Notes under the pieces: generated by a model
What the model saw: only the letters and a program-made list of their open reading frames with translations
Database searches by the model: none
What the model was told of the DNA's origin: nothing
Shown: positions 1-59,611 of the stretch, piece by piece
How the letters are laid out: each line of letters starts with the position of its first letter
How positions within the stretch are numbered: the stretch's first letter is position 1
NCBI GenBank assembly: GCA_902529885.1
Contig: CABZYC010000002.1
Coordinates: 1 to 59,611, forward strand
Length of the DNA: 59,611 bases
Reading direction: 5' to 3'
Source of the DNA: an uncultured Candidatus Woesearchaeota archaeon
GTDB taxonomy: Archaea > Nanobdellota > Nanobdellia > Woesearchaeales > GW2011-AR9
Program-made: the position numbers and the translations under genes

Positions 1-642
1 TTCTTCAAGATCAGTTACTTCCTCTACTTGAATTGGAGCCGATTCTAAATTAATTAATTCCACATGATCAGGTAAATCTAATCCAGGCGGCATAATTCTT
101 ACTTGAATCCCAATGGTCCCTGTCTTTAGATGTGCTGAAGTGTAAGCAGTACGTACGCCCTCTACACTTATGTCACCACTTTTCTTAAGGTACCCACGAT
201 AAAATCGCCAACGTCTTGCACGAGCACCAGGAATCTTCCCACTCAACAAAATCTCTGCACCTAATGCCCCAGCTTGCAAAGTAAATTGAAGAGTACGGTA
301 CCCAGTACCCTTAAATCGTGCTGAACCAAATCGCTCAAGACTAGACTTAATACGATCTGCAACAATATGTGCATCTAACATTGGGTCTTTAACTTCTTCA
401 ATCTCAATCTGAGGATTGTCAAGGTTAAATAATTTCTTTAATTCTGATGTTAAAGCACGGATAGTAGTACCTTTACTTCCAACCACAATACTTGGTCTTC
501 CAGCACGAATGAAAACTTTTTCACCCAAAGGAATTTTACGTAATTGTATACTAGATATCTGTGCACCACGAAGACGACCCTCAATATAATTCTGGATCAA
601 TAATTCTCTTGCCTTATGCTCAATTATAGATCGTTCAATCAT
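1..642 (-). CDS. rps3: 30S ribosomal protein S3 (uS3), C-terminal end runs off the window
   Basis: Not in the ORF track because no stop lies in the window. Hand translation from ATG 642-640 gives MIERSIIEHKARELLIQNYIEG...GRPSIVVGSKGTTIRALT (KH-type fold)...GARARRWRFYRGYLKKSG. The frame stays open to nt 1. Its start overlaps the L22 stop, and it holds the expected position after L22. Confidence 0.85.
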   Translation of the reverse strand, partial: MIERSIIEHKARELLIQNYIEGRLRGAQISSIQLRKIPLGEKVFIRAGRPSIVVGSKGTTIRALTSELKKLFNLDNPQIEIEEVKDPMLDAHIVADRIKSSLERFGSARFKGTGYRTLQFTLQAGALGAEILLSGKIPGARARRWRFYRGYLKKSGDISVEGVRTAYTSAHLKTGTIGIQVRIMPPGLDLPDHVELINLESAPIQVEEVTDLEE

Positions 643-1052
643 TGTTTGTCTCCTGCGCGTTCAGTTAATTCAATTTGAATATGTGCACGTTTAGCCATAC
701 CTCTCACTCTTCCACCAGATGGGCGTCGAGGGGCACGGTTCGCTAAGATAGAAGTTATTTGTAGCTGTTCTACGTTTAAACCGTTATCCTCAGCATTAGA
801 CTCTGCACTTTTAATCAAGTTTAAGAAAAAACCCGCTGCTTTTTGGGGGTATCGACCAGAAGCAATACCCGGCCTGTGACCCATATCACAGTTAAAAGTT
901 TTGAAAGGGATCGCATGTTTTAACTTCATTGTTTCTTCCAATACTTTCTTTGCCTTGACCGTATTCATCTTGTTCAGATATTTAGCAATCTCAATACACT
1001 GTTTAGCTGAAACAGGAATGTTACGAATTTGAGCAGTTACTGAATGACTCAT
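639..1052 (-). CDS. rpl22: 50S ribosomal protein L22 (uL22)
   Basis: 137-aa ORF. Position between S19 and S3 fits the operon order. Basic C-terminal region RAPRRPSGGRVRGMAKRAHIQIEL is typical of archaeal L22. It has 4-nt overlaps with both neighbours. Confidence 0.9.
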   Translation of the reverse strand: MSHSVTAQIRNIPVSAKQCIEIAKYLNKMNTVKAKKVLEETMKLKHAIPFKTFNCDMGHRPGIASGRYPQKAAGFFLNLIKSAESNAEDNGLNVEQLQITSILANRAPRRPSGGRVRGMAKRAHIQIELTERAGDKQ

Positions 1053-1420
1053 TTACGCACCGTCCCACCTTTTTTACTACTACTCCCTGTCGGGTGTACT
1101 GCAGCCTTACGAGTTAATGCAAATTCTCCAATGCAATGACCTAACATCTCAAGTGTTACAGTCACATCTTCAAACTTTTTACCTGTATAAACAGCGATAG
1201 TTTTACCTAATAAAGCTGGCGTTAACACTAATGTTCGACAATGTGTTTTAATGTTAGACTCGCCGGCTTCAACCTTCTTAAGCAATTTTTTCTCCGCTTC
1301 AGTATGCCCACGTTTCATTGATCGTCGTTGACGAGCAGGGATACGAGACACAAAATCGTCTGAACTTAGACCTTTCACTTCTTCTTCGGTCATACCTTGC
1401 CAAAATACTTCTTTAACCAT
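1049..1420 (-). CDS. rps19: 30S ribosomal protein S19 (uS19)
   Basis: 123-aa ORF with the uS19 core ...TLVLTPALLGKTIAVYTGKKFEDVTV..MLGHCIGEFALTRK. It sits in the operon slot between L2 and L22. Confidence 0.9.
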   Translation of the reverse strand: MVKEVFWQGMTEEEVKGLSSDDFVSRIPARQRRSMKRGHTEAEKKLLKKVEAGESNIKTHCRTLVLTPALLGKTIAVYTGKKFEDVTVTLEMLGHCIGEFALTRKAAVHPTGSSSKKGGTVRK

Positions 1421-2109
1421 TATCGTTTTCTCCCTGTTCTCTTAGGTGCAATCTTACCAACTTTACGTCCTGGAGGTGCGTTACGAGGTGCCTGGGTAGG
1501 TCGCCCTTTTACGTGACTACAACTTCCACCGAAAGGGTGATCAACTGCATTCATACTAATACCACATACACGAGGGTATAGTTTGTTACGTGCTTTCATA
1601 CGATGGAACCGGTTACCTGCTTTCATGAATGGTTTCTCAGTTCTACCATTACCTGCAACTACACCAATAGCTGCACGGCAGTCAGCCAAAAATGTTTTTT
1701 CAACTCGACTAGGTAATTTTACACGCACAATGTTGCCATTTTTACTAACTACTCGTGCAAAAGCACCACTTGAACGAACGAATTTACCTCCGTCCCCCGG
1801 GCGTGCTTCAATATTATAAACTAATGTACCTTCTGCAAGGTCACCTAACCTTTTAACTGAACCAGAAACACCGTCAGAAAGATTGTCCCCAATAGCTACA
1901 CCTTTCGGTGCAATTTGTAAAGCAATTTCGCCAGATTCACAAGATACTGCCATTAATGGAGCACTGTGACCCGCACAATGTAAAATATCCATTACGGTTG
2001 AATCACCTTCACTTAAAGGGTGCTTTGCCGGACCAATAAATCTATGGCCTGGACTTTTATACGTACCAGTACCACGGCCCCTTCTTTGTTGTATTAATCT
2101 TTTACCCAT
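1420..2109 (-). CDS. rpl2: 50S ribosomal protein L2 (uL2)
   Basis: 229-aa ORF with uL2 hallmarks: GRGTGTYKSPGHR, RVCGISMNAVDHPFGGS and a basic C-terminus. Confidence 0.95.
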   Translation of the reverse strand: MGKRLIQQRRGRGTGTYKSPGHRFIGPAKHPLSEGDSTVMDILHCAGHSAPLMAVSCESGEIALQIAPKGVAIGDNLSDGVSGSVKRLGDLAEGTLVYNIEARPGDGGKFVRSSGAFARVVSKNGNIVRVKLPSRVEKTFLADCRAAIGVVAGNGRTEKPFMKAGNRFHRMKARNKLYPRVCGISMNAVDHPFGGSCSHVKGRPTQAPRNAPPGRKVGKIAPKRTGRKR

Positions 2110-2110
2110 T

Positions 2111-2392
2111 TTATATGAATCCTAACTCCGCTGAGACATCACTCGCACTATGTTCACTAGTTAAACGAACCATTGCTTTCTTTATACCACCCGTAATATT
2201 TACACGGACACCTTTCACCTTCACATTGAATGCACTTTCGACTGCAGACCGTATATCAGATTTTTTTGCTTCACGATGAACTTCAAAAGTTAATGTGTTA
2301 GCATACTCAATTGCACGAATTGCTTTCTCAGTACTCAATGGCGCTTTCAATATTGCATAAGGATTTTCCATTTTAACAGTATAACCCCTCAT
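2111..2392 (-). CDS. rpl23: 50S ribosomal protein L23 (uL23); likely true start at 2371 (MENPYAILKAPLSTEKA)
   Basis: Carries the LSTEKA motif and lies between L4 and L2. The internal ATG at 2371 removes the overlap with the L4 end. Confidence 0.9.
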   Translation of the reverse strand: MRGYTVKMENPYAILKAPLSTEKAIRAIEYANTLTFEVHREAKKSDIRSAVESAFNVKVKGVRVNITGGIKKAMVRLTSEHSASDVSAELGFI

Positions 2393-3179
2393 TTTTTAAG
2401 ATCTCAATAGATGCGTCAGTAAACAATGTCGCACGACCAGCGTCAGCACCAGGTGCTAACACTTCAGCGTTAAGTGAACGAACGTTCACAACGTCAACAC
2501 CGCGAAGGTTTGACGCGCTTTGTGCTAGTTTACAATTATCAGATACAACTAATAATACACTCTTCTTAGTTCGGTATCTCCGACCACGCATTTTACCTTT
2601 ACCTGCCCTTATTTTACGCTCAGAAGCACGGTTAAGCTCAGCTTCAAAACCAAGTTTGTTAAACATTGCTTGAACATCTTTGGTTTTCTCAAGATTTTGT
2701 ACAGAACTTGCTAATACAAAAGGATAAGATTCTGGAACAATATGGCCACGATCACCAACTAATTCAGGTTGCATTACAACACTCATTGCACTACGGATCG
2801 CTAACCTATTCTCTTTCTTATTGATCTTTTTAGCCCATTTCTTTTCAGTTAAAGGAGCATGAGCCCGGCGACCACCACGAGTCTGTGCAGTCTGTGCACC
2901 TACCCAAAAAAAACGGCGACCACGACGAGTCATAATCTTCCTATTAACACGACTAATACCAAAACCGTAACAACCACGGTATTTTCGTCTACGTTTTGAT
3001 AATTCACTACTGTGCCTCATTCCTGCGTCAGGCGATGTACCGTAAGCTTGACGTGCACGGCTCTGTAAACTGTGTACTGCGCGACCAATCAAGTTCGGAT
3101 GATATGCTTCAGTAAACTGTTGTGTTAACTCAATATCACCAACATTTTCAGCTTTTTCATTTAATACTGCTAATTTCAT
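2373..3179 (-). CDS. rpl4: 50S ribosomal protein L4 (uL4, L1e type)
   Basis: 268-aa ORF in the operon slot between L3 and L23. Basic loops (RGGRRAHAP, KGKMRGRRYR) are typical of archaeal L4. Confidence 0.9.
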   Translation of the reverse strand: MKLAVLNEKAENVGDIELTQQFTEAYHPNLIGRAVHSLQSRARQAYGTSPDAGMRHSSELSKRRRKYRGCYGFGISRVNRKIMTRRGRRFFWVGAQTAQTRGGRRAHAPLTEKKWAKKINKKENRLAIRSAMSVVMQPELVGDRGHIVPESYPFVLASSVQNLEKTKDVQAMFNKLGFEAELNRASERKIRAGKGKMRGRRYRTKKSVLLVVSDNCKLAQSASNLRGVDVVNVRSLNAEVLAPGADAGRATLFTDASIEILKNEGLYC

Positions 3180-4132
3180 TGTGTGGATAGCCTCACTACA
3201 TTATATTCTGCAGACGGACGTTTTGCACGAATTGCAGGGGTTATTACTACAGACCTGTTAGCAGGACCGGCAACTGAACCTTTTAATAATACATATGGGT
3301 TTTTTACAAGACCGTAATGACGAAAACCAGATTTTGGATTTACAGATTCAAGATCTGTGCTTACATCAACTACTTGTTTGTTATACTCAGTCCTTAGATG
3401 ATACCCCATCTTACCTGGCTGAGCAACACGATAATCTACTCTTTTTGGAGTCCATGCACCAAGGTTACCCCTGTGCCTTTGACCTTTTTCCGATTTGTGT
3501 GAACGTAAAGCAACACCATTACGTTTAATCACGCCCTGGAAACCTTTTCCCTTAGTTACTGCGTGCACGTCAACTTGTTGACCTGGTTTAAAAATATCCG
3601 ATACACTCAAATCCTTGCCTAACTGACTTAGAGCAAAATCTCTTTGTTCTGAAGAAGAACCAATCAAAGGTAATTCCATTACATTAGGTGATTTTTTACC
3701 AATAGTGGTCTTGAAAGGTGAGCTCATAACTAATAAACGGTAAAAACTACCTTCAGGTAACGTACTTGAATCAACTGTTTTTTTAGGAACAGATAATGTC
3801 CGTGATAAGTACCGTTTATTCTCTTTGCTAATATCACTTGCAAAAACAAAACCGTTTTTTGTAATACCATACCCCTGTTCAATATAAGATGAAACGCCAA
3901 TTACTGTCATTGGAGGACATTCTAACACCGTACACGGTACCGATATCTTTTCACCTTTTGTCATTGATTTAGGACTATTGTCTAACACCATCGCGTGAAG
4001 CATTCCCGCTTTAAAGGTCAGAGCACCGGCTACTTGTTGTGAACCGGACCAAGACCTAACTCGAATTTGCTTCGCACGTTTTCGTGGCCAAAATTGCATA
4101 CTACCACGTCGTGGACTTCTTGCTTTTCCCAT
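3176..4132 (-). CDS. rpl3: 50S ribosomal protein L3 (uL3)
   Basis: 318-aa ORF. N-terminus PRRGSMQFWPRKRA and the motif VTKGKGFQG are typical of archaeal L3. It is the first gene of the operon. Confidence 0.95.
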   Translation of the reverse strand: MGKARSPRRGSMQFWPRKRAKQIRVRSWSGSQQVAGALTFKAGMLHAMVLDNSPKSMTKGEKISVPCTVLECPPMTVIGVSSYIEQGYGITKNGFVFASDISKENKRYLSRTLSVPKKTVDSSTLPEGSFYRLLVMSSPFKTTIGKKSPNVMELPLIGSSSEQRDFALSQLGKDLSVSDIFKPGQQVDVHAVTKGKGFQGVIKRNGVALRSHKSEKGQRHRGNLGAWTPKRVDYRVAQPGKMGYHLRTEYNKQVVDVSTDLESVNPKSGFRHYGLVKNPYVLLKGSVAGPANRSVVITPAIRAKRPSAEYNVVRLSTQ

Positions 4133-4295
4133 TGTATTATTATGACGATTACAGTTGCCTATTGCTGGAACCGATCAGAGAATATCTAAGATCTGTGTCC
4201 TTTGCAGGCCACCATAACAGTGTATTCATTTGATGAGTGTACACTGTTTGGTCGTCTATACCCTCGTTGGGCATTAGATCTATTTATAAAAGTTT

Positions 4296-4499
4296 CTATT
4301 CGTAAACACGTGGTTGCTTACTTTGTACTGATTTTGAGTAGTAATCCATAGGGTTAAATTCCTGTTCAGGGATAGATATTTCTTTCCCACAACTACAATC
4401 AAACACTAAATAACGGTGTCCTTCTTCCACATGCCAACAAGCAGAATCAAGATTTAATAATGAACTACAATAATTACAAGATGTAGACATATGACACAT
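4296..4499 (-). CDS. small Cys-rich (zinc-ribbon-like) hypothetical protein
   Basis: 67-aa ORF with paired Cys motifs CNYC ... CSCG. No family recognised. Confidence 0.4.
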   Translation of the reverse strand: MCHMSTSCNYCSSLLNLDSACWHVEEGHRYLVFDCSCGKEISIPEQEFNPMDYYSKSVQSKQPRVYE

Positions 4500-4511
4500 T
4501 AAGGTACAATG

Positions 4512-4521
4512 TTTTATATAT
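4512..4521 (+). promoter_or_regulatory. TATA box upstream of nop5
   Basis: TTTTATATAT lies 22-31 nt before ATG 4543, the spacing expected for a leaderless or short-leader mRNA. Confidence 0.5.
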
Positions 4522-4542
4522 TTATTGAAGAATTAATCAAAA

Positions 4543-5316
4543 ATGAGTTTTGAATCCTTATTCAGTGCGTATGAAGAACAAGATGCACGAACAGTATTAC
4601 GTGACCCTTCCTTCTTTGAAGAATTAAGAACATACCATTTCAATTTAACTGCAAAAAAATTGCAGCATTCATCATCAACAGACCACACAATCAACAATAT
4701 TATTAATACTATCTCGGATTTAGACAAAACAATTAACACTTTAGCAAAACGAGTAAGAACATGGGCATACCCATGGTTCCCAGACATTTGTTTCAAAGTG
4801 CACGACATAAAAGACTTTTGTGAAGCGATCAAAGAAGGAAAAATAGAACACACAATTGCTGCAGAAGCAAGCGAGATTGATTTTAAACATTTACAAAAGC
4901 TTAATGCCCAAGTTATGATTAACATCCAACAAAGAGAAGAACTGTTAAGTCAGCTTGAAATTATTATGCAAGACTATTGCCCACAATTACAAGCATTATT
5001 AGGTACAAGTATCACCGCACAACTTTTTGAACATGCAAAAACACTGAAAAAATTAGCAGTCTTGCCCTCTTCCACAGTACAATTATTAGGAGCTGAAAAA
5101 GCCCTATTCAGACACCTTAAAACGGGATCAAGTAGCCCAAAATATGGAGTGTTATACTTACACCCTTTCATTCAAAGGTCAAGACGTAACGTGCGCGGGA
5201 AAGCAGCGCGCAGGTTAGCAAATAAAGCTAGTTTGGCTGCAAAAATTGATTTTTTTAGTGAAGGTAAAACCGAACTTAAACTCAGAGAAGAATTAGAACA
5301 AAAATTGTTCAATTAA
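4543..5316 (+). CDS. nop5: Nop56/58 (Nop5) C/D-box sRNP core protein, short form lacking the usual N-terminal domain
   Basis: Nop-domain signatures: RVRTWAYPWFPDI (compare the WY..FPEL motif), LLGAEKALFRHLKTGSSSPKYGVLYLHPFI and RGKAARRLANKASLAAKIDFF. A TATA-like element lies at 4512-4521. Confidence 0.75.
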   Translation: MSFESLFSAYEEQDARTVLRDPSFFEELRTYHFNLTAKKLQHSSSTDHTINNIINTISDLDKTINTLAKRVRTWAYPWFPDICFKVHDIKDFCEAIKEGKIEHTIAAEASEIDFKHLQKLNAQVMINIQQREELLSQLEIIMQDYCPQLQALLGTSITAQLFEHAKTLKKLAVLPSSTVQLLGAEKALFRHLKTGSSSPKYGVLYLHPFIQRSRRNVRGKAARRLANKASLAAKIDFFSEGKTELKLREELEQKLFN

Positions 5317-5401
5317 AATATTTTATGATCGCTCATCAGTTACATCCGTCGGCTATATGGAAGCCCTGGTGTTCACATAATCATTGCGAATAACACACAC
5401 C

Positions 5402-6544
5402 TTAACCAAACATTGGTTCAATCTCTTCAATGTTACGGCGGCCAACCTTTTCCAAAGCAGCAACGAAATCAGTGTGCGCCACATAATTCCGCTCATCACG
5501 AATTGCACCATAACCTGCTTCAGTGCACAATGCTTTTAGTTCTGCACCACTAAACCCGTCAGTTGCAGCCGCCAATTTAGATATGTTAACACGTTTGGTT
5601 TTCATACCCTTAGTGTGAACCGCCAATATATCGTTCCGTGCAACGATATCAGGTAAACCTACTTCTATAAGCCGATCTAATCTTCCCGGACGAATAATTG
5701 CTGGATCAAGAATGTCTAGCCTGTTTGTTGCAGCAATAATCTTTACATTATCTAACGATTTAAAACCGTCAAGCTCAGCTAACAACTGCATAAAAGTACG
5801 AGATACTTCTCGTTCACCACTCGTTCCTGTTTCTAACCTTGTTGCAGCCAACGCATCAATCTCATCAATAAAAACTATGCTTGGTGCTTTAGCACGAGCC
5901 ATTGCAAAAAGTTCTTTTACAAGTTTACTACCTTCACCAATAAACTTTTGCACTAGTTCGCTACCTACAATCTCAATAAAAGTTGAATCTGTACTTGTTG
6001 CCGCTGCTTTGGCCAACAAAGTTTTACCTGTCCCAGGCGGACCATGTAATAATACGCCTTTAGGAGGGTGAATCCCAACTTGTTCAAAAAGGTGAGGATG
6101 TTTCAAAGGTAGTTCAATCACTTCTTTAACTTGTTCAATTGCTTCTGAAAGCCCGCCAATCTGTTTCCAAGTAGTATCAGGCTTCTGCATAATTACAAAA
6201 CGTTCAACGTCACGGTTTGAGAAAGTTTCAATACGCTCCACAACATTCAAACTTTTTTGATCAACCAGAACATGATCACCTGCACGGACACCAAGACCCT
6301 CCGTGATATAACTGTAAAATTGGTTGCCATTAGTCAATTTAATTACAGCTTTATCATCAAATATCTGCATGATTTCTGCCACTAAAAGTGCAGGGCGTTT
6401 AATATTCTCAAGTTCACCATGCGTTTTGTTAAATAGTGCGCGAAGTATACTTGTTTCATCTTCCATCCGGTTCAAAGACAAGTTTAATTGCTTGTTTTGT
6501 TCTAACATACGTTCATACTCATCACGACTTACATGATTTTCCAT
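5402..6544 (-). CDS. pan: proteasome-activating nucleotidase (AAA+ ATPase, Rpt/PAN family)
   Basis: N-terminal coiled coil, an OB region, Walker A GPPGTGKT, Walker B FIDEIDA, and the second region of homology. Confidence 0.9.
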   Translation of the reverse strand: MENHVSRDEYERMLEQNKQLNLSLNRMEDETSILRALFNKTHGELENIKRPALLVAEIMQIFDDKAVIKLTNGNQFYSYITEGLGVRAGDHVLVDQKSLNVVERIETFSNRDVERFVIMQKPDTTWKQIGGLSEAIEQVKEVIELPLKHPHLFEQVGIHPPKGVLLHGPPGTGKTLLAKAAATSTDSTFIEIVGSELVQKFIGEGSKLVKELFAMARAKAPSIVFIDEIDALAATRLETGTSGEREVSRTFMQLLAELDGFKSLDNVKIIAATNRLDILDPAIIRPGRLDRLIEVGLPDIVARNDILAVHTKGMKTKRVNISKLAAATDGFSGAELKALCTEAGYGAIRDERNYVAHTDFVAALEKVGRRNIEEIEPMFG

Positions 6545-6578
6545 ACATAAACATAGTCTATCCCCTTTAAAAAGTTTA

Positions 6579-6773
6579 TTAGAAGATACTGATTATCTTA
6601 CTTGCAAAATAAGGTAGAATCTCTTTCACAGGCACACCAAATATTAGGCTTAATACTAATAAAAAGATGATTATATACAAAATTATTTTTGTAGCTTTTC
6701 CAAGTACACGTAATAAAAAACTTCCAAATATGATTATTGCCAAAATTAAAATTAATGTGTTCAATTCAATCAT
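6579..6773 (-). CDS. small two-TM membrane protein
   Basis: 64-aa hydrophobic ORF with a 4-nt overlap with the upstream MscS gene. Confidence 0.45.
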   Translation of the reverse strand: MIELNTLILILAIIIFGSFLLRVLGKATKIILYIIIFLLVLSLIFGVPVKEILPYFASKIISIF

Positions 6774-7822
6774 TTTTTTAGTTCCACAGTAGTTGTAGGG
6801 AATGGAATACTAATACCTTCCTTATTTAACCGTTTATGAACTATATCAATTATTTTAAGCTTTGTTTCATAACGATCTTTCCAACTTCTAACCCACACAT
6901 AAGCCTTAAAGTCTAGTGAAAAATCACCCATGTTCACAAAATTCACTGTATGCTCTTTAACATCAGAAGGTATCTTCTTAAGCTCGTTCAATATTACTTT
7001 CTTTACAAAGTCAGTGTCGGTACCATAAGCAACAGTAAAAGGCACAGTGATCCTGCACTTCCCCGAAGGCTGAGTATAATTCAACACTTTACTCTCAGCC
7101 AGATAAGAGTTTGGAATTGTTACAATATCGTTATCCCACGTACGAAGTTTTGTACTTCTAAGCCCAACATCAGCAATAATACCGGTCCTACCATCTTCAA
7201 GTTCGACCATGTCACCTATCTTGTATGCACGATCAAGAATCAAACTGACGCCGCCCAAAATATTTTTTAAACTATCTTGTAAAGCCAGCCCTAAAACTAA
7301 ACCAGATATACCCACACCCGCTAAATAAGGTGAAACGTCAACACCCCATATACTTAATAACCACATTAAGCCGATTAGTATAAAGATCAATTTTACAAAT
7401 TTTTTGAAAACAGGAAGTAAAACTTCATCAATTTGAGTTTTTGAACGATAACTAAACGTTCTTGCCCAAGCAACAAGAAGAACCTCTGTTGTTCTGCTTA
7501 AAACTAAAACAAGCACTAAAGCCATAATACTACTCACACCTTGTTCTATAAAACCACTTACTTGTAAGTTATATAAGGATAATTTTAGTCCTTGAGCCAA
7601 AATCAAATAAAAAAAAGGCCGTTTTATTTTTTCTAAAATTATGTCATCAAGATCAGTTTTAGTTCGTTTAGCAATTGATTCAAGATAATTCTTGAAAATA
7701 AATGTTAATAACCATGCCAATAACAAAGTAACCAAAAATATCATTCCACTAGTAAAATAAGATAAAGGATCTTGATTAAACAAAGGAATAGCCATTACTT
7801 CGTTAATAACAGTTATATTCAT
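6770..7822 (-). CDS. mechanosensitive ion channel, MscS family
   Basis: N-terminal TM helices followed by the MscS beta-domain signature YKIGDMVELEDGRTGIIADVGLRSTKLRTWDNDIVTIPNS. Confidence 0.85.
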   Translation of the reverse strand: MNITVINEVMAIPLFNQDPLSYFTSGMIFLVTLLLAWLLTFIFKNYLESIAKRTKTDLDDIILEKIKRPFFYLILAQGLKLSLYNLQVSGFIEQGVSSIMALVLVLVLSRTTEVLLVAWARTFSYRSKTQIDEVLLPVFKKFVKLIFILIGLMWLLSIWGVDVSPYLAGVGISGLVLGLALQDSLKNILGGVSLILDRAYKIGDMVELEDGRTGIIADVGLRSTKLRTWDNDIVTIPNSYLAESKVLNYTQPSGKCRITVPFTVAYGTDTDFVKKVILNELKKIPSDVKEHTVNFVNMGDFSLDFKAYVWVRSWKDRYETKLKIIDIVHKRLNKEGISIPFPTTTVELKK

Positions 7823-7853
7823 ACAACCTATATTAAATTATATGTATATAAAA

Positions 7854-8954
7854 TTACTGTATTGGAAACCGAAGGATAGCGGCAATGCCACCCAAATTTT
7901 GTAACTGTACTCCTTCTCGTGTTTCTGTGCTTATTAAACGTAATGTTGAACCGCCCGCTATCACTTTTTCTTCTAGGTCAAGTACAATATCTTCATCAAT
8001 TGATTCACTTACTAACAAAATTTTAATTGCACTCATCTCAAGTGCACGGTTCACTTCATCCATACCATAAATAGCCTTACTTGGATCATCACGAAATTGT
8101 TGGAAAAAATCCTGTACTGCATTCTTTTCAATAGCAATCTCTTCATTATGTAATAAATCTTCAGAACGGTCCAGTAGTTCTTGTAAACCAAACATGTCAG
8201 TATAACTCAAGTCTTTGTGCCCAATTATTTTTCGTTTAAGATCACCTGTAATATAGTCTTTATTCAAAAAATCATTAACTGTAACTCCTGGGCCCCCAAT
8301 GATTATACCTTTAAGATTATTACCCAAAGGTAAAAATTGCTCTTTCATATATTCTGAAACTTTCTTAAAATGGTCACGATAAGCACCTTCACGTAATCTT
8401 GCAAAACGTTGTGCACTTTGACCACCTGCTTTAAACTTCCCTGGAACCTCACTGTGTGTTCTTTGTAACGTGATAATGGCCTTATTTTTTAATAGTGCTA
8501 ATATTGCATCACGCCGGTCAAGAACTACAAGGCCATATTGTGTCTCATCAACAAGATAGTTAGTTAATGCGTCAAGCATAAAATTTTTGTCGCAGCGGTA
8601 CACACGCTGATTCAAAGGAGAAGTTGGTATAAAATACCATAAACGCAAATCTTGTTTACCTTCATGACTTGCAACATTACCTGCAAAAACCATTAGGCCG
8701 TTTTTTGGTGTTGACTTATATGTCTTCAAATGCACAATGATTTTTTCTAATGCAGACTCAACATTTTTTCTTGTGGACGCACTTTTAATGTTTGTAGCAG
8801 TACCTTTCTCATCGTTCAAATGACTTATAATCTTGTCTAAGTTATAGCCTGAAGGTATGTATACTGTAACAAACTCAGTGTGAAGTGCCCGGTAAGATGA
8901 TAATTCCTTAATCAGTTTTTTAAGGTGAACTTTTTCTATACCTTTAATAGCCAT
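7854..8954 (-). CDS. prf1: peptide chain release factor aRF1
   Basis: Contains NIKS (TNIKSAS), YxCxxxF (YRCDKNF) and GGQ (AGGQSAQRF) motifs. Confidence 0.92.
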   Translation of the reverse strand: MAIKGIEKVHLKKLIKELSSYRALHTEFVTVYIPSGYNLDKIISHLNDEKGTATNIKSASTRKNVESALEKIIVHLKTYKSTPKNGLMVFAGNVASHEGKQDLRLWYFIPTSPLNQRVYRCDKNFMLDALTNYLVDETQYGLVVLDRRDAILALLKNKAIITLQRTHSEVPGKFKAGGQSAQRFARLREGAYRDHFKKVSEYMKEQFLPLGNNLKGIIIGGPGVTVNDFLNKDYITGDLKRKIIGHKDLSYTDMFGLQELLDRSEDLLHNEEIAIEKNAVQDFFQQFRDDPSKAIYGMDEVNRALEMSAIKILLVSESIDEDIVLDLEEKVIAGGSTLRLISTETREGVQLQNLGGIAAILRFPIQ

Positions 8955-8977
8955 AGATACTATACGAAGAGAGTTGT

Positions 8978-9445
8978 TTAAAAATCTTTATACATTTTAT
9001 GTTGAGCTATAGATTCAATATAAGTTAAAACTTCAAAAAAAACTTGTTCAATAGACTTATTTTGAGTTTCAATCTCAATACGATTTAAACAGGAAATCTC
9101 ATCACTAATTACCTCAAAAATTTCTGAATCAACATTAGATTGGATTTTATTAGACACATATCCCCTTAATTTCAACCGTTTTCTTAATTCACCATAATCA
9201 GATAATTTTAAGTGTATCACATAATCACAATCTATAAGATGAGATGTGTGACTTTCAAAAATGACATAGTCGGGCATATTCTTCTCAACACAACACATGT
9301 CTAATTGTAATGGATTGCCCCCTAACCCGCAATTCTCAAAAAAATCTTTATCACTCTTTACCTTGTACCCTTCTTTTTGAAGACGTTTCGCGACGCTTGA
9401 TTTTCCTACCCCTGGAACCCCGGTCAACGCGATTATGTGCACCAT
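8978..9445 (-). CDS. AK6/Fap7-like nucleoside/adenylate kinase
   Basis: P-loop at the extreme N-terminus (IALTGVPGVGKSS), 155 aa, and LRKRLKLRGY..KIQSNVDSEI resembling the AK6 family. Confidence 0.65.
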   Translation of the reverse strand: MVHIIALTGVPGVGKSSVAKRLQKEGYKVKSDKDFFENCGLGGNPLQLDMCCVEKNMPDYVIFESHTSHLIDCDYVIHLKLSDYGELRKRLKLRGYVSNKIQSNVDSEIFEVISDEISCLNRIEIETQNKSIEQVFFEVLTYIESIAQHKMYKDF

Positions 9446-11150
9446 TCTTCTTTCGTATACCCGATACCTTAAAGAATTTGTGGCGTAAATTTGCTGTTTC
9501 TATTAATAAAGATATAATAAACAGTACAAGTGCGTAAAATATTAAAATTAATAAATCTTCTAATTGGGAAAAAGTACCTTGTTTAAATATAAATAGTTCA
9601 CGAATAATACGCTCGCTTATTACAAAGGGATTAAAATAGACTATATCTCTGATAAACAAAGACATACCCTCCACAGGGACAAATATGTTACTTAGAAACA
9701 ACATTAGACTACCAGTGCTTATACCAGCAAGGATAGCTGTTTCATGCATTGTAAAAATGTTAGCTATCCCAACACCAATTATACTAAAAACAATACACAC
9801 CAAAGTTAAAGTTACAAAGATCGCAGTCAAACTTCCAAGTGGGATGTCTAAGAAAAACGTGCTAATTAAAAGCATTAAAGTTAATTGAAACATCACAAGT
9901 AATAAAGTTGACACAATATTAGATATCAAAAATAGTTTTCTTCCCACTGGAATCAATTTGTTACGTACACTAGCACTAGTAGATTTTTCCATCATAACAA
10001 GTGTTATGCTTAACATCAACGATAAAAAAAGTGCAATCATAGATATTAATGCAGGGAACACATATTGTAATCGTGTACCACCTGCAACAGGAACAATATT
10101 AACCATGACAGGGTCAGTTATGATGCTAGCATTATCAACATTCAACGTTTTACTTTCACGTACAAGGATGCTTGTTTGTTTTTGTGAAGTAGTTAATAAG
10201 GTTGACAAGCCTACAAGGTTTGATTGGAGTTCAGACAAATCATCTTCAACAAAATTTAATGTTGATTGATACATGTTAATATCAGCATCCAATCCATCCA
10301 TCTGTTGTTCTGTATCATATATACCTTGTGTGATACCTTGTAATGATGAAGAAGATAATGACTCAATCTCATCTTCTAATTCAGTTATTGATTCTTGTAA
10401 ATCAGCTAGTTCTTCTTCCACCTCAGGGGATACACTCCCTAACAACGATTCCAACATTTCAAAGTCAGAATCAATATTAGAAATATGCTCAATGTACTCT
10501 TCATATACGTTCACCCCTGTAGATGAACTAACCTCCAAACTAAAACTAATGTCTGGAACCCCCATTAGTTGCCCTTGCGCATTGTCTGAATGACTTTTAC
10601 TGTCTTCAACAAGTTCAAGCTGGCTAGAAAGATCTTCAGAAATGGACCCCAAAATGGTACTTGTCTCAATAATACGCTCAAGCAAAACATGCACTAAATC
10701 TTCGCTTAACTCTTTGGTCCTAACTTGAAACTGTTCATCTAACACAGCTTGAACTTCACCTGCAAGATTTGTTCTGCTTGCATCAATTATAATGTTAACA
10801 CCTTTAATCTCGTTATTTTTTACAGTCAAATCTTCTGGAACATCAACACAAGCATGAGTATACCCATCTATTAAATCACTTTCACACTCAGATAAGTCAG
10901 GGTAAAGTATGACTTTATAACCTAAGTCTTCCATTGACTCTTGGAAAATAGTTGATTCGGTGCTACCCCATGAGGATAAAACTCCTAAGACAAGACCATA
11001 ATTCGAACTTGTATCATAAGATAATCCTATCAAGAGTATTAATAATAACGGAGCTAAAATGACAATGATTAAACTACCTTTACTCCGAACCAATAATTTA
11101 ATGTTTTTCCGAACTAATAATAGTAGGTGGTTAACGCTTTGCATGATCAC
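9351..11150 (-). CDS. ABC-2 type transporter permease with a large acidic coiled-coil ectodomain (YhgE/Pip-like architecture)
   Basis: One N-terminal TM, then about 330 aa of acidic/coiled-coil sequence, then five C-terminal TMs. It overlaps the upstream ABC ATPase gene. Its 3' end overlaps the kinase gene by 95 nt. Confidence 0.7.
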   Translation of the reverse strand: MIMQSVNHLLLLVRKNIKLLVRSKGSLIIVILAPLLLILLIGLSYDTSSNYGLVLGVLSSWGSTESTIFQESMEDLGYKVILYPDLSECESDLIDGYTHACVDVPEDLTVKNNEIKGVNIIIDASRTNLAGEVQAVLDEQFQVRTKELSEDLVHVLLERIIETSTILGSISEDLSSQLELVEDSKSHSDNAQGQLMGVPDISFSLEVSSSTGVNVYEEYIEHISNIDSDFEMLESLLGSVSPEVEEELADLQESITELEDEIESLSSSSLQGITQGIYDTEQQMDGLDADINMYQSTLNFVEDDLSELQSNLVGLSTLLTTSQKQTSILVRESKTLNVDNASIITDPVMVNIVPVAGGTRLQYVFPALISMIALFLSLMLSITLVMMEKSTSASVRNKLIPVGRKLFLISNIVSTLLLVMFQLTLMLLISTFFLDIPLGSLTAIFVTLTLVCIVFSIIGVGIANIFTMHETAILAGISTGSLMLFLSNIFVPVEGMSLFIRDIVYFNPFVISERIIRELFIFKQGTFSQLEDLLILIFYALVLFIISLLIETANLRHKFFKVSGIRKKNGAHNRVDRGSRGRKIKRRETSSKRRVQGKE

Positions 11151-12057
11151 CCCTGTCTATTAAACGGCGAAGGTAAGGTGTAGATATTTCTATCTGACGA
11201 ACATCTTTACCAGACTCACGTAACATCTTAAATAAATAAAATGTTGATTTTGCAACATCTTCAGTATTAATAACAATGTGGTCATAACGATCACTATAAG
11301 AAACGCCAGGAATATGACTGCACAGCTCAAGCATTACATCGTGAAGTCGCCCAGGCTTCAGCGTGATCTGTGAATTTGCATTAACGTTTATTTGATTACT
11401 ACTAACCACTTTTTTGTTTGCAATTACATACACATTAGTACATAAACTTTCTAATGCATCTAAATCGTGGCTTGCAATAACTACAGTAACACCTTGTAAA
11501 TTAATTTGTTTAATCAAAGACAGGATGTCACTCTTCAGATGCGCATCGAGGTTGCTTATTGGTTCATCTAAAAAAAGGATTCTTGGTTTGTGAATCATAC
11601 TACAAGCAATATCTAACCTACGTGCCATTCCACCAGATAAGCTTGATGCAGGGTAACCAGAATACTTAAACAAACCAAGTGTGCGTAATAAAGAGGTTGC
11701 ATTAGATCGTATTGTTGATTTGTTCTGTTTATACATGTACCCAAAATGAAGTAAATTTTCCATTATGGTCAAATCAGGATAATGACTTTTGTGTTGTGGC
11801 ATGTAACCAATTAGATTGTGCAAAGTATGATTGTATGGCGTTAAACGCAATCCTTTGCCCGCATGGTTTGAATACACAATTTTACCCTTGTCACAATGTT
11901 CAAGGCCAGTAAGTAAATTTAGAAGTGTACTTTTACCGCTCCCGCTCTTCCCAATAAAACCGACTATTTCCCCCGCATTAATACAAAAATTGATAGAATC
12001 AAGGATAGTATTACCACTATAACTTTTAGAAACACCTTCTATCTTTACTATCTTCAT
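11131..12057 (-). CDS. ABC transporter ATP-binding protein (start taken at MKIVKIEGVSKSY)
   Basis: Walker A GKSGSGKST, signature LSGGMARR, Walker B ILFLDEP and an H-loop. The ORF-track start at 12105 adds 16 non-conserved residues. Confidence 0.88.
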   Translation of the reverse strand: MKIVKIEGVSKSYSGNTILDSINFCINAGEIVGFIGKSGSGKSTLLNLLTGLEHCDKGKIVYSNHAGKGLRLTPYNHTLHNLIGYMPQHKSHYPDLTIMENLLHFGYMYKQNKSTIRSNATSLLRTLGLFKYSGYPASSLSGGMARRLDIACSMIHKPRILFLDEPISNLDAHLKSDILSLIKQINLQGVTVVIASHDLDALESLCTNVYVIANKKVVSSNQINVNANSQITLKPGRLHDVMLELCSHIPGVSYSDRYDHIVINTEDVAKSTFYLFKMLRESGKDVRQIEISTPYLRRLIDRGDHAKR

Positions 12058-12107
12058 ACACAAAATAAATGTTTCAGAGTATAAATGTGTTTTGAAATGA
12101 TACAAAT

Positions 12108-12119
12108 CTTTTTATAAGG
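12108..12119 (+). promoter_or_regulatory. TATA box upstream of secF
   Basis: CTTTTTATAAGG lies about 20-30 nt before ATG 12138. Confidence 0.5.
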
Positions 12120-12137
12120 GGTTGTTCGAATGGATGT

Positions 12138-12980
12138 ATGCATAAACTGCAAGCAATATATGAAACTGAACATAAAAAACTACTCATTATCCCGTTTGCA
12201 CTACTATTCATATGTATAGGGATATTAGCATTTAATTTTGTTTCAACTGGAGAAGTTATAGAACGAGGCATTGGACTTAAAGGTGGAACTTCTATTACAG
12301 TCTATGGTGACTATGACCTAAATATCATCACAGAATATTACCCTAAAGCACAAGAAAGACTACTTACTGGCGACCAAAATGGTGCACGGTACGATATTTC
12401 GATCGATGCAAATCAAGCAGTAGAACTTAGAGAGAAGTTAGTAGAAAGCGGTATCCCTAGCGAGTCCATACAAGTTGAATCTATTGGTTCAAGTTTGGGA
12501 GATTCATTCTTTAGACAATTAGTGACTGCACTTTGCTTTGCATTTTTATTGATGAGTTTAGTAGTGTTCATTTATTTTAGAAGCATAGTTCCAAGCCTTG
12601 CAGTTATATTATCAGCCTTCAGTGACATTGTTTGTACTGCTGCAATATTCAGCCTTTTCAATATACCCATCGACGGTGCAGGTGTTGCAGCATTATTAAT
12701 GTTGATTGGATACTCCGTAGACACAGATATCTTGCTTACATCAAGAATGCTCAAAGATAAAAAACATAGTATCATGAACAGAATCTATTCAGCAATGAGA
12801 ACGGGCCTAACCATGGCGTTCACTACAATCACAGTAGTGTTCATCACATTAATATTGGTACAAAGCGAAGTTGTAAAGCAGATTGTACTAATCCTTTTCA
12901 TTGGTTTACTTGTAGACCTAGTTATGACCTGGATACAAAACGCAATCTTGATTAGGTTGCACTTGGAGGCTAAAAAATGA
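12138..12980 (+). CDS. secF: protein-export membrane protein SecF
   Basis: GIGLKGGTSITV motif after TM1, a periplasmic domain, then five TMs. It has a 4-nt overlap with secD. A TATA-like element lies at 12108-12119. Confidence 0.85.
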   Translation: MHKLQAIYETEHKKLLIIPFALLFICIGILAFNFVSTGEVIERGIGLKGGTSITVYGDYDLNIITEYYPKAQERLLTGDQNGARYDISIDANQAVELREKLVESGIPSESIQVESIGSSLGDSFFRQLVTALCFAFLLMSLVVFIYFRSIVPSLAVILSAFSDIVCTAAIFSLFNIPIDGAGVAALLMLIGYSVDTDILLTSRMLKDKKHSIMNRIYSAMRTGLTMAFTTITVVFITLILVQSEVVKQIVLILFIGLLVDLVMTWIQNAILIRLHLEAKK

Positions 12981-14545
12981 AATTAATACGTACTAGGGTA
13001 GTGATACTCTTATTTTGTTTACTAATTGCTACCGTAGCATTAGTTGGTTATAACCCATTAACGGTATTTAATGATGGCGTATCGATTAAAAGTGTATCAT
13101 TCAATTCCCAAGCAATGTTGGCAGGGATAAGTAACCCTGATGAATTAACACAACCCATACATTATGAAGTTATAAAAAGTATAAATGGTGTCCCGATTAA
13201 TTCTCTCGAAGATTATGACAGTGTTATTAGCACGACACCAGCCAACATTAGTATGCTCATTATAACTAACCAAGGGCAATACACCGTCCTTAATGATGGA
13301 GACATTGGCCTTACAGTGATTGACCAAGCAAATAGTAATCTTAGGTTAGGCTTAGACTTATCTGGAGGTACAAGAGTATTACTTAGCCCAACTGAGCCAG
13401 TATCAGACGAAGTACTTGACCAAATTGTTGACAGTTTAGATAACCGGCTTAATGTATATGGGGTAAGCGATGTTGTTATTACTAAAGCTTCAGACCTATT
13501 TAGTGAAGACCAATTCATTGTTGTAGAAATTGCAGGTGCATCACAAAGTGAAGTTACAAACCTACTTCAATCACAAGGTAAATTTGAAGCAAAAATTGCA
13601 AATGTGACAGTGTTTAGTGGCGATGGAGATGATATCACTTATGTCTGCCGTAGTGCAGATTGTAGCGGCATTGACCCATTCAGAGGGTGCCAAGAGTACC
13701 AAGAAGGTTACGTTTGTGGATATGCTTTCTCTATAACATTATCTTCTGAGTCTGCTGAAAAACAAGCTAATATTACAAACCAATTACAAGTGTTAGGCGA
13801 TGCCAATAATTATTATCTTTCTGAAAACTTAATCTTTTATCTTGACGATGTTGAAACAAACAGTTTACAGATTAGTGCCAATCTTAAAGGTAAGGCTTCA
13901 ACAAACATCCAGATTACAGGGTCAGGCAATGGACTAAGCCAAGCAGATGCTATGGATAGTGCACTACAAGATATGAAGACTATGCAAACTATCCTTATGA
14001 CTGGAAGTTTACCCGTAGATCTTGAGATTGTACGAATGGACACAATCTCTGCTACCCTTGGAAGTGAGTTCCTAATAAATTTATTGTTCATTGGACTGAT
14101 CGCACTCATTGCTGTTGCATCCATCATATACATTAAATATCGTAAAATTGAATTAACTGTGACAATCATATTAACTTTGATGTCAGAGATAGTCCTTATT
14201 TTAGGATTCGCCGCATTCTTTAAGTGGCAACTAGACCTTGCAGCAGTAGCAGGTATTTTATTAGTAATAGGAACAGGTATTGACCACCTGATCATTATCA
14301 CTGATGAAATGCTTAACGGCACACGTTCAAGAAATATTAAAGGGCGTATTAAAGATGCAATGGCAATTGTATTAGGGGCTTATATCACCACCTTAGCCGG
14401 AATGTTACCATTATTTAATGCAGGCGCAGGTTTGCTTAAAGGATTCGCGTTCACAACAATAGTAGGCGTAAGTGCAGGAGTTCTTATAGCTCGACCAGCG
14501 TTCGCATCAATATTAGAAACTTTGTTTGACACGCCGGACGAATGA
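12977..14545 (+). CDS. secD: protein-export membrane protein SecD
   Basis: LGLDLSGGTRVLL motif, a large extracytoplasmic domain and a C-terminal 5-TM bundle. Confidence 0.85.
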   Translation: MKLIRTRVVILLFCLLIATVALVGYNPLTVFNDGVSIKSVSFNSQAMLAGISNPDELTQPIHYEVIKSINGVPINSLEDYDSVISTTPANISMLIITNQGQYTVLNDGDIGLTVIDQANSNLRLGLDLSGGTRVLLSPTEPVSDEVLDQIVDSLDNRLNVYGVSDVVITKASDLFSEDQFIVVEIAGASQSEVTNLLQSQGKFEAKIANVTVFSGDGDDITYVCRSADCSGIDPFRGCQEYQEGYVCGYAFSITLSSESAEKQANITNQLQVLGDANNYYLSENLIFYLDDVETNSLQISANLKGKASTNIQITGSGNGLSQADAMDSALQDMKTMQTILMTGSLPVDLEIVRMDTISATLGSEFLINLLFIGLIALIAVASIIYIKYRKIELTVTIILTLMSEIVLILGFAAFFKWQLDLAAVAGILLVIGTGIDHLIIITDEMLNGTRSRNIKGRIKDAMAIVLGAYITTLAGMLPLFNAGAGLLKGFAFTTIVGVSAGVLIARPAFASILETLFDTPDE

Positions 14546-14998
14546 AGGAATAATTAACGCGATTATAAAAATAATCGTGCTCATTACTGGGTCTTGGTTC
14601 ACACTAAGGCCCAAATCTGAGCTTATGCCTTCACTAGCATACACAATTACAAAAGTATTCATTATTGCAATCAATGGTATGACTGAACCTGCTACAAAAT
14701 GATGGCGAGACTCAATATGCGCAATATCCCGCATTAAATAATCATATACTATACCAATAATTATACCAAATATAACCATTAAACACATTATGAACCATGA
14801 CGGCATAATTATTGCTAAAAATAGTACCCCTACCATTACAAATATATTAGAAAAAATAACTAATAAGATCGTCGAAAAAAATAAGACTTGAGTAAAATAA
14901 CGTTCTTGTTCTGTCCCACGATGAAGTGACCGCATTACCCTGTATATCTCTGGTTGGCTCCACCCCTTCTTTTTTAGGTTTCCTTTTAAATCCATCAT
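14513..14998 (-). CDS. multi-pass membrane protein, unknown function
   Basis: 161-aa ORF with 4-5 hydrophobic helices. It has a 4-nt overlap with the upstream MinD-like gene. Confidence 0.5.
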   Translation of the reverse strand: MMDLKGNLKKKGWSQPEIYRVMRSLHRGTEQERYFTQVLFFSTILLVIFSNIFVMVGVLFLAIIMPSWFIMCLMVIFGIIIGIVYDYLMRDIAHIESRHHFVAGSVIPLIAIMNTFVIVYASEGISSDLGLSVNQDPVMSTIIFIIALIIPSFVRRVKQSF

Positions 14999-15711
14999 TC
15001 ACCCATATACGTCTTCTGTGCAAATTGTTTTAACCTTCGAGTAATATCACTCCGAGGGTAGAGGTGTACATAAGGTTCTTGTAAATGTTGTGATGTTGCC
15101 ATTTTCTTATCAGATTTTAACACAGTTAGAATTGGTATACCTAACAAATTCTCAACATCATTAGAGTCAAGTTTAGATCGTGACCACCAGTTACCACTCA
15201 TATTCAATATAGCACCAGTAACAATTGTTCCTTTTTTACGGCAAAGTTCAATGTTTTTCATTGATTCCATTATACTAGCCATGGTTGGCGTTACAACAAT
15301 AATTACTTCATCAGAATTGTCAAGTATAGGATGAACATCTGCCCCAAAACCGCTTGGGCTATCAATCACCACAAAATCTGCTGCACCATTCAAACGACTA
15401 AACAACCTGTCCACTCGTTCAGGTGAAGTATTAACATAAGATGAATAACTTGGATTACTATAAATTATGTGGAGTCCAGTTTGGTGTTCTTGCACAACAC
15501 TGTGCAACGATTCACTACCATCCAAAAACTGGTTCAGAGTTTTACCTGGACGTAACACCCCTAAATATAATCCAATATTAGGTGTTGCAATGTTAGCGTC
15601 AACTAAAATAACTGATTTTCCTAATTCCTGTAAGGTGTGAGATACATTTATTGCTAAACTTGTTTTTCCAACCCCACCTTTGCCCGATACAAATGAAATA
15701 AAACGTGTCAT
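14995..15711 (-). CDS. MinD/ParA-family P-loop ATPase
   Basis: Deviant Walker A SGKGGVGKTS, VLVDANIATPN and a Walker B VVIDSP. Confidence 0.85.
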   Translation of the reverse strand: MTRFISFVSGKGGVGKTSLAINVSHTLQELGKSVILVDANIATPNIGLYLGVLRPGKTLNQFLDGSESLHSVVQEHQTGLHIIYSNPSYSSYVNTSPERVDRLFSRLNGAADFVVIDSPSGFGADVHPILDNSDEVIIVVTPTMASIMESMKNIELCRKKGTIVTGAILNMSGNWWSRSKLDSNDVENLLGIPILTVLKSDKKMATSQHLQEPYVHLYPRSDITRRLKQFAQKTYMGE

Positions 15712-15750
15712 CTTTCCCTCAAAGACATTACTGTGAGCGAATATATAAAC

Positions 15751-16224
15751 TTAGTCCTCTGTGTAACCACACAAGGACCTAGTGTAACAGTACATATGAA
15801 TTGCAAACTTTTCCAAAGATTCTAAACTGTCAATATTTACTAAAGCACAACTTTTAGGTAAGGAATAAAACATACCTACATGACGGCGATACTCATTCAC
15901 AGACTTGTGTTCAGTGCGTAATAATAAACGTATCTTTTGATAAAAATGTACAAAACGTTGAATCTCAGGGTCAGGATAATCTTCAAGACGTTTAGCAATG
16001 ATCATGGGAGTGCGTGGAAACCGGTCAATATGACCTGAATCAACAGCCTTACGCGCCAATAATTCCATAATTATATCACTATAACTTATAAAACGTAATA
16101 AAGCGTTACGTAAAACGTCAGTGGTCCGCGTATATTTTAACGAAACATAAATTATATGTTCAATACGATTCAACTCTTCATGAGCCTCAATTAAATATTC
16201 ATCTTCAGATTCAAAATTGTGCAT
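15751..16224 (-). CDS. hypothetical protein
   Basis: 157-aa ORF with no antisense competitor and no recognisable motif. Confidence 0.5.
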   Translation of the reverse strand: MHNFESEDEYLIEAHEELNRIEHIIYVSLKYTRTTDVLRNALLRFISYSDIIMELLARKAVDSGHIDRFPRTPMIIAKRLEDYPDPEIQRFVHFYQKIRLLLRTEHKSVNEYRRHVGMFYSLPKSCALVNIDSLESLEKFAIHMYCYTRSLCGYTED

Positions 16225-16228
16225 TTGA

Positions 16229-16552
16229 TTAGTATCCTTTCCTTATATTTTCCACCATCAACCTACACATAGGATATGAAAGTTGAACTGATTTATAATC
16301 TTTGTTGAAGCAGACATATGTTTTTGATGTTTTCAACGAGATATACTCGTTATCAAGCATAGAATACAACTCGTTATGTTCTGCCTCTAAAAAAGGCCTT
16401 AATTTATGTACAACCCTTACCAATAGGTTTACTTCATTGTTCAGCAAGTATGCATGTAATAAAGCATTACATTGCTGGACTGTTTTGTAAACGAGTGATT
16501 GCCTCTGCAAGATCACCTCTACATTCCTCCAAAGTTTCTTTAGCAACATCAA
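16229..16552 (-). CDS. hypothetical protein (doubtful; start overlaps NAC by 86 nt)
   Basis: 107-aa ORF that fills the gap between two genes. It has no motif, and no internal start would relieve the overlap. Confidence 0.25.
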   Translation of the reverse strand: MMLLKKLWRNVEVILQRQSLVYKTVQQCNALLHAYLLNNEVNLLVRVVHKLRPFLEAEHNELYSMLDNEYISLKTSKTYVCFNKDYKSVQLSYPMCRLMVENIRKGY

Positions 16553-16811
16553 ATTCTACCCCTGCTTGGTCTGCAACCATTTGAACATCATCATCGTTAA
16601 TCTCAATTTCAGTTTTAACTAATGTTGCAGTTCCTGTAACCTGAAAACTTTCTTGCCCCATCATGTTAACTTTGGTCACACCAGGATTTTCAATAACTAA
16701 ATCACCTTGTTCAGTTTTAATAATGACAGAATATGCCTGGATCTCTTCTTGTTTAATCCCCATCTTCTTCATCATTTGCTGCATCTGCCGGGGATTAACA
16801 CCTGGTAACAT
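16467..16811 (-). CDS. nac: nascent polypeptide-associated complex protein (NAC alpha homologue with C-terminal UBA)
   Basis: N-terminus MLPGVNPRQMQQMMKKMGI, a NAC beta-barrel, and a C-terminal UBA-like segment VAKETLEECRGDLAEAITRL. Confidence 0.9.
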   Translation of the reverse strand: MLPGVNPRQMQQMMKKMGIKQEEIQAYSVIIKTEQGDLVIENPGVTKVNMMGQESFQVTGTATLVKTEIEINDDDVQMVADQAGVEFDVAKETLEECRGDLAEAITRLQNSPAM

Positions 16812-16978
16812 TAAAAAAAAGCCCCGCCAAACATATGTAACGCAACAATCACGAACATTGCCACCACACAGATTACCACCACCGCACCTGGAGAAATTAA
16901 AAAATTTCCAACTTCTTCGTCAAACCGTTGTAGTCCACCTTGCCCAGAGGGCATTTGAATTTTATTATTTTTTGCCAT
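16811..16978 (-). CDS. secG: preprotein translocase subunit Sec61beta (archaeal SecG)
   Basis: Internal ATG of ORF 16811-17119 gives the 55-aa product MAKNNKIQMPSGQGGLQRFDEEVGNFLISPGAVVVICVVAMFVIVALHMF. This shows the Sec61beta pattern (GL.R..DE plus a C-terminal TM). The upstream part of the ORF overlies the RNase P RNA. Confidence 0.8.
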   Translation of the reverse strand: MAKNNKIQMPSGQGGLQRFDEEVGNFLISPGAVVVICVVAMFVIVALHMFGGAFF

Positions 16979-16989
16979 TTTAGTATGAT

Positions 16990-17253
16990 GTGTAGAGTGA
17001 CATAAGCCGCCTTCTGTCACGCCTATGCGTGTGCTGACATTCAACTTAGCGTCTATTGACTTGCACCGGTCAGGATTCGCCGTTTCATCTATAATCCGTA
17101 CAACATCATGGTCTCCCAATCATTTTACATGTACAGTACAGTATCGTTTCTGTGCCATTGCCAAGGATTTCTCCTTTTATTGACCATAACAAGCAAAGCT
17201 TGCTGGTGGGCGGACTTTCCTGAGTTACCCCTTGTCAGCTGTCACCACTACTT
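16990..17253 (-). ncRNA. rnpB: RNase P RNA (archaeal type A-like, compact, about 260 nt)
   Basis: The minus strand contains CR-I CAGGAAAGUCCGCCCACC, a UGAAACGG element and CR-V GACAGAAGGCGGCUUAUG. Terminal helix P1 forms from GUAGUGGUGACA (5', about 17251-17240) and UGUCACUCUAC (3', about 17002-16992). Ends are approximate. Confidence 0.8.
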
Positions 17254-17273
17254 AATTTGTAAACAGTCTTAGT

Positions 17274-17942
17274 TTATAAAAATACCCGTACATCTTTAGA
17301 TTTTAGGTAAGAATGTATACCTTCAACATGGCCCTTACCAACTACTACTAAAACAGTATGGTCTGCATCCAATTTCAGTAGGTTCTTTGCCATGTACACA
17401 TTTCTTTCATGTACTAACACTTTGTAAACACTTGGATAATCAGACTTCATTTGTTTCATTAATAAATCGACAATGTCATCTGAAGGAATCTCTTTCAAAT
17501 TGATTTTGCGTAACATCTGGCCATGAGAACTGAAAGGACCAGTGAACATCTGTACGAAAAAACGTAATTTTTCTTTCCAAGTTAACTTCTTGAATAAACG
17601 GCGTAATGTCACTTGAATATGTCGATCTATCAAAGCAACTTTCAAATTGTTTTTGCCTGCAGCGATAACAGCATATTTCATGTCAACACCAGGCTTTGTC
17701 CCAACCTTTTTTGCAAGATATTTTTGTGCAAATTTGCCTATCTTCATAAACATGAATGGGCCAACCCCCAACTTGAACATTGCACTATAAGGTAAATGTT
17801 GTTCTTTCTCAAATAATGCTTTCACTCGATCACGGTCCAACTCAACCGCAATAATGTCAGGGGCATACTGATTGATTAAATCATCAATCTTCTTTTTGGA
17901 ATCAGTGCTAATATGGCTTGTCCCACACAAAATTATTGTCAT
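17274..17942 (-). CDS. TraB/PrgY-family protein (start taken at MTIILCGTSHIS)
   Basis: GTSHIS, AVELDRDR and VVVGKGHVEGI motifs of the TraB family. The ORF-track start at 18038 overlaps the divergent PRC-barrel gene. Confidence 0.7.
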   Translation of the reverse strand: MTIILCGTSHISTDSKKKIDDLINQYAPDIIAVELDRDRVKALFEKEQHLPYSAMFKLGVGPFMFMKIGKFAQKYLAKKVGTKPGVDMKYAVIAAGKNNLKVALIDRHIQVTLRRLFKKLTWKEKLRFFVQMFTGPFSSHGQMLRKINLKEIPSDDIVDLLMKQMKSDYPSVYKVLVHERNVYMAKNLLKLDADHTVLVVVGKGHVEGIHSYLKSKDVRVFL

Positions 17943-18007
17943 TAACCTTATTAGAATATCAAAAACTATATAAACACAGTTTCTATCTTTTAATCGAGGT
18001 GGCATAA

Positions 18008-18280
18008 ATGCTAAAAATAAAAAAAGTTTCTGAGACATACGAACTTCAAGTGTACACGGACGCAGGAGAATACTTTGGAGACATCGAAGATAGTATTATT
18101 CAAAATAATAAAGTGTTTGGATGGAAAATAAAAAGTACCAAAAATAGTTTTTTGAGCAAAATACTTGGTAGTGCAAAAGGAGTTATTGTGCCGCACCAAT
18201 TAGTCAAAGCTGTGGGAGACATACTTATTATTAGCCGTAATGCAATACCTAACAGTGGTATTGATGAAACCGAAGCATGA
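18008..18280 (+). CDS. PRC-barrel domain protein
   Basis: 90-aa ORF with a PRC-barrel-like pattern (V.T..GE.FG.IED..I......GW.I ... VG.D.LII). GAGGTGG lies upstream of the ATG. Confidence 0.55.
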   Translation: MLKIKKVSETYELQVYTDAGEYFGDIEDSIIQNNKVFGWKIKSTKNSFLSKILGSAKGVIVPHQLVKAVGDILIISRNAIPNSGIDETEA

Positions 18281-18372
18281 AATCACGTATTGATGATAAA
18301 TATCAGCAGATGTTGATGGTGAGTTTACAAGAAAATTCTATTGAAAAACAGTTGTTACCACCTGCAGCATGA
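18277..18372 (+). CDS. 31-codon micro-ORF bridging the PRC-barrel and cyclase genes
   Basis: MKSRIDDKYQQMLMVSLQENSIEKQLLPPAA. Its ATG overlaps the PRC-barrel stop (ATGA) and its TGA overlaps the cyclase ATG (ATGA). It falls below the ORF-track size cutoff. Confidence 0.3.
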   Translation: MKSRIDDKYQQMLMVSLQENSIEKQLLPPAA

Positions 18373-19007
18373 ACGAAGTTTCAAAACATGTAACGATTTT
18401 ACTTATTGACCTTGCAGGGTACACTTCTAGGACAGTAGAAAGTACGAGGGAACAACTTATTAAACTTCAAGACACGTTCGACGAATTAGTAACCCCTATT
18501 ATCCCCGAAAATAAAGGATCAATAATTAAAAAAATGGGTGATGCATTTTTATGCTCGTTTGAATCACCAACGAATGCAGTCAAATGTGCAGAAAAATTAC
18601 AAAAAAGGTTTAAACTTTATAGATTAAAACATCGTAAAAAAATGCATATTAGGGCAATGTTACATTGTGGAGAAGTACTATTTAAGGACAGTGACGTTTA
18701 TGGTTCAACAGTAAACCTTTGTGCAAGGATAGAAAAGATAACTCCAAAAGATGAAATCTATTTCTCTGCCCCATTATTACACAGTGTTAACAAGAATGAA
18801 ATATCAGCAATATATGTTGGATCATTCCTGTTTAAAGGTTTTAACAAAAAAATGCGAATCTACAAAGTCAAAAATTTGAAAGACGTTAATAATAAATTTT
18901 TCAAAATTGTCAAACAAAGCGCAATTGTAGTTTCAGCTTCCGTAATCATTTTTTTTAGTACAAAATATGTAATTGAAAATATTAATGTTCTACAAACACT
19001 TATTTGA
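18369..19007 (+). CDS. class III adenylate/guanylate cyclase domain protein with C-terminal TM anchor
   Basis: LLIDLAGYTSRT (metal Asp), IKKMGDAFLC, MLHCGEV, and DVYGSTVNLCARIEK. A C-terminal hydrophobic helix is AIVVSASVIIFFSTKYV. Confidence 0.75.
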   Translation: MNEVSKHVTILLIDLAGYTSRTVESTREQLIKLQDTFDELVTPIIPENKGSIIKKMGDAFLCSFESPTNAVKCAEKLQKRFKLYRLKHRKKMHIRAMLHCGEVLFKDSDVYGSTVNLCARIEKITPKDEIYFSAPLLHSVNKNEISAIYVGSFLFKGFNKKMRIYKVKNLKDVNNKFFKIVKQSAIVVSASVIIFFSTKYVIENINVLQTLI

Positions 19008-19191
19008 TTGGTGCTTCAGCCATACTTACTAAACTTGCAACCATCATTAATACAAATGTTAACAAAGACGCAATACCTAGTTTAGGGTTTAGAGGGTAAA
19101 GCAAATAAACCGTGATCAAAATACCAAATATTGAAATTAGCATAAAAGAACTTTTTAGCGGTACAACATGATACTTTGGAAAAATTTTCAT
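19000..19191 (-). CDS. small two-TM membrane protein
   Basis: 63-aa hydrophobic ORF. Confidence 0.4.
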   Translation of the reverse strand: MKIFPKYHVVPLKSSFMLISIFGILITVYLLYPLNPKLGIASLLTFVLMMVASLVSMAEAPIK

Positions 19192-19206
19192 AAAGTAGAT
19201 AATACT

Positions 19207-20235
19207 TCATTCCTTAAAAAACTTGCTTAAACGAGGAGTTGTTTGCTGTTGATAATTTGTACCATGAGTATCATAATTGAACGGTTTACCATCCACTAAA
19301 GGAACATCCCTTAATTTATCAACACGCATATGGCAAATTGCTTCACCATGCTGTAGATATACATCTTCATATGGCCTAATCTCAAGAACAATATTGTTTG
19401 GATGACTGTATCCAAAACCAGGATCAATAAAACCAGCATAATGTATACGTAAATCTCCACCTTCAACACTTAATGGATGAAGCACACCTGCTTCTTTTGG
19501 ATCAATACTAACCTTATCATGCGTCATAAAAATTCCGAACTCGCCCCTTTTTAACAAATATCTCCCATTATCAACAACAATTCTTTCCCAAAAATCTTCC
19601 ACTTTATGATCATAACAATCAAGGTCTACTGGGTGACAAACCTGTTTTGCCTTATACCCTACAAAACCATCTGCTAAATACAAATGAAGTTTGTTTGATG
19701 GTTGCACAACATTATCACGGTAAACTTGGCTACGAGTTAATACAGGGCCAGATTGAGGTTGCATAAAACGAAGTTGGGTTAAAGGTGTACCAGGCGACAA
19801 TCGTACTGGAAAACTGTTTGGACTAATTATAGCATACATTGGACCATTATAATTTGCAGGTACAACATCAAAACCTGGGTAACCGTCAACCAATGTACGG
19901 ACATGCAAATCTAACCTTCCAATAGAACTCTTAGGACTAACCTCTATGTTTGTTGGCGCAGGTTTAAAACCAGGCGTAAGTTGAACTAAATAATGAAAAC
20001 GAGGTAATAATGGTTGATCCGCTATACTGAATCTATGAGTACCGTAAGTATCAAGCAATTCTTGTACTGGTTGACCTGGAAGCGGTTTAATTACACCTGG
20101 AAGAACGTGTACTTTGTCCGATGCAACAATTGCATCAAGACTTGCAGGTTGTACATGGCGAGCCATGTAACCTTGCAATAAACCACCTTCACCCCATCGA
20201 CGTATATCCTGTGCTGGAAATACAAACCTCGTCAT
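19207..20235 (-). CDS. dCTP deaminase-family protein, long (about 340 aa) form
   Basis: The C-terminal half carries the dUTPase-fold signature HYAGFIDPGFG and IVLEIRP. The length is about twice that of the canonical Dcd. Confidence 0.6.
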   Translation of the reverse strand: MTRFVFPAQDIRRWGEGGLLQGYMARHVQPASLDAIVASDKVHVLPGVIKPLPGQPVQELLDTYGTHRFSIADQPLLPRFHYLVQLTPGFKPAPTNIEVSPKSSIGRLDLHVRTLVDGYPGFDVVPANYNGPMYAIISPNSFPVRLSPGTPLTQLRFMQPQSGPVLTRSQVYRDNVVQPSNKLHLYLADGFVGYKAKQVCHPVDLDCYDHKVEDFWERIVVDNGRYLLKRGEFGIFMTHDKVSIDPKEAGVLHPLSVEGGDLRIHYAGFIDPGFGYSHPNNIVLEIRPYEDVYLQHGEAICHMRVDKLRDVPLVDGKPFNYDTHGTNYQQQTTPRLSKFFKE

Positions 20236-20277
20236 CTATTAACCGTAAACCTGGTTTTACTTAAAAATACGTTGAAA

Positions 20278-21342
20278 CTACAAAAAATAGTTGTCAGTCT
20301 CAATCTCCACACATTTATCTTTGGGGGACACCTTAAGAACATAACTTTTCGCACGTAATGCAAGCAATTCATTATGTGGTAACATTTTGGTTGAATTTAA
20401 TAATGATTGAACTTCACCGTATTTTTCATATATTAACTCGCCTTTACGTTGATTCTGATCAATTTGTTGCTGCAAAGATTTTTCTTGCGAATGTTGTTCG
20501 TCAAGTATCCTTTGTACTTGGAGACGCTTCTGTTCGTAAGGATTAATTTCATCTTTTGGGACAAACTGTGCTAAAACATCTATTAAACGATGTTCCATCT
20601 TTAGAGAACCATCAACTTGGATGGCGCTAGGCATCAACCCTTCTTGGAACCGATCAAGAGATAATATTTCAGACCTTATCTGTTGTAAAGTATTCCATAA
20701 TAAATCAGTGTTATCCACTCTTACTTCTTGCAAACTTAACCCTGCACGATGAACACACTCATTCGCGTACCGGCCACCTAAACCAACCACTGTAGCCATA
20801 GTTGTAACAAGATTACGTCGATCACTCTCATGTACAGCTTTATCAAAATCTCCACGATTACAATTCCTCCAATTAAACAAGGGAGGAGGGAAAACATAAG
20901 TTTCATTCACTTGGACCGCACGATCTTTTGTAATCTGCCGACCCATAGATGCAATAATCTTTTTTTCTTCTAATAAAACAAAACTTCCTTTGTTAAAAAA
21001 TTCTACCACCAAGGTATAAGGTTCAGGTTTAGTAAGTTCAATGATAATAACTCGTTCAGCCTCATGCTGACGTATAGATTGTATACGTGCAAGACTTATC
21101 TTTTTTCTTAACAGCATACATAAACTTGTTGGGGGCGGCATTTTCTCTTTTGTAGAGGTCATAAACAACATCTTGCCAGGAATAATGTGGAGATATTCTT
21201 TACCCCGTTTGGTATATAATTGTAACACAATATGACGTTTACTCGGCTGATAGATTTGCTGGATTTTTCCACCAGTAGAATATTGTAATTCTGCCACAAT
21301 GGCTGCTAGATCCACACTTGAAAAGGAATATTTCATTGTCAT
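20278..21342 (-). CDS. NFACT (FbpA/Rqc2-like) N-terminal domain protein, short form (start taken at MTMKYSF)
   Basis: NFACT-N-like N-terminus (DLAAIVAELQ...GKIQQIYQP..R.IVLQL), an HhH-like middle and a C-terminal coiled coil. The ORF-track start at 21372 would overlap tRNA-Cys. Confidence 0.55.
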   Translation of the reverse strand: MTMKYSFSSVDLAAIVAELQYSTGGKIQQIYQPSKRHIVLQLYTKRGKEYLHIIPGKMLFMTSTKEKMPPPTSLCMLLRKKISLARIQSIRQHEAERVIIIELTKPEPYTLVVEFFNKGSFVLLEEKKIIASMGRQITKDRAVQVNETYVFPPPLFNWRNCNRGDFDKAVHESDRRNLVTTMATVVGLGGRYANECVHRAGLSLQEVRVDNTDLLWNTLQQIRSEILSLDRFQEGLMPSAIQVDGSLKMEHRLIDVLAQFVPKDEINPYEQKRLQVQRILDEQHSQEKSLQQQIDQNQRKGELIYEKYGEVQSLLNSTKMLPHNELLALRAKSYVLKVSPKDKCVEIETDNYFL

Positions 21343-21347
21343 AAATA

Positions 21348-21420
21348 AGGGCTTGGTGGGACTCGAACCCACGAATCACCGCTTTGCAGGCAGTTGCCTT
21401 AGCCGCTTGGCTACAAACCC
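21348..21420 (-). tRNA. tRNA-Cys (GCA)
   Basis: Minus strand GGGUUUGUAGCCAAGCGGCUAAGGCAACUGCCUGCAAAGCGGUGAUUCGUGGGUUCGAGUCCCACCAAGCCC folds as a cloverleaf. It has a 7-bp acceptor stem, anticodon loop CUGCAAA and T-loop GGUUCGAGUCC. No encoded CCA. Confidence 0.92.
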
Positions 21421-21442
21421 CTACACCATGCATATAAGGACT

Positions 21443-21454
21443 GGTTTATAAAGA
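21443..21454 (-). promoter_or_regulatory. TATA box upstream of tRNA-Cys
   Basis: Minus strand TCTTTATAAACC lies 23-34 nt upstream of the tRNA 5' end. Confidence 0.5.
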
Positions 21455-21473
21455 TTATTAAAACAAAGTAAAA

Positions 21474-21548
21474 CGGGCCCGGAGGGATTTGAACCCTCGA
21501 CCTACAGCTTAGAAGGCTGTCGCCATATCCAGACTAGGCCACGGGCCC
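21474..21548 (-). tRNA. tRNA-Arg (UCU)
   Basis: Minus strand GGGCCCGUGGCCUAGUCUGGAUAUGGCGACAGCCUUCUAAGCUGUAGGUCGAGGGUUCAAAUCCCUCCGGGCCC. Anticodon stem ACAGC/GCUGU, loop CUUCUAA, T-loop GGUUCAAAUCC. Confidence 0.92.
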
Positions 21549-21574
21549 GTAAAAATAATGATAAAAAAAAAGAA

Positions 21575-21584
21575 GTTATAAATT
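21575..21584 (-). promoter_or_regulatory. TATA box upstream of tRNA-Arg
   Basis: Minus strand AATTTATAAC lies 27-36 nt upstream of the tRNA 5' end. Confidence 0.45.
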
Positions 21585-22179
21585 ATTCTATTGTAACAGA
21601 CGTAATTACAATATCTGTTGAAGGTTGATCACGCATGTTAGTATCAACATTACCAATAGAATCAATTATATCCATACCTTCTACAATCTTCCCGAAAACA
21701 GGATGTTTACTTTGTGTTGGAGGTTTATCCCAATCAAGATATGTGTTGTCCACCAAATTTATGAAAAATTGTGAACCGCCACTATTAGGCCCACTATTAG
21801 CCATACTCAGTGTACCCCTCACATTACTTAGACCTTCAACAAACTCATCTTCTATGGTGTAGCCCGGACCACCTGTACCCCATATATCACGTGAAGACTC
21901 ATTCTTGCTTTGAGGATCGCCACCTTGTATCATAAAACTGTCAATGACACGGTGAAAACGTTGACCATCGTAATAACCTTGTTCAATCAAGGTTTTCATG
22001 TTACCTGCTGTAACTGGCATTTGATCAAGGTAAAGTTCAACCTTAAACGTGCCCATACTTGTTTCAAATATTGCAATTGGATTCATTGTTTCTTCCGTTA
22101 GTGTTGATGCGCCGTCAATAGAATCGCCTAATGAACACGCACTCAACATAAAAATTAAGATTATTAAATAATTTTTCAT
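21583..22179 (-). CDS. cyclophilin-type peptidyl-prolyl isomerase, predicted lipoprotein (start taken at MKNYLII, ATGA-coupled to top6A)
   Basis: Cyclophilin core FHRVIDSFMIQGGDP and GTLSMANSGPNSGGSQFFI. The N-terminus [15 protein letters not shown] has the lipobox L-S-A-C. Confidence 0.88.
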   Translation of the reverse strand: MKNYLIILIFMLSACSLGDSIDGASTLTEETMNPIAIFETSMGTFKVELYLDQMPVTAGNMKTLIEQGYYDGQRFHRVIDSFMIQGGDPQSKNESSRDIWGTGGPGYTIEDEFVEGLSNVRGTLSMANSGPNSGGSQFFINLVDNTYLDWDKPPTQSKHPVFGKIVEGMDIIDSIGNVDTNMRDQPSTDIVITSVTIE

Positions 22180-23261
22180 GGTAACCAACTCTTTTTGTTT
22201 TTAAGTTTCTCAGGAAGATATGTTTCTAGCACATAATTTAAACTGTGTGCACTAAAGGCTTGTTGCTCAACACGAACCTTGCTTTTCACCATATCGTTCA
22301 ACGCTTTTTGCCACTCTTTATGATGTTGAACAAAAGGATCATTTTTCAAACCATCTTTTAAACGTTTAATATCAACATCTTTCAGGGGATGAGTCGGGAG
22401 ATTATATTTTTTAATATCAGAAGGAGTAACACCAATATATTCTGCTCGGGGAACACAAAAAAATTCATTAATGTGAGCAGCGTTACCAGACCCTACTTTT
22501 AATGTACGATAAATATTCAAGTACCCGTAAGGGTCACCATCAGTAAATACGTATACAGGAAGATCATGTTGATCACTAAGTTTTCTTATAAAACGTCGTG
22601 TAGCTCGACTAGGCACACCTTTCAAACTTATTAAAACACAATTTTGATTCTTCCAAAATTTATGGTACACTAAACGTTGGTACATACCCGATGTTTCAAT
22701 CGCAAGAATAAATTTGGCTTTAGTCTTAAATTTGAAATGTTCTACACTATTAGGTATGTTATAACCGCCAGTCCCAAACTTTGAACAGTCAACTTCAACT
22801 TTTTCTCCAGTCACTGGGTCTTTATCAACAATTATAACGTTCCCAGTCACTGCAGACCCGTCTTCGTCAGGAATAAAACCTAATTGTTCACGGTTAACCC
22901 TAACCATTGCTTCGACATCGTCCATGATAGAATCTGATTCAGACTGTTCTTTAAACCCAGCATCACCCCAGCTACCTTTACTTTGATAATAAGCATCCCT
23001 CTTCGTTGCAATATCTTGAGTTTCAACCAATTGTTTACTTAAAGACATCATTCGAAGTGTTTGTGCAAACGTCTTAATGGTTGAAGCGGTTAAAGTACGA
23101 GTTTTGGTCCGACCTTGTTGTTTGAAATAACCGTCTTTCAAATTGTATCCTACATTAGATAAACTTCTAATTGGCATCTCAAGTTCAGGTTTATCAAGAC
23201 TCATGATACTTGAATATACATTCTTAGCCACACGTTCTAAATTTTCAATCACTCTTTTCAT
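22176..23261 (-). CDS. top6A: DNA topoisomerase VI subunit A (Spo11 family)
   Basis: 361-aa ORF with a winged-helix region (including the expected Tyr region) and a Toprim region ([22 protein letters not shown]). It lies immediately downstream of top6B. Confidence 0.9.
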
Positions 23262-24885
23262 TTTCTTTCCCTATGTTTGCAAAAGCTTCGTCATATTCAC
23301 TATTCTTTTCTGCAACTTCCTTAACTGTGCCTCTTGTTTTCTCTAAAATGTCTGCCAAATGCTCTTCAATCTGGTCAACATCACTCTCATTCAAACTCAT
23401 TAAATCTTTTAATGCGTCAGCAACATGAGGTATATATTTCTCAATCAACGAGCGTTTTTGTAACTCTTTTTTAAGCTTGTTTTTCTTGTTTGTGTACGCC
23501 ATTAATTGACGGCCAACATCTTGTAACGCAAGCCGTATCTCTTTCATTATATCAGTATAGTGTGCCAAGGCTTCTTTACTTTCTGAAGTAAAAGGTACCC
23601 ATACAGATGCCATATGCACAACTATTGTACACGGGCCAACAGGGATACTACTCCTACTTTGCTGCAAGCCATAAGACTTCCAACCAACACCGCCTAACTG
23701 TTTAGTTATTGCACACGCACCTTGTTGGTATTGTAAAGGAACACGATTTGCGTATCGTAATAAACGTATTTGCCCATCAGATTTTTGATCGCCCCCGTAC
23801 GCTAAAGCTGCTTCTATTATGAAAGGGTTACCCCTATATACTGAAGCTGGCCGAGTAGTGCTACAATAAAATTCCGCATTAATCTCTTTCCGAAGACCTT
23901 TCTCTAACAAAAGAGCAGTTATAGGAGAGATACATTCAGTGGACGGATTTTGTATTTTAGTATTATTAATCCCTTTTAACAACATTTCAATTTGGTCACG
24001 AGTAAGTTCTTTCGGCTTAGCTTTGGGTAAAATAGATGCATGCTGCAAAATATCTTTACTACAAGATGGACTAACTTTACTAAAATCAGTCTGTAAAAAC
24101 TGGTGCATTGTTTTAGAATAAGTGTTCTCTGCCATGTGCATCAGCCGACCAAGCTCTACACCATAAGGATGAGGTTTAATTTCTTTTGGTTCTGGTGGGA
24201 GGTTATCTGTTGCACGAGCAAAAACATATTGTTCAGCTAGAGGATTAGTATAGATTATTGTTGTATGAGGGTTAACTATGGCAGTTTGTTTTAAGTATGC
24301 GTCAACACTAGTACGGCCCTTTGCATAACTCCCTTCCATATCCATCTCTATACGCGTACCATGATCTTTACCTGGCCAGTCCATTATTTTTTCAAACATA
24401 ATATCTGGCTCATTTGTACTGGTGTTAATCTTTAATTTACAATGATAAGCTTTCTTGTTTGGACCGACCTTTGACATAATAGAAATTGGTTTACCAGTGG
24501 TTAACTGAGCATAAAGTGCAGCTGCACTGATCCCTATTCCTTGCTGACCACGAGTCTGTGCAAGTTTATGAAATTTACTCCCATACAACAATTTGGCAAA
24601 TATTTTTGGTACTTGCTTTTTGATTATACCTGGACCATTATCTTCTACTATAACTTTAAAGCGATCATCCGACAATTGTATTAATTCAACAGAAATCTCT
24701 GGCAAAATCCGAGCTTCTTCACATGCATCGAGTGCATTATCAACTGCTTCTTTTATTGTTGTCAATAAACTTTTTCGGGGATTATCAAAACCTAATAAAT
24801 GCCTGTTCTTCTCGAAAAATTCCGCAATAGATATTGAACGTTGCTTTTTAGCAAGTTCATCTGCTGTTCGTCTTCCCATATGCAA
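23245..24885 (-). CDS. top6B: DNA topoisomerase VI subunit B (GHKL ATPase)
   Basis: Bergerat fold motifs [15 protein letters not shown] and [10 protein letters not shown], followed by a transducer domain. Confidence 0.92.
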
Positions 24886-24908
24886 AAGACAAAAGTTATA
24901 CTATATAA

Positions 24909-25445
24909 TTACATCGACTGAAAATGTTTTTCCTTAATTACCTTCTCAAGATACTTGTAAACTGTCCGATGCATTGCGCCACCAACCAACATACTTATTG
25001 CACGGTGAGCATACACAATGTCTTCGCTGTCCCCTATGATAGACACAGTCTTACCATAAACACAAATGTAACATTTAGTTAAATCTTCAAGCACCCTACG
25101 GCTTTTACCTTTAGCACCAATCAGCCTTGACCTTACACGTTCTAATTGATTTTGGTTCTGCCCAACTGCATCACGCAAAGAAATAATCTCGAGTACATAA
25201 TCTTGTTTTAACAAATTGAATGCAACTGCAGGATTAAAACCCCTAGCAATAGCCCGGACAATTTGGTTCGCAATATAAAGTTTTAATGCGTCGTCACCTT
25301 GAACTTGAACTATACCTTCTTCATCAATATGTAATAAAGAACCAGTCTCATTTTGAATCTTTAGTTTTGTACTACCTTCTTTACCAATTAAAACAGGGAC
25401 ACGATCTTTTGGAACTTTTATTTCATAGGTGTACATATCTTCCAT
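24909..25445 (-). CDS. KH-domain RNA-binding protein (Dim2/Pno1-like)
   Basis: Two KH-like modules (LIGKEGSTKLKI; LIGAKGKSRRVLE). It is adjacent to a RIO kinase, as in many archaea. Confidence 0.75.
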   Translation of the reverse strand: MEDMYTYEIKVPKDRVPVLIGKEGSTKLKIQNETGSLLHIDEEGIVQVQGDDALKLYIANQIVRAIARGFNPAVAFNLLKQDYVLEIISLRDAVGQNQNQLERVRSRLIGAKGKSRRVLEDLTKCYICVYGKTVSIIGDSEDIVYAHRAISMLVGGAMHRTVYKYLEKVIKEKHFQSM

Positions 25446-25471
25446 AAAATGTTGAAGATACGAATTGTTTT

Positions 25472-26176
25472 TTAAACCTTTGTCACAGAGTTATACATTG
25501 TTTCAATGTTAAGATCTAAACCACGCTTAGAAAAAAATTGTTTTATATTAGATAAATCTCGTCTTAAATACTCATCAGCATAATCACTCTTAACACTTAT
25601 ACCTTGACTAAAATCTATGAACCACACTTTTTGATTATGGTATAATATGTTAAAACTACTCAAGTCCCCGTGCACTAAACCACCGTCACAATACAACTTT
25701 TTATAATTCTCTATTATATCTTGAGCACATTGTTTTGGATTCTCAATAATGGCATCTTTCAAACGAGGCGCGGGGTCCCCTATCAATTGTTCAACTAAGA
25801 TATGATTACGACAAGCAAAAGTTTCAGGTACACGTACACCCACACTTTTAGCTTTTAACAAATTTGTATACTCTCTTTGACACCACGTGAAAATTACGTC
25901 TCGAGGCCTGTGCCGAACAGTTTTAAAACGTGGGTCTTGTATAATTAAACGATACATTTGCTTAAAATCACAATTTTGAACACGGTATATCTTCACTAAT
26001 CTGTCACCTTCCCGGTGACTAGTTGTAAACACATTACTTTCCTTCCCTACAAACAACGTTCTACTAAGCTCAGTTATGTGCCCATGACTTTCTAGGTAAA
26101 ACAAGGTTCTATTCGTAAACGCATCAAACACACCATTATATGTCCTAAAACGTTCTTGAGAAGTTTCTGTAACCAT
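25472..26176 (-). CDS. rio1: RIO-type serine/threonine protein kinase
   Basis: GKESNVF, the catalytic loop LVHGDLSSFNIL, and IDFSQ metal binding. Confidence 0.88.
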   Translation of the reverse strand: MVTETSQERFRTYNGVFDAFTNRTLFYLESHGHITELSRTLFVGKESNVFTTSHREGDRLVKIYRVQNCDFKQMYRLIIQDPRFKTVRHRPRDVIFTWCQREYTNLLKAKSVGVRVPETFACRNHILVEQLIGDPAPRLKDAIIENPKQCAQDIIENYKKLYCDGGLVHGDLSSFNILYHNQKVWFIDFSQGISVKSDYADEYLRRDLSNIKQFFSKRGLDLNIETMYNSVTKV

Positions 26177-26439
26177 ACCTTACCTTAAAACAAGACTTAT
26201 TTATGAAATATTCGGTTTGGTTAAATCGCCACTTTTTAGTAGTACTTATTATAAATATGTGGTCCTTTTAGAATAAAGTATTACACCTTTGGTGCCATCG
26301 AGGATGACACCGAAGACTTTATATAAGCAATACAAAGAAAATAATATGCCTGTTATGAGAGTAACCCAGGGGAATTTACGGCAAAGCCAAGTTATGAACT
26401 TGGGGGTTAATAACGGGCTTCAATTTACAGGATAATCAT

Positions 26440-27699
26440 ATGGCAAAAATAAGTCCAATCGCATCAAAATATATTGTTCATACATCAATCAAAATAGATG
26501 GTATGGTTGACCGCCCAGACGTAATAGGGGCAGTCTTCGGCCAAACTGAAGGATTGTTGGGGAACGAACTGGAGCTTCGCGAACTTCAAAGGTCAGGCAA
26601 AATTGGCCGGATCGAAGTTAACCTTGAAGCTAAAGGAGGAAAAACATCGGGTGAAATTATTATCCCGAGTAGTCTAGACAAAACACAAACCGCCATTATT
26701 GGCGCAGCATTAGAAGTTATTCAAAGAATAGGGCCGTGTAATAGCGAGATTAAAGTCCTAAGTATAGAAGACGTAAGAATAACTAAAAGACGCTTTGTAA
26801 TTGATAGAGCAAAAGAGCTTTTATTCCACCTTACAACTGATACATTACCAGACAGCCAAGAGTTAAGTTCTGAAGTATCTGAATCAGTAAGAATGATGGA
26901 GATTACAACTTTTGGACGGGCCAAATTACCTTGTGGACCTGACATAAAAGAAAGTGACGAAATTATAATTGTAGAAGGCCGAGCTGACGTGTTAACAATG
27001 CTTCGTCACGGTTTTAAAAATATCATCTCAATGAACGGTAGCAGTGCACCAAAAGAATTAGTTGAACTTACTAAAACTAAAACAACAACCGTATTTGTTG
27101 ATGGAGATAGAGGAGGAGACCTCAATATAAGAGAGTTACTCAGTGTTGCAGAGATCGATTTTACATGTAAAGCTCCTGACGGGAAAGAAGTTGAAGAGTT
27201 AACTAAAAAAGAAGTTCACAAATGTTTACGTAACAAAATTACAGTAGAACAAATTAATCTTGGAAATGAACCATTTAAAAAACAAAAGTTTAGTGAACGG
27301 AAAGATAGTAAACGAGCGCCACGCAAGGAAAAAATAACTGAGCGGAAAGATAATAAACGGGCACCCCGAAAAGAAAAACGAAGTGAACGTACTAAAAAAA
27401 CGGTTAAAATAGATCAAAAACACAAGGATATGTTCAAAGGAGCAGTAGACGATCTGATTGGTACACACGCAGCATGCATATATGACCATAAATTTGAATT
27501 GCTGGGGAAAGTTCCAATCACTGAACTTAATACTACAGTTAAAAGTTTACGCAACAAAATAACGGCCGTAGTAATGAACGGTGACGTGTCCCAAGATACA
27601 ATCACTTCTGCTGAAAAAGCTAACGTGAAAATTCTAATTGGAACAAAAGTTACCGGGACAAGTACAAACTTAACTTTACTTAGTGAAAAAGAGTTATAA
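26440..27699 (+). CDS. dnaG: archaeal DnaG-type primase (TOPRIM), with an internal Lys/Arg-rich repeat insertion
   Basis: N-terminal archaeal DnaG domain (KYIVHTSIKIDGMVDRPDVIGAVFGQTEGLLG) and TOPRIM motifs IIVEGRADV and VFVDGDRGGD. Confidence 0.9.
   Translation: MAKISPIASKYIVHTSIKIDGMVDRPDVIGAVFGQTEGLLGNELELRELQRSGKIGRIEVNLEAKGGKTSGEIIIPSSLDKTQTAIIGAALEVIQRIGPCNSEIKVLSIEDVRITKRRFVIDRAKELLFHLTTDTLPDSQELSSEVSESVRMMEITTFGRAKLPCGPDIKESDEIIIVEGRADVLTMLRHGFKNIISMNGSSAPKELVELTKTKTTTVFVDGDRGGDLNIRELLSVAEIDFTCKAPDGKEVEELTKKEVHKCLRNKITVEQINLGNEPFKKQKFSERKDSKRAPRKEKITERKDNKRAPRKEKRSERTKKTVKIDQKHKDMFKGAVDDLIGTHAACIYDHKFELLGKVPITELNTTVKSLRNKITAVVMNGDVSQDTITSAEKANVKILIGTKVTGTSTNLTLLSEKEL
27292..27390 (+). 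repeat. imperfect 45-nt tandem duplication inside dnaG (encodes ERKD(S/N)KRAPRKEK twice)
   Basis: gaacggaaagatagtaaacgagcgccacgcaaggaaaaa versus gagcggaaagataataaacgggcaccccgaaaagaaaaa, offset by 45 nt. Confidence 0.7.
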
Positions 27700-27734
27700 C
27701 AAAGCTTATAACCCTTTTTTTCTTCTTATTATAC

Positions 27735-29078
27735 ATGACTTACGACATCGTTATTGGAAGATCTAAAAAAGATGTTGAAAAATTTGGTAAACGTGGAACC
27801 ATATTAGTTGCAAAACAATATGTTTCGATGGGAAGCACAGTATCACTAAGTAACAAAGTTTACATGGATATTGCGTCTGCACACGTTGTGTTTGTTGTGG
27901 GTAAAAGAGGTTCAGGGAAAAGTTATACCATGGGCTCAATCGCAGAAGGATTAGCCGATCTTGACCCAGAAGTAAAACAAAATCTTTCCATTGTACTGCT
28001 TGATACAATGGGGATATATTGGACCATGAAATATCCTAATTATCAAGCTACCGAAATGGTAAAAAGCTGGGATATGGAACCACACGGTCTTGACGTGAAA
28101 ATATTTACGCCAAAAAAATTTTATCACGAGTATAAAGAAGCAGGCATACCTACAGACGTACCATTCTCAGTCAGACCAATTGAAGTTGGACCAGGTGATT
28201 GGGCCCGAGCATTTAAAATTGAAGAAAATTCTGCGATAGGAGTACTTATTACAAGAGTCTGTCAAGACCTCGAACCACTAGGAAACTTCTCTATTGATCA
28301 AATGATTGAGTCAGCACAACAAAATGAAGATGCAGATAAAGTTACTCGCAGCGTAGTAGTTAACTTGTTCAAAAAAGCCAAAGGATGGGGTGTTTTTAGT
28401 GAAGAAGGTACACCTTTAAAAGAAATTGTCAAGGGTGGACAAGTAACTGTCATGGATGTGTCACCTTATGCAACAATGCCAGGAGGATGGGATATTAAAG
28501 CTTTAGTTACAGGAATTATTTGTAGGACACTCTTTCAACAAAGAATGCTTTCAAGAAAAAGTGAAGAGTTCAAATCCGTTGATGCAGCCATGCATTATTT
28601 TAGTAGGGAAGAAAAGTCTGAGATGGATGAACCCCTTGTATGGGTTGCCATTGATGAGGCACACGAATTGTTACCAAGGGAGGGTAAAACGGCAGCAACA
28701 GACAGTTTAGTCACTATTTTAAGGGAAGGGCGACAGCCAGGAATCAGCTTGATATTAGTTACACAACAGCCAGCAAAAATCCATACAGACGTAATGACTC
28801 AAAGTGATACAGTAATTGCGCATAGGTTAACCAGTAAAATGGATATTGAAGCATTAGGAAGCTTAATGCAATCCTACATGCGAACTGGGCTTGATGATGA
28901 AATTAACATGTTACCACGTCTTAAAGGTGCAGCCGTACTTTTTGATGATACTAATGAAACTTTGTTCCCTGTACAAATGCGACCACGGTTCACATGGCAC
29001 GGAGGTGGGTCTCCTACCGCTATTAAAGGAAAAAAAGATAAGGTTCAAAGCATTCTTGAAAAAATTCAGGAGTTATAA
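27735..29078 (+). CDS. HerA/DUF87-like P-loop ATPase (FtsK-HerA superfamily)
   Basis: Walker A VVGKRGSGKSYT, Walker B WVAIDEAHELL, LILVTQQPAKI and VIAHRL. No NurA-like partner lies nearby. Confidence 0.6.
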   Translation: MTYDIVIGRSKKDVEKFGKRGTILVAKQYVSMGSTVSLSNKVYMDIASAHVVFVVGKRGSGKSYTMGSIAEGLADLDPEVKQNLSIVLLDTMGIYWTMKYPNYQATEMVKSWDMEPHGLDVKIFTPKKFYHEYKEAGIPTDVPFSVRPIEVGPGDWARAFKIEENSAIGVLITRVCQDLEPLGNFSIDQMIESAQQNEDADKVTRSVVVNLFKKAKGWGVFSEEGTPLKEIVKGGQVTVMDVSPYATMPGGWDIKALVTGIICRTLFQQRMLSRKSEEFKSVDAAMHYFSREEKSEMDEPLVWVAIDEAHELLPREGKTAATDSLVTILREGRQPGISLILVTQQPAKIHTDVMTQSDTVIAHRLTSKMDIEALGSLMQSYMRTGLDDEINMLPRLKGAAVLFDDTNETLFPVQMRPRFTWHGGGSPTAIKGKKDKVQSILEKIQEL

Positions 29079-29284
29079 TGGAACAATTTAATGATACAAT
29101 GATACCACCCTCAGCACCCGCACCAGCGCCACCAATTAATAATAATAGTAATGTGAATAATCATAATAGAGAATTTGAATTACTTAATATTAAAATTGAT
29201 AAATTAACACAACTTATAGAAGAGTTAATTCAAGAGATTAAAAAACCGAAAAAAGAATCGAAAAAAGAACATACATTATGGTGA
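29078..29284 (+). CDS. small Pro/Asn-rich coiled-coil protein
   Basis: 68-aa ORF. Its ATG overlaps the stop of the ATPase gene, and its own stop overlaps the LspA-like start. Confidence 0.45.
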   Translation: MEQFNDTMIPPSAPAPAPPINNNSNVNNHNREFELLNIKIDKLTQLIEELIQEIKKPKKESKKEHTLW

Positions 29285-29703
29285 ACAGATTTTATTATAC
29301 AGGATCAATATTCATTTTCTTAGATCAAATTACAAAATTTTTTATTAGAAAATTAATGCCTTACACATCATGGAACGGCCTAGGAATACAATTTGTTAAA
29401 AATACGGGTGCAGCTTTTGGAACGTTTAGTGGCTTAAATGGGTTATTAGGAATAATCTCTTTTACAGTAGCAATTTTAATTCCGGTCTATTATAAACAAT
29501 ATACAAAACTGTCCCATGACACTTATGCGTTCGGATTAATCTGGGCAGGAGCAGTGGGTAATGGTATAGACCGACTTTTTATTGGGTACGTAACAGATTT
29601 TGTCGCCATTGGATGGTGGCCACGGTTTAATGTTGCAGATGCAGCTATTTGTATTGGTGCAATGATGTTGTTATATACAGAGTTTAAAACTCGTCGTCAA
29701 TAG
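29278..29703 (+). CDS. lspA: signal peptidase II (LspA)-like aspartic peptidase
   Basis: 141 aa with four TMs. Motifs FVKNTGAAFG, GNGIDRLFIGYVTDF and FNVADAAICIG match the conserved LspA blocks, including both catalytic Asp contexts. Confidence 0.75.
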   Translation: MVNRFYYTGSIFIFLDQITKFFIRKLMPYTSWNGLGIQFVKNTGAAFGTFSGLNGLLGIISFTVAILIPVYYKQYTKLSHDTYAFGLIWAGAVGNGIDRLFIGYVTDFVAIGWWPRFNVADAAICIGAMMLLYTEFKTRRQ

Positions 29704-29992
29704 CATCAAGGTAACCTTTACGCTTCAAAAAAGCAACTTCTGCTTTACTTCTATACTTAAAAATTACATCACCTTTAGCGTCACCACCTAACACCCATGG
29801 TTTAACCAAGATAATGTCACCTTCTCGTACCCATAACCCGCGACGTTTACTTCCTGGTATGCGACAGATTCGTTCTTTTGAATCAAGACAGTTCACTCGC
29901 ATACGTGAACCACCTAAACGTTGCATAACAACCCCTAACACTTCACCTTCTTTAGGTATCCGAACCCGGATTGTTACTACTTCTTCAGCCAT
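29684..29992 (-). CDS. eif1a: translation initiation factor aIF-1A
   Basis: S1-like OB pattern: GVVMQRLGGSRMRVNCLDSKERICRIPGSKRRGLWVREGDIILVKPW. Confidence 0.92.
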   Translation of the reverse strand: MAEEVVTIRVRIPKEGEVLGVVMQRLGGSRMRVNCLDSKERICRIPGSKRRGLWVREGDIILVKPWVLGGDAKGDVIFKYRSKAEVAFLKRKGYLDAIDDEF

Positions 29993-30076
29993 AAGAACAT
30001 TATCAGGTGAGCCCTTTATAAATTGTTCGTCTGTTTGATTAAAAAGCTTAAATACCCCACTTAAAGTTACAAAGGT

Positions 30077-30877
30077 ATGGCAAGCCGTTTACAATCACCA
30101 TCTTCAATTAACACTTTTAAACACTGTAAAAGAAAGTATTATTATCAATATATTGAAAAAAGGCCAACCTCAAAAAGCATACATACGGTCAGAGGTAACA
30201 TTGTACATAGCACCCTTGAACATTTTTTTGATATTAACATAGACAAATTATCACAAGATACAGTCGACAGAATGTTTACAATGCAATTACAACAAGAATT
30301 CATTAAACAATGGCAAAGTTATGATAATGACCTTCGTTCGTTAGATATGACTAATGACCAACTTAAATTTTATTTTGAAGAAAGTCTTATGATGATAATG
30401 AATTGGCAAAAACAATTCGTTGCACGATTACGAGCAAAAGTGTCACCGTTACCATTAGCGTTCAAGGAATTAACACCACAGCGTGAACTTGAACTTAAAT
30501 CAGAGACTCACCAAGTTAGAGGTTTTATTGATGCGATTGAAACAGAAAATGGTAATGTTACCATTGTAGATTATAAAACTAATAAAAGGTCAGATATTAA
30601 AGATAGTATTAAACTGCAACTTTCAATCTATTGTCTGTTATACCAAGAAGAATTTGGAAACCTTCCTGACAATGTAGCAGTGTTTTTTCTCAGGGATAAA
30701 CAGTACACTTTGCCTGTGCACAAAGATAATGTAAAAGATGCAATGTTCGAAATTGAGCAGATTCATATGCACACAAAAATGACTGAAAAAATGAGTGATT
30801 ATGAAAAAAATGTTACGCCCCTTTGTAAATGGAAAACGGGGCAATGTGATTTTTATGATATATGCAAACCTTTCTAA
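30077..30877 (+). CDS. PD-(D/E)XK nuclease of the Cas4/AddB/RecB type with 4-Cys cluster; stand-alone
   Basis: N-terminal C (FKHCKRKYYYQY), GFIDAIE...IVDYKT (D...D/ExK), QLSIY, and C-terminal CKWKTGQCDFYDIC. Confidence 0.7.
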   Translation: MASRLQSPSSINTFKHCKRKYYYQYIEKRPTSKSIHTVRGNIVHSTLEHFFDINIDKLSQDTVDRMFTMQLQQEFIKQWQSYDNDLRSLDMTNDQLKFYFEESLMMIMNWQKQFVARLRAKVSPLPLAFKELTPQRELELKSETHQVRGFIDAIETENGNVTIVDYKTNKRSDIKDSIKLQLSIYCLLYQEEFGNLPDNVAVFFLRDKQYTLPVHKDNVKDAMFEIEQIHMHTKMTEKMSDYEKNVTPLCKWKTGQCDFYDICKPF

Positions 30878-31758
30878 AACATCCTTAATGCCAACATACT
30901 CTGGTCAATTATTGTCTTATATGTAGTCGCATTTTCTAACACGAATGTTTCTACTGATGCGCCTAATAACAAGAATACAACTGCTGCTAAAAGAAGGTAC
31001 AGATTAAAACTAAACACCTCCATAAACCGGTCACTATCAAGTTTTTCTAGCAAAACATCTTTGCTTATCACCGAACCACTGATGGCGGCAAGAAAATAAC
31101 ATATGGCTTCTATCATCATATGAGGGAACACAATTAGCATCACAGTACCAAAAACCAAAAAAGGGTGTTGCCCACTAATCATTGAAGCACTTTTAGCAGT
31201 AAACCCAAAAATTGTTCCCCATACACTCGCATTCCAAGTAATCAAAAATATGGCTCCATCCCCCGTAAGCAACGCTAAAAAAAAGCATGCTAACATCACC
31301 ATAAAATTGTTGCTTAATAAACTCCAAAAAAGATCACTACCAAACACTCCTGCTACTGCTTGACCAGCAAAACCTTGCCCCAACCGTATTTCTAATTGTT
31401 CTCTAAAAAGTGTGTTTGTTTCAAACGATGGGAGTAACATTGTTGAAAAACTGTAAACCATTAATATGCCTAAAAATAAAAATATATAAATTTTGATTAA
31501 ATCAATATCATCCCTCCATAAAGCCTTGAAAGTAACAGCTTTTTCCATACGTTCACGACGTTCTTCCATATCAAACATCTTGTATAATTCTGGTAGAAGT
31601 AATAGGCTGGTAAACGCAACAGCAACCAATGCAGGGTCACCAGGGAACAACATGCTCGCTAAAAGTATACCTACCAAACTATAGCCTGCACCAAGAACAA
31701 AAGCGAACCAAGTACGTTTTTCTAACCAGTCCTCTGGGAATATGTGTTCTAAAACCAT
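30874..31758 (-). CDS. SpoIIM/DUF95-like integral membrane protein (start taken at MVLEHIFPEDW)
   Basis: Six predicted TMs, with SNNFMVML and VFPHMMIEAICYF resembling conserved DUF95 blocks. The long ORF-track N-terminus (to 31989) overlaps the histone gene on the other strand. Confidence 0.5.
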   Translation of the reverse strand: MVLEHIFPEDWLEKRTWFAFVLGAGYSLVGILLASMLFPGDPALVAVAFTSLLLLPELYKMFDMEERRERMEKAVTFKALWRDDIDLIKIYIFLFLGILMVYSFSTMLLPSFETNTLFREQLEIRLGQGFAGQAVAGVFGSDLFWSLLSNNFMVMLACFFLALLTGDGAIFLITWNASVWGTIFGFTAKSASMISGQHPFLVFGTVMLIVFPHMMIEAICYFLAAISGSVISKDVLLEKLDSDRFMEVFSFNLYLLLAAVVFLLLGASVETFVLENATTYKTIIDQSMLALRMF

Positions 31759-31843
31759 AATTCTAACACTTGTTCTACCCTTATATATATTTCTACGGAC
31801 AGATTCGATACTTTTAAAAAAGAAAGTCGGGTTTCTATGACTA

Positions 31844-32056
31844 ATGACGAAAAAGAGGGCCTTGTCGCTTAACGCAATGGACAAAATCTTGCGGGAATGT
31901 GGTGCGCACAGGGTTTCAGATGGTGCCAAAGAAGAACTTGCTAACGTGCTAGAAAATCTTGCACGAAAATTTGCAACGGAAGCAGGCAAACTAGCCGAAC
32001 ATGCTGGACGAAAAACTGTTACTGAAAAAGATATTCAGTTAGCAACGGAAGATTAA
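31844..32056 (+). CDS. archaeal histone (HMf family)
   Basis: 70 aa with a histone fold: ...MDKILRECGAHRVSDGAKEELANVLENLARKFATEAGKLAEHAGRKTVTEKDIQLA. Confidence 0.9.
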   Translation: MTKKRALSLNAMDKILRECGAHRVSDGAKEELANVLENLARKFATEAGKLAEHAGRKTVTEKDIQLATED

Positions 32057-32057
32057 A

Positions 32058-32453
32058 ATGGAATATGAAAAAAAATTAGTTGTAGTAGTATCCTTAAAAA
32101 AAGGAGACACTATCATTATTGATAATGCTGCTTGTAAAATCACTGACCTAAGCACCTCACGGCCAGGTAAACATGGACATGCAAAAGTGAACATGATGGC
32201 AGTAGGAATTCTTGACGGTAAAAAACGTAACAAGGTTATGCCAGGTCATGATAGAATTGAACAGCCGATCATAGAGAAAAAAACTGCTCAGGTCTTAAGT
32301 ATTACTGGGAACCAAGCAAACATTATGGACTCTGAATCGTATGAAACGTTCGATATTGAAATTCCTTCAGACTTAGCAGACAAATTGCAAGAAGGTAATG
32401 AGGTCTTATATTGGGAATTGATGGGATTAAAGGTAATGAGGCAAATTAAGTAA
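32058..32453 (+). CDS. eif5a: translation initiation factor 5A (aIF5A)
   Basis: Hypusine loop STSRPGKHGHAKV followed by a C-terminal OB domain. Confidence 0.92.
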   Translation: MEYEKKLVVVVSLKKGDTIIIDNAACKITDLSTSRPGKHGHAKVNMMAVGILDGKKRNKVMPGHDRIEQPIIEKKTAQVLSITGNQANIMDSESYETFDIEIPSDLADKLQEGNEVLYWELMGLKVMRQIK

Positions 32454-32454
32454 A

Positions 32455-32622
32455 ATGGCACAACAATTCAAAGAAGCATTCGACAGGTTATTCAAGAATA
32501 AATTTGTTGATAAAAAGTCAGGTCGCGTAATTAAAGCTAACCCATTAAAGGTTCAAGCTGGAAAAATTCGTGGTCGAGGAAAAAACGCAACCAACAGGCT
32601 GCGTCCTAAACGAAAGAAATAA
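32455..32622 (+). CDS. 55-aa basic protein, possible Cys-less ribosomal protein L40e homologue
   Basis: Below the ORF-track cutoff. Sequence: MAQQFKEAFDRLFKNKFVDKKSGRVIKANPLKVQAGKIRGRGKNATNRLRPKRKK. It starts 2 nt after the aIF5A stop. The spacing of K..G..NP and the NLRPK-like end resembles L40e, but all zinc ligands are absent. Confidence 0.35.
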   Translation: MAQQFKEAFDRLFKNKFVDKKSGRVIKANPLKVQAGKIRGRGKNATNRLRPKRKK

Positions 32623-32647
32623 ATAAACATATTTCCATATTTTTATT

Positions 32648-33832
32648 ATGGAAATTCTTAACTTTCTATTACAATACAAATACATCATTGTTTTCTATAC
32701 AATAATAGTAATATGGGTCGCAGCACATTGGAAAAGATTTGATGTACAAGCAAAAATAATTTTTCTTTACCGTACAAAACTTGGGTTAAAAACCATGGAC
32801 AAAATGGTGAAAAAGTACCGTGAACAAATTATTTTACTCGGCTACATTGGAGTTGGCGCAGGCTTTGTAGGGCTCGTGTTTATTAGTTATACATTAATTA
32901 GTAATTTATGGAGTTTAATCTTTAACCCATCTGTAGGAAACGCAGTAAGCCTTGTTCTACCAGGTGTTAATGTTCCTGGACTAGGTGTTTTACCATTTTG
33001 GTACTGGTTAATATCCATATTCATTATAGCTACAGTACACGAGTTCGGGCACGGTATTGTTGCTCGCGCACACAAGATCCCTGTCTTGTCAAGCGGTTTT
33101 GTCTTGTTCGGACCGATCATAGGCGCTTTTGTTGAACCAGACGAGAAAAAAATGAGTGCACAATCTGATATTAACCAATATTCAGTTATGGCTGCTGGAC
33201 CATTTAGTAATATATTACTTGCTATATTAGCAGTAGCACTATTATCCTGGGCAGTACAACCTGGATTAGATTTAATGGTTGAACCAACAGGTTTTACTTT
33301 TGAAACTTATACTGGAAATGACCTGCCCGCAGCAATGGCAGGGTTACCTACAGAAACAATCATTACTAATGTTAATGGAGTAGAATATTTAGAATTTCAA
33401 CCATTCCAATTAGCATTATCATGTATGAGCCCAGGCGATATGCTTAATGTCACTGCAGACAATATAGTTTATCCAATATTATTAGGTTCAAACCCAGAAA
33501 TGCCTGGTAAACCTTTGATTGGAATAGACGGCATATCTAATAACTATGAGCTTAAACCACAATTTCAAGGTGGCCTTTCTGAACTAGGTTACAATATATT
33601 AGAATGGTTTAGTGGACTATTACGATGGTTATTTATTTTATCATTGGGTATCGGTTTGTTTAATTTGTTACCATTGCCAATCGTTGACGGTGGTCGAATG
33701 GTGCAAGTGAGTATGCGAAAAATGCACGGACAAAAAAAGGGTGACCATAAATATGGTCAAATAGCACTCTTCTTTTTAATAATATTAATCTTAAACGTGT
33801 TTTATCCTTTACTTACTAGAATCTTTATTTGA
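32648..33832 (+). CDS. site-2 protease (M50 family) with PDZ-like insert
   Basis: HEFGHGIVA zinc motif in a TM helix and LFNLLPLPIVDGGRM (NxxPxxxLDG). Confidence 0.88.
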   Translation: MEILNFLLQYKYIIVFYTIIVIWVAAHWKRFDVQAKIIFLYRTKLGLKTMDKMVKKYREQIILLGYIGVGAGFVGLVFISYTLISNLWSLIFNPSVGNAVSLVLPGVNVPGLGVLPFWYWLISIFIIATVHEFGHGIVARAHKIPVLSSGFVLFGPIIGAFVEPDEKKMSAQSDINQYSVMAAGPFSNILLAILAVALLSWAVQPGLDLMVEPTGFTFETYTGNDLPAAMAGLPTETIITNVNGVEYLEFQPFQLALSCMSPGDMLNVTADNIVYPILLGSNPEMPGKPLIGIDGISNNYELKPQFQGGLSELGYNILEWFSGLLRWLFILSLGIGLFNLLPLPIVDGGRMVQVSMRKMHGQKKGDHKYGQIALFFLIILILNVFYPLLTRIFI

Positions 33833-34138
33833 TTCAAAATAATTTTTTACCCGTTCGTCACCTTTGACAACGGCATTTTTTCCAACTCGATAATACGTTT
33901 TTTCAACTTTTGAACCCCAACTGAACTCTCCTTTCTCTTCACGAATTTCATCAATCTCAATTTCACCAATCTCTACACCTTTCTTTAAATGGTAGTATAT
34001 ACTACGCGTGTGAACTTCTGGAAACACTTGCATGTATGCACGGGATATTGTATACCCGTATGACTTTTTCATTACTGCTAATAATTCTATTATGTTTTGT
34101 CTAATTTGACTTTTTACAGGTCTACCACGTTCTGCCAT
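33809..34138 (-). CDS. winged-helix (PadR-like) transcriptional regulator
   Basis: 109 aa: IRQNIIELLAVMKKSYGYTISRAYMQVFPEVHTRSIYYHLKKGVEIGEI. Confidence 0.5.
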   Translation of the reverse strand: MAERGRPVKSQIRQNIIELLAVMKKSYGYTISRAYMQVFPEVHTRSIYYHLKKGVEIGEIEIDEIREEKGEFSWGSKVEKTYYRVGKNAVVKGDERVKNYFESNKDSSK

Positions 34139-34181
34139 GACCTATTGTAAATAATACACCTATAAAAAGATATTGAGAGGA

Positions 34182-34192
34182 CTTTTATAATA
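34182..34192 (+). promoter_or_regulatory. TATA box upstream of rnp4
   Basis: CTTTTATAATA lies about 22-32 nt before ATG 34214. Confidence 0.5.
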
Positions 34193-34213
34193 GGGTCAAT
34201 TCCTTACAGTAGC

Positions 34214-34492
34214 ATGGGTAAACGCAGGATCAGAGTAGGAAAAAGTAAAAAGATCGCCCTTGAACGAATGAACGAATTACAAATTACAGGGACATCTACT
34301 CTAAACCGTACACTACAAGAAAACTGTTTTGAAACAATTATCAAACTGAAAAAACGTGCAAAAGTATCTTTTAATTACTTATTTTGTAAAAAGTGTTTAA
34401 CCCCCTACAATAAAAGCCGTGTACGAATTAAATCAAGACGAGTTATTATTACCTGTGTCTGTTGTGGTAGTATCAGAAGAAAGCTGTTGTAA
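34214..34492 (+). CDS. rnp4: RNase P protein component 4 (Rpp21/Rpr2)
   Basis: N-terminal helical region IALERMNEL, then the zinc ribbon CKKCLTPY...ITCVCCGSIRR. Confidence 0.75.
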   Translation: MGKRRIRVGKSKKIALERMNELQITGTSTLNRTLQENCFETIIKLKKRAKVSFNYLFCKKCLTPYNKSRVRIKSRRVIITCVCCGSIRRKLL

Positions 34493-36541
34493 CATTTTTT
34501 CTACTTCATTTACTGCACCAAGAGGAACACTAATGCTGTTTATTCTACCTTTAAGGTGTTCTAACATACACTTGTTAGTTGCTGCATTACCGCATATACT
34601 TGTATGCACCCCACTCTTAATAACCATGTCAATCAAAGCCAAAATTGAATGATCCACTTCATTAAAAAGATATTGTACAACATCATTGTTACGGTCTACA
34701 CCCATAGTAAGCTGTGTTAAATCGTTTGTACCAAAACTTACAAAATCGATCTCACTTTTAATTGATTCAATGTTTAAACATGCAGCAGGCGTTTCAATCA
34801 TACAACCAAACCATTTGTCACTATACTCACGGTACACTCCTTTGGCCCAACACACCTCTTCTTTGTTAACAATGAAAGGTACCATTAAAGCTAGTTTGGG
34901 ATAATCTGTTTGTAATTTGGCTATAGCTTGACACTCAGCACGAAATACGTCTGGGTACTTCTGTGCAAAGCGTATAGCATGTAAGCCAAGCATAGGATTA
35001 TCTTCCTTAAGAGTTGGTGCACCGTCAAGATTTGTGTATTCATCACTACGAAGATCGCTGCTTCTCACAAAAATATTCTTATCAGGAAACGCTTCACAAA
35101 TAAGTCGAATATTTTGTTCTAACATTTGACTATATTGAAACAGTTGACCACGTTGTTTATACCACAAAGGATGTTTACCGTGCTTAGCAATAATTAATTC
35201 TAAACGTACCAAACCAACACCTTCCAAACCAGCATCCGCACATTTTTGAGCAGTTTCAGGAATATCTATAATGCCATAAACAGGAATTGATTGTTTCTCA
35301 TGCTGGATACCTATATTAGATTGTACAGTTTCACCTTCTGTCACTACACCATTCTCTGCGTCAACAGTAACAATTTGCCCCTCTTTCAACACAGAAGTTG
35401 CATTTTTGGTGCCAACTAAACATGGTACACTTAATTCTCTACTAACAATAGCAGCATGACATGTTGCACCCCCTCTATCAGTAATAATGGCCGCACATCG
35501 CATCATGCCCGGTACCATGTCGGGCATAGTCATCTCAGTAACCATAATGTCACCCTCTTTAACAGAACGTACATCTTCTATTGTACGAACTATTCTTACT
35601 GGACCACTCGCAACACCTCGACTTGCAATGTTACCCTTGATTATGATGTCGCCTTCAATCTCACGTTTAACTTCACGCTGTTTTGCAGTAACATTACGTG
35701 TTTGAACAATGTACAACTTGTCATCCCAGGCCCACTCAATATCTTGATCACAACCATAAATACGTTTTATTTTTCGTGCAATACGTACTAACTCAGAGAT
35801 CTCTTTATCATCCATTAATTGAGCATCAGTAGGCGTATCTTGAACAATAACTTTTCCTGCACGAAACAAATAACTGTCCGGTGTACGTTCACCACTAACA
35901 ATGGATTCCCCTAACCCTAATACTGCTTGTACCAAAACTTGTTCAGTGCCAGACGTTGGATCTTGAGTAAAAAGTACGCCTGAACGTTTACTATGCACCA
36001 TCTCTTGTACAACCACACACATCTGTGCAGAAGTTATACCTTGATTTTTTCTGTAAGATATGGCACGTTCAGTGAACAAAGATGCCCAACAATCTTTTAC
36101 GGCATTCAACACATCTTCTGCACCCGATACATTCAAAAAGCTTGCTTGCTGACCAGCGAACGATGCACCAGGTAAATCTTCTGCGGTTGCACTTGAACGT
36201 ACCGCAACATCCACATTTTTTGAAGAAATTATAGAAGATGCACTCTTATCAGACCCTAACAAACCATAAGCACTAATTATTTCATCCTTTAATTCATCAG
36301 AAATTGTGCCATCAGAAATGGACTGCATGACCACTTTACTTTTTTCAGTGTCAGAATCATAATCACTTTCAATAATAGTATCTAATCTATTCTCATTAAT
36401 AAAAGAGTTGTATGCGCTAGTAGTAACAAAAAAAGCACCTGGGACAGGAACATGGTTCTCTGCCATCCGTGATAAATTTAAAGCTTTACCACCTATCTCC
36501 TCAATCTCAGCTTCAACACCGAGCCAAATTACGTTCTTCAT
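34433..36541 (-). CDS. ppsA: phosphoenolpyruvate synthase (PEP/pyruvate-utilising enzyme family)
   Basis: ATP-grasp N-terminus (GGKALNLSRM), phospho-His domain GGATCHAAIVSRELSVPCLVG, and a C-terminal TIM barrel with FVSFGTNDLTQLTMG. Confidence 0.85.
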   Translation of the reverse strand: MKNVIWLGVEAEIEEIGGKALNLSRMAENHVPVPGAFFVTTSAYNSFINENRLDTIIESDYDSDTEKSKVVMQSISDGTISDELKDEIISAYGLLGSDKSASSIISSKNVDVAVRSSATAEDLPGASFAGQQASFLNVSGAEDVLNAVKDCWASLFTERAISYRKNQGITSAQMCVVVQEMVHSKRSGVLFTQDPTSGTEQVLVQAVLGLGESIVSGERTPDSYLFRAGKVIVQDTPTDAQLMDDKEISELVRIARKIKRIYGCDQDIEWAWDDKLYIVQTRNVTAKQREVKREIEGDIIIKGNIASRGVASGPVRIVRTIEDVRSVKEGDIMVTEMTMPDMVPGMMRCAAIITDRGGATCHAAIVSRELSVPCLVGTKNATSVLKEGQIVTVDAENGVVTEGETVQSNIGIQHEKQSIPVYGIIDIPETAQKCADAGLEGVGLVRLELIIAKHGKHPLWYKQRGQLFQYSQMLEQNIRLICEAFPDKNIFVRSSDLRSDEYTNLDGAPTLKEDNPMLGLHAIRFAQKYPDVFRAECQAIAKLQTDYPKLALMVPFIVNKEEVCWAKGVYREYSDKWFGCMIETPAACLNIESIKSEIDFVSFGTNDLTQLTMGVDRNNDVVQYLFNEVDHSILALIDMVIKSGVHTSICGNAATNKCMLEHLKGRINSISVPLGAVNEVEKMLQQLSSDTTTTDTGNNNSS

Positions 36542-36843
36542 TCCTCGTCTAAATCGTCCCCAAAATCGTCAGTATCCGTATATTCAACCTTTTTCTCTTC
36601 AGGCATATCATCCAATGAGAATTCAACAAACCTGTTTCTTGACACACTTTTTGAACCTGCAATCTTAGCAAAAGCTAATTTTGAGGTTACACGAGTTATT
36701 TCAATTTCAACTGTATCCCCTTTTTTAGTGTTGGGTACAATTACAACAAAACCTTTTATACGAGTTACCCCGTCACCTTTTGCACCTTGGTCAGTGATAT
36801 TGACTGTGTGCACGTCTCCTTGTTTTACTGGGACATCTTGCAT
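36538..36843 (-). CDS. TRAM-domain protein with acidic tail
   Basis: VKQGDVHTVNITDQGAKGDGVTRIKGFVVIVPNTKKGDTVEIEITRV is a TRAM OB pattern. Confidence 0.75.
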   Translation of the reverse strand: MQDVPVKQGDVHTVNITDQGAKGDGVTRIKGFVVIVPNTKKGDTVEIEITRVTSKLAFAKIAGSKSVSRNRFVEFSLDDMPEEKKVEYTDTDDFGDDLDEE

Positions 36844-36885
36844 ATATACTAATACAATAATAAAAGTAATTTAAAAAGGTATTGC

Positions 36886-37815
36886 CTATACATCTAATAA
36901 TCCGCCCTCTGTAACCATAAAACAACATTCACCGTCAGGCAAATTAGGAGCATCAATAAGTTTAGCTACCCGGGTACCTTTCTTACCTTTCCTAAGATAT
37001 ATCCTGAATGTTGAAGCGTGTGCAACAACATGCCCACCAATCGCAGTTGTTGGATCACCAAAAAATTGGTCTGGTTTTGACATAACCTGGTTTGTTACAA
37101 AAACGCAAAGGTTATGGGTACTACTAAGTTTACCTAAAGTTGACATGTGACGATTCAATTTTTGTTGACGTTCTGCTAAAGTGCCTCGCCCAATGTACTC
37201 CGCACGAAAGTGTGCAGTTAAAGAGTCCACTACAACCAATTTTATGTTTTGACCATCACGCGTAATTAATTCATCGACTTTTTCAGCTAATAACATTTGA
37301 TGGTCAGAATTAAATGCCTTCGCAACCATAATTTTGTTTAAGGCTTCTTCATGATCTAAGCCTGCTGCAGTAGCAAGCTGAATTATACGCTCGGGTCTAA
37401 ACGTGTTCTCAGTATCAATGTATACAACGCGTGCTTCAGGATCTGACTTTAAGAGTTGTGTTGCAAGAACGTGGCCAACCTGGGTTTTCCCAGAACCGAA
37501 TTCACCAAAACATTCACAGATTGCGCCAGTCTCAAAACCGCCTTCCAACAAATTATTGAAACCTTCACAACCCGTACTAATCTTGGTCACAAGTTCACGC
37601 TTTTTCATCACGGCCATGCCTGATTCAAAGCCCATATTCAAATTATCTCGAGCGTACTGGATCATTTTACGTGATACTGATTCGGACACACCAGTTGCTT
37701 CAACAAGACTGCCAATACTAGCAACTGCGATAGACAATAAATCGTGGTATCCCGCACTGGTCAATTTTTCAGCAGTTGCAGCGCCAACACCAGGTATTGA
37801 AGTTATCTCTGACAT
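36886..37815 (-). CDS. radA: DNA repair and recombination protein RadA
   Basis: N-terminal HhH (IPGVGAATAEKL), Walker A GEFGSGKTQ, Walker B LVVVDS. Confidence 0.93.
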   Translation of the reverse strand: MSEITSIPGVGAATAEKLTSAGYHDLLSIAVASIGSLVEATGVSESVSRKMIQYARDNLNMGFESGMAVMKKRELVTKISTGCEGFNNLLEGGFETGAICECFGEFGSGKTQVGHVLATQLLKSDPEARVVYIDTENTFRPERIIQLATAAGLDHEEALNKIMVAKAFNSDHQMLLAEKVDELITRDGQNIKLVVVDSLTAHFRAEYIGRGTLAERQQKLNRHMSTLGKLSSTHNLCVFVTNQVMSKPDQFFGDPTTAIGGHVVAHASTFRIYLRKGKKGTRVAKLIDAPNLPDGECCFMVTEGGLLDV

Positions 37816-37816
37816 T

Positions 37817-38041
37817 TTATAGCTCGCTCACTGTTAATTCTTGATAGATCTTTTGTATAACTACATTTACTTTTGGTAAATCATTTAATCTGAAACTTGA
37901 AGTGTTCTTCCAATTACCTTCTTTATCCTGGTAAACTCTTTCTATTGAAACCGTTTGATATACACCAGCATTATTCACTTCGTTTTCCCATACAGTAGCA
38001 CGAATGCTACCCGCTTTATATTTTTTAATTGGTTGATTCAT
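37817..38041 (-). CDS. 74-aa hypothetical protein (start taken at MNQPIKKYKAGS)
   Basis: The internal ATG is preceded by AGAGGA, and a TATA-like element lies at 38111-38120. The longer ORF-track version overlaps the upstream gene. Confidence 0.45.
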   Translation of the reverse strand: MNQPIKKYKAGSIRATVWENEVNNAGVYQTVSIERVYQDKEGNWKNTSSFRLNDLPKVNVVIQKIYQELTVSEL

Positions 38042-38148
38042 CTTTTCCTCTTGCTTATCGCTTTTTATTTCATCCCATAGGGGAGGATTACTTGTTAGAT
38101 TAGAAATAGTACTTATAAAGATGTTAAGTGTTTGTCCAGTATGACGCG

Positions 38149-38595
38149 TTATAATAAATGAACGATCCATACTAAAAGACAAGCAACAATAATATGTTCT
38201 AAAGTGCTACCTACCCTTAACGGGCCTTTAATCTTAAATCGTAAAGGATAAAATATCCGTAAACCACTCAGACTTATACCGTCGCCAGTAATATGTGCGA
38301 AGTACCCTATGATTAATGCGGTTGCATAATATCTATTAACAAAATAGTCTATTGTAAAATATAATATTGAGAAAAAAAGTAAACTGTGAATAAAACCCCT
38401 ATGAGGAAACGTTTTTGCTACAAGTCTCCCTAACGGCCCACTCCATTTACAAATCTTACTGTTCCCTTCATCAATATCCGGTAATAAACTACCAAGTAAT
38501 ACTGTTAAAAAAAGTAGTACTTGGTTCCCAATAAGATACGGTTGTACTAACAAAAATGCTAGCACACCTAAAGTTAGATGACCAACAAAAAGCAT
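38149..38595 (-). CDS. membrane-bound metal-dependent hydrolase (YdjM/DUF457-like)
   Basis: GSLLPDIDE...HRGFIHSL...HITGD motifs in a 4-TM protein. Confidence 0.7.
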   Translation of the reverse strand: MLFVGHLTLGVLAFLLVQPYLIGNQVLLFLTVLLGSLLPDIDEGNSKICKWSGPLGRLVAKTFPHRGFIHSLLFFSILYFTIDYFVNRYYATALIIGYFAHITGDGISLSGLRIFYPLRFKIKGPLRVGSTLEHIIVACLLVWIVHLL

Positions 38596-39515
38596 TACTC
38601 AGTTGTTGGTTCAGCACGTTGTACTCGGTTAACAACAAGTTCATTCCGGTTAAACATACTATTTTCTTTCACCACACCAACTATCACTACTTGTTCACCT
38701 AACAAAGATAAACGTACATCTTCAAAACTACCTTCACGCAAAGAGACCATCTCCTCTTCTGATTTACCGCACAATTGGTTTGTTTGAGATTTCCAAAACA
38801 CTGCCCGCATTGTACCAGTACCATCATCCAAAACAACATTAGTTACATAACTTACAGCAGGTTCAACAGTCCCGTGAACCTCACAGTTCCCGTCAGTAAC
38901 ACGTTTTCTACATTCAGGACACTGATCAAAAAATCGAGTATCATAAAATTGTACTATACTTGCTAAAAATTCAACCTTACTATCCCCTGGCATTGCGTCT
39001 TTAATATCAATACGTTCAATTACAGAAACAGGGATGTCAATGGACACGCCTTCTGGATTTCGTTCAATGTTTGCACGAGCACCACAATGAACTTCTACGT
39101 TCCCACGCCCATCTTTGGCATACGCGCCAGAAACCCTGATTGTATCTCCTACTTGTACAGTTGAAACCATAGCTGTCGCAGTATCCCAACATACAAACCT
39201 GATTTTGCCAGAGGTGTCTCCAATGAAAAGGGTCTGTACAGTACCAGTACCATCTTTACGTTTGAACGTACGTTTTTCATAAATGTCTAGTACTTTCGCA
39301 TCAAAGTTTATGTCCATTGCACCAGCTTCAATTGATTTTATAGTCATCTTTTCTGGTTCACTAGCAGTCACACCAACTTCATTCGCAATAATGTGTAGTG
39401 CACCTTCTGCACTTATTAATCCTGATAATTCTTGAACTTTCGCTTGAACTTTTTCTTCAATCTGTGCATCAGTTAAGCCAGTAGCTTGTAGTTTTAGCCT
39501 AATTTCTTCAGTCAT
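38595..39515 (-). CDS. rpa: replication protein A-like ssDNA-binding protein (OB folds plus zinc ribbon)
   Basis: N-terminal helical domain and two OB-fold regions. The second is interrupted by CPECRKRV...CEVHG. Confidence 0.75.
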   Translation of the reverse strand: MTEEIRLKLQATGLTDAQIEEKVQAKVQELSGLISAEGALHIIANEVGVTASEPEKMTIKSIEAGAMDINFDAKVLDIYEKRTFKRKDGTGTVQTLFIGDTSGKIRFVCWDTATAMVSTVQVGDTIRVSGAYAKDGRGNVEVHCGARANIERNPEGVSIDIPVSVIERIDIKDAMPGDSKVEFLASIVQFYDTRFFDQCPECRKRVTDGNCEVHGTVEPAVSYVTNVVLDDGTGTMRAVFWKSQTNQLCGKSEEEMVSLREGSFEDVRLSLLGEQVVIVGVVKENSMFNRNELVVNRVQRAEPTTE

Positions 39516-39555
39516 CCTATCTTACCTTAACTAATCGTATTTAATCATTGTTGTT

Positions 39556-40557
39556 TCATTGACCAAAGGTGTAATATTCGTCCTCCGAAGGAAATGAAAG
39601 ATAGACATGATCCATAGTTTTACTTATGTTCAATATATTATTACAAAATGTAATAGTTGTTTCACAGTTTAAATCAGCTAATGAATAAGAGTAAGTGTTA
39701 ACTATTTTATCAGAATAGCTTGATGATACAGACACTGTACTCGGGGATACCCTTACTTCTTCAGTAAACTCAGTTATAGTAAACGTTTCATCTGGGTTTC
39801 GTACTAAAATATTGTTCTCTTCAACCTTTATTGTTTTTGGTAAATTTGCTTCGTTGACATGAAAATCTATCTCAACACCCCCAATCATTAAACATACTGT
39901 ATTCAATGAGTGGCCGCACACATCCACTTGGGAACTTAAACAACCATAATAATCAAACAAACTTTTACATGAATCATGCCCTGATGATAATCTTCCGTTT
40001 AATTCGTCAAAATTGATTTGGTCCAATTCAAAATCGTAAGGCAATATTGCTGTATTCGTATCATCTAGCTTGTAGGTAATCTCCCCAACTAAGTCCTGGC
40101 CCATAGATACACTTATTGAAGGACAATTTACAGGGGTCCTAACAGCGTATGTTCCACCACCATAACCATCAGGACTTGCATCAAAATCCACTGTTGATGT
40201 TTGTTCTGTTACAAACGCGTCTTCGCACATGGACATAACAGGTTCAACCAAATTAACCTGAACCTCCGTAGCTTGCAAGGCACACCATTCCTGATCAAAA
40301 AGTATGGGGAGTTCACCGTTGACCCCACACAAACTAATCTCTGTGTTGACCAAGGAATCCTCTTGAATTTTATCTTGCATCTCTATCGCCCATAACCTGT
40401 GCCCGGTTATCACTGTCTTCATGAAAAGTGAATGGTCAGGAGCAGTGTCGGTCTGACCACTAACTTCATAAGATATATTTCTTAATTCGGCTGCAAGAAA
40501 TAATATACTAGCAAGTACACTAATGAGTGCAAAGCTCATTAGTAAACCACGTTTCAC
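39556..40557 (-). CDS. class III signal peptide (prepilin-like) secreted protein, 333 aa, Cys-containing
   Basis: GTG start. N-terminus MKRG|LLMSFALISVLASILFLAA. The start overlaps the upstream stop (GTGA). Confidence 0.6.
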   Translation of the reverse strand: MKRGLLMSFALISVLASILFLAAELRNISYEVSGQTDTAPDHSLFMKTVITGHRLWAIEMQDKIQEDSLVNTEISLCGVNGELPILFDQEWCALQATEVQVNLVEPVMSMCEDAFVTEQTSTVDFDASPDGYGGGTYAVRTPVNCPSISVSMGQDLVGEITYKLDDTNTAILPYDFELDQINFDELNGRLSSGHDSCKSLFDYYGCLSSQVDVCGHSLNTVCLMIGGVEIDFHVNEANLPKTIKVEENNILVRNPDETFTITEFTEEVRVSPSTVSVSSSYSDKIVNTYSYSLADLNCETTITFCNNILNISKTMDHVYLSFPSEDEYYTFGQ

Positions 40558-40886
40558 TTTTTTACCCCCACAATACTCTCACCGTAACGTACACCCCTTA
40601 AATCCGATGGGCACACACCCAAAGTTGAGTCTCCCCTTGATTTACTTGTTACCATCATGGTGTTAACATCACAAGTGTAAACTGTCTCTAAGTGTTCCCC
40701 TTTAGTATTTATTAAAACGAATGAAGACGATATTTCTTCATAATCTCTAAGAACATTGTCCAAACTATGCTCTTTCATTTCAACAATTGAGTCTGTAGAC
40801 AACCCGATTACCATCCACATTAAAATCATCAAAATGATCATGACAATACTATCAATAGTAAAACTGAAAATAAAACCGCGCTTCAT
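40554..40886 (-). CDS. class III signal peptide (prepilin-like) protein, 110 aa
   Basis: N-terminus MKRG|FIFSFTIDSIVMIILMILMWMVIGL. ATGA overlaps at both ends. Confidence 0.6.
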   Translation of the reverse strand: MKRGFIFSFTIDSIVMIILMILMWMVIGLSTDSIVEMKEHSLDNVLRDYEEISSSFVLINTKGEHLETVYTCDVNTMMVTSKSRGDSTLGVCPSDLRGVRYGESIVGVKK

Positions 40887-41350
40887 TTTAACCCTGGTGA
40901 CCCCGTCACCCTTACATACCGCGGTATTAGTTTCCCATCAACATAAATGTTTGTTAAAAGAGTAATTGTCTCTAATTTGTACCGTACAAAATTGCTTGTT
41001 TGCGCAGAATGTTCTATTGTCTCACCATCGTTCGCTAATACTTCTACTAATACAGAAGGATACTGTTGAGGTATCCTTGGATCATTATTAATGCACACAT
41101 CTAAATTTTCATTAGTAAGCCGATCGAGTTCAATGCTGTTTGGCACAACAATCTTATCTTCATAAGCAACACATCTTGGTTCAGAAGTTATACGGTCATA
41201 CATCAAAGTTAAATCCATTTTGAACGGCTCTTGTGCAATTGCATCACGATAGTCTGACACCTTGCTTACTTGATAAAAAAGTATACTCCCACTTATGAAT
41301 ACCCCCATGAACACAATCATTATTAAAGCAAGTATGTTCCCTCTCTTCAT
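40883..41350 (-). CDS. class III signal peptide (prepilin-like) protein, 155 aa
   Basis: N-terminus MKRG|NILALIMIVFMGVFISGSILFY. ATGA overlaps at both ends. Confidence 0.6.
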   Translation of the reverse strand: MKRGNILALIMIVFMGVFISGSILFYQVSKVSDYRDAIAQEPFKMDLTLMYDRITSEPRCVAYEDKIVVPNSIELDRLTNENLDVCINNDPRIPQQYPSVLVEVLANDGETIEHSAQTSNFVRYKLETITLLTNIYVDGKLIPRYVRVTGSPGLK

Positions 41351-41745
41351 GATTCACACTCCATTAATTGAATTAGGTTAGATTCACGACTGATGCATAA
41401 CTTACTGAAATTGGTCGCCGTTCCAACCACTGAAATATGTTCTGGAATGTTCATCTTTGTAGAGTATGAAAATGTAAGATATCCTGATTCTGTTATTCCA
41501 ACCTTATCATCAATCAAAGACACAGTATAATTCTTTGTATCCGATAAATCAAAAGATACGTTCTGATCAAACGGGAAAGAAGCAACAGAATATACAATGT
41601 ATCTTACTTGGTTAGCAATAAAAATTTGGTCAATAGAACTACTATCAACCAATTGTATTACAACGTACCACGATAAAATTGCAATTGATACAATCATAAT
41701 TGTGATCACCATTTTTGGTTCTACTAGTTGTGTTCCTTTTTTCAT
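41347..41745 (-). CDS. class III signal peptide (prepilin-like) protein, 132 aa
   Basis: N-terminus MKKG|TQLVEPKMVITIMIVSIAILSWYVVI. Confidence 0.55.
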   Translation of the reverse strand: MKKGTQLVEPKMVITIMIVSIAILSWYVVIQLVDSSSIDQIFIANQVRYIVYSVASFPFDQNVSFDLSDTKNYTVSLIDDKVGITESGYLTFSYSTKMNIPEHISVVGTATNFSKLCISRESNLIQLMECES

Positions 41746-41754
41746 TCATACACC

Positions 41755-41826
41755 TTAATTCCTATCATCAAACTGAGCCATCTGCTTATCGTGGTCAGTG
41801 CCACCCATCTCACCTGGGATATAATC
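41755..41826 (-). repeat. 72-nt direct repeat copy 1 (3' end of paralogue A)
   Basis: 69 of 72 nt are identical to 42656-42727. Identity drops sharply beyond that. Confidence 0.9.
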
Positions 41827-42654
41827 CATCTCAGTAGTTTGTAATGTTTGGTCGGTATAATCGCCATCATCAAAGCGTTTATGATATTGGTATACGTAAA
41901 CTGTTCGATCATTATTATCAGAACTAACATACACAGTTCTACGACGAGAAAGAATTTGGTTATTTATTGCTATACCTTTCTGATTTTCCTCATCATAGTC
42001 TAAATCATAGACATATTCTCTTGTTGCTAATCGAGCTAAACCACGCTCAATAGCCCACCCGTTTGAAAATTCATAAATCTGTTTATCACCATACACACCA
42101 GAATATTCAATATGGAACCCTAAATCGTTAAAACAACGTGCATTATCATCTGACAATATTATGTTTTCACCAGATTTACTAACTTCGAAATCTTTCATGT
42201 AACACAAACAGTTATCTTTACAAGTTGAAGGGACTGCTATCTTGACTAGAATTCCGTTATTACTTGCAAAACTGCAAGCTAACCAAGTTGCACCTAAACT
42301 TAACCATTTCCAATTCCCTACATCATCCCAGCAGTCGTCCTCTGCAACATCTTCATAATTCAAATATTTTGCTGATTCATATTTAAGATATTTCATATCT
42401 AAATTTTCACTACTATCTTCAAAAAAAACAATGGCGCTAGGGTGATCAAGTATAACAATGTGGGCACGTTCACGTTCATGCTCGCCCTCACTTGATTCCA
42501 CTAAAAATTCTTGGAACTTGTCAAACCCGTACATACTTTCATCATGGAGACTGTACGCAATCAATAAACTTACAACAAGTACAAGCAACGCTATCAAAAC
42601 GTCACCTAAATGAGCCATCATCCATGAAACTTGCCCTTTCTTTCCTACTTGCAT
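41755..42654 (-). CDS. class III signal peptide (prepilin-like) protein, 299 aa, paralogue A (start at internal ATG 42654)
   Basis: N-terminus MQVGKKG|QVSWMMAHLGDVLIALLVLVVSLLIAYS aligns with the paralogue upstream. The ORF-track extension to 42891 overlaps that paralogue and reads repeat sequence in another frame. Confidence 0.6.
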   Translation of the reverse strand: MQVGKKGQVSWMMAHLGDVLIALLVLVVSLLIAYSLHDESMYGFDKFQEFLVESSEGEHERERAHIVILDHPSAIVFFEDSSENLDMKYLKYESAKYLNYEDVAEDDCWDDVGNWKWLSLGATWLACSFASNNGILVKIAVPSTCKDNCLCYMKDFEVSKSGENIILSDDNARCFNDLGFHIEYSGVYGDKQIYEFSNGWAIERGLARLATREYVYDLDYDEENQKGIAINNQILSRRRTVYVSSDNNDRTVYVYQYHKRFDDGDYTDQTLQTTEMDYIPGEMGGTDHDKQMAQFDDRN

Positions 42655-42655
42655 A

Positions 42656-42727
42656 TTAATTCCTATCATCAAACTGAGCCATCTGCTTATCATGGTCAGT
42701 GCCACCCATTTCACCTGGGACATAATC
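42656..42727 (-). repeat. 72-nt direct repeat copy 2 (3' end of paralogue B)
   Basis: 69 of 72 nt are identical to 41755-41826. It encodes ..PGEMGGTDHDKQMAQFDDRN plus the stop. Confidence 0.9.
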
Positions 42728-43459
42728 ATGCTCTGTTGACTGCGATGTTTCATCAAACAAATTTTCTCCATCTGTCCGTTTCTGAAACTGGTACACGTAC
42801 ACTGTTGAATCATCTTGGTCATAACTGATATAAACTGTTCTTCTCCTGGCTTGTATTTGGTTACTAATTGCAGCACCCTTAGAATTTTCATCTAATTCAA
42901 CATCGTACACCTCATCATTATCTGTTACTAGCTCAGCTAATCCCCTCTCAATCAGCCATCCATTTCTCAGATCATAAATATCTTTATCACCGTACACTGC
43001 AGAAAAACTTAATGGGAAACCAATATTATTGTAACATTTAGCTTTATCTTCACTTAAAGTTGTGTAAAGGCCACTTGTACTTACCTCAAAATTTTTCATA
43101 TAACACAAACAATTTTTATCACAAACTGATGGTACTTCAACCTCAATTTGACCAATATATTGATTAAGATAGTCAACCCCATCAAAGGAATTATATGAAT
43201 AAATTAAGTTCTGCTTACCTTCAAAATAAACAATAGCGCTAGGGTTATCTAAAATGACAATATGAGCATGTTCACGTTCATAATCCCCTGAATAAGAATC
43301 TTGTAGCACGTCATGAAAATCATCAAAACCAAAAAAACTTTCATCATGAAGACTGTAACTTAACAATATACCCATGGTTACAACAAATAAGGTTAATAAT
43401 ACGTCCCCTAAATGTGCAGTCATCCATTCTATCTGTGCTCTTCTCAAAATTAATCCCAA
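42656..43459 (-). CDS. class III signal peptide (prepilin-like) protein, 267 aa, paralogue B (TTG start; alternative TTG at 43447 gives MRRAQ...)
   Basis: N-terminus ..LILRRA|QIEWMTAHLGDVLLTLFVVTMGILLSYS. The C-terminal 20 aa are identical to paralogue A. Confidence 0.6.
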   Translation of the reverse strand: MGLILRRAQIEWMTAHLGDVLLTLFVVTMGILLSYSLHDESFFGFDDFHDVLQDSYSGDYEREHAHIVILDNPSAIVYFEGKQNLIYSYNSFDGVDYLNQYIGQIEVEVPSVCDKNCLCYMKNFEVSTSGLYTTLSEDKAKCYNNIGFPLSFSAVYGDKDIYDLRNGWLIERGLAELVTDNDEVYDVELDENSKGAAISNQIQARRRTVYISYDQDDSTVYVYQFQKRTDGENLFDETSQSTEHDYVPGEMGGTDHDKQMAQFDDRN

Positions 43460-43465
43460 TCACCA

Positions 43466-43711
43466 TTAATCGTCATCGTCATCATCACCAGATGACCTGT
43501 CGCATTTTGAAGTGTCACTAGTATCTGTGTCCATCTGATCAGGGATCCCATCACAATCTATATCTCTTGTAACTGCATCAAAACCTTGATTAAACCCATC
43601 TTTACCTTTACCTATGCTTCCAACTGAAAAGCCTATTAAAAGAAGTAAAATTATCACTGCTAACACCCCAAAGATGATTATCATCCATACTGCATCATTC
43701 CCTCGTTTCAT
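43466..43711 (-). CDS. class III signal peptide (prepilin-like) mini-protein, 81 aa, with acidic Asp-rich Ca-binding-like tail
   Basis: The internal ATG at 43711 forms ATGA with the upstream stop. N-terminus MKRG|NDAVWMIIIFGVLAVIILLLLIGF. Tail: DIDCDGIPDQMDTDTSDTSKCDRSSGDDDDDD. Confidence 0.6.
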   Translation of the reverse strand: MKRGNDAVWMIIIFGVLAVIILLLLIGFSVGSIGKGKDGFNQGFDAVTRDIDCDGIPDQMDTDTSDTSKCDRSSGDDDDDD

Positions 43712-44796
43712 GAAAATTTCTCCGCGTACGTTTCCACTTGACAACCCGCATTATTAGCACCGGTTAATGAATCCAATACAATATAACTATAATATCTCTG
43801 TGTCATCAAATCACCGTTATAAAATTCAGTTTTAGCGTCAACCTCAATATTATTCTCTATCTTACTCCCATAATACCAAACAGCAGCAAGCCCACCTACA
43901 ACCAAGAATGCACCTACTACACAGCCCACCCCCGTAGCACATGCACCTACACCCGCAGCTACAGTTGAACTACCAGCAGCGGCAGCTGCTGTGGTAGCGG
44001 CAGCAATTGTAGAATAAGTTACAGCTGCACCCACACCTATCGCACCCACACCAGCTAATAATTTAGCAGAATCCCATAAATATTCAGGTGGTTCGTAATG
44101 GTTCTTACTAAAATACAAAATTGCCATAACATCTTCATTACGTATTGGTTCTTGGATCATGAAAACAGTCTCACCACCAAACAACCCACCACCTTGCAGA
44201 TAATCAATATATTTTATCCCCATCCTAGGACTTTCTTCAGCTGAAATGAATTCGTGCATCTCCCATGCATTTATCATCATGTTTTGGCTTTCATTGTTAA
44301 CAAATTCACTCAAAGAAACAGTTGCACACAGAAAACAGTGTGGATCATCAGAATTCCACCCCAATACTTGGAACGCTTCATCCTTAACACTTGTGAAATA
44401 GTCGTCTTGACGTGCTTCGTTCATCATGTAACGACATTCAACCATCTTCTCTGCAATCATGTGCATAGCCTTCTCCTTCATCAAAAGGTCCGCACCATCT
44501 TTATCAAACGTTTTCTGTAGCCAGACCCAAATCCCTTTATCAGGATACAATATTGAATCCACTGTGTTACATAGGACAGGTGCCCAACTTACTTCTACAC
44601 AATTACTACCATCATCTGAACATTCAGATGTTGCTATCGAACTTGATAGTCTTGACTGTAAACTTGTACGGCATATAGAAACAGGGCTTCTATCTTCACC
44701 AAGTTCAAGTAAAGGAATTAAAATTGAAAGTACTGCGCCAATAGCAATTATTGTTAAAATCATTAAACCTAATGATTGCACTTGACCTCTTCTCAT
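43708..44796 (-). CDS. class III signal peptide (prepilin-like) protein, 362 aa, with C-terminal Gly/Ala-rich hydrophobic segment; paralogue of 44835-45827
   Basis: N-terminus MRRG|QVQSLGLMILTIIAIGAVLSILIPLL. The G/A/V-rich stretch is at residues about 246-310 (nt 43867-44061). Confidence 0.6.
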   Translation of the reverse strand: MRRGQVQSLGLMILTIIAIGAVLSILIPLLELGEDRSPVSICRTSLQSRLSSSIATSECSDDGSNCVEVSWAPVLCNTVDSILYPDKGIWVWLQKTFDKDGADLLMKEKAMHMIAEKMVECRYMMNEARQDDYFTSVKDEAFQVLGWNSDDPHCFLCATVSLSEFVNNESQNMMINAWEMHEFISAEESPRMGIKYIDYLQGGGLFGGETVFMIQEPIRNEDVMAILYFSKNHYEPPEYLWDSAKLLAGVGAIGVGAAVTYSTIAAATTAAAAAGSSTVAAGVGACATGVGCVVGAFLVVGGLAAVWYYGSKIENNIEVDAKTEFYNGDLMTQRYYSYIVLDSLTGANNAGCQVETYAEKFS

Positions 44797-44805
44797 GTAA
44801 TATAG

Positions 44806-44822
44806 ATGTTGTAATAAATAAA
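44806..44822 (-). promoter_or_regulatory. A/T-rich TATA-like element upstream of 43708-44796
   Basis: The minus strand reads gcctTTTTATTTATTacaacatctatattacATG. This lies in a 38-nt gap, one of the larger intergenic gaps in the array. Confidence 0.3.
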
Positions 44823-44834
44823 AAGGCTTTCGGT

Positions 44835-45827
44835 TTACTGCTCTTTACAACCAATATGTTGAACTGTTTCCATGTCATCTAGTATAAAATACCCATATGT
44901 CCTTGTATCAAGCATCCCCTCTGAACCATAGAAATATTCTGCTTTGATTTGAGAATTATAATTGATTCTGCCAGCAACTAGCCCTGTAGCAACAGATCCA
45001 CCTACAGCACCAACAACAACCGTAGTTATACCAACACAAGCAGGGGCGGTAGCTAAACAAACCAATCCACCGACTGCACCTATCGCAGCACCAGCCACAC
45101 CATAACTTAAACCAACTTCTGCCACTTCCATTATATCAACGGGGACACCCCCATCACTATTTCGACCCAAATAGCTGATCCCATATAACCCATCATTAAC
45201 TATATCTGTTGCAATCAGATATGCACCTTCGCCACCAAGGTTCCCACCCCCATTTAAGTAATCTGAATAAGTTATACCCTGAGATAATTCTTCATTGAGT
45301 AAGAATTGATGGAATTCTTGCGCAGTAATAGTATAATTCAATTCCTTGACTGCCACACTATAACAAGTAAAACATTTTGGTTTGTTTTCATCAAAACCGA
45401 ACAATTCCCAAAATTCGCTTCCTAAATTTGAAAAAACATCTTCATGCCGGTTATCTGTAAAAGTATATTTGCATGCTGCCAAAGACTCAGCAAATTTACG
45501 CATGACACTTTCTTTTTGACCTTCTTCTATTCTATCTTCAGTAAAAATTATACTTGAAAACCACGCATCTTGGTATATTGCAGAAGGAGTGAATTTTAGA
45601 TCTTGCTTTCTACAAGATAAACCTCCAAACGAAAACGTATTCTCTTCAGTAGTCTGCGCGGATGTTAACACCCTATTTTCTATTGAAGAACGACACATGT
45701 TCTCAATAGATTTATCGCTCATGTACCCAAAAGATTCCATCATAAAACCTAACATTGCAATCATGGAAAAACCAATCAAAAGTATGCCTGCTAAAATAAA
45801 CATTACGTTTGTTTGCGCTCTCATCAT
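44835..45827 (-). CDS. class III signal peptide (prepilin-like) protein, 330 aa, with C-terminal Gly/Ala-rich hydrophobic segment
   Basis: N-terminus MMRA|QTNVMFILAGILLIGFSMIAMLGF. The G/A/V-rich stretch is at residues about 236-286 (nt 44970-45122). ATGA overlap with the upstream gene. Confidence 0.6.
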   Translation of the reverse strand: MMRAQTNVMFILAGILLIGFSMIAMLGFMMESFGYMSDKSIENMCRSSIENRVLTSAQTTEENTFSFGGLSCRKQDLKFTPSAIYQDAWFSSIIFTEDRIEEGQKESVMRKFAESLAACKYTFTDNRHEDVFSNLGSEFWELFGFDENKPKCFTCYSVAVKELNYTITAQEFHQFLLNEELSQGITYSDYLNGGGNLGGEGAYLIATDIVNDGLYGISYLGRNSDGGVPVDIMEVAEVGLSYGVAGAAIGAVGGLVCLATAPACVGITTVVVGAVGGSVATGLVAGRINYNSQIKAEYFYGSEGMLDTRTYGYFILDDMETVQHIGCKEQ

Positions 45828-46840
45828 CCGTTACACGTAGGAATTATGCTATAATCCTCATTCCCAACAATACATTTATTCCAAGCACACCCTTCCCCAG
45901 GAGTCTTACCACTTGTATACCCTTTAGGTGTATGGCGGGGAAAATCATTAGTACCCACATATGAGCCAAAATCATCCTCAAACATTTCATCAATTGCATC
46001 AGGATGAAATCCACAATGATCATAGCTTTCTGCAGAAGTTGGACTATCATATGCAGGTATTATACAGACATATCCTTTTTTGGGACTATAAATCCAGTCA
46101 CCACTGCCAGTATCCCAAAAATCACCTAGTGCGCCCACTTCTAGTTTATAAGGTTCTTCCCCATCAAGTATACCGTCCACCACCATATAATCTTCATCCT
46201 TGTCGCTCCCTGAATTTAAAATATAAGTCCATTGATTAGTCTCATCATTATGCGTCCACCCTTTCCAATCTTGGTAAGTCATATCTTCACCTAGATCTAG
46301 TTGTTCCCAATACCAATTATGAAAGTTTTCTGCATATTCATCACCGTGACTATCAGTACCACCAACAGAACATAACACTAATCCCGGAATATTAAAAGTA
46401 TCTTTATGTTGCTGACCAATTAATGTTTGTATCCTCACCCCTGACTCAAAAGTAGTTGATGCCTCAGATTCAATAAACTTGATTGTTAATAATTCCTCAG
46501 TTAAACCAGACGGGTTTGGTAACCTATACATACAAGGTGTGTCATCACCATATCTGTATCCACCACTATATTCTCTATCCCTTACATGAGATAATGTTTT
46601 GTTTAAATCGTCTAAATACTTTCTTAGATCCCCAGATATTTTTGTGCTTGAAAGAGCTAAATTGGTGTATTGCCTTTGTGTTTCGGATAAAGTCTGATTC
46701 ACATTTCCTACAACATCCATGATACTATGTTCACCCTCACTCATAGTGTCACCAACAAAACCCTTTATTGTAAGGCCAGTTACACTACAAAAAATTAGTG
46801 ATACTAAAATTAACCAAAGTCCGGCGGCACCACGTCTCAT
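45824..46840 (-). CDS. class III signal peptide (prepilin-like) protein, 338 aa, Trp/Asp-rich
   Basis: N-terminus MRRG|AAGLWLILVSLIFCSVTGL. ATGA overlap with the upstream mini-ORF. Confidence 0.55.
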   Translation of the reverse strand: MRRGAAGLWLILVSLIFCSVTGLTIKGFVGDTMSEGEHSIMDVVGNVNQTLSETQRQYTNLALSSTKISGDLRKYLDDLNKTLSHVRDREYSGGYRYGDDTPCMYRLPNPSGLTEELLTIKFIESEASTTFESGVRIQTLIGQQHKDTFNIPGLVLCSVGGTDSHGDEYAENFHNWYWEQLDLGEDMTYQDWKGWTHNDETNQWTYILNSGSDKDEDYMVVDGILDGEEPYKLEVGALGDFWDTGSGDWIYSPKKGYVCIIPAYDSPTSAESYDHCGFHPDAIDEMFEDDFGSYVGTNDFPRHTPKGYTSGKTPGEGCAWNKCIVGNEDYSIIPTCNG

Positions 46841-46971
46841 CCAACAAGCGTCCTCTGGGTTAGATCACCCATCCCATTATGGAATTTATATAATAATCCT
46901 ACGCCTACAAAAACAAAAAATAATACTATTAAAAGAACCACAATGTACCAAAAAACTTCACCACGTTTCAT
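46837..46971 (-). CDS. 44-aa mini prepilin-like ORF (not in ORF track)
   Basis: Hand translation: MKRG|EVFWYIVVLLIVLFFVFVGVGLLYKFHNGMGDLTQRTLVG. The start overlaps the upstream stop (TAATG) and the stop overlaps the next start (ATGA). Confidence 0.5.
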   Translation of the reverse strand: MKRGEVFWYIVVLLIVLFFVFVGVGLLYKFHNGMGDLTQRTLVG

Positions 46972-47084
46972 TATATTATTGCTTCCTTTATTCGGTTCAA
47001 AAATAAAATACCAAAAACAATGATTGCAATTATCAATAATAAGTATGCAACCAATGTCATACCTGGCATTTCACCTTTCTTCAT
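46971..47084 (-). CDS. 37-aa mini prepilin-like ORF (not in ORF track)
   Basis: Hand translation: MKKG|EMPGMTLVAYLLLIIAIIVFGILFLNRIKEAII. TAATG overlaps at both ends. Confidence 0.5.
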   Translation of the reverse strand: MKKGEMPGMTLVAYLLLIIAIIVFGILFLNRIKEAII

Positions 47085-47335
47085 TAATTAGCCTCAATAC
47101 CTAAACAACATAACTGGCCCGTTCCACATTCAAAAGAGGATACTACCGATCCATTCAGAACTTTACATGCTTCTTTACTAGCTTTACATTCGCCCCCAGC
47201 AACTTCGCAACCACTAATACCTTGTTCCAAAACCGTTGTTTTACCTGTGAACATAAGTAGGAGGACCGCTAGGACCACTAAAGCTATCACCGCTCCAATA
47301 ATGATCCAAAAAACGTTTGCTTGTCCTTTTTCCAT
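47084..47335 (-). CDS. class III signal peptide (prepilin-like) protein, 83 aa, Cys-rich C-terminus
   Basis: N-terminus MEKG|QANVFWIIIGAVIALVVLAVLLLMF. C-terminus: CEVAGGECKASKEACKVLNGSVVSSFECGTGQLCC. Confidence 0.6.
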   Translation of the reverse strand: MEKGQANVFWIIIGAVIALVVLAVLLLMFTGKTTVLEQGISGCEVAGGECKASKEACKVLNGSVVSSFECGTGQLCCLGIEAN

Positions 47336-47343
47336 CTATCTAC

Positions 47344-47685
47344 CTAATCCCAATTACAACCGTAACTTTCACAGTTCGCTTCTGAATCTCTACCATCGTT
47401 ACATTCATCTGCACGATCGTCAATAAACTCTAACGCTTCCAACTGTTCACTGTCTTCACCGTCACCCCATAAATTGTAGAACTGTTGTTCATCTGCTAAA
47501 CCAGGATGACATTTCCCAAACATGATTGATAATGCTTGATACCGTGCACCTGCCTCTTTTGGTACTGTATCATCGAATGACCCTAACCTACCAATAAAAA
47601 TAGCAGTTAATACTACTAAAACAATTAATGCTAACGCCGCAATAATAATTACATTTAACGACATCCCTTGCGCTCTTTTTACCAT
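47344..47685 (-). CDS. class III signal peptide (prepilin-like) protein, 113 aa (start taken at MVKRAQG)
   Basis: N-terminus MVKRA|QGMSLNVIIIAALALIVLVVLTAIFI. The ORF-track start at 47721 adds 12 residues. Confidence 0.55.
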   Translation of the reverse strand: MVKRAQGMSLNVIIIAALALIVLVVLTAIFIGRLGSFDDTVPKEAGARYQALSIMFGKCHPGLADEQQFYNLWGDGEDSEQLEALEFIDDRADECNDGRDSEANCESYGCNWD

Positions 47686-47739
47686 AATTTCACCATCTAT
47701 TAATGTAAAAAATGGAAACAACGTATTTAAAATTTGTTG

Positions 47740-48249
47740 TTAATCACATATAATTAACATTGTTTGCGCTAATAAGTTATTACCTTCACCTAGATTTAGG
47801 CTAAACATTCCGCTACTATCATAATCCCTACTACGCATACAATCTTTACTTTTTATTTGGTAAAACAATTCTGGGTCACTACCCACACTTGTTTTGTACA
47901 CACGAAGTTCGTAATGTTTCCCCCATTGTAACACAGTCTCGTCCAACATTTTACTTGATTTATCTACAAACAACTCACATGCGTCTAGCTCACTATCACA
48001 AGTGTTACTGTCACCACCCGCCATTATCAAACAGTCTTCCAATATTTGTTCACCCATACTCATTGCCTTAGTCCTACACTCCACTTCAGTGTTAAGTATA
48101 GCGCTCATGGTACTGTAAGCTAACCCTTTACGTACAAACACACTCTTATCTGTCTCAGAATCAATTGCAAACTTTGCAAAAAATAAAAAGCCAATACTAA
48201 TCATTATCACAATTATCACCATCCCAATTATTTCTTGTTGACCCCTCAT
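47740..48249 (-). CDS. class III signal peptide (prepilin-like) protein, 169 aa
   Basis: N-terminus MRG|QQEIIGMVIIVIMISIGFLFF. ATGA overlap with the upstream gene. Confidence 0.6.
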   Translation of the reverse strand: MRGQQEIIGMVIIVIMISIGFLFFAKFAIDSETDKSVFVRKGLAYSTMSAILNTEVECRTKAMSMGEQILEDCLIMAGGDSNTCDSELDACELFVDKSSKMLDETVLQWGKHYELRVYKTSVGSDPELFYQIKSKDCMRSRDYDSSGMFSLNLGEGNNLLAQTMLIICD

Positions 48250-48815
48250 GAATATGCCTCCACATGAATATATCCATACCCAAACTCGCCGTACACAGTC
48301 TGGTTACTACTATTAAGCCCAAGGTTGTTCCGTAAGGTTATCACAAAAAATGTTGGTTCTTTATCTGCAGGTACTTTCTCACCATTCTCCAAAGTTACAG
48401 TTTTTACCTGTTCATACACAGTCCAATTACGTTTTTCAGGATAAATTTGGTGAACATAAATTCCGCTGTACCCAAACATGTCAAAATAATAGTCTTGTTT
48501 ATGACTATCAATAAACTGTTCAATACCTCTCAATTTTTGTATATCCATACAATTGTCTACTGATTCCGATTCACCGTTACTACAATATAACTCAGATAAA
48601 AATAAAGCAGTTAAACTAATATCTATTGCTTGCTGAGCAAGCATCTCTGTTTCTTGTTCTTGCAAACTGATTTGTTGATATTTAAAAAAAAATATTATAC
48701 CGAACACTACTAAAATGAAAAATATGAACATGGTCACTAAACTTTCCATCATTTGCATTTGAGCTTTAGTATACACGCGTGCACCCCGCTGCCGAAAGTT
48801 CTTGGTTAAGATCAT
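48246..48815 (-). CDS. probable class III signal peptide protein, about 189 aa (start uncertain)
   Basis: The ORF-track start at 48860 is TTG. ATG at 48815 gives MILTKNFRQRGARVYTKA|QMQMMESLVTMFIFFILVVFGIIFFF. ATG at 48758 would avoid the overlap with the upstream gene but loses the basic region. Confidence 0.45.
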   Translation of the reverse strand: MILTKNFRQRGARVYTKAQMQMMESLVTMFIFFILVVFGIIFFFKYQQISLQEQETEMLAQQAIDISLTALFLSELYCSNGESESVDNCMDIQKLRGIEQFIDSHKQDYYFDMFGYSGIYVHQIYPEKRNWTVYEQVKTVTLENGEKVPADKEPTFFVITLRNNLGLNSSNQTVYGEFGYGYIHVEAYS

Positions 48816-49869
48816 ATATTTTTGTTGCTTGGTCTCGTAAAGTGAATTGACCACACGCAAGATAATTAGTGGTACACTGTTGCGCAGCCAAACTTAATGT
48901 CCGATACATAGTAGAATCATCTTTCAAAATTGATAAACAATCTGCATATTCTTCTCTACTTTCATACGCGCCAACCATTAAGTCAACTTTATCTTGTAAC
49001 ACTTCGGACACTAATGACAACCGTTTAAACGCCTTCATCATGTTACACCTAAACGTTTCAGCGTTGCCAGCAAACAAAGCTGCGTAAGCAACTGCATCAC
49101 GTTCAGAACCCGTGCTTACTAAGGGTGTCCATTCACCTTCATTACCACCTTCAACGTACCAAGCATCCCCGCGTTTCACATAGTATAACACTGCGCCATC
49201 ATGAAAGCGTACGGCGCTCACTTGATCATTGTTTAGTACAGAAAGTTCTAATGGCACCGCTTCTTCGTGTTCTATAAAAGGTATCCCGGACTCTAACAAA
49301 ATGAGCCTGACGTGATACTCACCATTATATTCTACTTCCCCTACATTATCTATGAATTCAACGTTTAACCCATTCGTACTGTTCATAAGTTCAATGTAAA
49401 AATCGCTTGACCCATCACTAACAACATAATATTTAGTATTTTCACTCGTAACAAACAAAAAGTCCATCACTTTAAACGGTAATTTGTAAGGCATACTCCA
49501 TAAGATCATTTTGTTCGTCTTAACATTTAATGGGGCGACTACTACAGATAATGGACTTTCAATACTTGCAGAAGATCCACTAATACCATAATAACTAAAC
49601 ACATCATATATCCCGCCGGCTTCATCAAGCTCACAACGAAATTGAAACACTTCGTTCCTTACACCTGATGTGTCTAGAAAATTTTTAGTATTTTCTGCAA
49701 CCGTAGACCCAGTGAAAATATTTTCAAGGATGTTCATCACTTTATAATTCAAACGTTTCTCAGACATTTCTTTTTGCTGAGTTATTATCATTATAAAAAA
49801 AAGTAAAATGGCCGCACCAGCCACCATGACATAAATCCAATTAAATTGTACTGTTACCTGGCCTTTCAT
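48766..49869 (-). CDS. class III signal peptide (prepilin-like) protein, 367 aa
   Basis: N-terminus MKG|QVTVQFNWIYVMVAGAAILLFFIMII. ATGA overlap with the upstream gene. Confidence 0.6.
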   Translation of the reverse strand: MKGQVTVQFNWIYVMVAGAAILLFFIMIITQQKEMSEKRLNYKVMNILENIFTGSTVAENTKNFLDTSGVRNEVFQFRCELDEAGGIYDVFSYYGISGSSASIESPLSVVVAPLNVKTNKMILWSMPYKLPFKVMDFLFVTSENTKYYVVSDGSSDFYIELMNSTNGLNVEFIDNVGEVEYNGEYHVRLILLESGIPFIEHEEAVPLELSVLNNDQVSAVRFHDGAVLYYVKRGDAWYVEGGNEGEWTPLVSTGSERDAVAYAALFAGNAETFRCNMMKAFKRLSLVSEVLQDKVDLMVGAYESREEYADCLSILKDDSTMYRTLSLAAQQCTTNYLACGQFTLRDQATKIYDLNQELSAAGCTRVY

Positions 49870-50363
49870 TCGTATACCAATTGACTTAAATATGCTGCGT
49901 CACCACGACCTTCTAACCTCAAAGTAAATTTGCCATTCTCTAAAGGTAAACATAAATATCCATCGTCCATACGAAGTTTGTACGTTTTAATTGCTGCAGC
50001 TGCAGGTGGGTCCAAAAACACGTTTTGGTCAGCAGCGCCCCATGACCCAGCAGTTTCCCATGCGTCACAAGCTATCGCACTTTTAGCACATAATGACTCG
50101 TCATACGTTGCATCCATATCTACAAAACAAATTTCTGTGTATTTCACAGGTAAACTGAAATCTAATGTTCGCGCTGCACCATAATCACTGTAAATCTTCT
50201 TGACATTATTCTCAAGGTTAGTTTTAAACTGCATGAACTCCACCATTTCTCCCTTCTCCATCAAATCGTTCACCATGTTAACACCAAATATAAGTATAAA
50301 TGCAAAACTTATACCTGCAATCATGTAAATGAATACTTGTTGTACCGCCATCCCTCGTTTCAT
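49866..50363 (-). CDS. class III signal peptide (prepilin-like) protein, 165 aa
   Basis: N-terminus MKRG|MAVQQVFIYMIAGISFAFILIFGV. ATGA overlap with the giant gene's stop. Confidence 0.6.
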   Translation of the reverse strand: MKRGMAVQQVFIYMIAGISFAFILIFGVNMVNDLMEKGEMVEFMQFKTNLENNVKKIYSDYGAARTLDFSLPVKYTEICFVDMDATYDESLCAKSAIACDAWETAGSWGAADQNVFLDPPAAAAIKTYKLRMDDGYLCLPLENGKFTLRLEGRGDAAYLSQLVYE

Positions 50364-53300
50364 TTTGATAACTTCCTTAATTTTTTGAATACTTCGTTCG
50401 CATCTTTTGCGTTAACTTCATTCTTTTTATGTGCACTACTCAAATTCTCAAGTTTATCAAACAAATTTGTATCAACCTGTTTTTTAATTTCAGGTTTGTT
50501 TGCTTCAAAATGTTTTGTTACTTCCGCTACTTTCTTGTGCACTGGAAGATCTTCGTGCGCAGTCCGCATTAAGTGTTCAACACTTTTTTTAGCAGTGAAA
50601 GACGAAAATAATTTTGATCGAGAACTTTTTTTAGTACGCTTACTAAAGTTTTCTTCTAAGCTGCGTAGTCGGTCACCAACACTCACTTTCTTTTGTGTTA
50701 ATGGTTGAGCTTTTGACTGTGAAACATTCGGTTTCATAGATTTTGGATTGGCCATTTTATTTTGTGGGGAGACTTGCCTTGACTGAACCTGTTTGTTGTA
50801 CAAAGGTTTTGAACCAAACAGTGCTCTTCCTTGAGGCATCTGAGTATAAAAGTAGCTTAAGAATCCACTTGAACCACCCATCATCAATAAAGATAATAAT
50901 AATACAATTATTGCACCAAGATTATCGTTCGGTGAAGAAGATGATGATGAAGGGATATCCAATACTTCTGTTTCGACCACAGGTTCAGTGAATGTGTCAT
51001 CAATACAAGGGTCTTTACCTGCTTGGTACTCTTCCAGATTGTTTAAACCGTCACTATCAAAATCTTCGTCAGTATCAGACACACCGTTCATATCAGTATC
51101 TAAAGCCTCGTGGTCCAATTCACAGCCAGGTGCAGTACTAAGTTTTTCCCAGCTGTCTGGTAACCCGTCACCATCAGTATCAGTTGTATCAGATGTTTCT
51201 TGACGAGCACAACCAGTACTATCAACCTGTGCACCTGCACTTGTTTCAGTACAAATGTCACATTGGTCAGCTACACCATCACCGTCAACATCTTCAAACT
51301 CAATCTTCTGGTTACCGGTAACATTGTTCCCTTTAGTGTCAGAAGCAAAATAACATAACCATTGGTTCTGTTCTACAATTATGCCCGATTGTTTATCTTG
51401 GGTAGGGTCACAATCAGCAATAGAAGTACTAGTCCCATACAAAATATCGTCGCAGCCAGCGTCATCACTACATTCAAGGCTTATTACTGAGCCCATACAC
51501 TGTTGAGCTTGAGTCACAACTTGAATATCTGGGCCAAAAATGTCCATTGCACAATCTTCGCTGCTACCGTCACCAGCAACAAAACCGTCTGTATAAACAT
51601 ATTCCCCTACGTTACCTGCAGAATCAACAGCTAACACTTCAATGTAATATGGTGTCCCATTAACAAGAGTCACACCTTCAATGTCTGCAGTAAGATTTAA
51701 TGTTCCTGACGAAATTAAGATTGTATCAGTAGCATTTTCAAGTCCAAGGTACTCCCGTAACTGGCTTGAACCGGGACTGTTTCCTTGGTAAAGGTTATAC
51801 TCATAATGGCTTATGTTTGGTTCGTTAACAGTTACAGATAATGGGACAGTATGTAATCCACAACTTTCCTCACCATCATTCGTGCTTGTTATAGACGGAG
51901 GTGTTTGGTCAACATAAAATTCGATTGTATCATCATCATAGTTCTCTGATATTAAACAAGATACGATATAATGGTACGGATCATTACTCTCAACAAGGTC
52001 ACCAATGTATTTTGTGTGCACTGTGTTCCCTGAAACAGTGAAATCTTCACCGTCAACTTCACATAAAGCGTTCTTACTAGTTTGGACTTCTAACGTTACT
52101 TCTTTCCCATCAATTATGCCAGTTGGACTCATTGATTCAATGTAACCCACTACTGCATAATCAACAGAGAAATCTATTGTTTCTTGATTACTTACTAACC
52201 CCGCACCATTCTCACACTGTACCGCTAATGTGAAGTCAGCAGTAGCACCGTCAACATCAAAACTGTATTCACTAACGTGTGTTGTGTTCAAAATGTTGTC
52301 GTCATACCCTTCAAAACTATAACGCATATTTTCGTAATCGTAACCGTCATTAGTTACATCGTCAAACTTACAAACAGTTTTATCGTCTGTGGTAACAGTT
52401 AATTGTACCGTCCGCATGTCCGTCACTAATTCTGGTTCCACGTTAGTTGTAAGAATAATTGGTTTTGAAGGATCGTACTCCAAATTCATTTTTTGGGCAG
52501 GGCCAACTTCACCAAGCGGATCTTTACATTTTACATACAACGTTTTTTTACCACCATCTTCGTCATAAGCAGCTAACACGTCCCCAGGGAAATCTTCGTA
52601 CAAATAATAATTAGTTTTATCTTCGTACAAATCAAACTTTTTATATTCTGGTTGAGAATCAAAATCAAACTCAGGATTGAAATCGTAGGTACAAGCTTCA
52701 GTGTTAAGTTTACTCATTATGACCCAATCAAAAACAGGGTCAGAACTTACCCCGTACTGTTCACCACCATAATAATAAAGTTCAGGTAAAACCATGTTTA
52801 TACCAAATCCTTCAACAATAATCTCTCCACATTGTACGTCTACAAGGTTTTCCACTGTATCAGTTGAATAATAACACATCCTCGTTGTGTTTGTAATAGT
52901 GACAGTACCTGAATACACTTCATATTTTTCGTCACTCCGACTCTCGCACCCTTCACCAAAACAGTAAAACGTCTCTGCACAATCAAAACCTTCTGCAGAA
53001 CATTCAAAGTCTATATTCACTGATTCAATCCAGTATAATTCCCATTCATCCCCAACCGGTAATTCTTCACGGTCACCCTCCGTCAAAATTGCTTGCGTGT
53101 CAGGCGCAGTAAAGTCTACTACGAAATCAAAATAATCTTCCATTACTTCATCTGTATAACTCTCAACACATACAGCTTTCAAAAAGCCAGCATAGTCACC
53201 CTCATAAAAATTAGGTATGCTACTTGTACTATGATTCTTATTTTCGTCATCACTCGTATAAAACTCAGCCAATTTTGTCCATGCAACACCGTCATTAGTC

Positions 53301-56300
53301 TCATAGAGTTCACAACTTGCACCCACTGCAGTCGATATTTGAAACACAATGTCTGTCTCGTGCACTGCACCGCCAAATTCAGGGTATACAAAAGAGATAT
53401 CTTGTTCTAAATCGAACACTATTGTGTCTGACACATTGTTAATGTTACCATGGTCGTCAGTACACGAAGCAGTCAAATTATAAATTACGCCTGTCAACGA
53501 TGTGAAATAGTGTTCTTTATCCTCATCACGAGAGAATGATACTGTCTGAGTGTCACCTTCAGGCAACTTCTGTTCTAAAATAAAGTCACACTCAGCAGGT
53601 TCAGAAGGTTCTGTTAAATATACAGTTAACTCACTAATATCTGCGTCCGTATCACTATAATAATTCAATACAAAATCTGGGTTTTGTGTATCAACAAAAA
53701 CGTAAGTTGTTTGTAAATCTTCACGATTATAATATTTGTCTTCTGCTAAATAATATAATGTGTATGTGTCACCAGCCTCTATCACAGACTGTAAATATGT
53801 GCTATTAACCAAATTAATTTCTGCAGACTCAGAATTGATTATCCCAGAGTATTCATAATAATCAAAATTGTCTTCAGTACAACCACTAGATTGTGATGAG
53901 GTTAAACAGTAGTATAAGCCGGTCACCGGACTTATATCGTCTACAGAAGACAAGTTTATTGAAGGAAAACTGTTGCTTACAACTGCAAAACTTCCTGTGT
54001 TAATCTCAGTTATTGGCCCCTCATTATCTATCTTACACGTTTCATATTCTCCTGCAGAAAATTCGTCACAATCATTATAAGAATCGTAGTTCCCATCTTT
54101 ATAACATTCACCGTGCGTTTCGTTCGCTGCGTACCAATAACATGTTCCCCAACTACACTTGTCATTACTATTGAAAATGTCCATGTCAATACTAGACACA
54201 GGTACACCCCCAATACATTCAAGTTCGCTTGTATACTCATAACAATTTGCGTCTTGTGAAGGTGAATCACCACAATCGTTGCAAACACTATTATTAGTAT
54301 CACTAAAACACGATCCTAATTGATCACACACATCAGGAGTACAATACATGTTCTCAAATAATTGGCTGTCGGGACCACACAAATAACATTGGTCATCTTC
54401 AACATAATCTTGTGGTGCGCAATATCCTGTACCAAACTCTTCAGTGGTAGGATACAATACAGGGGAGTCATAATACGTATTATCACTCTGGTTCACCCAA
54501 AGGCAACCTTGCCCTAAACAATTATCAATCTCGCAAGAGTCTTGGGACCTATAATCAAAACAAGTTTGTACTTCATTACAATCAATACAATCGTCCACAA
54601 TTGTGTCACTATAATCATAATAACAAAAGTTCAAGTATCCAGTCTCGTTATCATAATCCCCATAACATGTTGACTCTTCATAATATAAACCAAACGGTGT
54701 AGCTAACATTGAGTCAACATTACACATTCCTGCATCTTTACAAATTGCGTTCGTTTCACCAATAATGGTACAATAATAATCTGTTGAATCTGTGTCAAGC
54801 TCAGAACAATCGTTACTTAACACCACATAATTTTCATCGTCACACGCATAGATCAATTTTCGTTCATTATCATCCGTAGTACTATCGTCAATACCACAAA
54901 AAAATTGTGACTCTTGAATATTATCACATTCCTTATCACCCGTTAACACAGTGATAGAAATTTGTTCTGTACTAATCCTTGTTTGAGGTGCACCAGCATC
55001 ATCCGCAGGACCGTCTGTATAGATTGCTTCCAATGCATAAGTGTACGAAGTTTCCCATTCAACATCATAATCAATATAGGTTCCAATGTACGGGCTTATA
55101 ACTCCTAACTTCACACCGTCTTTATACAAATTATACCCGTCAACTTCAGGACAAGGTTTTTCCCAAGACAAAAAAACTGCTTCCATTCCACGTTCTACTG
55201 ATGATTCAAAGACTTCAACAGGTTTTGTAGCGTTAGGTTGCCCATAACTACATTCGCCAATGTAACGTGAAAGGATAATGTCATAATCAAGTTCAGTAAT
55301 ACCTTCATCAACATTCAATGTTAAATCGTCAACTGAATAATCCTCAAATATAGCACTTATATTGTATGCTCCTGGTTCAAGATAGATTTCAAATGTACCG
55401 TCTGGGTACTCACTACTTTCTTTAAAAATATCGTTCACATAAATTTTAGCGCCGAATACAGGGTCAAGCACACTTAAATCACCCATTGTGTCCAAATAAG
55501 TTACGCCTTTCACTCCTTGAAACTCAATCTCTTCTAGAATAAAAGTGTCATAAAAATCCGAGTCTAATGAAAGGTCATATTCAAGGACAGTGTGATAACT
55601 TTTACTCAACGTTAAAACGTGTTCGCCAGTGTTCACATCAGTAAATTCGAAAAACCCGTCAGTATCAGTACTAACCTGGACGGTATCATTACCTTCTAAT
55701 GTTACTGCAACTTGCGATAATGGTTCACCATCAATGTCAGTTATTAAACCACTCACTGTATGTTCACCTAAGCTCCGGACAACAACATATTCTAATTCTA
55801 ATGTTTCGCCATCAAGAACGGTTATAGTATCACGGTAAGTACTATACTCTTCAGTTGTGATGGTTAATGTATAAGTGTTAGGTAATACATCATTAAACTC
55901 AAAATAGCCTGTGTCTGTAACCTCGCTACCATCATTAAGCATAATAGTAAATTCTACATCTTCACCAGACTCATTTTGGACAGTACCAGTTATTGTGGAA
56001 GTCTCAACTTCATACCCACAAATGTCTACACTACAGTATGCTGCATCAACATTAATGGTATAACTCATGCTTGATTCCTCAAGACCTTGCTGTTCTGTAC
56101 GTGACACACAATCGTTCCTAAAATCTACTAATGAACAAAAATCGCCAGTCCGACAACAACCAGGTGTACACCATTGTTCATACATATCATCTGTAACTTC
56201 AACGCCGCCTTCATACTCACACAATAAATAAGATGTATAATCGCAAGATACACTACATAATACTTCTTCACATTCATCAATTGTATCACAACTTATACCT

Positions 56301-56494
56301 GGACTAAAATAAAGGTCTAGATCGTCACAACCGTTCGTATCACAATCAGCTTGCGCATCACTTTCTAAAACGTTATCTGTACACAATAAACTTGTATCAG
56401 ATAAAGGGTAAGTATAACAACCTTCAAGCTCAGCTTGCACTAAAGGAATTAAACAAAACAGTATACACATTCCTATTAATAGTCTCACGTACAC
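50360..56494 (-). CDS. giant (2044 aa) Cys-rich multi-domain surface protein with C-terminal TM anchor and Lys-rich cytoplasmic tail
   Basis: GTG start with a Sec-type signal MYVRLLIGMCILFCLIPLVQA|ELEGCY. Domains are described in the findings. TM LGAIIVLLLSLLMMGGSSGFLSYFY (about nt 50846-50923), then a 161-aa K-rich tail. It is a single uninterrupted ORF with only short antisense shadows. Confidence 0.85.
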   Translation of the reverse strand: MYVRLLIGMCILFCLIPLVQAELEGCYTYPLSDTSLLCTDNVLESDAQADCDTNGCDDLDLYFSPGISCDTIDECEEVLCSVSCDYTSYLLCEYEGGVEVTDDMYEQWCTPGCCRTGDFCSLVDFRNDCVSRTEQQGLEESSMSYTINVDAAYCSVDICGYEVETSTITGTVQNESGEDVEFTIMLNDGSEVTDTGYFEFNDVLPNTYTLTITTEEYSTYRDTITVLDGETLELEYVVVRSLGEHTVSGLITDIDGEPLSQVAVTLEGNDTVQVSTDTDGFFEFTDVNTGEHVLTLSKSYHTVLEYDLSLDSDFYDTFILEEIEFQGVKGVTYLDTMGDLSVLDPVFGAKIYVNDIFKESSEYPDGTFEIYLEPGAYNISAIFEDYSVDDLTLNVDEGITELDYDIILSRYIGECSYGQPNATKPVEVFESSVERGMEAVFLSWEKPCPEVDGYNLYKDGVKLGVISPYIGTYIDYDVEWETSYTYALEAIYTDGPADDAGAPQTRISTEQISITVLTGDKECDNIQESQFFCGIDDSTTDDNERKLIYACDDENYVVLSNDCSELDTDSTDYYCTIIGETNAICKDAGMCNVDSMLATPFGLYYEESTCYGDYDNETGYLNFCYYDYSDTIVDDCIDCNEVQTCFDYRSQDSCEIDNCLGQGCLWVNQSDNTYYDSPVLYPTTEEFGTGYCAPQDYVEDDQCYLCGPDSQLFENMYCTPDVCDQLGSCFSDTNNSVCNDCGDSPSQDANCYEYTSELECIGGVPVSSIDMDIFNSNDKCSWGTCYWYAANETHGECYKDGNYDSYNDCDEFSAGEYETCKIDNEGPITEINTGSFAVVSNSFPSINLSSVDDISPVTGLYYCLTSSQSSGCTEDNFDYYEYSGIINSESAEINLVNSTYLQSVIEAGDTYTLYYLAEDKYYNREDLQTTYVFVDTQNPDFVLNYYSDTDADISELTVYLTEPSEPAECDFILEQKLPEGDTQTVSFSRDEDKEHYFTSLTGVIYNLTASCTDDHGNINNVSDTIVFDLEQDISFVYPEFGGAVHETDIVFQISTAVGASCELYETNDGVAWTKLAEFYTSDDENKNHSTSSIPNFYEGDYAGFLKAVCVESYTDEVMEDYFDFVVDFTAPDTQAILTEGDREELPVGDEWELYWIESVNIDFECSAEGFDCAETFYCFGEGCESRSDEKYEVYSGTVTITNTTRMCYYSTDTVENLVDVQCGEIIVEGFGINMVLPELYYYGGEQYGVSSDPVFDWVIMSKLNTEACTYDFNPEFDFDSQPEYKKFDLYEDKTNYYLYEDFPGDVLAAYDEDGGKKTLYVKCKDPLGEVGPAQKMNLEYDPSKPIILTTNVEPELVTDMRTVQLTVTTDDKTVCKFDDVTNDGYDYENMRYSFEGYDDNILNTTHVSEYSFDVDGATADFTLAVQCENGAGLVSNQETIDFSVDYAVVGYIESMSPTGIIDGKEVTLEVQTSKNALCEVDGEDFTVSGNTVHTKYIGDLVESNDPYHYIVSCLISENYDDDTIEFYVDQTPPSITSTNDGEESCGLHTVPLSVTVNEPNISHYEYNLYQGNSPGSSQLREYLGLENATDTILISSGTLNLTADIEGVTLVNGTPYYIEVLAVDSAGNVGEYVYTDGFVAGDGSSEDCAMDIFGPDIQVVTQAQQCMGSVISLECSDDAGCDDILYGTSTSIADCDPTQDKQSGIIVEQNQWLCYFASDTKGNNVTGNQKIEFEDVDGDGVADQCDICTETSAGAQVDSTGCARQETSDTTDTDGDGLPDSWEKLSTAPGCELDHEALDTDMNGVSDTDEDFDSDGLNNLEEYQAGKDPCIDDTFTEPVVETEVLDIPSSSSSSPNDNLGAIIVLLLSLLMMGGSSGFLSYFYTQMPQGRALFGSKPLYNKQVQSRQVSPQNKMANPKSMKPNVSQSKAQPLTQKKVSVGDRLRSLEENFSKRTKKSSRSKLFSSFTAKKSVEHLMRTAHEDLPVHKKVAEVTKHFEANKPEIKKQVDTNLFDKLENLSSAHKKNEVNAKDANEVFKKLRKLSK

Positions 56495-56510
56495 ATTAAT
56501 AAGAATTTAA

Positions 56511-56520
56511 TGTTTATAAA
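56511..56520 (-). promoter_or_regulatory. TATA-box-like element (TTTATAAACA) 17-26 nt upstream of the giant gene start
   Basis: The minus strand reads aatcTTTATAAACAttaaattcttattaatgtGTG. It lies in the 28-nt gap after the preceding stop. Confidence 0.4.
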
Positions 56521-56522
56521 GA

Positions 56523-57446
56523 TTAGTTCCGTTTACGCCGCAATATTGCACGTAACTCTTCTGTTCGACGGATACGTTCAATTGCATTTAACTGGTCTCG
56601 CGTCTTAATCTGTGGTTTAGGTGGACGATGACCTGCCCGTGCAATTGTTGGTTTAAGAGGTTTAGCTAAAGGTTGTGATGGGCGAACATAGCTTCTTCGC
56701 TTTTTAGGTTGTGGTGCCCGATATTTTTTAGGGTTAACTTTCATCGTTACTGCTTTTGAATTGTACACACCTTTTGGTTGTTGTGACCCTTTCAATGCCA
56801 GATATAAAAAAAGTAGTAATGCGCCTAACGCGACAGGAACGTAAGGAAAAGTTACAGGGTCACCTTCAATACTATTAAGTTTGGTTATTGTATTGTTACT
56901 TACATTACTTTCTTCAGAAATGCTTGAGTTCACAATATAATTGATTAAAGGGTCACCTGTAGCCACGTAATCAATTTCGTCTTTCTGTACAATCTCATAA
57001 TCTTTTGCAGTGTTACAATCACATTCACCCTGACTATAAGAATATAATTCTGTACCTTCAGTTTGCGCTTGTATAATACAATCAAACTCTGTACTTAATT
57101 CTGTGCAAGTCTCTTCTGTTTGACAACAGCCAGTTTTACAACTATCTTTTGTAGCAATACCGTAATCGCACATTCCACGAACGTTGAGGGTACAAGTGTC
57201 TTTACAAACAACTAATTGACATTCATCTAATATTGTACAAGAATCACTGTATAAGTATACGTCATCTAACACTTTTCCTGTATACTCCGCTTCAGTTAAA
57301 GCTTCATTCAACGTTAATTCACTACAATAAGCCGCACTTTCTTTGTCAACGTAGCATCCAAGGCCGCTAACTAGCGGAACCACAAACACCATCAATACAA
57401 ACACCGTCAAGGGTACCTTTACCATCCACATCACACCAGTTTCCAT
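56523..57446 (-). CDS. 307-aa Cys-rich type I membrane protein sharing the giant protein's N-terminal module
   Basis: Signal MVKVPLTVFVLMVFVVPLVSG|LGCY (alternative ATGs at 57431 and 57425). Cys module at residues about 30-145, TM at about 200-220, and a Pro/Lys/Arg-rich tail. Confidence 0.7.
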   Translation of the reverse strand: METGVMWMVKVPLTVFVLMVFVVPLVSGLGCYVDKESAAYCSELTLNEALTEAEYTGKVLDDVYLYSDSCTILDECQLVVCKDTCTLNVRGMCDYGIATKDSCKTGCCQTEETCTELSTEFDCIIQAQTEGTELYSYSQGECDCNTAKDYEIVQKDEIDYVATGDPLINYIVNSSISEESNVSNNTITKLNSIEGDPVTFPYVPVALGALLLFLYLALKGSQQPKGVYNSKAVTMKVNPKKYRAPQPKKRRSYVRPSQPLAKPLKPTIARAGHRPPKPQIKTRDQLNAIERIRRTEELRAILRRKRN

Positions 57447-59601
57447 TTTTACATTCGTTCACAAAGATCCCTACCTCAGACAAAGTGCCGACTTCAGCAT
57501 TTTGTAACACTGAATACCACGGTTGACTATGACTAAACAATTCTTTGTCTGCTGAGATGACAGGATTTTCTATTGCTTGGTCACAACCATACGTTCCCCC
57601 ACATAAATATTTCGTGCCTTCACTATCATATTGGATACTAAATTGTTCTTGTCCAGCACACACGCCTGGCACACCACAATCTATGTCAGCACATAAAGGA
57701 ATATCTCTGTCTGAACGTTGATATTCAGTAGTCTTATCGGAACCACACACATTACCTCTTGACTGATCACAAAACGCTTTTTCTACTACTTGCACTTTAT
57801 TTTGACATAAAATGTCTGATTCATAACATACTGTACTAACATCAGCCAATGTATTCGTGTCTTGTATGCAACACGCAGTTGTAGTGTTGAACGGACTATT
57901 ATCACGTGTTTCATGCCCCCCTGAATCGTTCACATAAATTTCATGGTATGGGAAAGGAAAAGGATGCCTGGAAACTTCTTGATACGCACATTCAACAATG
58001 TCATAAGAAAGGCCTCTCGATAAATCTAATGATTCACCACACAATGACTCACTATAACCTAACTCTATTGAACCAATCTCACCAACCAAAGTGGGCCTAA
58101 AAATAGTATCTACAAAAAAATCATACATGTTTTCTTCATAATTACTAAGGTCATCACAATCAACTGATGTTTTGTAAGGTAGCACAAAACAAAAAGTGTC
58201 CGTACCCCAACTAAACGACCTAGTTTCAACCTCGTCATCACTAGTACTTTCATAACCTTCTGTATACAATACGTCCATAGAACTTAATGTACCATCATCA
58301 CTAGATACAGTAACTAAATAGGGTTGTTCAATGCTTAACATAGACGTCTCTTGACCCCTCACATCTGTTACAGTAACATCAAAATCGGTCGTCTCACCAA
58401 CCTTAATACGTATTTTTTGTGAGTCGTAACCATGATCATTAAATGAGGTTAAGATGAGCTCATAATCACCATCTTCAACACCTTCTATCTCTTGGTTGAT
58501 GAAGGGGTATTCGGAGAATGTGTCAGGTATATCTAAATTTAAACTATTACTATCATCCAATAATTCAAATGAAACATCATCTTGGTCCGGGTCGAACGAG
58601 GATGCATTAATAGTCAAATTTGTGTAAGACCTACTATCTGGCAAAATTAAATAGTCATAACCTAAACAAGCTGCTTGGCTAACATACTCTAACGCAGGAG
58701 GTCGGTTAGTAATGGCTACACGGTACACTAAGTTCTCATTTTCATCGCGGTGTATTTGGTTCGTTGAATATTCGTACACACTATAAGCACCTTGGTCACT
58801 TATTTCTAATGTGGAACCCAAAATTGAATAGGATGATACACCTTGCAATGTTTCTTCAGTCCAATTATAATGTACATCACGAGATTCGTAGTACAAGGGA
58901 TTCTTGATGGCATTATTAAAAAAACTGTACAAATTGCTAGGGTAAAAAAGATCAAAATCTTGTATGTCAAACATTTCTTCACCATCAAACATAAGAGATA
59001 ACGGGTACATTGCAGTAATTATAATACCACCACTTTCTATTTTTAAAGATAAAGTTAAATCGCCACTTTCAAACGCCCCAGCATAACCAGGTTGGGTTTC
59101 AACCTGTGTCTCAAAACAATCTAACACTTTCGTTTTTACATATTGTTCAAGGTCATCCTCAACATAAGATAACCGTAATTTTTGGCGTGCACCAAAATTG
59201 GCGGTGTCAGTGTTAACCCATTGACAATATGCCGGGGCGTTTGACGAACTTTCACAAGGATAACTTGCAGGCTCTTCATTCTCTTCATAAGTAATCCCTA
59301 AATATACTTGATCACCTTCAAACATTACACCATTAACACCATCTTGGAACTCTAAATCATTGTAAGGATAAAATAGTCGGCCACCTTTGCTTAATTCAAT
59401 TAATGCTTTGTCTAATTCGTCCAATAAACAATCTTGAATGAATAATCGTGCACCCTCTGAACGAAAAAGTTTACTATGTGTTTCATCAAGCGAAGTTTGC
59501 AATTGGTTATCCTGAACATTGTTTACTAATAACAACATAAAACCTACCCCTGCCATTAAAACTATCCCAAGTATAATGAAAACAGTTATCTGTCCTCTCA
59601 T
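57367..59601 (-). CDS. class III signal peptide (prepilin-like) large protein, 744 aa, Cys-rich C-terminal third
   Basis: N-terminus MRG|QITVFIILGIVLMAGVGFMLLLV. It is the first gene of the array seen in the window, with only 10 nt of upstream sequence available. Confidence 0.65.
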   Translation of the reverse strand: MRGQITVFIILGIVLMAGVGFMLLLVNNVQDNQLQTSLDETHSKLFRSEGARLFIQDCLLDELDKALIELSKGGRLFYPYNDLEFQDGVNGVMFEGDQVYLGITYEENEEPASYPCESSSNAPAYCQWVNTDTANFGARQKLRLSYVEDDLEQYVKTKVLDCFETQVETQPGYAGAFESGDLTLSLKIESGGIIITAMYPLSLMFDGEEMFDIQDFDLFYPSNLYSFFNNAIKNPLYYESRDVHYNWTEETLQGVSSYSILGSTLEISDQGAYSVYEYSTNQIHRDENENLVYRVAITNRPPALEYVSQAACLGYDYLILPDSRSYTNLTINASSFDPDQDDVSFELLDDSNSLNLDIPDTFSEYPFINQEIEGVEDGDYELILTSFNDHGYDSQKIRIKVGETTDFDVTVTDVRGQETSMLSIEQPYLVTVSSDDGTLSSMDVLYTEGYESTSDDEVETRSFSWGTDTFCFVLPYKTSVDCDDLSNYEENMYDFFVDTIFRPTLVGEIGSIELGYSESLCGESLDLSRGLSYDIVECAYQEVSRHPFPFPYHEIYVNDSGGHETRDNSPFNTTTACCIQDTNTLADVSTVCYESDILCQNKVQVVEKAFCDQSRGNVCGSDKTTEYQRSDRDIPLCADIDCGVPGVCAGQEQFSIQYDSEGTKYLCGGTYGCDQAIENPVISADKELFSHSQPWYSVLQNAEVGTLSEVGIFVNECKNGNWCDVDGKGTLDGVCIDGVCGSAS

Positions 59602-59611
59602 ACAATAAAAA

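What the first reader, a model, noticed from the sequence alone, without database searches (positions are those of the whole stretch)
39556..59601. 20-kb co-directional operon: 19 class III (prepilin-type) signal peptide proteins plus two Cys-rich anchored surface proteins, none assignable to a known family
**Seen in the sequence**
- Every gene from 59601 down to 39556 is on the minus strand.
- 19 of the 21 products begin with a short basic segment ending in K/R-G/A, followed directly by about 20 hydrophobic residues. The N-termini are MRG|Q, MKRG|M, MKG|Q, TKA|Q, MRG|Q, KRA|Q, EKG|Q, MKKG|E, MKRG|E, MRRG|A, MRA|Q, MRRG|Q, MKRG|N, RRA|Q, KKG|Q, MKKG|T, MKRG|N, MKRG|F and MKRG|L.
- This matches the archaeal class III signal peptide pattern ([KR][GA] then a hydrophobic core) cleaved by PibD/FlaK/EppA-type prepilin peptidases.
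- Product sizes range from 37 to 744 aa, and most contain several Cys.
- I recognise no catalytic or transporter motif in any of them.

**Inference**
- So many putative pilin-like subunits in one transcription unit, interleaved with a 2044-aa adhesin-like protein, is not the layout of the described archaeal pilus or archaellum loci I know (fla/arl, aap, ups, epd). Those have 1-5 pilins next to an ATPase and platform protein.
- In a small-genome, DPANN-like archaeon, a multi-subunit surface filament or attachment organelle is an attractive hypothesis, for example for contact with a host cell.
Basis: partly seen in the sequence, partly recalled or inferred. Interest (0 to 1): 0.92.

Follow-up and report, generated by a model that had tools for sequence, protein, structure and literature searches.

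The report
Conserved DPANN pilin-like surface gene cluster
This is a 20-kb block of genes, conserved across many tiny Woesearchaeota-type (DPANN) archaea, that encodes 19 pilin-like surface proteins plus two giant cysteine-rich membrane proteins; it probably builds a surface appendage, but the motor genes needed to assemble one are not nearby.

Summary
Twenty-one tightly packed minus-strand genes fill 39556-59601. Nineteen start with [KR][GA] followed by a hydrophobic helix, against 0 of 46 other ORFs in the window. Orthologues keep the site through G/A and K/R swaps. Ten have the [KR][GA]|Q site typical of EppA-cleaved Methanococcus Epd pilins. All 21 proteins have an even number of cysteines, which suggests disulfide-bonded extracellular domains.

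The locus is not a one-off. RadA places the organism in Nanoarchaeota/Woesearchaeota. The same gene order recurs in about 25 long metagenome contigs (421 JGI relatives), always next to RPA and YdjM. The g4, g5 and g6 families have many 50%-identity clusters but no Pfam, NCBIfam or PDB match. The g5 model (pLDDT 92) has a 46-residue N-terminal helix and a head with no Foldseek match.

No assembly ATPase, platform protein or prepilin peptidase lies in the window or in any relative's locus.

Best reading (confidence about 0.5): this is the subunit-and-adhesin module of a type-IV-filament-like apparatus whose machinery is encoded elsewhere. The main rival is a non-filament envelope scaffold around the giant anchored proteins.

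It is a new variant of a known kind: DPANN "dark-matter" pilin islands have been predicted before.

The parts
57367..59601 (-). g1: 744-aa class III-type protein (MRG|QITVF...), 24 Cys. It is the first gene of the cluster on this contig.
   Evidence: Homologues are 59-95% identical. Orthologues keep [GA]|Q(I/V)T(I/V)F(M/I)ILG. No Pfam or NCBIfam hit.
56523..57446 (-). g2: 307-aa Cys-rich type I membrane protein, with a Sec signal peptide, a C-terminal transmembrane helix and a basic tail of about 100 aa.
   Evidence: Its N-terminal domain is 28% identical to that of g3 over 134 aa. It sits at the same position in relatives.
50360..56494 (-). g3: 2044-aa giant Cys-rich (80 Cys) anchored surface protein. 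It has a Sec signal peptide, two CarboxypepD_reg domains, TSP3-like repeats, a C-terminal transmembrane helix and a Lys-rich cytoplasmic tail of about 190 aa.
   Evidence: Orthologues of 2030-2290 aa are present in every long related locus. No PDB sequence match.
49866..50363 (-). g4: 165-aa class III-type protein (MKRG|MAVQQVF...). It is the most conserved small subunit.
   Evidence: 88% identical in L001 and L004. Family consensus KKG|MGIGQVFIFIIAA, with a conserved Cys pair. All 46 orthologues have an even Cys count.
48766..49869 (-). g5: 367-aa class III-type protein (MKG|QVTVQFNW...). It has a long N-terminal helix, a beta-rich head and a C-terminal helical bundle.
   Evidence: More than 100 family clusters at 26-48% identity. 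N-terminal consensus [GA]|Q..TF(N/H)WIY. AF2 model pLDDT 92, with a helix at residues 10-55. No Foldseek, PDB or Pfam match.
48246..48815 (-). g6: 189-aa class III-type protein (TKA|QMQMMES...).
   Evidence: Q+1 and E+6 are invariant, and there is an invariant Cys pair. Related to g7 over about 65 N-terminal residues (hhalign 90%).
47740..48249 (-). g7: 169-aa class III-type protein (MRG|QQEIIG...).
   Evidence: Q+1, E+3 and six Cys are invariant in 38 orthologues.
47344..47685 (-). g8: 113-aa class III-type protein (VKRA|QGMSLNVIIIAALAL...). Small, and a candidate filament subunit.
   Evidence: 40 of 40 orthologues pass the motif rule. Four Cys are invariant. There is a weak, sub-threshold hit to a prepilin N-terminal model (E 0.031).
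47084..47335 (-). g9: 83-aa class III-type protein with a head of 6 Cys.
   Evidence: 30 of 32 orthologues pass the motif rule. Near-threshold hit to Inhibitor_I68 (24.6 bits against 25).
46971..47084 (-). g10: 37-aa headless mini-pilin-like protein (MKKG|EMPG...).
   Evidence: A pair of 38-62-aa class III ORFs is conserved at this position in most relatives.
46837..46971 (-). g11: 44-aa headless mini-pilin-like protein (MKRG|EVFWY...).
   Evidence: The type B consensus is MNKKG|MEMWQLVL...LFxKxGxLL.
45824..46840 (-). g12: 338-aa protein (MRRG|AAGLW...), fast-evolving.
   Evidence: Only 28-31% identical to L004, where RadA is 93% identical. Orthologues often fail the strict motif rule.
43708..45827 (-). 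g13 (44835-45827, 330 aa) and g14 (43708-44796, 362 aa): a paralogous class III-type pair with a Gly/Ala-rich hydrophobic region near the C-terminus.
   Evidence: 27% identical to each other. Alignment A1 shows invariant Cys residues and a GGG motif. The AF2 model is unusable (pLDDT 35).
43466..43711 (-). g15: 81-aa class III-type protein (MKRG|NDAVWM...) with an acidic tail.
   Evidence: A class III ORF of about 100 aa sits at this position in relatives.
41755..43459 (-). g16 (42656-43459, 267 aa) and g17 (41755-42654, 299 aa): a tandem duplicate pair with weaker class III-like N-termini.
   Evidence: 52% identical to each other. Direct DNA repeats at 41737-41991 / 42638-42892 and 42414-42569 / 43216-43371. 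L004 has a single copy that lacks G/A at the site.
39556..41745 (-). g18 (41347-41745, 132 aa), g19 (40883-41350, 155 aa), g20 (40554-40886, 110 aa) and g21 (39556-40557, 333 aa): the distal class III-type proteins, joined by 4-nt overlaps.
   Evidence: 34-57% identical to L004. The positions are conserved in relatives and are followed by RPA and YdjM.

Best explanation
The region is the subunit-and-adhesin module of a type-IV-filament-like (TFF) surface apparatus. It is conserved across a Woesearchaeota/Nanoarchaeota (DPANN) lineage.

Proposed mechanism
- Shown: the 19 proteins carry class III-type signal peptides, and their extracellular parts look disulfide-bonded.
- Inferred: they are exported through Sec. 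A prepilin peptidase encoded elsewhere cuts them after the G/A. The ten with Q at +1 point to an EppA-like enzyme.
- Inferred: they stay in the membrane through their conserved hydrophobic N-terminal helices. A FlaI/PilB-type ATPase and a FlaJ/TadC-type platform, also encoded elsewhere, then extract and polymerise them.
- Inferred by analogy: the conserved core (g1 and g4-g7, next to the giant protein g3) acts like a bacterial minor-pilin priming or tip complex. In that analogy g5 is the large GspK/PilX-like member.
- Inferred: the small subunits (g8, g9 and the headless g10 and g11) are candidates for the shaft.
- Inferred: the fast-evolving distal genes (g12-g21) vary the exposed surface.
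- Inferred: g2 and g3 are membrane-anchored Cys-rich partners or adhesins at the base of the structure.
- Speculative: the apparatus mediates contact with a host cell.
For: The signal peptide motif
- The motif is present in 19 of 21 cluster genes and in 0 of 46 other ORFs.
- The cleavage-site residues are held by selection across orthologues, through G/A and K/R swaps. Across more than 100 family clusters the consensus is [GA]|Q.
- The sites match characterised Epd pilins cleaved by EppA (RAQI, KGQV, KGQL, KGQI).

Pilin-like sequence behaviour
- The H-domains are more conserved than the heads. For g5 the N-terminus is 91-97% identical against 68-73% for the rest. For g8 the figures are 89% and 57%.
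- Polar or acidic residues inside the H-domain are invariant: E+6 in g6, E+3 in g7 and Q+5 in g4.
- The g5 model has a 46-residue N-terminal helix leading into a beta-rich head (pLDDT 92).

Extracellular location
- All 21 proteins have even Cys counts. Among orthologues the split is 370 even to 40 odd.

Conservation of the cluster
- The gene order is the same in about 25 long contigs.
- A pair of mini-pilin-like ORFs is conserved in position.
- L063 and L089 keep only g1 and g3-g7, which points to a core module.

Precedents in the literature
- Pilin loci unlinked to the ATPase and platform genes.
- TFF System 1 in DPANN, with many pilins and an adhesin.
- DPANN pilin islands in genomic dark matter.
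Against: - No ATPase, platform protein or A24 peptidase lies in the 59.6-kb contig or in 93 related loci. Whether the genome has them at all could not be tested.
- No profile matches any pilin or class III model, or any solved pilin.
- The g5 head has no pilin-like Foldseek hit.
- g3 and g2 are anchored by transmembrane helices with long cytoplasmic tails. That is unlike the tip adhesin PilY1.
- g13 and g14 have a second hydrophobic region, which is atypical for pilins.
- KKRG also occurs in the Sec signal peptide of g3 orthologues.
- Nineteen different subunits is far more than any characterised filament uses.
Confidence: 0.5

Rival explanations
1. A non-filament envelope scaffold. The class III-like N-terminal helices, cleaved or not, serve only as membrane anchors. 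They hold a multi-protein, disulfide-rich complex that organises or supports the giant anchored proteins g3, g2 and g0. Together these would form an S-layer-like or pseudo-periplasmic canopy that is a basic part of this lineage's cell envelope.
For: - The cluster is single-copy, syntenic and fixed beside the housekeeping genes RPA, YdjM and RadA across the lineage. That is what a core envelope structure would look like.
- g3 is always present, is about 2100 aa long, and is anchored by a transmembrane helix with a cytoplasmic tail.
- S-layer-like, Cys-containing, C-terminally anchored proteins are recurrent components of archaeal T4P loci.
- No assembly ATPase is linked to the cluster in any locus.
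Against: - A plain membrane anchor would not need the invariant [GA]|Q site, nor conserved charged residues inside the helix.
- A pair of 37-60-aa headless proteins has no obvious role in a scaffold.
- g3 has no recognised S-layer domain.
Confidence: 0.28
2. Ordinary Sec signal anchors. The proteins are unrelated bitopic membrane or secreted proteins. The K/R-G/A motif is just the usual n-region of signal sequences in this lineage, with no prepilin-type processing.
For: - Most g3 orthologues combine KKRG with a normal h-region, an AxA-like c-region and a conserved mature N-terminus GCY. That is a class I signal peptide.
- No class III or pilin model is hit.
- The g12 and g19 orthologues often lack the motif.
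Against: - Other N-terminally hydrophobic proteins in the window lack the motif: SecD, SecF, MscS, the M50 protease, YdjM and the lipoprotein cyclophilin.
- The H-domains are conserved and continue as one long helix into the head.
- Apart from g2 and g3, the products show no obvious AxA-type site after the h-region.
- Q at +1 is nearly invariant over hundreds of divergent sequences.
Confidence: 0.12
3. A bindosome-like set of solute-binding or nutrient-scavenging proteins that use class III signal peptides.
For: Class III signal peptides on substrate-binding proteins are widespread in archaea.
Against: - No solute-binding-protein domain was found in any of the 19 proteins.
- No ABC transporter lies in the cluster.
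- The g5 fold matches no binding protein.
Confidence: 0.03

Closest known systems
Methanococcus maripaludis Epd pilus cluster (archaeal TFF 'System 1')
   Same: - Several pilins and minor pilins sit in one transcription unit.
- The processing sites are KGQ or RAQ, with Q required at +1 by EppA.
- The major pilin is headless.
- Adhesin-like proteins are associated with the cluster.
- System 1 is reported in DPANN.
   Different: - The 11-gene Epd cluster contains the ATPase, two platform genes and the peptidase. Here none is present.
- The Epd cluster has about 5 pilins, against 19 here.
- There is no detectable sequence homology.
- The giant partners here are anchored by transmembrane helices.
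Bacterial minor-pilin plus PilY1 operons (P. aeruginosa fimU-pilVWXY1E; M. xanthus clusters)
   Same: - The operon encodes several different pilin-like proteins and one very large adhesin.
- It is separate from the pilB/pilC/pilD genes.
- It forms a priming or tip complex (PMC7541494, abstract seen).
- The conserved core here (g4-g7 plus g3) has a similar composition: four subunits, one of them large.
   Different: - Those operons are bacterial. They have 4-5 pilins and a PilY1 that is not membrane-anchored.
- No sequence or structural match was found.
- The resemblance is one of organisation only.
DPANN 'dark matter' type IV pili islands (Makarova, Wolf and Koonin 2019, Fig. 2A)
   Same: - The genomes are DPANN.
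- The islands are runs of hypothetical proteins with signal peptides, interpreted as highly diverged pilins next to surface proteins.
   Different: - The published islands were recognised through neighbouring ATPase and TadC genes. This cluster has none within 10 kb in any locus.
- This cluster is a fixed, syntenic set of about 20 genes.
Haloferax volcanii PilA1-6 and other stand-alone archaeal pilin loci
   Same: The pilin genes are not co-located or co-regulated with pilB/pilC. One machinery serves several sets of pilins.
   Different: Those are single, paralogous major pilins of a known family (PilA, arCOG02416). They are not a 19-gene heterogeneous operon with giant partners.

Membership tests
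Archaeal class III (prepilin-type) signal peptide proteins | G/A/S at position -1 of the processing site | tested here: met
   All 19 have G or A at -1. Orthologues keep it through G<->A swaps. The criterion is taken from PMC4371748.
Archaeal class III (prepilin-type) signal peptide proteins | Charged residue at position -2 | tested here: met
   All 19 in the window have K or R at -2. In distant family members -2 is sometimes Q, S, T, H or N.
Archaeal class III (prepilin-type) signal peptide proteins | Processing site precedes a hydrophobic H-domain of about 20 residues near the N-terminus | tested here: met
   The feature is weaker for g16 and g17, whose H-domain is interrupted by His and Asp.
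Archaeal class III (prepilin-type) signal peptide proteins | Match to curated N-terminal models (Pfam or NCBIfam class III signal / archaeal pilin N-terminal models) | tested here: not met
   No such hit at E <= 1 for any of the proteins, apart from one sub-threshold g8 hit (E 0.031). None among 103 members of the g5 family.
Archaeal class III (prepilin-type) signal peptide proteins | Actual cleavage by a PibD-, FlaK- or EppA-type peptidase | not testable with these tools
   This needs N-terminal proteomics or an in vitro cleavage assay.
EppA-type (Epd-like) pilins | Conserved Gln at +1 | tested here: met
   Ten of 19 have Q at +1: g1, g5-g9, g13, g14, g16 and g17. Q at +1 is invariant or nearly so in the g5, g6, g7 and g8 families.
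Type IV filament (TFF) locus (archaellum, Aap, Ups, Epd) | Secretion ATPase (FlaI/PilB, T2SSE) in the locus | tested here: not met
   None in the window. None appears in the Pfam census of 107 flanking ORFs (only the first 25 of 59 matched families were listed). A Walker-A scan of 364,000 aa from 93 loci also found none.
Type IV filament (TFF) locus (archaellum, Aap, Ups, Epd) | Platform protein (FlaJ/TadC, T2SSF) and A24 prepilin peptidase in the locus | tested here: not met
   Whether they exist elsewhere in the genome could not be examined.
Type IV pilin fold | N-terminal helix of about 50 residues packed on a beta-sheet head | tested here: inconclusive
   The g5 model has a helix at residues 10-55 and then a beta-rich domain, plus an extra helical bundle. 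No solved pilin is recovered by Foldseek (best E 0.09). Only one subunit could be modelled well.
Bindosome-type substrate-binding proteins with class III signal peptides | Solute-binding-protein domain | tested here: not met
   No solute-binding-protein family is hit.
Archaeal S-layer proteins (for g3) | Recognised S-layer domain or sorting signal (for example PGF-CTERM) | tested here: not met
   Only CarboxypepD_reg and TSP3-like hits were found. The C-terminus is a transmembrane helix followed by a tail of about 190 aa.

The most novel reading that the evidence does not exclude
The cluster encodes a lineage-defining organelle of Woesearchaeota-type DPANN archaea, derived from type IV filaments. 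It would be built from an unprecedented number (about 15-19) of distinct pilin-like subunits from families with no known relatives. At least one of them has a new fold. The organelle would be coupled to giant disulfide-rich transmembrane proteins whose cytoplasmic tails link it to the cell interior. It would form the physical interface through which these ultra-small cells attach to, and exchange material with, their hosts.
Probability: 0.25. Interest if true: 0.85.

Novelty: new variant of a known kind. Interest (0 to 1): 0.62.

Why it matters
How DPANN archaea recognise and hold on to host cells is an open question. Most of their surface proteins are unannotated.

This cluster gives a concrete, conserved and easily recognised set of candidate genes:
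- Relatives were found on 421 JGI metagenome contigs.
- The g4-g9 families together have 1,243 representative clusters at E <= 1e-10.

It also defines several protein families that are absent from Pfam and NCBIfam, one of them with a confidently predicted fold that has no solved counterpart.

The cluster makes several experiments possible:
- Metaproteomics for N-termini cleaved after G/A.
- Cryo-ET of Woesearchaeota enrichment cultures.
- Complex prediction for g4-g9.

The sharp contrast in evolutionary rate is also informative. Against relative L004, RadA is 93% identical while the distal subunits are 28-38% identical. That is the pattern expected for proteins at a host interface.

Tried and rejected
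- Exact look-up of g1 found nothing on record.
- A GTDB scan with g1 found no relative. The 8-mer patterns from a single sequence were probably too strict.
- A fusion of 18 proteins as a query for the search for homologous proteins timed out. The same idea did work with the exhaustive HMMER search.
- AlphaFold2 on g14 with 8 sequences gave pLDDT 35, which is unusable.
- Foldseek of the g5 model against the PDB and BFVD gave nothing below E 0.09.
- Profile searches of the g4, g5, g6, g7 and g8 families, and of g3, against PDB sequences gave only noise.
- hhalign between families found only g6-g7 related beyond the signal peptide.
- A bindosome reading was rejected because no solute-binding-protein domain is present.
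- A mobile-element or viral origin was rejected. The GC content matches the rest of the contig, the position beside RPA and RadA is fixed in all relatives, and no viral structural match was found.
- Not run: the real FlaFind, SignalP and DeepTMHMM programs. I applied the published class III criteria with my own rule.

Full report
**1. What is in the sequence**

The interval 39556-59601 holds 21 minus-strand genes, which I call g1 to g21. Thirteen junctions are overlaps of 4 or 1 nt, and the largest gap is 54 nt. Co-transcription, perhaps with a few internal promoters, is therefore plausible.

After choosing start codons that fit the neighbouring stop codons, 19 products begin with a short basic segment ending in [KR][GA]. 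A strongly hydrophobic stretch follows directly.

g2 (307 aa) and g3 (2044 aa) differ. They have Sec-type signal peptides and Cys-rich ectodomains. Each also has a C-terminal transmembrane helix and a long basic cytoplasmic tail. g3 carries two CarboxypepD_reg domains above the Pfam threshold, and TSP3-like repeats.

The motif is not a chance feature or a compositional habit of this contig:
- None of the 46 other ORFs has it at the extreme N-terminus. These include eight or nine with hydrophobic N-termini, such as SecD, SecF, MscS, the M50 protease, YdjM and a lipoprotein cyclophilin. Fisher p = 9e-15.
- All 21 proteins have an even number of cysteines. For the 19 with any Cys, the chance of this is about 2e-6.
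- The parity holds in orthologues: 370 even against 40 odd.
- Cys content is 3.0%, against 1.26% in the contig's cytoplasmic proteins.

Together these point to disulfide-bonded extracytoplasmic domains.

**2. Context and organism**

The rest of the window is archaeal housekeeping. It includes ribosomal proteins L2, L3 and L4, Nop5, PAN, eRF1, SecD/F and topoisomerase VI A/B. It also includes RIO kinase, a primase Toprim protein, HerA, a Cas4-like nuclease, eIF-5A, eIF-1A, PEP synthase, TRAM, RadA, YdjM and RPA. There is no T2SSE/FlaI ATPase, no FlaJ/TadC platform and no A24 peptidase.

The window is a whole 59,611-bp NCBI contig. The cluster is therefore cut by the contig end, 10 nt upstream of g1.

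RadA is 75% identical to MAGs labelled Candidatus Nanoarchaeia and Nanoarchaeota, and 65% identical to a Woesearchaeota MAG. A member of the g6 family is a "hypothetical protein [Candidatus Woesearchaeota archaeon]". The DPANN assignment is supported.

**3. Relatives and synteny**

Word-indexed searches found only 3 homologues of g1 and 6 of g14, all from metagenomes. Their contigs (L001-L005) show the same gene order.

In L002 and L001 another giant Cys-rich protein (g0, more than 1294 aa) lies upstream of g1. In L001 it is preceded by two small genes and then by divergently transcribed ThiS, ThiF, TBP and MCM genes.

An exhaustive HMMER search with a g4-g11 concatenate changed the picture. 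It returned 3365 representative proteins at E <= 1e-3, and 1243 at E <= 1e-10. The g5 family alone has more than 100 full-length clusters at 26-48% identity. g4 and g6 have their own families.

A scan of JGI metagenomes found 421 relatives of g5. In about 25 long loci, some on contigs of 0.3-1.6 Mb, the order is essentially fixed:
- g1, g2, g3 (2030-2290 aa), g4, g5, g6, g7, g8, g9;
- two tiny class III ORFs;
- ORFs of about 270, 300, 100, 220, 140, 165, 170 and 250-520 aa;
- then RPA and YdjM.

L063 and L089 keep only g1 and g3-g7, which suggests a core module.

The same layout appears on a 780-kb NCBI contig (L011) and in L012, where g5 identity falls to 25%.

Evolutionary rates differ sharply along the cluster. 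The figures below compare the window with L004:

| Protein | Identity to L004 |
|---|---|
| RadA | 93% |
| g4 | 88% |
| g3 | 67-84%, by segment |
| g12, g16, g17, g20, g21 | 28-38% |

**4. Evidence that the N-termini are class III signals**

The published criteria are G/A/S at -1, a charged residue at -2 (critical in archaea), and a processing site before the H-domain. EppA substrates also have Q at +1. The characterised Epd sites are RAQI, KGQV, KGQL and KGQI (PMC4371748).

How the cluster compares:
- All 19 window proteins meet the first three criteria.
- Ten have Q at +1, for example RG|QI, KG|QV, RA|QI and KG|QA.
- Orthologues keep the site through exactly the permitted swaps.
- Family-wide consensus sequences are:
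  - g5: [GA]|Q(I/V)x(I/V)TF(N/H)WIY
  - g4: KKG|MGIGQVFIF
  - g6: [KR][GA]|QMxMTETIAVLFIFF
  - g7: KKG|QMEMIGLVVIV
  - g8: KKG|QGLSLNVIIVAALAL
- Q+1 is invariant in g6 and g7, E+6 in g6 and E+3 in g7. The g4 consensus has Q at +5. Conserved polar residues in an otherwise hydrophobic helix are a pilin trait, not an anchor trait.
- N-terminal helices are more conserved than the heads.
- With a 103-sequence alignment, AlphaFold2 gives g5 a confident model (pLDDT 92, pTM 0.88). Residues 10-55 form one helix. A beta-rich domain and a helical bundle follow.

Caveats:
- No curated class III or pilin model is matched.
- No solved pilin is matched by sequence or by fold.
- g12 and g19 orthologues often fail the rule.
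- The Sec signal peptide of most g3 orthologues also contains KKRG, so KRG alone is not diagnostic.

**5. Assembly machinery**

None was found in the contig or in any related locus. A Pfam census of 107 non-cluster ORFs of at least 200 aa gave RPA (22 members) and scattered housekeeping singletons. Only the first 25 of the 59 matched families were listed. A Walker-A scan of 364,000 aa found only ABC transporters.

The tools did not let me read the rest of any genome that carries the cluster. Whether the machinery exists elsewhere in these genomes remains untested.

The literature supports that it could. TFF ATPases occur in nanoarchaea without identified cognate pilins, and one machinery can serve several pilin sets (PMC4858521). 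TFF System 1 and other TFF classes occur in DPANN (bioRxiv 10.64898/2026.04.22.720090).

**6. Interpretation**

The most likely reading (confidence about 0.5) is a subunit-and-adhesin module of a TFF-type apparatus whose motor and peptidase are encoded elsewhere.

The conserved core is four different class III proteins, one of them large, beside a giant surface protein. In organisation only, this resembles bacterial minor-pilin plus PilY1 operons. The conserved pair of 37-60-aa headless proteins and the small g8 and g9 are candidates for the shaft. They recall the headless Epd and Flp pilins.

Several points count against a classical long pilus:
- g2 and g3 have transmembrane anchors and cytoplasmic tails.
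- g13 and g14 have a second hydrophobic region.
- The number of distinct subunits is very large.

For these reasons a non-filament envelope scaffold is a serious rival (about 0.28). Plain Sec signal anchors (about 0.12) and a bindosome (about 0.03) are less likely.

**7. Novelty**

The kind is known. Archaeal class III pilin sets, stand-alone pilin loci and DPANN dark-matter pilin islands next to surface proteins have all been described (PMC6393860).

What is new:
- This specific, fixed architecture of about 20 genes with no linked machinery.
- Its breadth across a DPANN lineage.
- Families with no database coverage.
- A confidently predicted subunit fold with no solved counterpart.

I rate it a new variant of a known kind, with interest about 0.6.

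Noticed in passing
window 29278-29703 (+) and 21583-22188 (-): A bacterial-type lipoprotein signal peptidase II (Peptidase_A8/LspA, E 1.9e-29) sits on this archaeal contig. The cyclophilin at 21583-22188 starts with a lipobox-like sequence, ...IILIFMLSAC|S. This suggests a bacterial-style lipoprotein pathway in a DPANN archaeon.
   Followed up: partly
window 41737-43371: g16 and g17 are a tandem duplication. Direct repeats lie at 41737-41991 / 42638-42892 (73% identical) and 42414-42569 / 43216-43371 (71%). The C-terminal 19 residues (GEMGGTDHDKQMAQFDDRN) are identical. The more distant relative L004 has a single copy.
   Followed up: yes
window 59601-59611; L002 1-3885; L001 4379-9584: The window is a complete contig that ends 10 nt upstream of g1. 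In close relatives a further giant Cys-rich protein (more than 1294 aa) precedes g1, so the cluster is probably truncated here. In L001 that gene is broken by frameshifts, probably from long-read assembly errors.
   Followed up: partly
window 36886-37815 (RadA) compared with 39556-46840: Rates of evolution differ greatly between this contig and relative L004. RadA is 93% identical, g4 is 88%, and g12, g16, g17, g20 and g21 are only 28-38%.
   Followed up: partly
window 47084-47335 (g9): The 6-Cys head of g9 scores just below the Pfam threshold for carboxypeptidase inhibitor I68 (24.6 bits against 25, E 3.3e-5). It may be a small disulfide-knot domain.
   Followed up: no
L012-L089, g3 orthologues: Most orthologues of the giant protein g3 begin M..KKRG, followed by an h-region and an AxA-like site, and then a conserved mature N-terminus GCY(x)YP. 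The window's own g3 lacks the KRG.
   Followed up: partly
window 18369-19007 (+) and 14513-15711 (-): An adenylate/guanylate cyclase domain protein lies at 18369-19007. A MinD/ParA-type ATPase lies next to a small membrane protein of unknown family at 14513-15711. Neither is linked to the cluster.
   Followed up: no
L006 (CAZOPZ010000021.1): This GTDB record is titled 'uncultured Methanosarcinales archaeon'. Its RadA is 75% identical to this Nanoarchaeota-type contig, and a run of class III ORFs with a g13-like gene lies upstream of RadA. The taxonomic label looks wrong.
   Followed up: no

What the first reader, a model, noticed from the sequence alone, without database searches (positions are those of the whole stretch)
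41755..43459. Tandem paralogues whose 3' ends are nearly identical at nucleotide level (69/72 nt) while the rest has diverged: a conserved C-terminal tail PGEMGGTDHDKQMAQFDDRN
**Seen in the sequence**
- Genes 41755-42654 and 42656-43459 are separated by a single nucleotide.
- Both start with ...[KR][GA]|Q(V/I)(S/E)WM.AHLGDVL.
- Both end with the identical 20-aa peptide PGEMGGTDHDKQMAQFDDRN.
- The last 72 nt, including the stop, differ at only 3 positions (41755-41826 versus 42656-42727). Upstream of that, nucleotide identity falls off abruptly and the proteins are only moderately similar.

**Inference**
This points to localised gene conversion or very strong selection on the tail. The tail could be a recognition, sorting or processing signal, or a metal or partner-binding tag (His/Asp-rich: GGTDHD).

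**Side effect on the ORF track**
The repeat also creates two artefacts, namely the 79-codon N-terminal extension of ORF 41755-42891 and ORF 41742-41930.
Basis: seen in the sequence. Interest (0 to 1): 0.6.

Follow-up and report, generated by a model that had tools for sequence, protein, structure and literature searches.

The report
Gene-converted tail in paired archaeal pilin-like genes
Two neighbouring genes for pilin-like surface proteins of a tiny marine DPANN archaeon share an almost identical 3' end because about 50-65 bases were recently copied from one gene into the other, over a short C-terminal peptide that is strictly conserved in this small clade and whose function is unknown.

Summary
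Genes A (41755-42654, -) and B (42656-43459, more likely starting at 43447, -) lie 1 nt apart. They are 66% identical at nucleotide level overall but 69/72 identical at the 3' end.

Cause: a short, one-way gene conversion from A into B that is specific to this genome.
- At 186 sites that tell A-type from B-type orthologues, B is B-type everywhere except the last six (window 42674-42719). The switch falls between 42721 and 42719.
- Every other assembly examined (at least six) keeps a distinct B tail, ELGGTDHDKQMT[G/E]FDDRN. A and B there match at 57-60 of 72 nt.
- A 9-nt indel shared by both paralogues within each clade points to an older conversion at the same spot.

Selection on the tail is also real, but it acts on the protein. 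P[G/F]ExGGTDHDKQM is kept in all clade members (one lineage has F at position 2), with synonymous codon variation. There is no RNA structure.

The proteins are DPANN-specific and have no Pfam family. Each has a class III (prepilin-like) leader, a long N-terminal helix and a domain whose fold matches only Woesearchaeota/Nanobdellota hypothetical proteins. The tail is modelled as disordered and occurs in only these two genes of the genome.

The tail's function is unresolved. A docking motif for a shared partner is my best guess. The phenomenon is ordinary and interest is modest.

The parts
41755..42654 (-). Gene A, the long paralogue (299 aa). Leader MQVGKKG|Q, N-terminal helix, globular domain with a 32-aa Trp/Cys-rich insert (about residues 102-133), then a disordered tail. 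It is the donor of the converted tract.
   Evidence: ORF and translation. Exact protein is in the public collection from the 59,611-nt contig. Orthologues with the insert in both clades. AF2 model, pLDDT 77.
42656..43459 (-). Gene B, the short paralogue. It is 267 aa from TTG 43459, or more likely 263 aa from TTG 43447, which gives MRRA|Q. It is the recipient of the converted tract.
   Evidence: The NCBI-called product P0046 is 263 aa. AF2 model, pLDDT 84.
42674..42719 (-). Minimal converted tract in B (46 nt). At every A/B-diagnostic site except 42692, B carries the A-type base. The largest possible tract is 42656-42720 (65 nt), bounded by the B-type site at 42721 and by the B-context base 42655 after the stop.
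   Evidence: Site-pattern analysis against L009 and L004 orthologues. Differences between window B and L009 B cluster at 19-64 nt from the 3' end, with none at 65-152.
41773..41818 (-). Donor segment in A that corresponds to the minimal tract (largest possible 41755-41819). A keeps the A-type state here, so the transfer was not reciprocal.
   Evidence: Window A against L009 A: 70/72.
42677..42718 (-). Codons of B for PGEMGGTDHDKQMA. The first 13 are the clade-conserved motif P[G/F]ExGGTDHDKQM. The same motif in A lies at 41779-41817.
   Evidence: Alignment of 8 proteins, with P, E, GGTDHDKQM invariant (G249 is listed as invariant there, but the L009 lineage, seen later, has F). Codon table of 12 genes, with 2-4 codons at the conserved residues other than Met.
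42656..42891 (-). Segment of B's 3' part that is read in A's frame as the 79-codon extension of ORF 41755-42891. This is an ORF-track artefact that only this genome has.
   Evidence: The upstream open frame is 79 codons here, 8 in L004/L009/L018 and 2 in L008/L016.
41742..41930 (-). 62-codon ORF that reads A's tail in the same alternative frame and ends in the ATGA overlap with the next gene's start (41745). It is an artefact.

Best explanation
A and B are old tandem paralogues. They encode a DPANN (Woesearchaeota-type) family of pilin-like surface proteins. Each has a class III-type leader, a hydrophobic N-terminal helix, a four-Cys globular domain and a flexible acidic C-terminal tail of about 35 residues that carries the strictly conserved peptide P[G/F]ExGGTDHDKQM.

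Shown: in the lineage of this genome, a stretch of 46-65 nt covering that peptide was copied one way from A into B (interlocus gene conversion). It changed B's tail from ...ELGGTDHDKQMTGFDDRN to A's ...EMGGTDHDKQMAQFDDRN, gave 69/72 nt identity, and opened the spurious 79-codon frame.

Inferred: the tail is the only place where this can happen. Protein-level selection keeps it the most similar DNA segment of the two genes (57-60 of 72 nt in unconverted genomes, against about 66% for the body). An older conversion at the same spot, marked by a shared 9-nt indel, fits this.

Inferred, low confidence (about 35%): the tail works as a short linear docking motif on a flexible linker, bound by one partner common to both paralogues. 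The partner could be another part of the pilin-like apparatus or a host surface.
For: 1. Phylogenetic incongruence with a sharp breakpoint. At 186 sites where A-type (L009_A = L004_A) and B-type (L009_B = L004_B) orthologues differ, window B is B-type throughout, apart from three isolated A-like sites and a few sites matching neither type. The last six sites, 64 to 20 nt from the 3' end, are all A-type. With L009 alone as reference, 12 of the last 13 sites are A-type.
2. Clustered differences. Window B and L009 B differ at 13 positions between 19 and 64 nt from the end, and at none between 65 and 152.
3. Tail similarities. Window B's last 72 nt match L009_A at 69/72 but its own orthologue L009_B at only 59/72.
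4. Other assemblies. All others examined keep the B-type tail: L004/L005/L006/L007, L009, L017, L018, L019, P0044 and P0045. A against B over the last 72 nt is 57-60/72 in six other genomes.
5. The donor is unchanged. Window A against L009 A is 70/72.
6. Not a copy of A's reads. The tract differs from window A at two synonymous sites, GAA and CAT. Unconverted A and B tails share at most 18 identical bases in a row. From how k-mer assemblers work (inference), they would not join them.
7. Older event. The body tree groups all A-types (97/95), so the duplication predates the split of the two clades. Yet the ending TTT-[GATGATAGG]-AAT-TAA (FDDRN) against TTT-AAT-TAA (FN) follows the clade, not the paralogue.
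8. Selection on the protein, not the nucleotides. The conserved motif residues use 2-4 different codons across 12 genes. RNA folding z-scores are +0.84 and +0.75. Rfam gave only two weak matches, both outside the tails.
9. Protein nature. [KR][GA]|Q leaders and a hydrophobic helix. AF2 helix 3-38 plus an alpha/beta domain, with the tail at pLDDT 39-51 and a short helix over HDKQMAQ. A prepilin peptidase (A24) and a T2SSE-type ATPase are encoded in the genome. The genes sit in an array of about 18 leader-bearing genes.
Against: - The converted B allele is seen in one assembly only, the window's own MAG. The reads behind it were not available, so an assembly or binning artefact is not formally excluded.
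- Before the event, the homology flanking the tract was very short (at most 18 nt identical). That is little for classical RadA-dependent recombination. The mechanism may instead be template switching, and this is not established.
- One site inside the tract (CAT, window 42692) is B-type or a later mutation, so the tract may be patchy.
- Nothing here tests the docking-motif reading of the tail.
- Pfam Class_IIIsignal did not match these proteins. Processing by the peptidase is inferred from the motif only.
Confidence: 0.85

Rival explanations
1. Assembly artefact. The A-type patch in B was produced by the metagenome assembler or a polishing step that mixed reads of the two paralogues. The real B gene has the B-type tail seen in all relatives.
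For: Only the window's own contig carries this allele among the seven members of B's 90% cluster. The source is a MAG from a community with several related strains.
Against: - A patch needs two crossovers within 65 nt.
- Unconverted A and B tails share at most 18 identical bases in a row. That is below usual k-mer sizes, so the junction words would have to exist in reads (inference from how de Bruijn assemblers work).
- The patch differs from the window's own A tail at two sites. Borrowed A reads would not give that.
- Weak hint only: a contig of an unrelated 2023 marine run (X4, about 42661-42814, worked out from the from_end values) spans the breakpoint, and no differences are listed for it between 42674 and 42718. 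The table was truncated, so this is not solid.
Confidence: 0.08
2. No conversion. The identity reflects selection on the nucleotide sequence itself: an RNA element, an internal promoter or ribosome-binding region for the downstream gene, or an overlapping gene in the alternative frame.
For: - Each tail lies directly upstream of the next gene's start, and the last codons contain AGGA 6 nt before A's ATG.
- The alternative frame is open over both tails.
Against: - Relatives vary synonymously at the conserved motif codons other than Met.
- A and B tails match at only 57-60 of 72 nt in six other genomes.
- RNA folding is no better than shuffles, z = +0.84 and +0.75. Rfam gave only two weak matches, both outside the tails.
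- The alternative frame is open for only 2-8 codons upstream of A in relatives.
- The frame offset between B and A differs between the clades (coordinates).
Confidence: 0.03
3. The donor was not the resident A gene. It was foreign DNA: homologous recombination with a related strain whose B allele already carried an A-like tail. The event would then be allelic exchange, with the paralogue conversion further back in another lineage.
For: - Related strains co-occur in marine metagenomes.
- The tract's GAA matches L009_A rather than the window's own A, which has GAG.
Against: - No B allele with an A-type tail was found in any other assembly.
- The tract is far shorter than typical imported segments, and the flanks are plain window-lineage B.
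- It would still require a paralogue conversion somewhere, so it only moves the event.
Confidence: 0.04

Closest known systems
Interlocus (ectopic) gene conversion between tandem paralogues, with mosaic divergence and concerted evolution. General treatments: PMC10503786, and bioRxiv 10.1101/2025.10.29.685298 on tandem paralogues.
   Same: - One-way transfer of a short tract between duplicated genes.
- Paralogues within one genome are more alike in the tract than orthologues are.
- The breakpoint is sharp.
- The tract is confined to the segment that selection keeps most similar.
   Different: - The tract is very short (46-65 nt) and had only 18 nt or less of perfect flanking homology.
- The host is a 0.68-Mb DPANN archaeon.
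- The event covers a C-terminal peptide motif rather than a whole domain.
Archaeal type IV pilin-like proteins with class III signal peptides (minor pilins of Epd/Aap-type and other T4F loci; overview in PMC13705601).
   Same: - Short basic leader ending in [KR][GA], followed by a hydrophobic helix.
- Long N-terminal alpha-helix ahead of a globular beta-rich domain in the model.
- The genes lie in an array of similar genes.
- A prepilin peptidase and a secretion ATPase are encoded elsewhere in the genome.
   Different: - No Pfam Class_IIIsignal match.
- No convincing structural match of the globular domain to solved pilins. The best pilin rows reach Z 2.2-2.4.
- The conserved disordered C-terminal tail motif is not a described pilin feature, as far as my own knowledge and the paper above go.
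Pilin gene conversion in Neisseria (pilS to pilE antigenic variation). Cited from general knowledge.
   Same: Non-reciprocal transfer of short tracts between pilin-type gene copies, guided by short conserved segments.
   Different: In Neisseria the process diversifies an expressed gene from silent cassettes. Here it homogenises a conserved tail between two intact, co-transcribed-looking genes. Nothing suggests a dedicated mechanism.
C-terminal sorting tags such as PGF-CTERM/archaeosortase. Cited from general knowledge.
   Same: A short conserved motif beginning with PG at the extreme C-terminus of secreted archaeal proteins.
   Different: No hydrophobic helix or basic cluster follows the motif, the tail is acidic and hydrophilic, and only two genes in the genome carry it.

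Membership tests
Interlocus gene conversion | In the tract, the recipient paralogue groups with the donor paralogue of its own genome and not with its orthologues. Outside the tract it groups with its orthologues. | tested here: met
   state strings are B-type except for the last 6 strict sites, or 12 of the last 13 looser sites; 69/72 to A-type against 59/72 to L009_B; the body tree places window B with the B orthologues.
Interlocus gene conversion | Non-reciprocal: the donor copy is unchanged. | tested here: met
   Window A is A-type at all tail sites and matches L009_A at 70/72.
Interlocus gene conversion | The event is real in the DNA of the organism (read-level or independent assembly support). 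| tested here: inconclusive
   The source reads were not among the runs served. The runs laid are related strains kept as short contigs. No other assembly carries the allele.
Archaeal class III signal peptide (type IV pilin-like) proteins | Short positively charged leader ending in [KR][GA] at the cleavage site, followed by about 20 hydrophobic residues. | tested here: met
   MQVGKKG|QVSWMMAHLGDVLIALLVLVVSLLIAY and MRRA|QIEWMTAHLGDVLLTLFVVTMGILLSY. Conserved in orthologues.
Archaeal class III signal peptide (type IV pilin-like) proteins | Match to the curated profile (Pfam PF04021 Class_IIIsignal). | tested here: not met
   No Pfam family at E <= 0.1 for either protein. The nearest Atlas cluster that carries PF04021 scores only 0.76.
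Archaeal class III signal peptide (type IV pilin-like) proteins | Pilin architecture: a long N-terminal alpha-helix ahead of a globular domain. | tested here: inconclusive
   The AF2 models have helix 3-38 (B) and 5-35 (A) followed by an alpha/beta domain. Solved pilins and pseudopilins match only at Z 2.2-2.4.
Archaeal class III signal peptide (type IV pilin-like) proteins | Cognate prepilin peptidase (A24) and assembly ATPase in the genome. | tested here: met
   PF01478 at G000:C5:23123-23422 (40.2 bits, over the cut-off). PF00437 at G000:C1:27561-28061 (60.1 bits).
Archaeal class III signal peptide (type IV pilin-like) proteins | Leader actually cleaved, and protein incorporated into a filament. 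| not testable with these tools
   Needs N-terminal sequencing or mass spectrometry and imaging of an uncultured organism.
C-terminal sorting signals (PGF-CTERM / archaeosortase type) | Motif followed by a hydrophobic transmembrane segment and basic residues, and present on several secreted proteins of the genome. | tested here: not met
   The tail after PGE is GGTDHDKQMAQFDDRN, hydrophilic and acidic. A six-frame motif scan of the whole 676,741-nt genome finds it in these two genes only.
RTX-type Ca-binding repeats (GGxGxDxUx) | Tandem nonapeptides with Gly at positions 1, 2 and 4 and Asp at position 6. | tested here: not met
   There is a single GGTDHDKQM unit with Asp at position 4, and no repeats. 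No Pfam match.

The most novel reading that the evidence does not exclude
The tail is a shared address peptide. Both paralogues would use it to dock onto one receptor, either within the DPANN surface apparatus or on the host cell. Repeated gene conversion would then be the way the two copies are kept matched to that receptor as it evolves. This would be concerted evolution of a short linear motif, serving partner recognition in a symbiont's attachment machinery.
Probability: 0.2. Interest if true: 0.6.

Novelty: new member of a known kind. Interest (0 to 1): 0.33.

Why it matters
The mechanism, gene conversion between tandem paralogues, is textbook. The case is nevertheless useful in four ways.
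- It is a clean natural example of a very short conversion tract (46-65 nt) in a genome-reduced DPANN archaeon. Orthologues from several metagenomes date it and fix its direction.
- It shows that a strongly selected peptide motif can act as the only recombination-competent island in otherwise diverged paralogues.
- It flags a conserved, disordered C-terminal peptide, P[G/F]ExGGTDHDKQM, on an unannotated Woesearchaeota-type pilin-like family. The family sits in an operon that earlier notes of this scan propose as candidate attachment machinery, so the peptide gives a concrete handle (pull-downs, tail swaps) for finding interaction partners.
- It warns annotators that the 378-aa ORF 41755-42891 is a by-product of the conversion, and that B probably starts at 43447.

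Tried and rejected
- Read-level check. The look-up of sequencing runs returned only runs holding 23% or less of the sampled words. Read laying on X1-X4 gave short contigs of related strains (mostly 90-95% alike). The difference table was truncated (256 rows not shown), so neither the converted nor the unconverted tail could be confirmed there.
- Complex prediction of the A and B ectodomains with their tails: no verdict (score 0.01, mark 0.32). This is evidence neither for nor against binding.
- Fold searches of the B model. Foldseek against PDB gave nothing at E <= 0.001. VIA-align wide gave a best Z of 3.3 (PAS-like fragments), with pilins and pseudopilins at Z 2.2-2.4. The fold is not identified, and that does not prove it is new.
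- PDB sequence searches with the family profile and with the 39-residue tail alone: no match.
- Pfam on both proteins and on eight neighbours: no credible family.
- The search for related loci. In genome contigs, 59 pattern matches were found and none was a relative. In metagenome contigs only the already known MDTB01064814.1 was found.
- RNA element idea: Rfam at E <= 1 gave only two chance-level snoRNA rows outside the tails. Folding z-scores were positive.
- Programmed frameshift fusing B to A through the open alternative frame: rejected. The frame is open only in this genome, and the B/A frame offset differs between the clades.
- Genome-wide sorting tag: rejected.
Full report
**1. What is there**

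On the minus strand, gene A (41755-42654, 299 aa) follows gene B (42656-43459) after a single base. B is 267 aa from the first TTG. The public annotation of the same contig starts four codons later (TTG 43447, 263 aa, MRRA|QIEW...), and that start fits the leader pattern of the neighbouring genes better.

The two proteins align over their full length at 58% identity. A carries a 32-residue Trp/Cys-rich insert. Both end in PGEMGGTDHDKQMAQFDDRN. The last 72 nt, stop included, differ at three positions.

**2. More than chance**

- Over 798 ungapped aligned nucleotides the genes are 65.9% identical.
- The best 72-nt window outside the tail has 58 matches.
- No shuffle out of 20,000 reached 69/72; the maximum was 66.
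- The proportion of synonymous differences is 0.19 in the last 20 codons and 0.68 in the body.
- Where the residue is the same, the codon is the same in 18 of 20 tail cases against 67 of 127 in the body (p = 0.001).

The two ORF-track artefacts are confirmed too.

**3. Relatives decide the cause**

A search of 5.8 billion proteins found only six clusters of close relatives. Their contigs carry the same tandem pair in the same operon:

- L004 to L007
- L008
- L009
- L015 and L016
- L017 to L019

A tree of the protein bodies puts all insert-bearing A-types together (support 97/95). The duplication is therefore older than the split between the window's clade (window, L009/L017/L018, L004, L019) and a second clade (L008, L015, L016).

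In every other assembly of the window's clade, B ends in ...P[G/F]ELGGTDHDKQMT[G/E]FDDRN and A ends in ...PGEMGGTDHDKQMAQFDDRN. Only the window's B has the A-type ending.

The site-by-site pattern is as follows.

- At 186 sites where the A-type and B-type orthologues of L009 and L004 consistently differ, window B is B-type along the whole gene. The exceptions are three isolated A-like sites and a few sites that match neither type.
- The last six diagnostic sites, 64 to 20 nt from the 3' end, are all A-type.
- With L009 alone as reference, 12 of the last 13 sites are A-type.
- The switch lies between window 42721 (B-type) and 42719 (A-type).
- Window B and L009 B differ at 13 positions between 19 and 64 nt from the end, and at none over the next 88 nt.
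- Window B's last 72 nt match L009_A at 69/72 and its own orthologue L009_B at 59/72.
- Window A is unchanged, at 70/72 to L009_A.

In six other genomes the A and B tails match at 57-60 of 72 nt.

This is the footprint of a non-reciprocal A-to-B gene conversion. The tract is at least 46 nt (42674-42719) and at most 65 nt (42656-42720). It is specific to the window's lineage.

**4. An older event at the same place**

In the window's clade both paralogues end TTT GAT GAT AGG AAT TAA (F-DDR-N). In the second clade most genes end TTT AAT TAA (F-N): B of L008, L015 and L016, and A of L016. A of L008 ends TTT AGG TGA instead.

The 9-nt difference (GATGATAGG) therefore follows the clade and not the paralogue, although the paralogues separated before the clades did. 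The simplest reading is an earlier conversion of the extreme 3' end. Parallel identical indels are the alternative.

**5. Selection on the peptide, not on the DNA**

The motif P[G/F]ExGGTDHDKQM is kept in all 12 genes compared. One lineage (L009, L017, L018) has F at position 2. The conserved residues other than Met are written with two to four different codons across those genes.

The tail RNA folds no better than shuffled sequence (z = +0.84 and +0.75). Rfam finds nothing there. The long alternative frame that makes ORF 41755-42891 is open for 79 codons only in this genome, against 8 codons in L004/L009/L018 and 2 in L008/L016. It is therefore a by-product of the conversion, not a conserved feature.

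Inference: because the motif is held constant at protein level, the tail is the most similar DNA segment of the two genes even without conversion (about 80% against 66%). That is probably why exchange happens there and nowhere else.

Before the event, the longest perfect match between the two tails was 18 nt. This is short for canonical homologous recombination, so template switching during replication is an equally plausible route. This step is inferred and was not tested.

**6. Artefact?**

The converted allele is seen only in the window's own assembly, and its reads could not be examined. Three points argue against an artefact.

- A patch needs two switches within 65 nt.
- The unconverted tails share no word long enough for a k-mer graph to join them (plus inference).
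- The tract differs from the window's own A tail at two synonymous sites.

I put the artefact at about 8%.

**7. What the proteins are**

*Host.* The window encodes RadA and an RPA-like protein. The genome is 676,741 nt in 23 contigs, 95% complete. The nearest protein clusters and fold matches are hypothetical proteins of Nanobdellota/Woesearchaeota. The DNA recurs in marine metagenomes.

*Operon.* A and B sit in a run of about 18 minus-strand genes (39556-59601). Most of these start with M[KR][KR]G-type leaders and a hydrophobic helix. A prepilin peptidase and a T2SSE-type ATPase are encoded elsewhere in the genome.

*Structure.*
- AlphaFold models (B pLDDT 84, A pLDDT 77) show a long N-terminal helix, a second helix and a beta-rich domain. 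Four Cys are invariant across the wider family.
- No Pfam family, solved structure or PDB sequence matches.
- The tail, about the last 35 residues, has pLDDT 39-51, with a short helix over HDKQMAQ.

*Wider family.*
- A profile search of 1.84 billion representatives found 31 clusters. The distant ones (about 210-250 aa) align only to the helix and core and lack the tail motif.
- Two same-family genera have a single-copy, tail-less homologue in the same gene order.
- The duplication and the tail motif are therefore innovations of a narrow clade.
- The motif occurs nowhere else in the genome.

**8. Function of the tail**

Nothing here tests it.

- *Docking motif (about 35%).* A conserved short motif on a disordered acidic linker, present on both paralogues and evolving in concert, is what one expects of a peptide that docks onto one shared partner. 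This is my preferred reading.
- *Metal site formed by E/D/H.* Possible, but it does not fit RTX or other known repeats.
- *General sorting or processing tag.* Unlikely, because only two carriers exist and no hydrophobic segment follows.

A complex prediction of A with B gave no verdict.

**9. Verdict**

The phenomenon is a known kind, interlocus gene conversion over a selected motif, in a new and poorly known setting. The unexplained part is the role of the conserved tail in a DPANN-specific pilin-like family.

Earlier notes of this scan on the same window describe the surrounding operon as candidate attachment machinery. I used them only for context and did not test them, beyond confirming the leader pattern and the DPANN affiliation.

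Noticed in passing
window 43447-43459: B's longest ORF starts at TTG 43459, directly after a GGTGA. The public annotation and the orthologues start at the TTG/GTG at 43447, which gives the canonical leader MRRA|Q. The first four codons of the 267-aa ORF are probably not translated.
   Followed up: partly
L019:2250-2438: The A-type gene on contig k141_1318933 switches after ...TEEDYI into unrelated GC-rich sequence and runs on for about 60 codons. The contig end looks chimeric, or it is a real disruption. This row was left out of the trees.
   Followed up: no
L009:2378-3181, L017:264-1043, L018:696-1499: In these three near-identical assemblies, B has PFE instead of the otherwise conserved PGE. 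It also has a 4-residue insertion (QHLF) inside the conserved Cys motif, CxxxxNCLCYM. So the G of the motif is not absolutely required.
   Followed up: no
window 42256-42351 (A residues ~102-133): The A-specific 32-residue insert (DVAEDDCWDDVGNWKWLSLGATWLACSFASNN) is rich in Trp and has two extra Cys. It is conserved in A-types of both clades and is modelled at only moderate confidence, with one helix. It is the main structural difference between the paralogues.
   Followed up: partly
L012:1444-2433 and L013:24-2121: Distant same-family genera keep the gene order: hairpin protein, small Asp/Cys-rich prepilin, this family as a single tail-less copy, then proteins of about 150 and 170 aa. In L013 the small acidic protein is replaced by a 471-aa protein that begins with the same DCD..D..D..CPC module.
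   Followed up: no
window 41746-41759 and 42655-42660: The last codons of both genes (GAT AGG AAT TAA) put an AGGA 6 nt before A's ATG, and A's stop is followed by GGTG before the next ATG. The extreme 3' end therefore doubles as the ribosome-binding region of the next gene. This may add some constraint on the final 10-12 nt.
   Followed up: no
window 43419-43496 (-) and 43580-43649 (+): Two weak C/D-box snoRNA-like Rfam rows (21-25 bits against gathering scores of 50; E about 0.35-0.4). Most likely chance.
   Followed up: no

Follow-up and report, generated by a model that had tools for sequence, protein, structure and literature searches.

Genes A and B, two adjacent genes of this Woesearchaeota contig, encode proteins that begin in the manner of type IV pilins and also carry a second, internal hydrophobic stretch that is rich in Gly, Ala and Val. 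The window analysed is the whole 59,611-nucleotide stretch of the contig. Both open reading frames lie on the minus strand where the first-pass annotation had placed them (Table 1), and the paralogy it proposed is borne out by BLASTP, which aligns A and B end to end at 26% identity (E 8e-26). The sequence blocks quoted as common to the pair are also found in both proteins (ECRY/ACKY...R.(D/E)D.F, P(H/K)CF.C and Y.DYL.GGG..GGE), save that the block C.TS...R occurs as CRTS...R in A and B instead reads CRSS...R. A sister contig of 68.9 kb stops within gene B.

Table 1. Positions of genes A and B, their parts and the surrounding gene cluster in the window
Feature	Position	Strand	Description
Gene cluster	39556..59601	-	19 co-oriented genes; ~17 pilin-like proteins, a giant surface protein and its 307-aa relative
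Gene A	43708..44796	-	362 aa; pilin-like family member, downstream tandem copy; family HMM 229 bits
A residues 1-34	44695..44796	-	Class III signal peptide-like leader MRRG/Q and hydrophobic N-terminal helix
A residues 35-245	44062..44694	-	Cysteine-rich head: C42, C76, C121, C154, C157; motifs ECRY..R.DDYF, PHCFLC, YIDYLQGGG..GG
A residues 246-311	43864..44061	-	66-aa uncharged insertion rich in Gly/Ala/Val; its arms, 40 and 19 residues long, flank the Cys pair
A C286-ATGVG-C292	43921..43941	-	Cys-bracketed turn (C-x5-C) in the hydrophobic insertion; C292 invariant in close homologs
A residues 312-362	43711..43863	-	Conserved tail with strand 337-343 and C352; rejoins the head in the model
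Gene B	44835..45827	-	330 aa; pilin-like family member, upstream tandem copy; family HMM 213 bits
B residues 1-34	45726..45827	-	Class III signal peptide-like leader MMRA/Q and hydrophobic N-terminal helix (motif scan)
B residues 238-286	44970..45116	-	49-aa uncharged insertion rich in Gly/Ala/Val; its arms are 19 and 22 residues long
B C257-LATAPA-C264	45036..45059	-	Cys-bracketed turn (C-x6-C), mid-hairpin
B residues 287-330	44838..44969	-	Conserved tail ending in Gly-Cys (alignment)
Surface protein	50360-56494	-	Cysteine-rich anchored surface protein, 2044 aa, in the cluster

The family to which A and B belong is unannotated and almost exclusive to DPANN archaea; its members are cysteine-rich and resemble type IV pilins. 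Neither protein has a Pfam match at E <= 1 or an NCBIfam match at E <= 0.1, a PDB sequence search with the family profile returned chance matches only, and no description of the family was found in a literature search of limited coverage. Word-indexed searches started from A, from B or from a 136-member alignment each gave 5-8 proteins among the matches listed, low-complexity words probably swamping those from A and the alignment. The family was revealed by an index-free profile search only, which returned 239 clusters at E <= 1e-3, and 123 at the stricter threshold of E <= 1e-10. Relatives are present in 223 GTDB species genomes. Nearly all members are confined to DPANN archaea (Woesearchaeota, Pacearchaeota and Nanoarchaeota), and the titles of the 80 listed related loci name DPANN lineages, an unclassified archaeon or 'Methanosarcinales', the last of which is taken to be a label error, with the exception of one short contig (Saganbacteria). 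Orthologs of A show 77-98% identity. Most of the fetched related loci contain one copy of the gene, while tandem pairs are found only in the window and at three other loci, at one of them partially. A and B represent a lineage-specific tandem duplication of a normally single-copy gene.

The family gene is invariably located in the same pilin-like cluster, beside the giant cysteine-rich surface protein, and the cluster gene order is kept in Woesearchaeota and Pacearchaeota loci. A class III-like N-terminal motif is encoded by 15 of the 19 cluster ORFs, compared to two of the 41 other window ORFs (Fisher p 8e-9). Among the cluster genes, those at 47084-47335 and 47344-47721 encode small proteins that are putative major pilins. 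The 307-aa protein also encoded in the cluster is related to the N-terminus of the 2044-aa surface protein. The combination of many clustered pilin-like genes with a large anchored surface protein has also been described at other archaeal loci (Makarova, Koonin and Albers 2016, PMC4858521). With the archaeal type IV pilin-like proteins, such as the Epd/Aap-type minor pilins (PMC4858521), A and B share a basic leader that is short, ends in [KR][GA] and is often followed by Gln at +1, approximately 20-30 hydrophobic residues and multiple conserved cysteines, and also, as far as the model of A shows, a long N-terminal helix on a beta-sheet head. They differ from these proteins in a head that matches nothing in Pfam, NCBIfam or the solved and viral predicted structures, in loci without an ATPase, platform protein or peptidase gene close by, and in the second, internal hydrophobic hairpin, a feature for which no precedent among pilin-like proteins was found in a literature search of limited coverage. 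No pilus ATPase, platform protein or prepilin peptidase is encoded among the window ORFs scanned, and no ORF with a PilB/VirB11-type Walker A motif is found within 10 kb at the 80 related loci, where RadA proteins were the only matches. A metagenome scan with a 744-aa protein gave no match.

The N-termini of A (MRRG/QVQSLGLMILTIIAIGAVLSILIPLL) and B (MMRA/QTNVMFILAGILLIGFSMIAMLGF) consist of a basic leader with [KR][GA] at its end and about 25 hydrophobic residues after it, and fit class III signal peptides, in agreement with the pilin-type N-terminus initially ascribed to the pair. The N-terminal helix reaches Kyte-Doolittle values of 2.8 in A and 2.67 in B, with apparent insertion free energies of -3.7 and -3.3, respectively. 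A strict test for [KR][GAS] and a hydrophobic helix is passed by 105 of the 136 family members, and most of those failing it look like mis-called starts. Class III signal, archaeal pilin and archaellin N-terminal profiles have no match in A, B or any of the 136 members, which counts weakly against pilin membership as these profiles are short and lineage-specific. A usable AlphaFold model was derived from the 136-sequence alignment (pLDDT 76.4, pTM 0.73), while a 12-sequence alignment gave a pLDDT of only 35. The model of A comprises an N-terminal helix (residues 4-34, pLDDT up to 97, plus 38-52) and a head with five strands (pLDDT mostly 80-96). As modelled, the head has an alpha/beta fold; it carries six conserved cysteines, five of which precede the insertion and are kept in 133-136 of the 136 members, while C352 in the tail is kept in 129; the family proteins as a whole contain six or eight cysteines. 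Foldseek comparison of the model with the PDB and BFVD gave nothing below E 3 and no pilin match.

The hydrophobic stretch had been described as C-terminal, but it is followed in both proteins by a conserved tail of 44-51 residues with the terminal Gly-Cys reported previously, which rejoins the head in the model (strand 337-343, pLDDT 87-91). In the model, the stretch separates the last two head strands as an insertion, and family members without the stretch still have the tail. A C-terminal sorting signal (PGF-CTERM or similar) is ruled out by this conserved, folded tail. The insertion contains no charged residues in either protein and consists to 80% of Gly, Ala, Val, Thr and Ser; its limits had been placed correctly in A, while in B the stretch was drawn two codons too long, at 45122 instead of 45116. 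In A it attains a Kyte-Doolittle value of 2.15 and is modelled as helical, but with a pLDDT of 45-63.

Across the family the stretch has 30 or more residues in 114 of the 136 members and in 64 of the 87 family ORFs from the fetched related loci and the window, such that about three quarters of the family keep the stretch and about a quarter lack a long one. Its length varies between 30 and 144 residues, even homologs with 80-88% identity differing by an indel of 10 residues, and a TPM domain occupies its place in one member. Ala (22%), Gly (21.5%) and Val (14%) are frequent, and Leu (9%) and Phe (2%) are scarce. Together with its conserved internal architecture, these occurrences identify the hydrophobic segment as a conserved feature rather than chance low complexity. 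The insertion is a hairpin made up of two uncharged Gly/Ala/Val/Thr arms of about 20 residues (medians 19.5 and 21), a Gly/Thr/Pro turn of five to seven residues and acidic flanks, with a mean net charge of -1 within 12 residues on each side. The turn follows patterns such as CxTGxGC, ChhGTGGxC and ChhAEPC, without Lys or Arg and frequently with Glu-Pro. Zero, one, two and four cysteines are found in the stretch of 40, seven, 66 and one members, respectively, with a pair bracketing the turn in 58% of members, and the corresponding counts in a largely independent set of species-genome ORFs are 26, one, 36 and one. As the pair is present or absent as a unit, leaving even counts, it looks like a disulfide. 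Alignment on the Cys pair places Gly peaks at -4 (52%), -11 and -15 and at +1, +3, +10 and +15, with Gly-poor positions recurring every 3-4 residues, and a Gly-Gly spacing of seven is enriched across the family (z +4.7). Ala/Thr-rich inserts of up to ~100 residues directly follow the Cys-bracketed turn in some members. Comparison of the isolated hairpins with PDB sequences gave only chance matches.

The inserted hairpin of A and B probably sits in a membrane. In line with the second membrane-active segment originally proposed, the hairpins appear hydrophobic enough for this role, judging from a median of 2.0 for the best 19-residue Kyte-Doolittle window, and the median apparent insertion free energy of the arms is +1.5 kcal/mol, compared to -3.2 for the N-terminal helix. 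The tentatively preferred explanation is that it forms a marginally hydrophobic helical membrane hairpin, which gives this minor pilin-like subunit a second anchor, most likely in the cell's own membrane, and keeps it at the base of a pilus-like structure. The arms may be alpha-helices, packed tightly antiparallel through their small residues in a seven-residue register, with the head and both hairpin ends outside the cell and the hairpin most likely next to the N-terminal helix. As a second membrane anchor would cause the subunit to stay at the membrane, A and B may act as base or anchoring subunits of the pilus-like structure of the cluster, unlike an ordinary pilin, which is extruded; they may represent two diverged versions of this subunit, possibly forming a heteromer. 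The inserts of ~100 residues after the turn favour a hairpin in the cell's own membrane, since a loop accepts inserts more easily than a membrane-penetrating tip. Several observations run counter to this placement. If the ends lie outside and the hairpin fully spans the cell's own membrane, the turn would reach the reducing cytoplasm, at odds with the apparent disulfide. The positive-inside rule is not followed, as the turn lacks Lys and Arg, often contains Glu-Pro and lies between two flanks with net charges of about -1. With arms that are only marginally hydrophobic, the Sec machinery might translocate rather than insert them. The low pLDDT of the stretch, the quarter of members without a long one and the lack of pilus ATPase, platform protein and prepilin peptidase genes, both in the window and within 10 kb at the 80 related loci, also weigh against an anchor in the cell's own membrane.

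It is unlikely, by comparison, that the stretch is not a membrane segment and instead represents a partly low-complexity insertion, which packs on other subunits, in a filament core with the N-terminal helices or in a ring, or serves as a flexible spacer. Its variable length, the indel among close homologs, its absence from about a quarter of members and the TPM domain at its site in one are consistent with such an insertion, as are the positive insertion free energy and the poor confidence of the model across the stretch. Against this stand the clustering of arm lengths near 20 residues on either side of a conserved turn, the total exclusion of charge over 49-66 residues in A and B and the register that the Gly positions hold relative to the Cys pair. 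Spacers are, moreover, usually polar, and we know of no type IV filament with extra hydrophobic helices in its core. The D-region of bacterial type IVa pilins, a disulfide-delimited variable insertion towards the C-terminus of the head with functional and adhesive roles, resembles the A/B insertion in being variable, in lying between the last strands and in its association with a Cys pair. The region in the A/B family is, however, an uncharged hairpin of 30-140 residues rather than a polar loop, and its cysteines are found at the tip of the hairpin instead of at the base.

Also doubtful is a hairpin exported together with the head, its tip stapled by the disulfide, which would be carried on the pilus-like structure, for instance in a tip complex, and insert into a partner or host membrane. 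Such a hairpin would anchor the symbiont or start a membrane connection in the way of colicin, diphtheria toxin or type III translocator hairpins. The even Cys counts in both family sets argue for a disulfide and hence for a turn in an oxidising, extracellular environment, and the turn is acidic or neutral and devoid of positive charge. Leu, Ile and Phe are scarce in the marginally hydrophobic arms, while the anchors of the neighbouring genes are ordinary and rich in these residues, and segments of this kind resemble those that cross the membrane of the producer before inserting elsewhere. Furthermore, a minor or tip subunit is expected to be encoded by a single-copy gene among many pilin-like genes, as is the case here. 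Among membrane-inserting toxins, the hydrophobic helical hairpins of the colicin pore domains and of diphtheria toxin TH8-TH9 likewise have two uncharged Ala/Gly/Val arms of about 20 residues, a short turn able to carry acidic residues and marginal hydrophobicity. In contrast to these toxins, the A/B family lacks, judging from the model, a surrounding bundle of amphipathic helices, which in colicins shields the hairpin in its soluble form, and its turn carries a Cys pair. Similarity to the toxins was detected neither in sequence nor in fold. The inserts of 60-100 residues adjoining the turn in some members would impede penetration, two uncharged 20-residue segments mostly mean an ordinary integral membrane protein, and both the filament and the place of the subunit within it are putative. 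The restriction of the family to DPANN lineages, which are cell-contact symbionts according to PMC11291902, is compatible with contact with a partner. Quite improbable is the further reading that a pilus-like apparatus specific to DPANN engages membranes through a subunit of this family, whose stapled, marginally hydrophobic hairpin would be exported on the filament, enter the host membrane and there anchor the symbiont or start the membrane connection that supplies Woesearchaeota-type cells with lipids and metabolites.

The stretch had also been labelled a glycine zipper, a description that fails on spacing: across the family the Gly-Gly spacings of GxxG (z -7.1) and GxxxG (z -3.1) are depleted, small-residue spacing of four has a z of -1.6, A contains one GxxxG against 2.2 expected, and Pfam Gly-zipper families have no match in A or B at E <= 1 or in the 136 members at E <= 0.01. 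A seven-residue register is seen instead, and the A/B family shares with the glycine-zipper segments of VacA, MscL and others a hydrophobic stretch rich in Gly and small residues and, probably, helix-to-helix packing, but not the i/i+4 spacing. Despite the abundance of Gly and five GxxxG motifs in B alone (2.5 +/- 1.3 expected), a canonical zipper (GxxxGxxxG) forming a pore or amyloid-like assembly is largely refuted by these statistics and highly improbable, as is its variant, the beta-hairpin stem of a beta-barrel pore, which is rejected on the absence of alternation, with large hydrophobic residues depleted at a spacing of two (z -5.5), and of power at 160-180 degrees in the hydropathy spectrum.

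Woesearchaeota and their relatives are abundant, uncultured archaea with small genomes that are thought to live attached to other cells. The pilin-like gene cluster is here defined as near-universal and vertically inherited in this group, and within it a single-copy family with an internal hydrophobic hairpin, its turn bracketed by cysteines in most members, is recognised. Should the hairpin act as a second membrane anchor, the family would supply the base subunit of an archaeal surface structure not described before, while a hairpin that enters a partner membrane would make the family a candidate host-contact device. Either reading provides a concrete protein with targets for mutation, namely the Cys pair, the Gly register and the hairpin itself, and the A/B family is a candidate component in the building or anchoring of a surface apparatus in DPANN symbionts.

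The two tandem pilin-like genes, here termed A and B, are paralogues (26% identity over a full-length alignment, E 8e-26), as the first-pass annotation had proposed, and the conserved blocks it quoted are present in both proteins. No match to either was found in Pfam or NCBIfam. A word-indexed protein search returned only a handful of close homologues, and an index-free HMMER profile search of 1.84 billion cluster representatives retrieved 239 proteins at E <= 1e-3 and 123 at E <= 1e-10, mostly of 260-340 residues. An alignment of 136 of these proteins, which have no Pfam family in common, displays a consensus MxxKKG leader ahead of a hydrophobic helix, six cysteines, five of them in the head and the sixth in the tail, each kept in 129-136 of the 136 members, and the motifs A..MARCWWMFGEGRY, N.CF.CY and TYLDYIQSYGGPG. 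Relatives are encoded in 223 stretches of GTDB species genomes. Among the 80 of these loci listed, the titles read Woesearchaeota, Nanoarchaeota, Pacearchaeota, Iainarchaeum, unclassified archaeon or 'Methanosarcinales', with one short contig titled Saganbacteria as the sole exception. Many MAGs titled 'uncultured Methanosarcinales' (L006, L007, L010, L012, L013 and others) bear the DPANN cluster; this title is probably a labelling artefact, since genes in these loci are ordered as in Woesearchaeota and their RadA is ~72% identical to that of the window. The family gene is single-copy in most of the loci fetched, among which the tandem pair is confined to the window, to L001 and L002 (partial), which are closely related to it, and, independently, to L008. 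The family is DPANN-wide and unannotated, with pilin-like N-termini, and no description of it was found in the literature searched.

The window is archaeal: it contains an archaeal RNase P RNA and archaeal housekeeping genes, has a G+C content of ~37% and encodes a RadA with 70-78% identity to that of Woesearchaeota MAGs, where the gene order is the same. Its source is accordingly a Woesearchaeota-type DPANN archaeon. All 19 long ORFs of the cluster around A and B are on one strand, and 15 of them open with M(K/R)(K/R)(G/A) and a hydrophobic helix, versus two of the 41 ORFs elsewhere in the window (Fisher p 8e-9). This motif is the class III (type IV pilin-like) signal pattern, and the pilin-type N-terminus first ascribed to the pair holds up as pilin-like. 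No gene for a pilus ATPase, a platform protein or a prepilin peptidase turned up either in the window or up to 10 kb from the related loci, so that the label 'pilin-like' rests on the N-terminal motif, the structural model and the gene neighbourhood. The gene order is conserved: a giant protein is followed by pilin-like proteins of 165, 367, 204, 169, 125 and 83 aa, the A/B family, more pilin-like genes and, finally, RPA, YdjM and RadA. The latter three follow the cluster in the window and in many genomes of Woesearchaeota and Pacearchaeota (loci L012, L013, L036, L046 and others); the cluster's place in the chromosome is thus fixed, which implies vertical inheritance. The giant 2044-aa protein shows 35-47% identity to those at the equivalent position in Woesearchaeota loci and has an N-terminal Cys-rich module in common with its 307-aa neighbour (E 6e-8). 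The 83-aa and 125-aa pilin-like proteins are conserved in 37-48 related loci and are candidate major filament subunits. The cluster also contains a second tandem paralogue pair (51% identity, E 1e-104), in which the 378-aa ORF, as listed, shares a 236-nt overlap with its neighbour; translation of this ORF probably begins internally, at a KKG|Q motif around residue 84, and its relative in locus L083 is called as 299 aa. Outside the cluster, a lone cyclase-domain gene seems unexpected in a genome of this type.

Coordinates of the features discussed
Feature	Position	Strand	Remarks
Archaeal RNase P RNA	16993-17250
Lone cyclase-domain gene	18369-19007	+	212 aa; adenylate/guanylate cyclase catalytic domain alone (E 1.9e-11)
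RPA, YdjM, RadA	36886-39515	-
Pilin-like cluster	39556-59601	-	19 long ORFs
Second paralogue pair, first ORF	41755-42891	-	378 aa as listed
Second paralogue pair, second ORF	42656-43459	-
Gene A	43708-44796	-	362 aa
Hydrophobic stretch of A	43864-44061	-	Includes the first arm
Gene B	44835-45827	-	330 aa
83-aa pilin-like protein	47084-47335	-	Six cysteines; Pfam Inhibitor_I68, 24.6 bits (cut-off 25)
125-aa pilin-like protein	47344-47721
2044-aa surface protein	50360-56494	-	80 cysteines, CarboxypepD_reg domains, C-terminal membrane anchor, Lys-rich tail
307-aa relative of the 2044-aa N-terminus	56523-57446	-

The hydrophobic stretch (residues 246-311 of A and 238-286 of B) contains no charged residues and is 80% G/A/V/T/S. 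The first-pass boundaries were exact in A and two codons too long in B; the placement as 'C-terminal' was mistaken, as a conserved tail of 51 residues in A and 44 in B follows. An AlphaFold2 model of A built from the 136-sequence alignment (pLDDT 76.4, pTM 0.73) has a long N-terminal helix (4-34, continuing at 38-52) and an alpha/beta head (strands 79-83, 154-162, 210-214, 223-229 and 337-343), with residues 238-313 helical at low confidence (pLDDT 45-63); Foldseek found nothing similar to it in PDB or BFVD. The confidently predicted last strand (pLDDT 87-91) comes from the tail, which makes the stretch an excursion between the last two head strands, with its two ends on the head side. The tail is kept in members without the stretch, which fits an insertion. 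At least 30 residues of stretch are present in 114 of the 136 members (median 48) and in 64 of 87 family ORFs from the fetched loci and the window. The stretch is a hydrophobic hairpin insertion that is conserved yet dispensable, and the membrane-type character first attributed to it stands. A TPM domain occupies the hairpin site in family member P0152, and Cys-rich modules of 30-100 residues lie directly before the TYLDYIQ motif in P0108, P0124, P0125, P0136 and P0150. Two loops of the head tolerate domain insertions.

Family-wide, the stretch is composed of A (22%), G (21.5%), V (14%), T (10%), L (9%), I (8%) and F (2%). Its cysteine number is strongly even, with 0, 1, 2 and 4 in 40, 7, 66 and 1 members, respectively (26, 1, 36 and 1 of the species-genome ORFs), and whole proteins contain six cysteines in 41 members and eight in 67. 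The pair lies mid-stretch, spaced by 5 or 7 residues (for example CxTGxGC, ChhAEPC or ChhGTGGxC), and brackets the turn in most members, including A (C286-ATGVG-C292) and B (C257-LATAPA-C264); in some cysteine-free members the turn is P-x-G-W instead. The two arms that the pair separates measure 19.5 and 21 residues in the median, and the net charge is about -1 on each flank. In A, the first arm (residues 246-285) is unusually long, at 40 residues, owing to the Ala/Thr run AAATTAAAAAGSS, a low-complexity expansion added onto the conserved hairpin, which is replaced or 10 residues shorter in homologues 80-88% identical to A. The best 19-residue window of the stretch has a median Kyte-Doolittle value of 2.0 and a median apparent insertion free energy of +1.5 kcal/mol, versus -3.2 for the N-terminal helix; the arms are hydrophobic, marginally so.

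The arm lengths, total exclusion of charge and Kyte-Doolittle values are in keeping with a helical hairpin of the membrane type, and we infer that it sits in a membrane. The simplest reading, which we hold tentatively, would place it in the cell's own membrane beside the N-terminal helix. The large Ala/Thr-rich inserts adjoining the turn in some members are more compatible with a loop than with a penetrating tip and so favour this placement over export of the hairpin and its later entry into another membrane. Three features argue the other way and suit an exported hairpin: the cysteine pair resembles a disulfide, a bond not expected in the cytoplasm, the turn lacks basic residues and often contains Glu-Pro, and the hydrophobicity of the arms falls far below that of the ordinary anchors which neighbouring genes use. 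Export nevertheless appears unlikely, and it is likewise improbable that the stretch is a non-membrane packing element.

Across the family, glycine pairs at spacings of 3 and 4 are under-represented (z -7.1 and -3.1) and those at 7 and 5 enriched (z +4.7 and +2.9), and GxxxG occurs once in A versus 2.2 expected and five times in B versus 2.5 +/- 1.3. The glycine-zipper label of the first-pass annotation, which had proposed checking the spacing in homologues, is accordingly rejected, as is a beta-barrel stem, no period-2 pattern having been found in the stretch; either canonical form is very improbable. Aligned on the Cys pair, glycine peaks at -4 (52%), -11 and -15 in the first arm and at +1, +3, +10 and +15 in the second, with Gly-poor positions every 3-4 residues, and positional variance exceeds that of all 2000 shuffles (z 9.2 and 4.9, values overstated as the sequences are related by descent). 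The picture is of two helices packed antiparallel via small residues in a roughly seven-residue register. Should the hairpin lie in the cell's own membrane, the A/B-type subunit would be a doubly anchored base component.

What the first reader, a model, noticed from the sequence alone, without database searches (positions are those of the whole stretch)
46837..47084. Two unannotated mini-prepilin ORFs (37 and 44 aa) chained by TAATG/ATGA overlaps
**Seen in the sequence**
- In the apparent gap between ORFs 45824-46840 and 47084-47335, the minus strand encodes two small ORFs.
- The first is MKKGEMPGMTLVAYLLLIIAIIVFGILFLNRIKEAII (46971-47084).
- The second is MKRGEVFWYIVVLLIVLFFVFVGVGLLYKFHNGMGDLTQRTLVG (46837-46971).
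- Each ATG overlaps the preceding stop, so there is no non-coding nucleotide between four consecutive genes.
- Both have the same K-[KR]-G motif plus hydrophobic helix as their neighbours, with Glu right after the putative cleavage site.

**Inference**
After cleavage the products would be only about 33 and 40 aa, essentially a bare pilin helix. That is reminiscent in size of Flp-type pilins, but I cannot claim homology. Such minimal subunits are easily missed by gene callers. They could be the major, most abundant filament subunit or an assembly primer.
Basis: partly seen in the sequence, partly recalled or inferred. Interest (0 to 1): 0.62.

Follow-up and report, generated by a model that had tools for sequence, protein, structure and literature searches.

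The report
Two conserved helix-only mini-prepilin genes
Two tiny genes (37 and 44 codons) in a pilin-like operon of an uncultured Woesearchaeota-type archaeon are real and under strong purifying selection, recur at the same operon position in related genera, and probably encode bare-helix pilin-like subunits smaller than any characterised pilin.

Summary
Minus-strand ORFs 46971-47084 (37 aa) and 46837-46971 (44 aa) exist as described and are chained TAATG / TAATG / ATGA between an 83-aa and a 338-aa pilin-like gene.

Both are genuine genes.
- Across 7 haplotypes from other metagenomes there are no indels, changes sit mainly at third codon positions, and dN/dS is 0.06 and 0.04.
- Two more distant contigs keep both ORFs at 76-81% identity, although synonymous sites differ at 55-73% and the flanking 338-aa protein is only 62-66% identical.
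- The leader changes KKG to KRA, which keeps the [KR][G/A] cleavage-type motif.

"Unannotated" is not supported: public gene calls already include both.

The module [quoted passage not shown] recurs in three other genera of the same family. Similar 38-51-aa ORFs sit in pilin-like operons across the order.

The genome has one A24 prepilin peptidase, one secretion ATPase and a candidate platform protein elsewhere. AlphaFold2 gives single helices.

Best reading (about 0.55): class-III-signal, helix-only minor subunits of a type-IV-filament-like apparatus. Cleavage and incorporation are untested. No curated pilin profile or Flp motif matches.

The parts
46971..47084 (-). mini-1 (g37): 37-aa ORF. 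Leader MKKG, then E-M-P-G, a 21-residue hydrophobic helix, and the tail NRIKEAII.
   Evidence: ORF and sequence. dN/dS is 0.06 across 7 haplotypes, with variable sites 5/0/13 by codon position. dN/dS is 0.11-0.19 against L015/L016. The AF2 helix spans residues 7-36 with pLDDT 87. Positional equivalents of 38-49 aa occur in other genera.
46837..46971 (-). mini-2 (g44): 44-aa ORF. Leader MKRG, then E-V-F-W-Y, a 23-residue hydrophobic helix, and a tail ending in the invariant MGDLTQRTLVG.
   Evidence: ORF and sequence. dN/dS is 0.04, with variable sites 4/1/17 by codon position. dN/dS is 0.06-0.12 against L015/L016 at pS 0.64-0.73. AF2 gives a single helix over residues 3-43, pLDDT 82.5. Family alignment A7 has 15 members of 41-51 aa.
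47084..47335 (-). Upstream partner g83: 83-aa class-III-like short pilin with a Cys-rich cap. It precedes the mini pair in the conserved module.
   Evidence: dN/dS 0.09. Weak Pfam Inhibitor_I68 hit, 24.6 bits against a cut-off of 25. The same gene type stands before the minis in L089 and L087 (pair) and L039 (mini-1 only).
45824..46840 (-). Downstream partner g338: 338-aa class-III-like protein whose ATG overlaps the g44 stop (ATGA).
   Evidence: homologues at 62-91% identity; same position in L015/L016.
47082..47086 (-). TAATG stop/start overlap between g83 and g37.
   Evidence: Invariant in all 12 aligned sequences.
46969..46973 (-). TAATG stop/start overlap between g37 and g44. It is TGATG in haplotypes L010-L014, so the stop is kept as TGA, and TTGA in L016.
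46837..46840 (-). ATGA start/stop overlap between g44 and g338.
39556..59601 (-). Context: a roughly 20-kb co-directional array. At least 19 products, the minis included, begin with a [KR][G/A] + hydrophobic-helix N-terminus. A 2044-aa surface protein is also encoded here.

Best explanation
g37 and g44 are two real, translationally coupled genes. They form a conserved 'mini-1 / mini-2' module inside the Woesearchaeota-type pilin-like surface operon.

Each product is a minimal prepilin-like protein. It has a 4-residue basic leader ending in Gly (Ala in relatives), one hydrophobic helix of about 21-23 residues, and a tail of only 8 residues (mini-1) or 16 residues (mini-2).

Inferred mechanism:
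- The leader stays in the cytoplasm and the helix inserts in the membrane.
- The genome's single A24 prepilin peptidase removes the leader. This leaves peptides of 33 and 40 residues that are essentially a bare pilin alpha-1 helix.
- The ATPase and platform encoded elsewhere then thread these helices, together with the roughly 17 larger pilin-like proteins of the operon, into the core of a type-IV-filament-like fibre or short pseudopilus.
- There they act as globular-domain-less minor subunits, for example spacers or base/primer subunits.
- The conserved mini-2 tail (MGDLTQRTLVG here; xxLxDxFxxLF-like in relatives) would contact neighbouring subunits.

Shown: coding status, purifying selection, conservation of the module, N-terminal likeness to the neighbours, presence of the peptidase and ATPase, and single-helix models.

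Inferred: cleavage, topology, incorporation, and minor rather than major role.
For: - **Coding and selected.** The 636-nt alignment of 12 sequences (7 haplotypes) has no indels. dN/dS is 0.061 (g37) and 0.039 (g44), while the other two frames give 0.6-24 and are full of stops. Against L015/L016, pS is 0.55-0.73 but pN is 0.09-0.18. The antisense 95-aa ORF accumulates replacements and a stop.
- **More conserved than the flank.** g37 is 76-81% and g44 80% identical in L015/L016. The 338-aa neighbour is 62-66% identical.
- **Motif behaviour.** KKG changes to KRA in g37 of L015/L016, keeping basic -2 and G/A -1. In the 15-member mini-2 alignment, Gly at -1 is nearly invariant.
- **N-terminal likeness to bona fide neighbours.** In the leave-out PSSM the minis rank 21 and 31 of 5,342 ORFs. 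Profile searches with the minis hit mainly positions 1-40 of larger pilin-like proteins of the order. The 41-aa relative P0046 shares MKKGEVNWVI(I/V)G with the 69-aa Cys-containing P0050.
- **Conserved module.** With an independent anchor (the hairpin pilin), all six other loci carry at least one 38-57-aa ORF of this type. Two same-family genomes show 'Cys-rich short pilin, mini, mini, 244-267-aa protein, hairpin pilin'; a third (L088) shows the same order from the mini pair onward, its upstream gene lying outside the fetched locus.
- **Machinery present.** There is an A24 peptidase at C5:22688-23437 and a T2SSE-type ATPase at C1:26226-28526 followed by a 724-aa polytopic protein.
- **Structure.** AF2 gives one continuous helix for each mini.
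- **Precedent.** The helix-only Tad pilin of 45 residues forms a filament (PMC10710030).
Against: - No curated class-III or pilin profile (Pfam, NCBIfam) matches the minis, nor any neighbour. The 'prepilin' call therefore rests on a short motif plus a hydrophobic helix, which is low-information.
- Basic residues flank the helix on both sides (NRIK; K..H..R), so topology is ambiguous.
- The 8-residue tail of g37 cannot shield a hydrophobic helix at a filament surface.
- Residue +1 is Glu rather than the Gln seen in EppA substrates, and there is no Glu at +5 (PMC3875500).
- PF00482 (platform protein) was not detected in the genome.
- There are no expression, proteomic or processing data.
Confidence: 0.55

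Rival explanations
1. They are real small single-pass membrane proteins that are never cleaved or polymerised. In this reading they are accessory or anchoring subunits of the assembly platform, or of the giant TM-anchored surface protein. They would resemble pilin N-termini only because both are short basic stretches followed by a TM helix.
For: - No curated pilin or class-III profile matches.
- Positive charges lie on both sides of the helix, and the ectodomains are very short.
- PDB profile searches return only generic TM helices.
- The selection and synteny data are equally compatible with this role.
Against: - Strict retention of [KR][G/A] at the same distance from the helix, including a G-to-A swap.
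- The N-terminal block is shared with Cys-capped short pilin-like proteins.
- The minis are embedded between, and translationally coupled to, class-III-like genes.
Confidence: 0.3
2. They are the major, most abundant filament subunit, forming a Tad-like helix-only pilus.
For: - A 45-residue helix-only pilin can build a filament (PMC10710030).
- The minis are among the best-conserved products of the operon.
Against: - Two ordinary-sized pilin-like genes (177 and 197 aa) lie immediately downstream of the prepilin peptidase and are the more conventional major-pilin candidates.
- The g37 tail is too short to provide a polar filament surface.
- The minis sit mid-operon with only modest SD-like signals.
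- No abundance data exist.
Confidence: 0.08
3. They are not functional as proteins. They would be chance ORFs, or coupling/leader ORFs whose act of translation matters but whose product does not.
For: Very small size and a hydrophobic, low-complexity composition. The overlap junctions would suit pure translational coupling.
Against: - dN/dS is 0.04-0.19, with near-saturated synonymous sites.
- The invariant MGDLTQRTLVG tail is encoded by differing codons.
- There are no indels in 14 loci.
- The architecture is conserved across genera despite sequence turnover.
Confidence: 0.03

Closest known systems
Tad/Flp (type IVc) pilins, e.g. Caulobacter crescentus PilA (45 mature residues; PMC10710030)
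   Same: Helix-only subunits with no globular domain: a short class-III-type leader ending in Gly, a hydrophobic N-terminal half and a short, more polar C-terminal part. g44 (40 mature residues) is at the lower end of the 40-60 range.
   Different: There is no Flp motif (G/XXXXEY with Glu5-Tyr6) and no Flp_Fap or other Pfam hit. g37 (33 mature residues) is below the known range. The setting is archaeal (DPANN). The minis sit in a roughly 20-gene operon of heterogeneous pilin-like proteins, not beside a Tad machinery. Filament formation is unproven.
Small EppA-dependent pilins of Methanococcus maripaludis (MMP1685/EpdE, MMP0528, MMP0903, MMP1283; PMC3875500)
   Same: Archaeal, very short class-III-signal proteins encoded apart from the ATPase and platform genes. 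The leader ends in Gly.
   Different: Those are 67-76 aa (54-63 mature), carry the DUF361/Class_IIIsignal domain with +1 Gln and +5 Glu, and carry N-glycosylation sequons. The minis here are 37 and 44 aa, have +1 Glu, have no sequon and have no DUF361 match.
Geobacter sulfurreducens PilA-N (truncated pilin that pairs with a separately encoded PilA-C; discussed in PMC10710030)
   Same: A pilin reduced to the alpha-1 helix. This raises the possibility that a separately encoded partner supplies the outer surface.
   Different: No partner protein was identified here, the minis are shorter, and there is no sequence similarity.
Class-III-signal 'pilin-like' proteins of the conserved Woesearchaeota surface operon (hypothetical proteins in NCBI MAG annotations)
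   Same: Same operon, same N-terminal motif, same translational coupling. Homologues P0042, P0045, P0046 and P0048 are annotated only as 'hypothetical protein [Candidatus Woesearchaeota archaeon / archaeon GW2011_AR4]'.
   Different: The minis lack any ectodomain, whereas the other members carry domains of 60 to over 700 residues.

Membership tests
Archaeal class III signal peptide (prepilin-like) proteins | Short basic leader with K/R at -2 and G/A at -1 | tested here: met
   The leaders are MKKG and MKRG. KRA replaces KKG in L015/L016. Gly at -1 is nearly invariant in the 15-member alignment A7.
Archaeal class III signal peptide (prepilin-like) proteins | About 20 hydrophobic residues forming a helix directly after the cleavage site | tested here: met
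   Hydrophobic stretches of 21 and 23 residues. AF2 helices span residues 7-36 and 3-43. PSSM ranks are 21 and 31 of 5,342.
Archaeal class III signal peptide (prepilin-like) proteins | Match to curated N-terminal profiles (Pfam Class_IIIsignal/DUF361, Pilin_N; NCBIfam prepilin models) | tested here: not met
   No hit at E<=1 for either mini, and none for the neighbours.
Archaeal class III signal peptide (prepilin-like) proteins | Leader removed by an A24 prepilin peptidase (PibD/EppA/FlaK type) | not testable with these tools
   The enzyme gene is present: PF01478, 40.2 bits, at C5:23123-23422. The 249-aa ORF contains WDLHSREVPD and GGADAK stretches. No processing data exist.
Archaeal class III signal peptide (prepilin-like) proteins | Genomic association with other pilin-like genes and with type IV filament machinery | tested here: met
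   The minis are embedded in an array of 17 other class-III-like genes. ATPase, candidate platform and peptidase lie on other contigs of the same 677-kb genome. PF00482 itself was not detected.
Tad/Flp pilins | Mature length 40-60 residues with no globular domain | tested here: inconclusive
   g44 would be 40 residues, which is at the limit. g37 would be 33, which is below the range (range from PMC10710030). Both are modelled as single helices.
Tad/Flp pilins | Flp motif after the cleaved Gly (hydrophobic block with conserved Glu5-Tyr6) and a Flp_Fap profile match | tested here: not met
   The mature N-termini would be EMPGMT and EVFWYI, with no E5-Y6. There is no Pfam hit.
M. maripaludis-type short pilins (DUF361, EppA substrates) | +1 Gln, +5 Glu, DUF361 domain | tested here: not met
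   +1 is Glu (Asp in L015 g44), +5 is Met or Tyr, and there is no DUF361 hit. The criteria come from PMC3875500.
Type IV filament structural subunit (pilin in the strict sense) | Incorporated into an extracellular filament | not testable with these tools
   The organism is uncultured.

The most novel reading that the evidence does not exclude
The mini-1/mini-2 pair would be the smallest type IV filament subunits known, at 33-47 mature residues. They would be an archaeal, helix-only pilin class that either forms the hydrophobic core or base of the Woesearchaeal contact apparatus, or polymerises on its own. Because Tad pili are thought to have come from archaea, such bare alpha-1 pilins could represent the archaeal counterpart, or an independent reinvention, of Flp-type pilins. 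They would also define the minimal sequence needed for type IV assembly.
Probability: 0.15. Interest if true: 0.7.

Novelty: new variant of a known kind. Interest (0 to 1): 0.45.

Why it matters
DPANN archaea are thought to depend on physical contact with hosts, yet the latest census finds recognisable type IV filament systems to be rare in them (PMC13705601).

The Woesearchaeal pilin-like operon is a leading candidate for that contact apparatus. This work shows that two of its best-conserved parts are peptides of 37-51 residues that curated models do not recognise and that some gene callers skip.

If they are processed and polymerised, they would lower the size limit of type IV pilins. They would also give a minimal substrate for studying archaeal prepilin peptidase specificity and filament core packing. 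If they are not, they define a conserved pair of micro-membrane-proteins of an unknown machine.

Either way, they should be included in parts lists, structural models and proteomic databases for these organisms.

Tried and rejected
- **Chance or non-coding ORFs:** rejected by dN/dS, codon-position bias and frame conservation.
- **Antisense 95-aa ORF 46719-47006 (+) as the real gene:** rejected. It carries many replacements and a premature stop in L013/L014.
- **Structured RNA:** no Rfam family in the region.
- **Orthologues in GTDB representative genomes by direct search:** the 338-aa flank finds nothing in 60 relatives. The close-family profiles A2 and A3 find only weak N-terminal or TM matches plus a few small ORFs in 300 genomes of the order.
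- **Genome contigs and metagenome-contig scans with A3:** no tblastn-confirmed locus.
- **Pfam and NCBIfam:** nothing meaningful. T4SS_pilin scores 15 bits at E=0.019, below its cut-off, and looks like generic TM similarity.
- **PDB sequence search with family profiles:** only unrelated TM helices. A fold search of a single helix was judged meaningless and was not run.
- **Shine-Dalgarno evidence:** both minis have an SD-like 4-mer upstream, but only 27% of long ORFs in this genome do (12% at random), so this is weak.
- **Gene fission of a larger pilin:** rejected. The downstream 338-aa gene has its own class-III-like N-terminus, and the minis are separate in every relative.
- **The search of protein representatives:** not used. 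A low-information profile of about 45 positions cannot reach significance against 1.8 billion sequences.
Full report
**1. Observation**

The window's minus strand carries two ORFs exactly as described.
- 46971-47084 encodes the 37-aa product MKKGEMPGMTLVAYLLLIIAIIVFGILFLNRIKEAII.
- 46837-46971 encodes the 44-aa product MKRGEVFWYIVVLLIVLFFVFVGVGLLYKFHNGMGDLTQRTLVG.

The stop of the upstream 83-aa gene and the g37 start form TAATG. The g37 stop and g44 start form TAATG. The g44 stop and the start of the 338-aa gene form ATGA. Four genes therefore follow each other with no intergenic base.

**2. Organism and setting**

- The window is contig C2 of a 677-kb, 23-contig genome that is 95% complete.
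- It has archaeal markers: RadA, topoisomerase VI A/B and archaeal RNase P RNA.
- Homologues of the small ORFs in the same GTDB order are labelled 'Candidatus Woesearchaeota archaeon' or 'archaeon GW2011_AR4'. This agrees with earlier notes of this scan.
- A genome-wide scan for M..[KR][GA] followed by at least 14 hydrophobic residues gives 28 ORFs. Thirteen of them lie between 40.8 and 59.6 kb of this window.
- Reading the N-termini one by one gives 17 class-III-like proteins besides the two minis.
- The genome has one T2SSE-type ATPase (C1:26226-28526). A 724-aa polytopic membrane protein with no Pfam hit follows it.
- It has one A24 prepilin peptidase (C5:22688-23437). Two 197- and 177-aa pilin-like genes follow it.
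- PF00482 was not detected.

**3. Are they genes?**

Both exact sequences are already in the public protein collection (NCBI source, 59,611-nt contig). Each has three further variants at 90% identity or more.

I fetched 11 contigs carrying these variants (L004-L014; JGI, ENA and Logan assemblies) and aligned 636 nt spanning g83, g37, g44 and the start of g338.
- There are 7 haplotypes and no indels.
- Variable sites by codon position are 5/0/13 in g37 and 4/1/17 in g44.

| Gene | Nei-Gojobori dN/dS |
|---|---|
| g37 | 0.061 |
| g44 | 0.039 |
| g83 | 0.089 |
| start of g338 | 0.19 |

- The two alternative frames give ratios of 0.6-24 and contain many stops.
- The g37 stop changes from TAA to TGA in five loci, so a stop is retained.

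A search with the 338-aa flank found three more distant homologues at 62-69% identity. Two of their contigs (L015, L016) cover the upstream region, and both contain both small ORFs in place.
- g37 is 76-81% identical and g44 80% identical.
- Pairwise pS is 0.55-0.73 against pN of 0.09-0.18, giving dN/dS of 0.06-0.19.
- The C-terminal MGDLTQRTLVG of g44 is invariant although its codons differ.
- In L016, g44 starts with TTG inside a TTGA overlap.
- Gene callers missed g37 on L015 and both ORFs on L016. The 'easily missed' remark is therefore partly right, but 'unannotated' is not.
- The antisense 95-aa ORF is not conserved, and no Rfam family lies here.

**4. Are they prepilin-like?**

- The leader motif behaves as a class III motif should. 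KKG becomes KRA in L015/L016, so basic -2 and small -1 are kept.
- A log-odds matrix built from the 17 other N-termini of the cluster, without the minis, ranks g37 21st and g44 31st among 5,342 ORFs of at least 30 aa. Above them are the training set plus a paralogue on C7, the peptidase-linked pilin on C5 and one other protein.
- Profile searches with the minis over 300 genomes of the order mostly hit model positions 1-25 to 1-42 at the extreme N-terminus of larger open frames of 100-900 aa. These begin MKKG/MKKA + hydrophobic helix.
- The 41-aa relative P0046 shares MKKGEVNWVI(I/V)G with the 69-aa Cys-containing P0050. This fits the idea that mini-2 is a pilin N-terminal module without a head domain.
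- AlphaFold2 with the family alignments gives one continuous helix for each mini: g44 residues 3-43 at pLDDT 82.5, and g37 residues 7-36 at pLDDT 87.3. That is what a bare alpha-1 would look like, but any TM peptide would look the same.
- Against membership, no Pfam or NCBIfam pilin or class-III model matches the minis or any neighbour. PDB sequence searches return only generic TM helices.

**5. Conservation beyond the species**

First, some hits of the mini profiles were themselves small ORFs inside pilin-like arrays.
- G062 has a 49-aa ORF and a 41-aa ORF chained by ATGA. They lie after a hairpin-type pilin and before two Cys-rich short pilins.
- G099 has a 48-aa ORF after a hairpin pilin.
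- G134 has a 40-aa ORF, MTRKKGQVPGLETIIYLVLIITFFVFVYIIVKKIFLGSAP. It resembles g37 and follows three Cys-rich short pilins.
- In several other loci a 46-51-aa ORF of this type lay next to the larger protein that had been hit, and so was found incidentally (G323, G060, G047).

Second, I used an independent anchor, the 330-aa 'hairpin' pilin-like protein. It matched six other genomes, and all six loci contain at least one ORF of this type, 38-57 aa.

Two genomes of the window's own family reproduce the full gene order of the window, and a third reproduces it from the mini pair onward:
- G014: Cys-rich short pilin (84-95 aa), then 39 aa, then 46 aa, then a 244-aa protein, then the hairpin pilin.
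- G333: the same order, with ORFs of 42 and 46 aa.
- G220: 42 aa and 47-57 aa ORFs in the same order; the locus ends at the first mini, so the upstream gene was not seen.

The family alignments show two types.

| Type | Leader | Hydrophobic stretch | Tail | Alignment |
|---|---|---|---|---|
| mini-1 | [KR][KR][G/A], then 4-5 residues | about 21 residues | [NSK][RK] plus 5-7 residues | A8, |
| mini-2 | [KR][KR][G/A] | about 22 residues | 12-16 residues, amphipathic-looking by eye (SLLDRIFKLF, AIKDTLGTIFNLF, LADFIRGIF, GDLTQRTLVG) | A7, |

The database search with the family profile recovered these proteins as called genes. They are named only 'hypothetical protein'.

**6. Interpretation**

The shown facts are:
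- two real small genes under strong constraint;
- a fixed place in a conserved pilin-like operon;
- an N-terminus of the same kind as their neighbours';
- a prepilin peptidase and an assembly ATPase in the genome.

The most economical mechanism is that they are class III signal peptide proteins processed to 33- and 40-residue helices, which then enter the filament or pseudopilus core as domain-less minor subunits.

Helix-only pilins are not hypothetical. Tad pilins are 40-60 residues, and the 45-residue C. crescentus PilA forms a filament whose surface is made by the polar C-terminal half of the helix (PMC10710030). The shortest characterised archaeal pilins have 54-63 mature residues (PMC3875500). 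g44 is at the lower limit of the Tad range and g37 is below it. With only 8 tail residues, g37 could not cover its own hydrophobic surface, so a role alongside larger subunits is more plausible than a homopolymer.

The main rival is that they stay in the membrane as uncleaved accessory subunits. The ambiguous charge distribution and the lack of any profile match keep that rival alive at about 0.3.

The 'major pilin' idea is disfavoured because conventional-size pilin-like genes sit next to the peptidase. A purely regulatory or chance origin is essentially excluded.

**7. Novelty**

The kind of thing is known: class-III-signal pilin-like proteins, and helix-only pilins. Known family criteria are not met. 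There is no Flp motif, no DUF361, and no +1 Gln or +5 Glu. The sizes are smaller than any characterised pilin, and the paired mini-1/mini-2 module appears undescribed in the papers searched. The recent archaeal T4F census reports such systems as rare in DPANN (PMC13705601).

I rate it a new variant of a known kind, of moderate interest. The functional claim remains inferential.

**8. Limits**

- Family alignments of short hydrophobic peptides are low-information. Orthology across genera rests mainly on synteny and architecture.
- The survey of the order is a sample (300 genomes, 3-kb loci), not a census.

Noticed in passing
window 47084-47335 (-): The 83-aa class-III-like protein upstream of the minis has a Cys-rich cap (6-8 Cys, ending ..CC.G). 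It gives a near-threshold Pfam hit to Inhibitor_I68 (carboxypeptidase inhibitor): 24.6 bits against a cut-off of 25. Homologues with the same cap occur in tandem copies in other Woesearchaeota loci (L039, L063, L071).
   Followed up: partly
genome contig C5:21261-23437 (outside the window): The only A24 prepilin peptidase (249 aa) is followed on the same strand by a 197-aa gene, an 85-aa membrane ORF and a 177-aa gene. The 197-aa and 177-aa products are pilin-like and match no Pfam or NCBIfam pilin family. They are plausible major pilins.
   Followed up: partly
genome contig C1:26226-30730 (outside the window): A 766-aa T2SSE-type ATPase is followed by a 724-aa polytopic membrane protein that gives no PF00482 (T2SSF/TadC) hit. 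It is presumably a highly divergent platform protein.
   Followed up: no
L016:390-524 and L010-L014 junctions: Start-codon plasticity at the g37/g44 junction. L016 uses TTG within TTGA. Haplotypes L010-L014 have ATGATGA, offering two adjacent ATGs (44- or 45-aa product) together with a TAA-to-TGA stop switch.
   Followed up: yes
window 46719-47006 (+): A 95-aa antisense ORF overlaps both minis. It is not conserved, showing many replacements and a premature stop in L013/L014.
   Followed up: yes
window 16993-17250 (-); 21347-21549 (-): Archaeal RNase P RNA (135 bits), followed elsewhere by adjacent tRNA-Cys(GCA) and tRNA-Arg(TCT).
   Followed up: no
protein P0049 (JGI contig, relative of G062's 41-aa ORF): This 37-aa variant is identical to P0046 for its first 21 residues and then diverges completely. 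It looks like a frameshifted copy or an assembly error of a mini-2 homologue.
   Followed up: no
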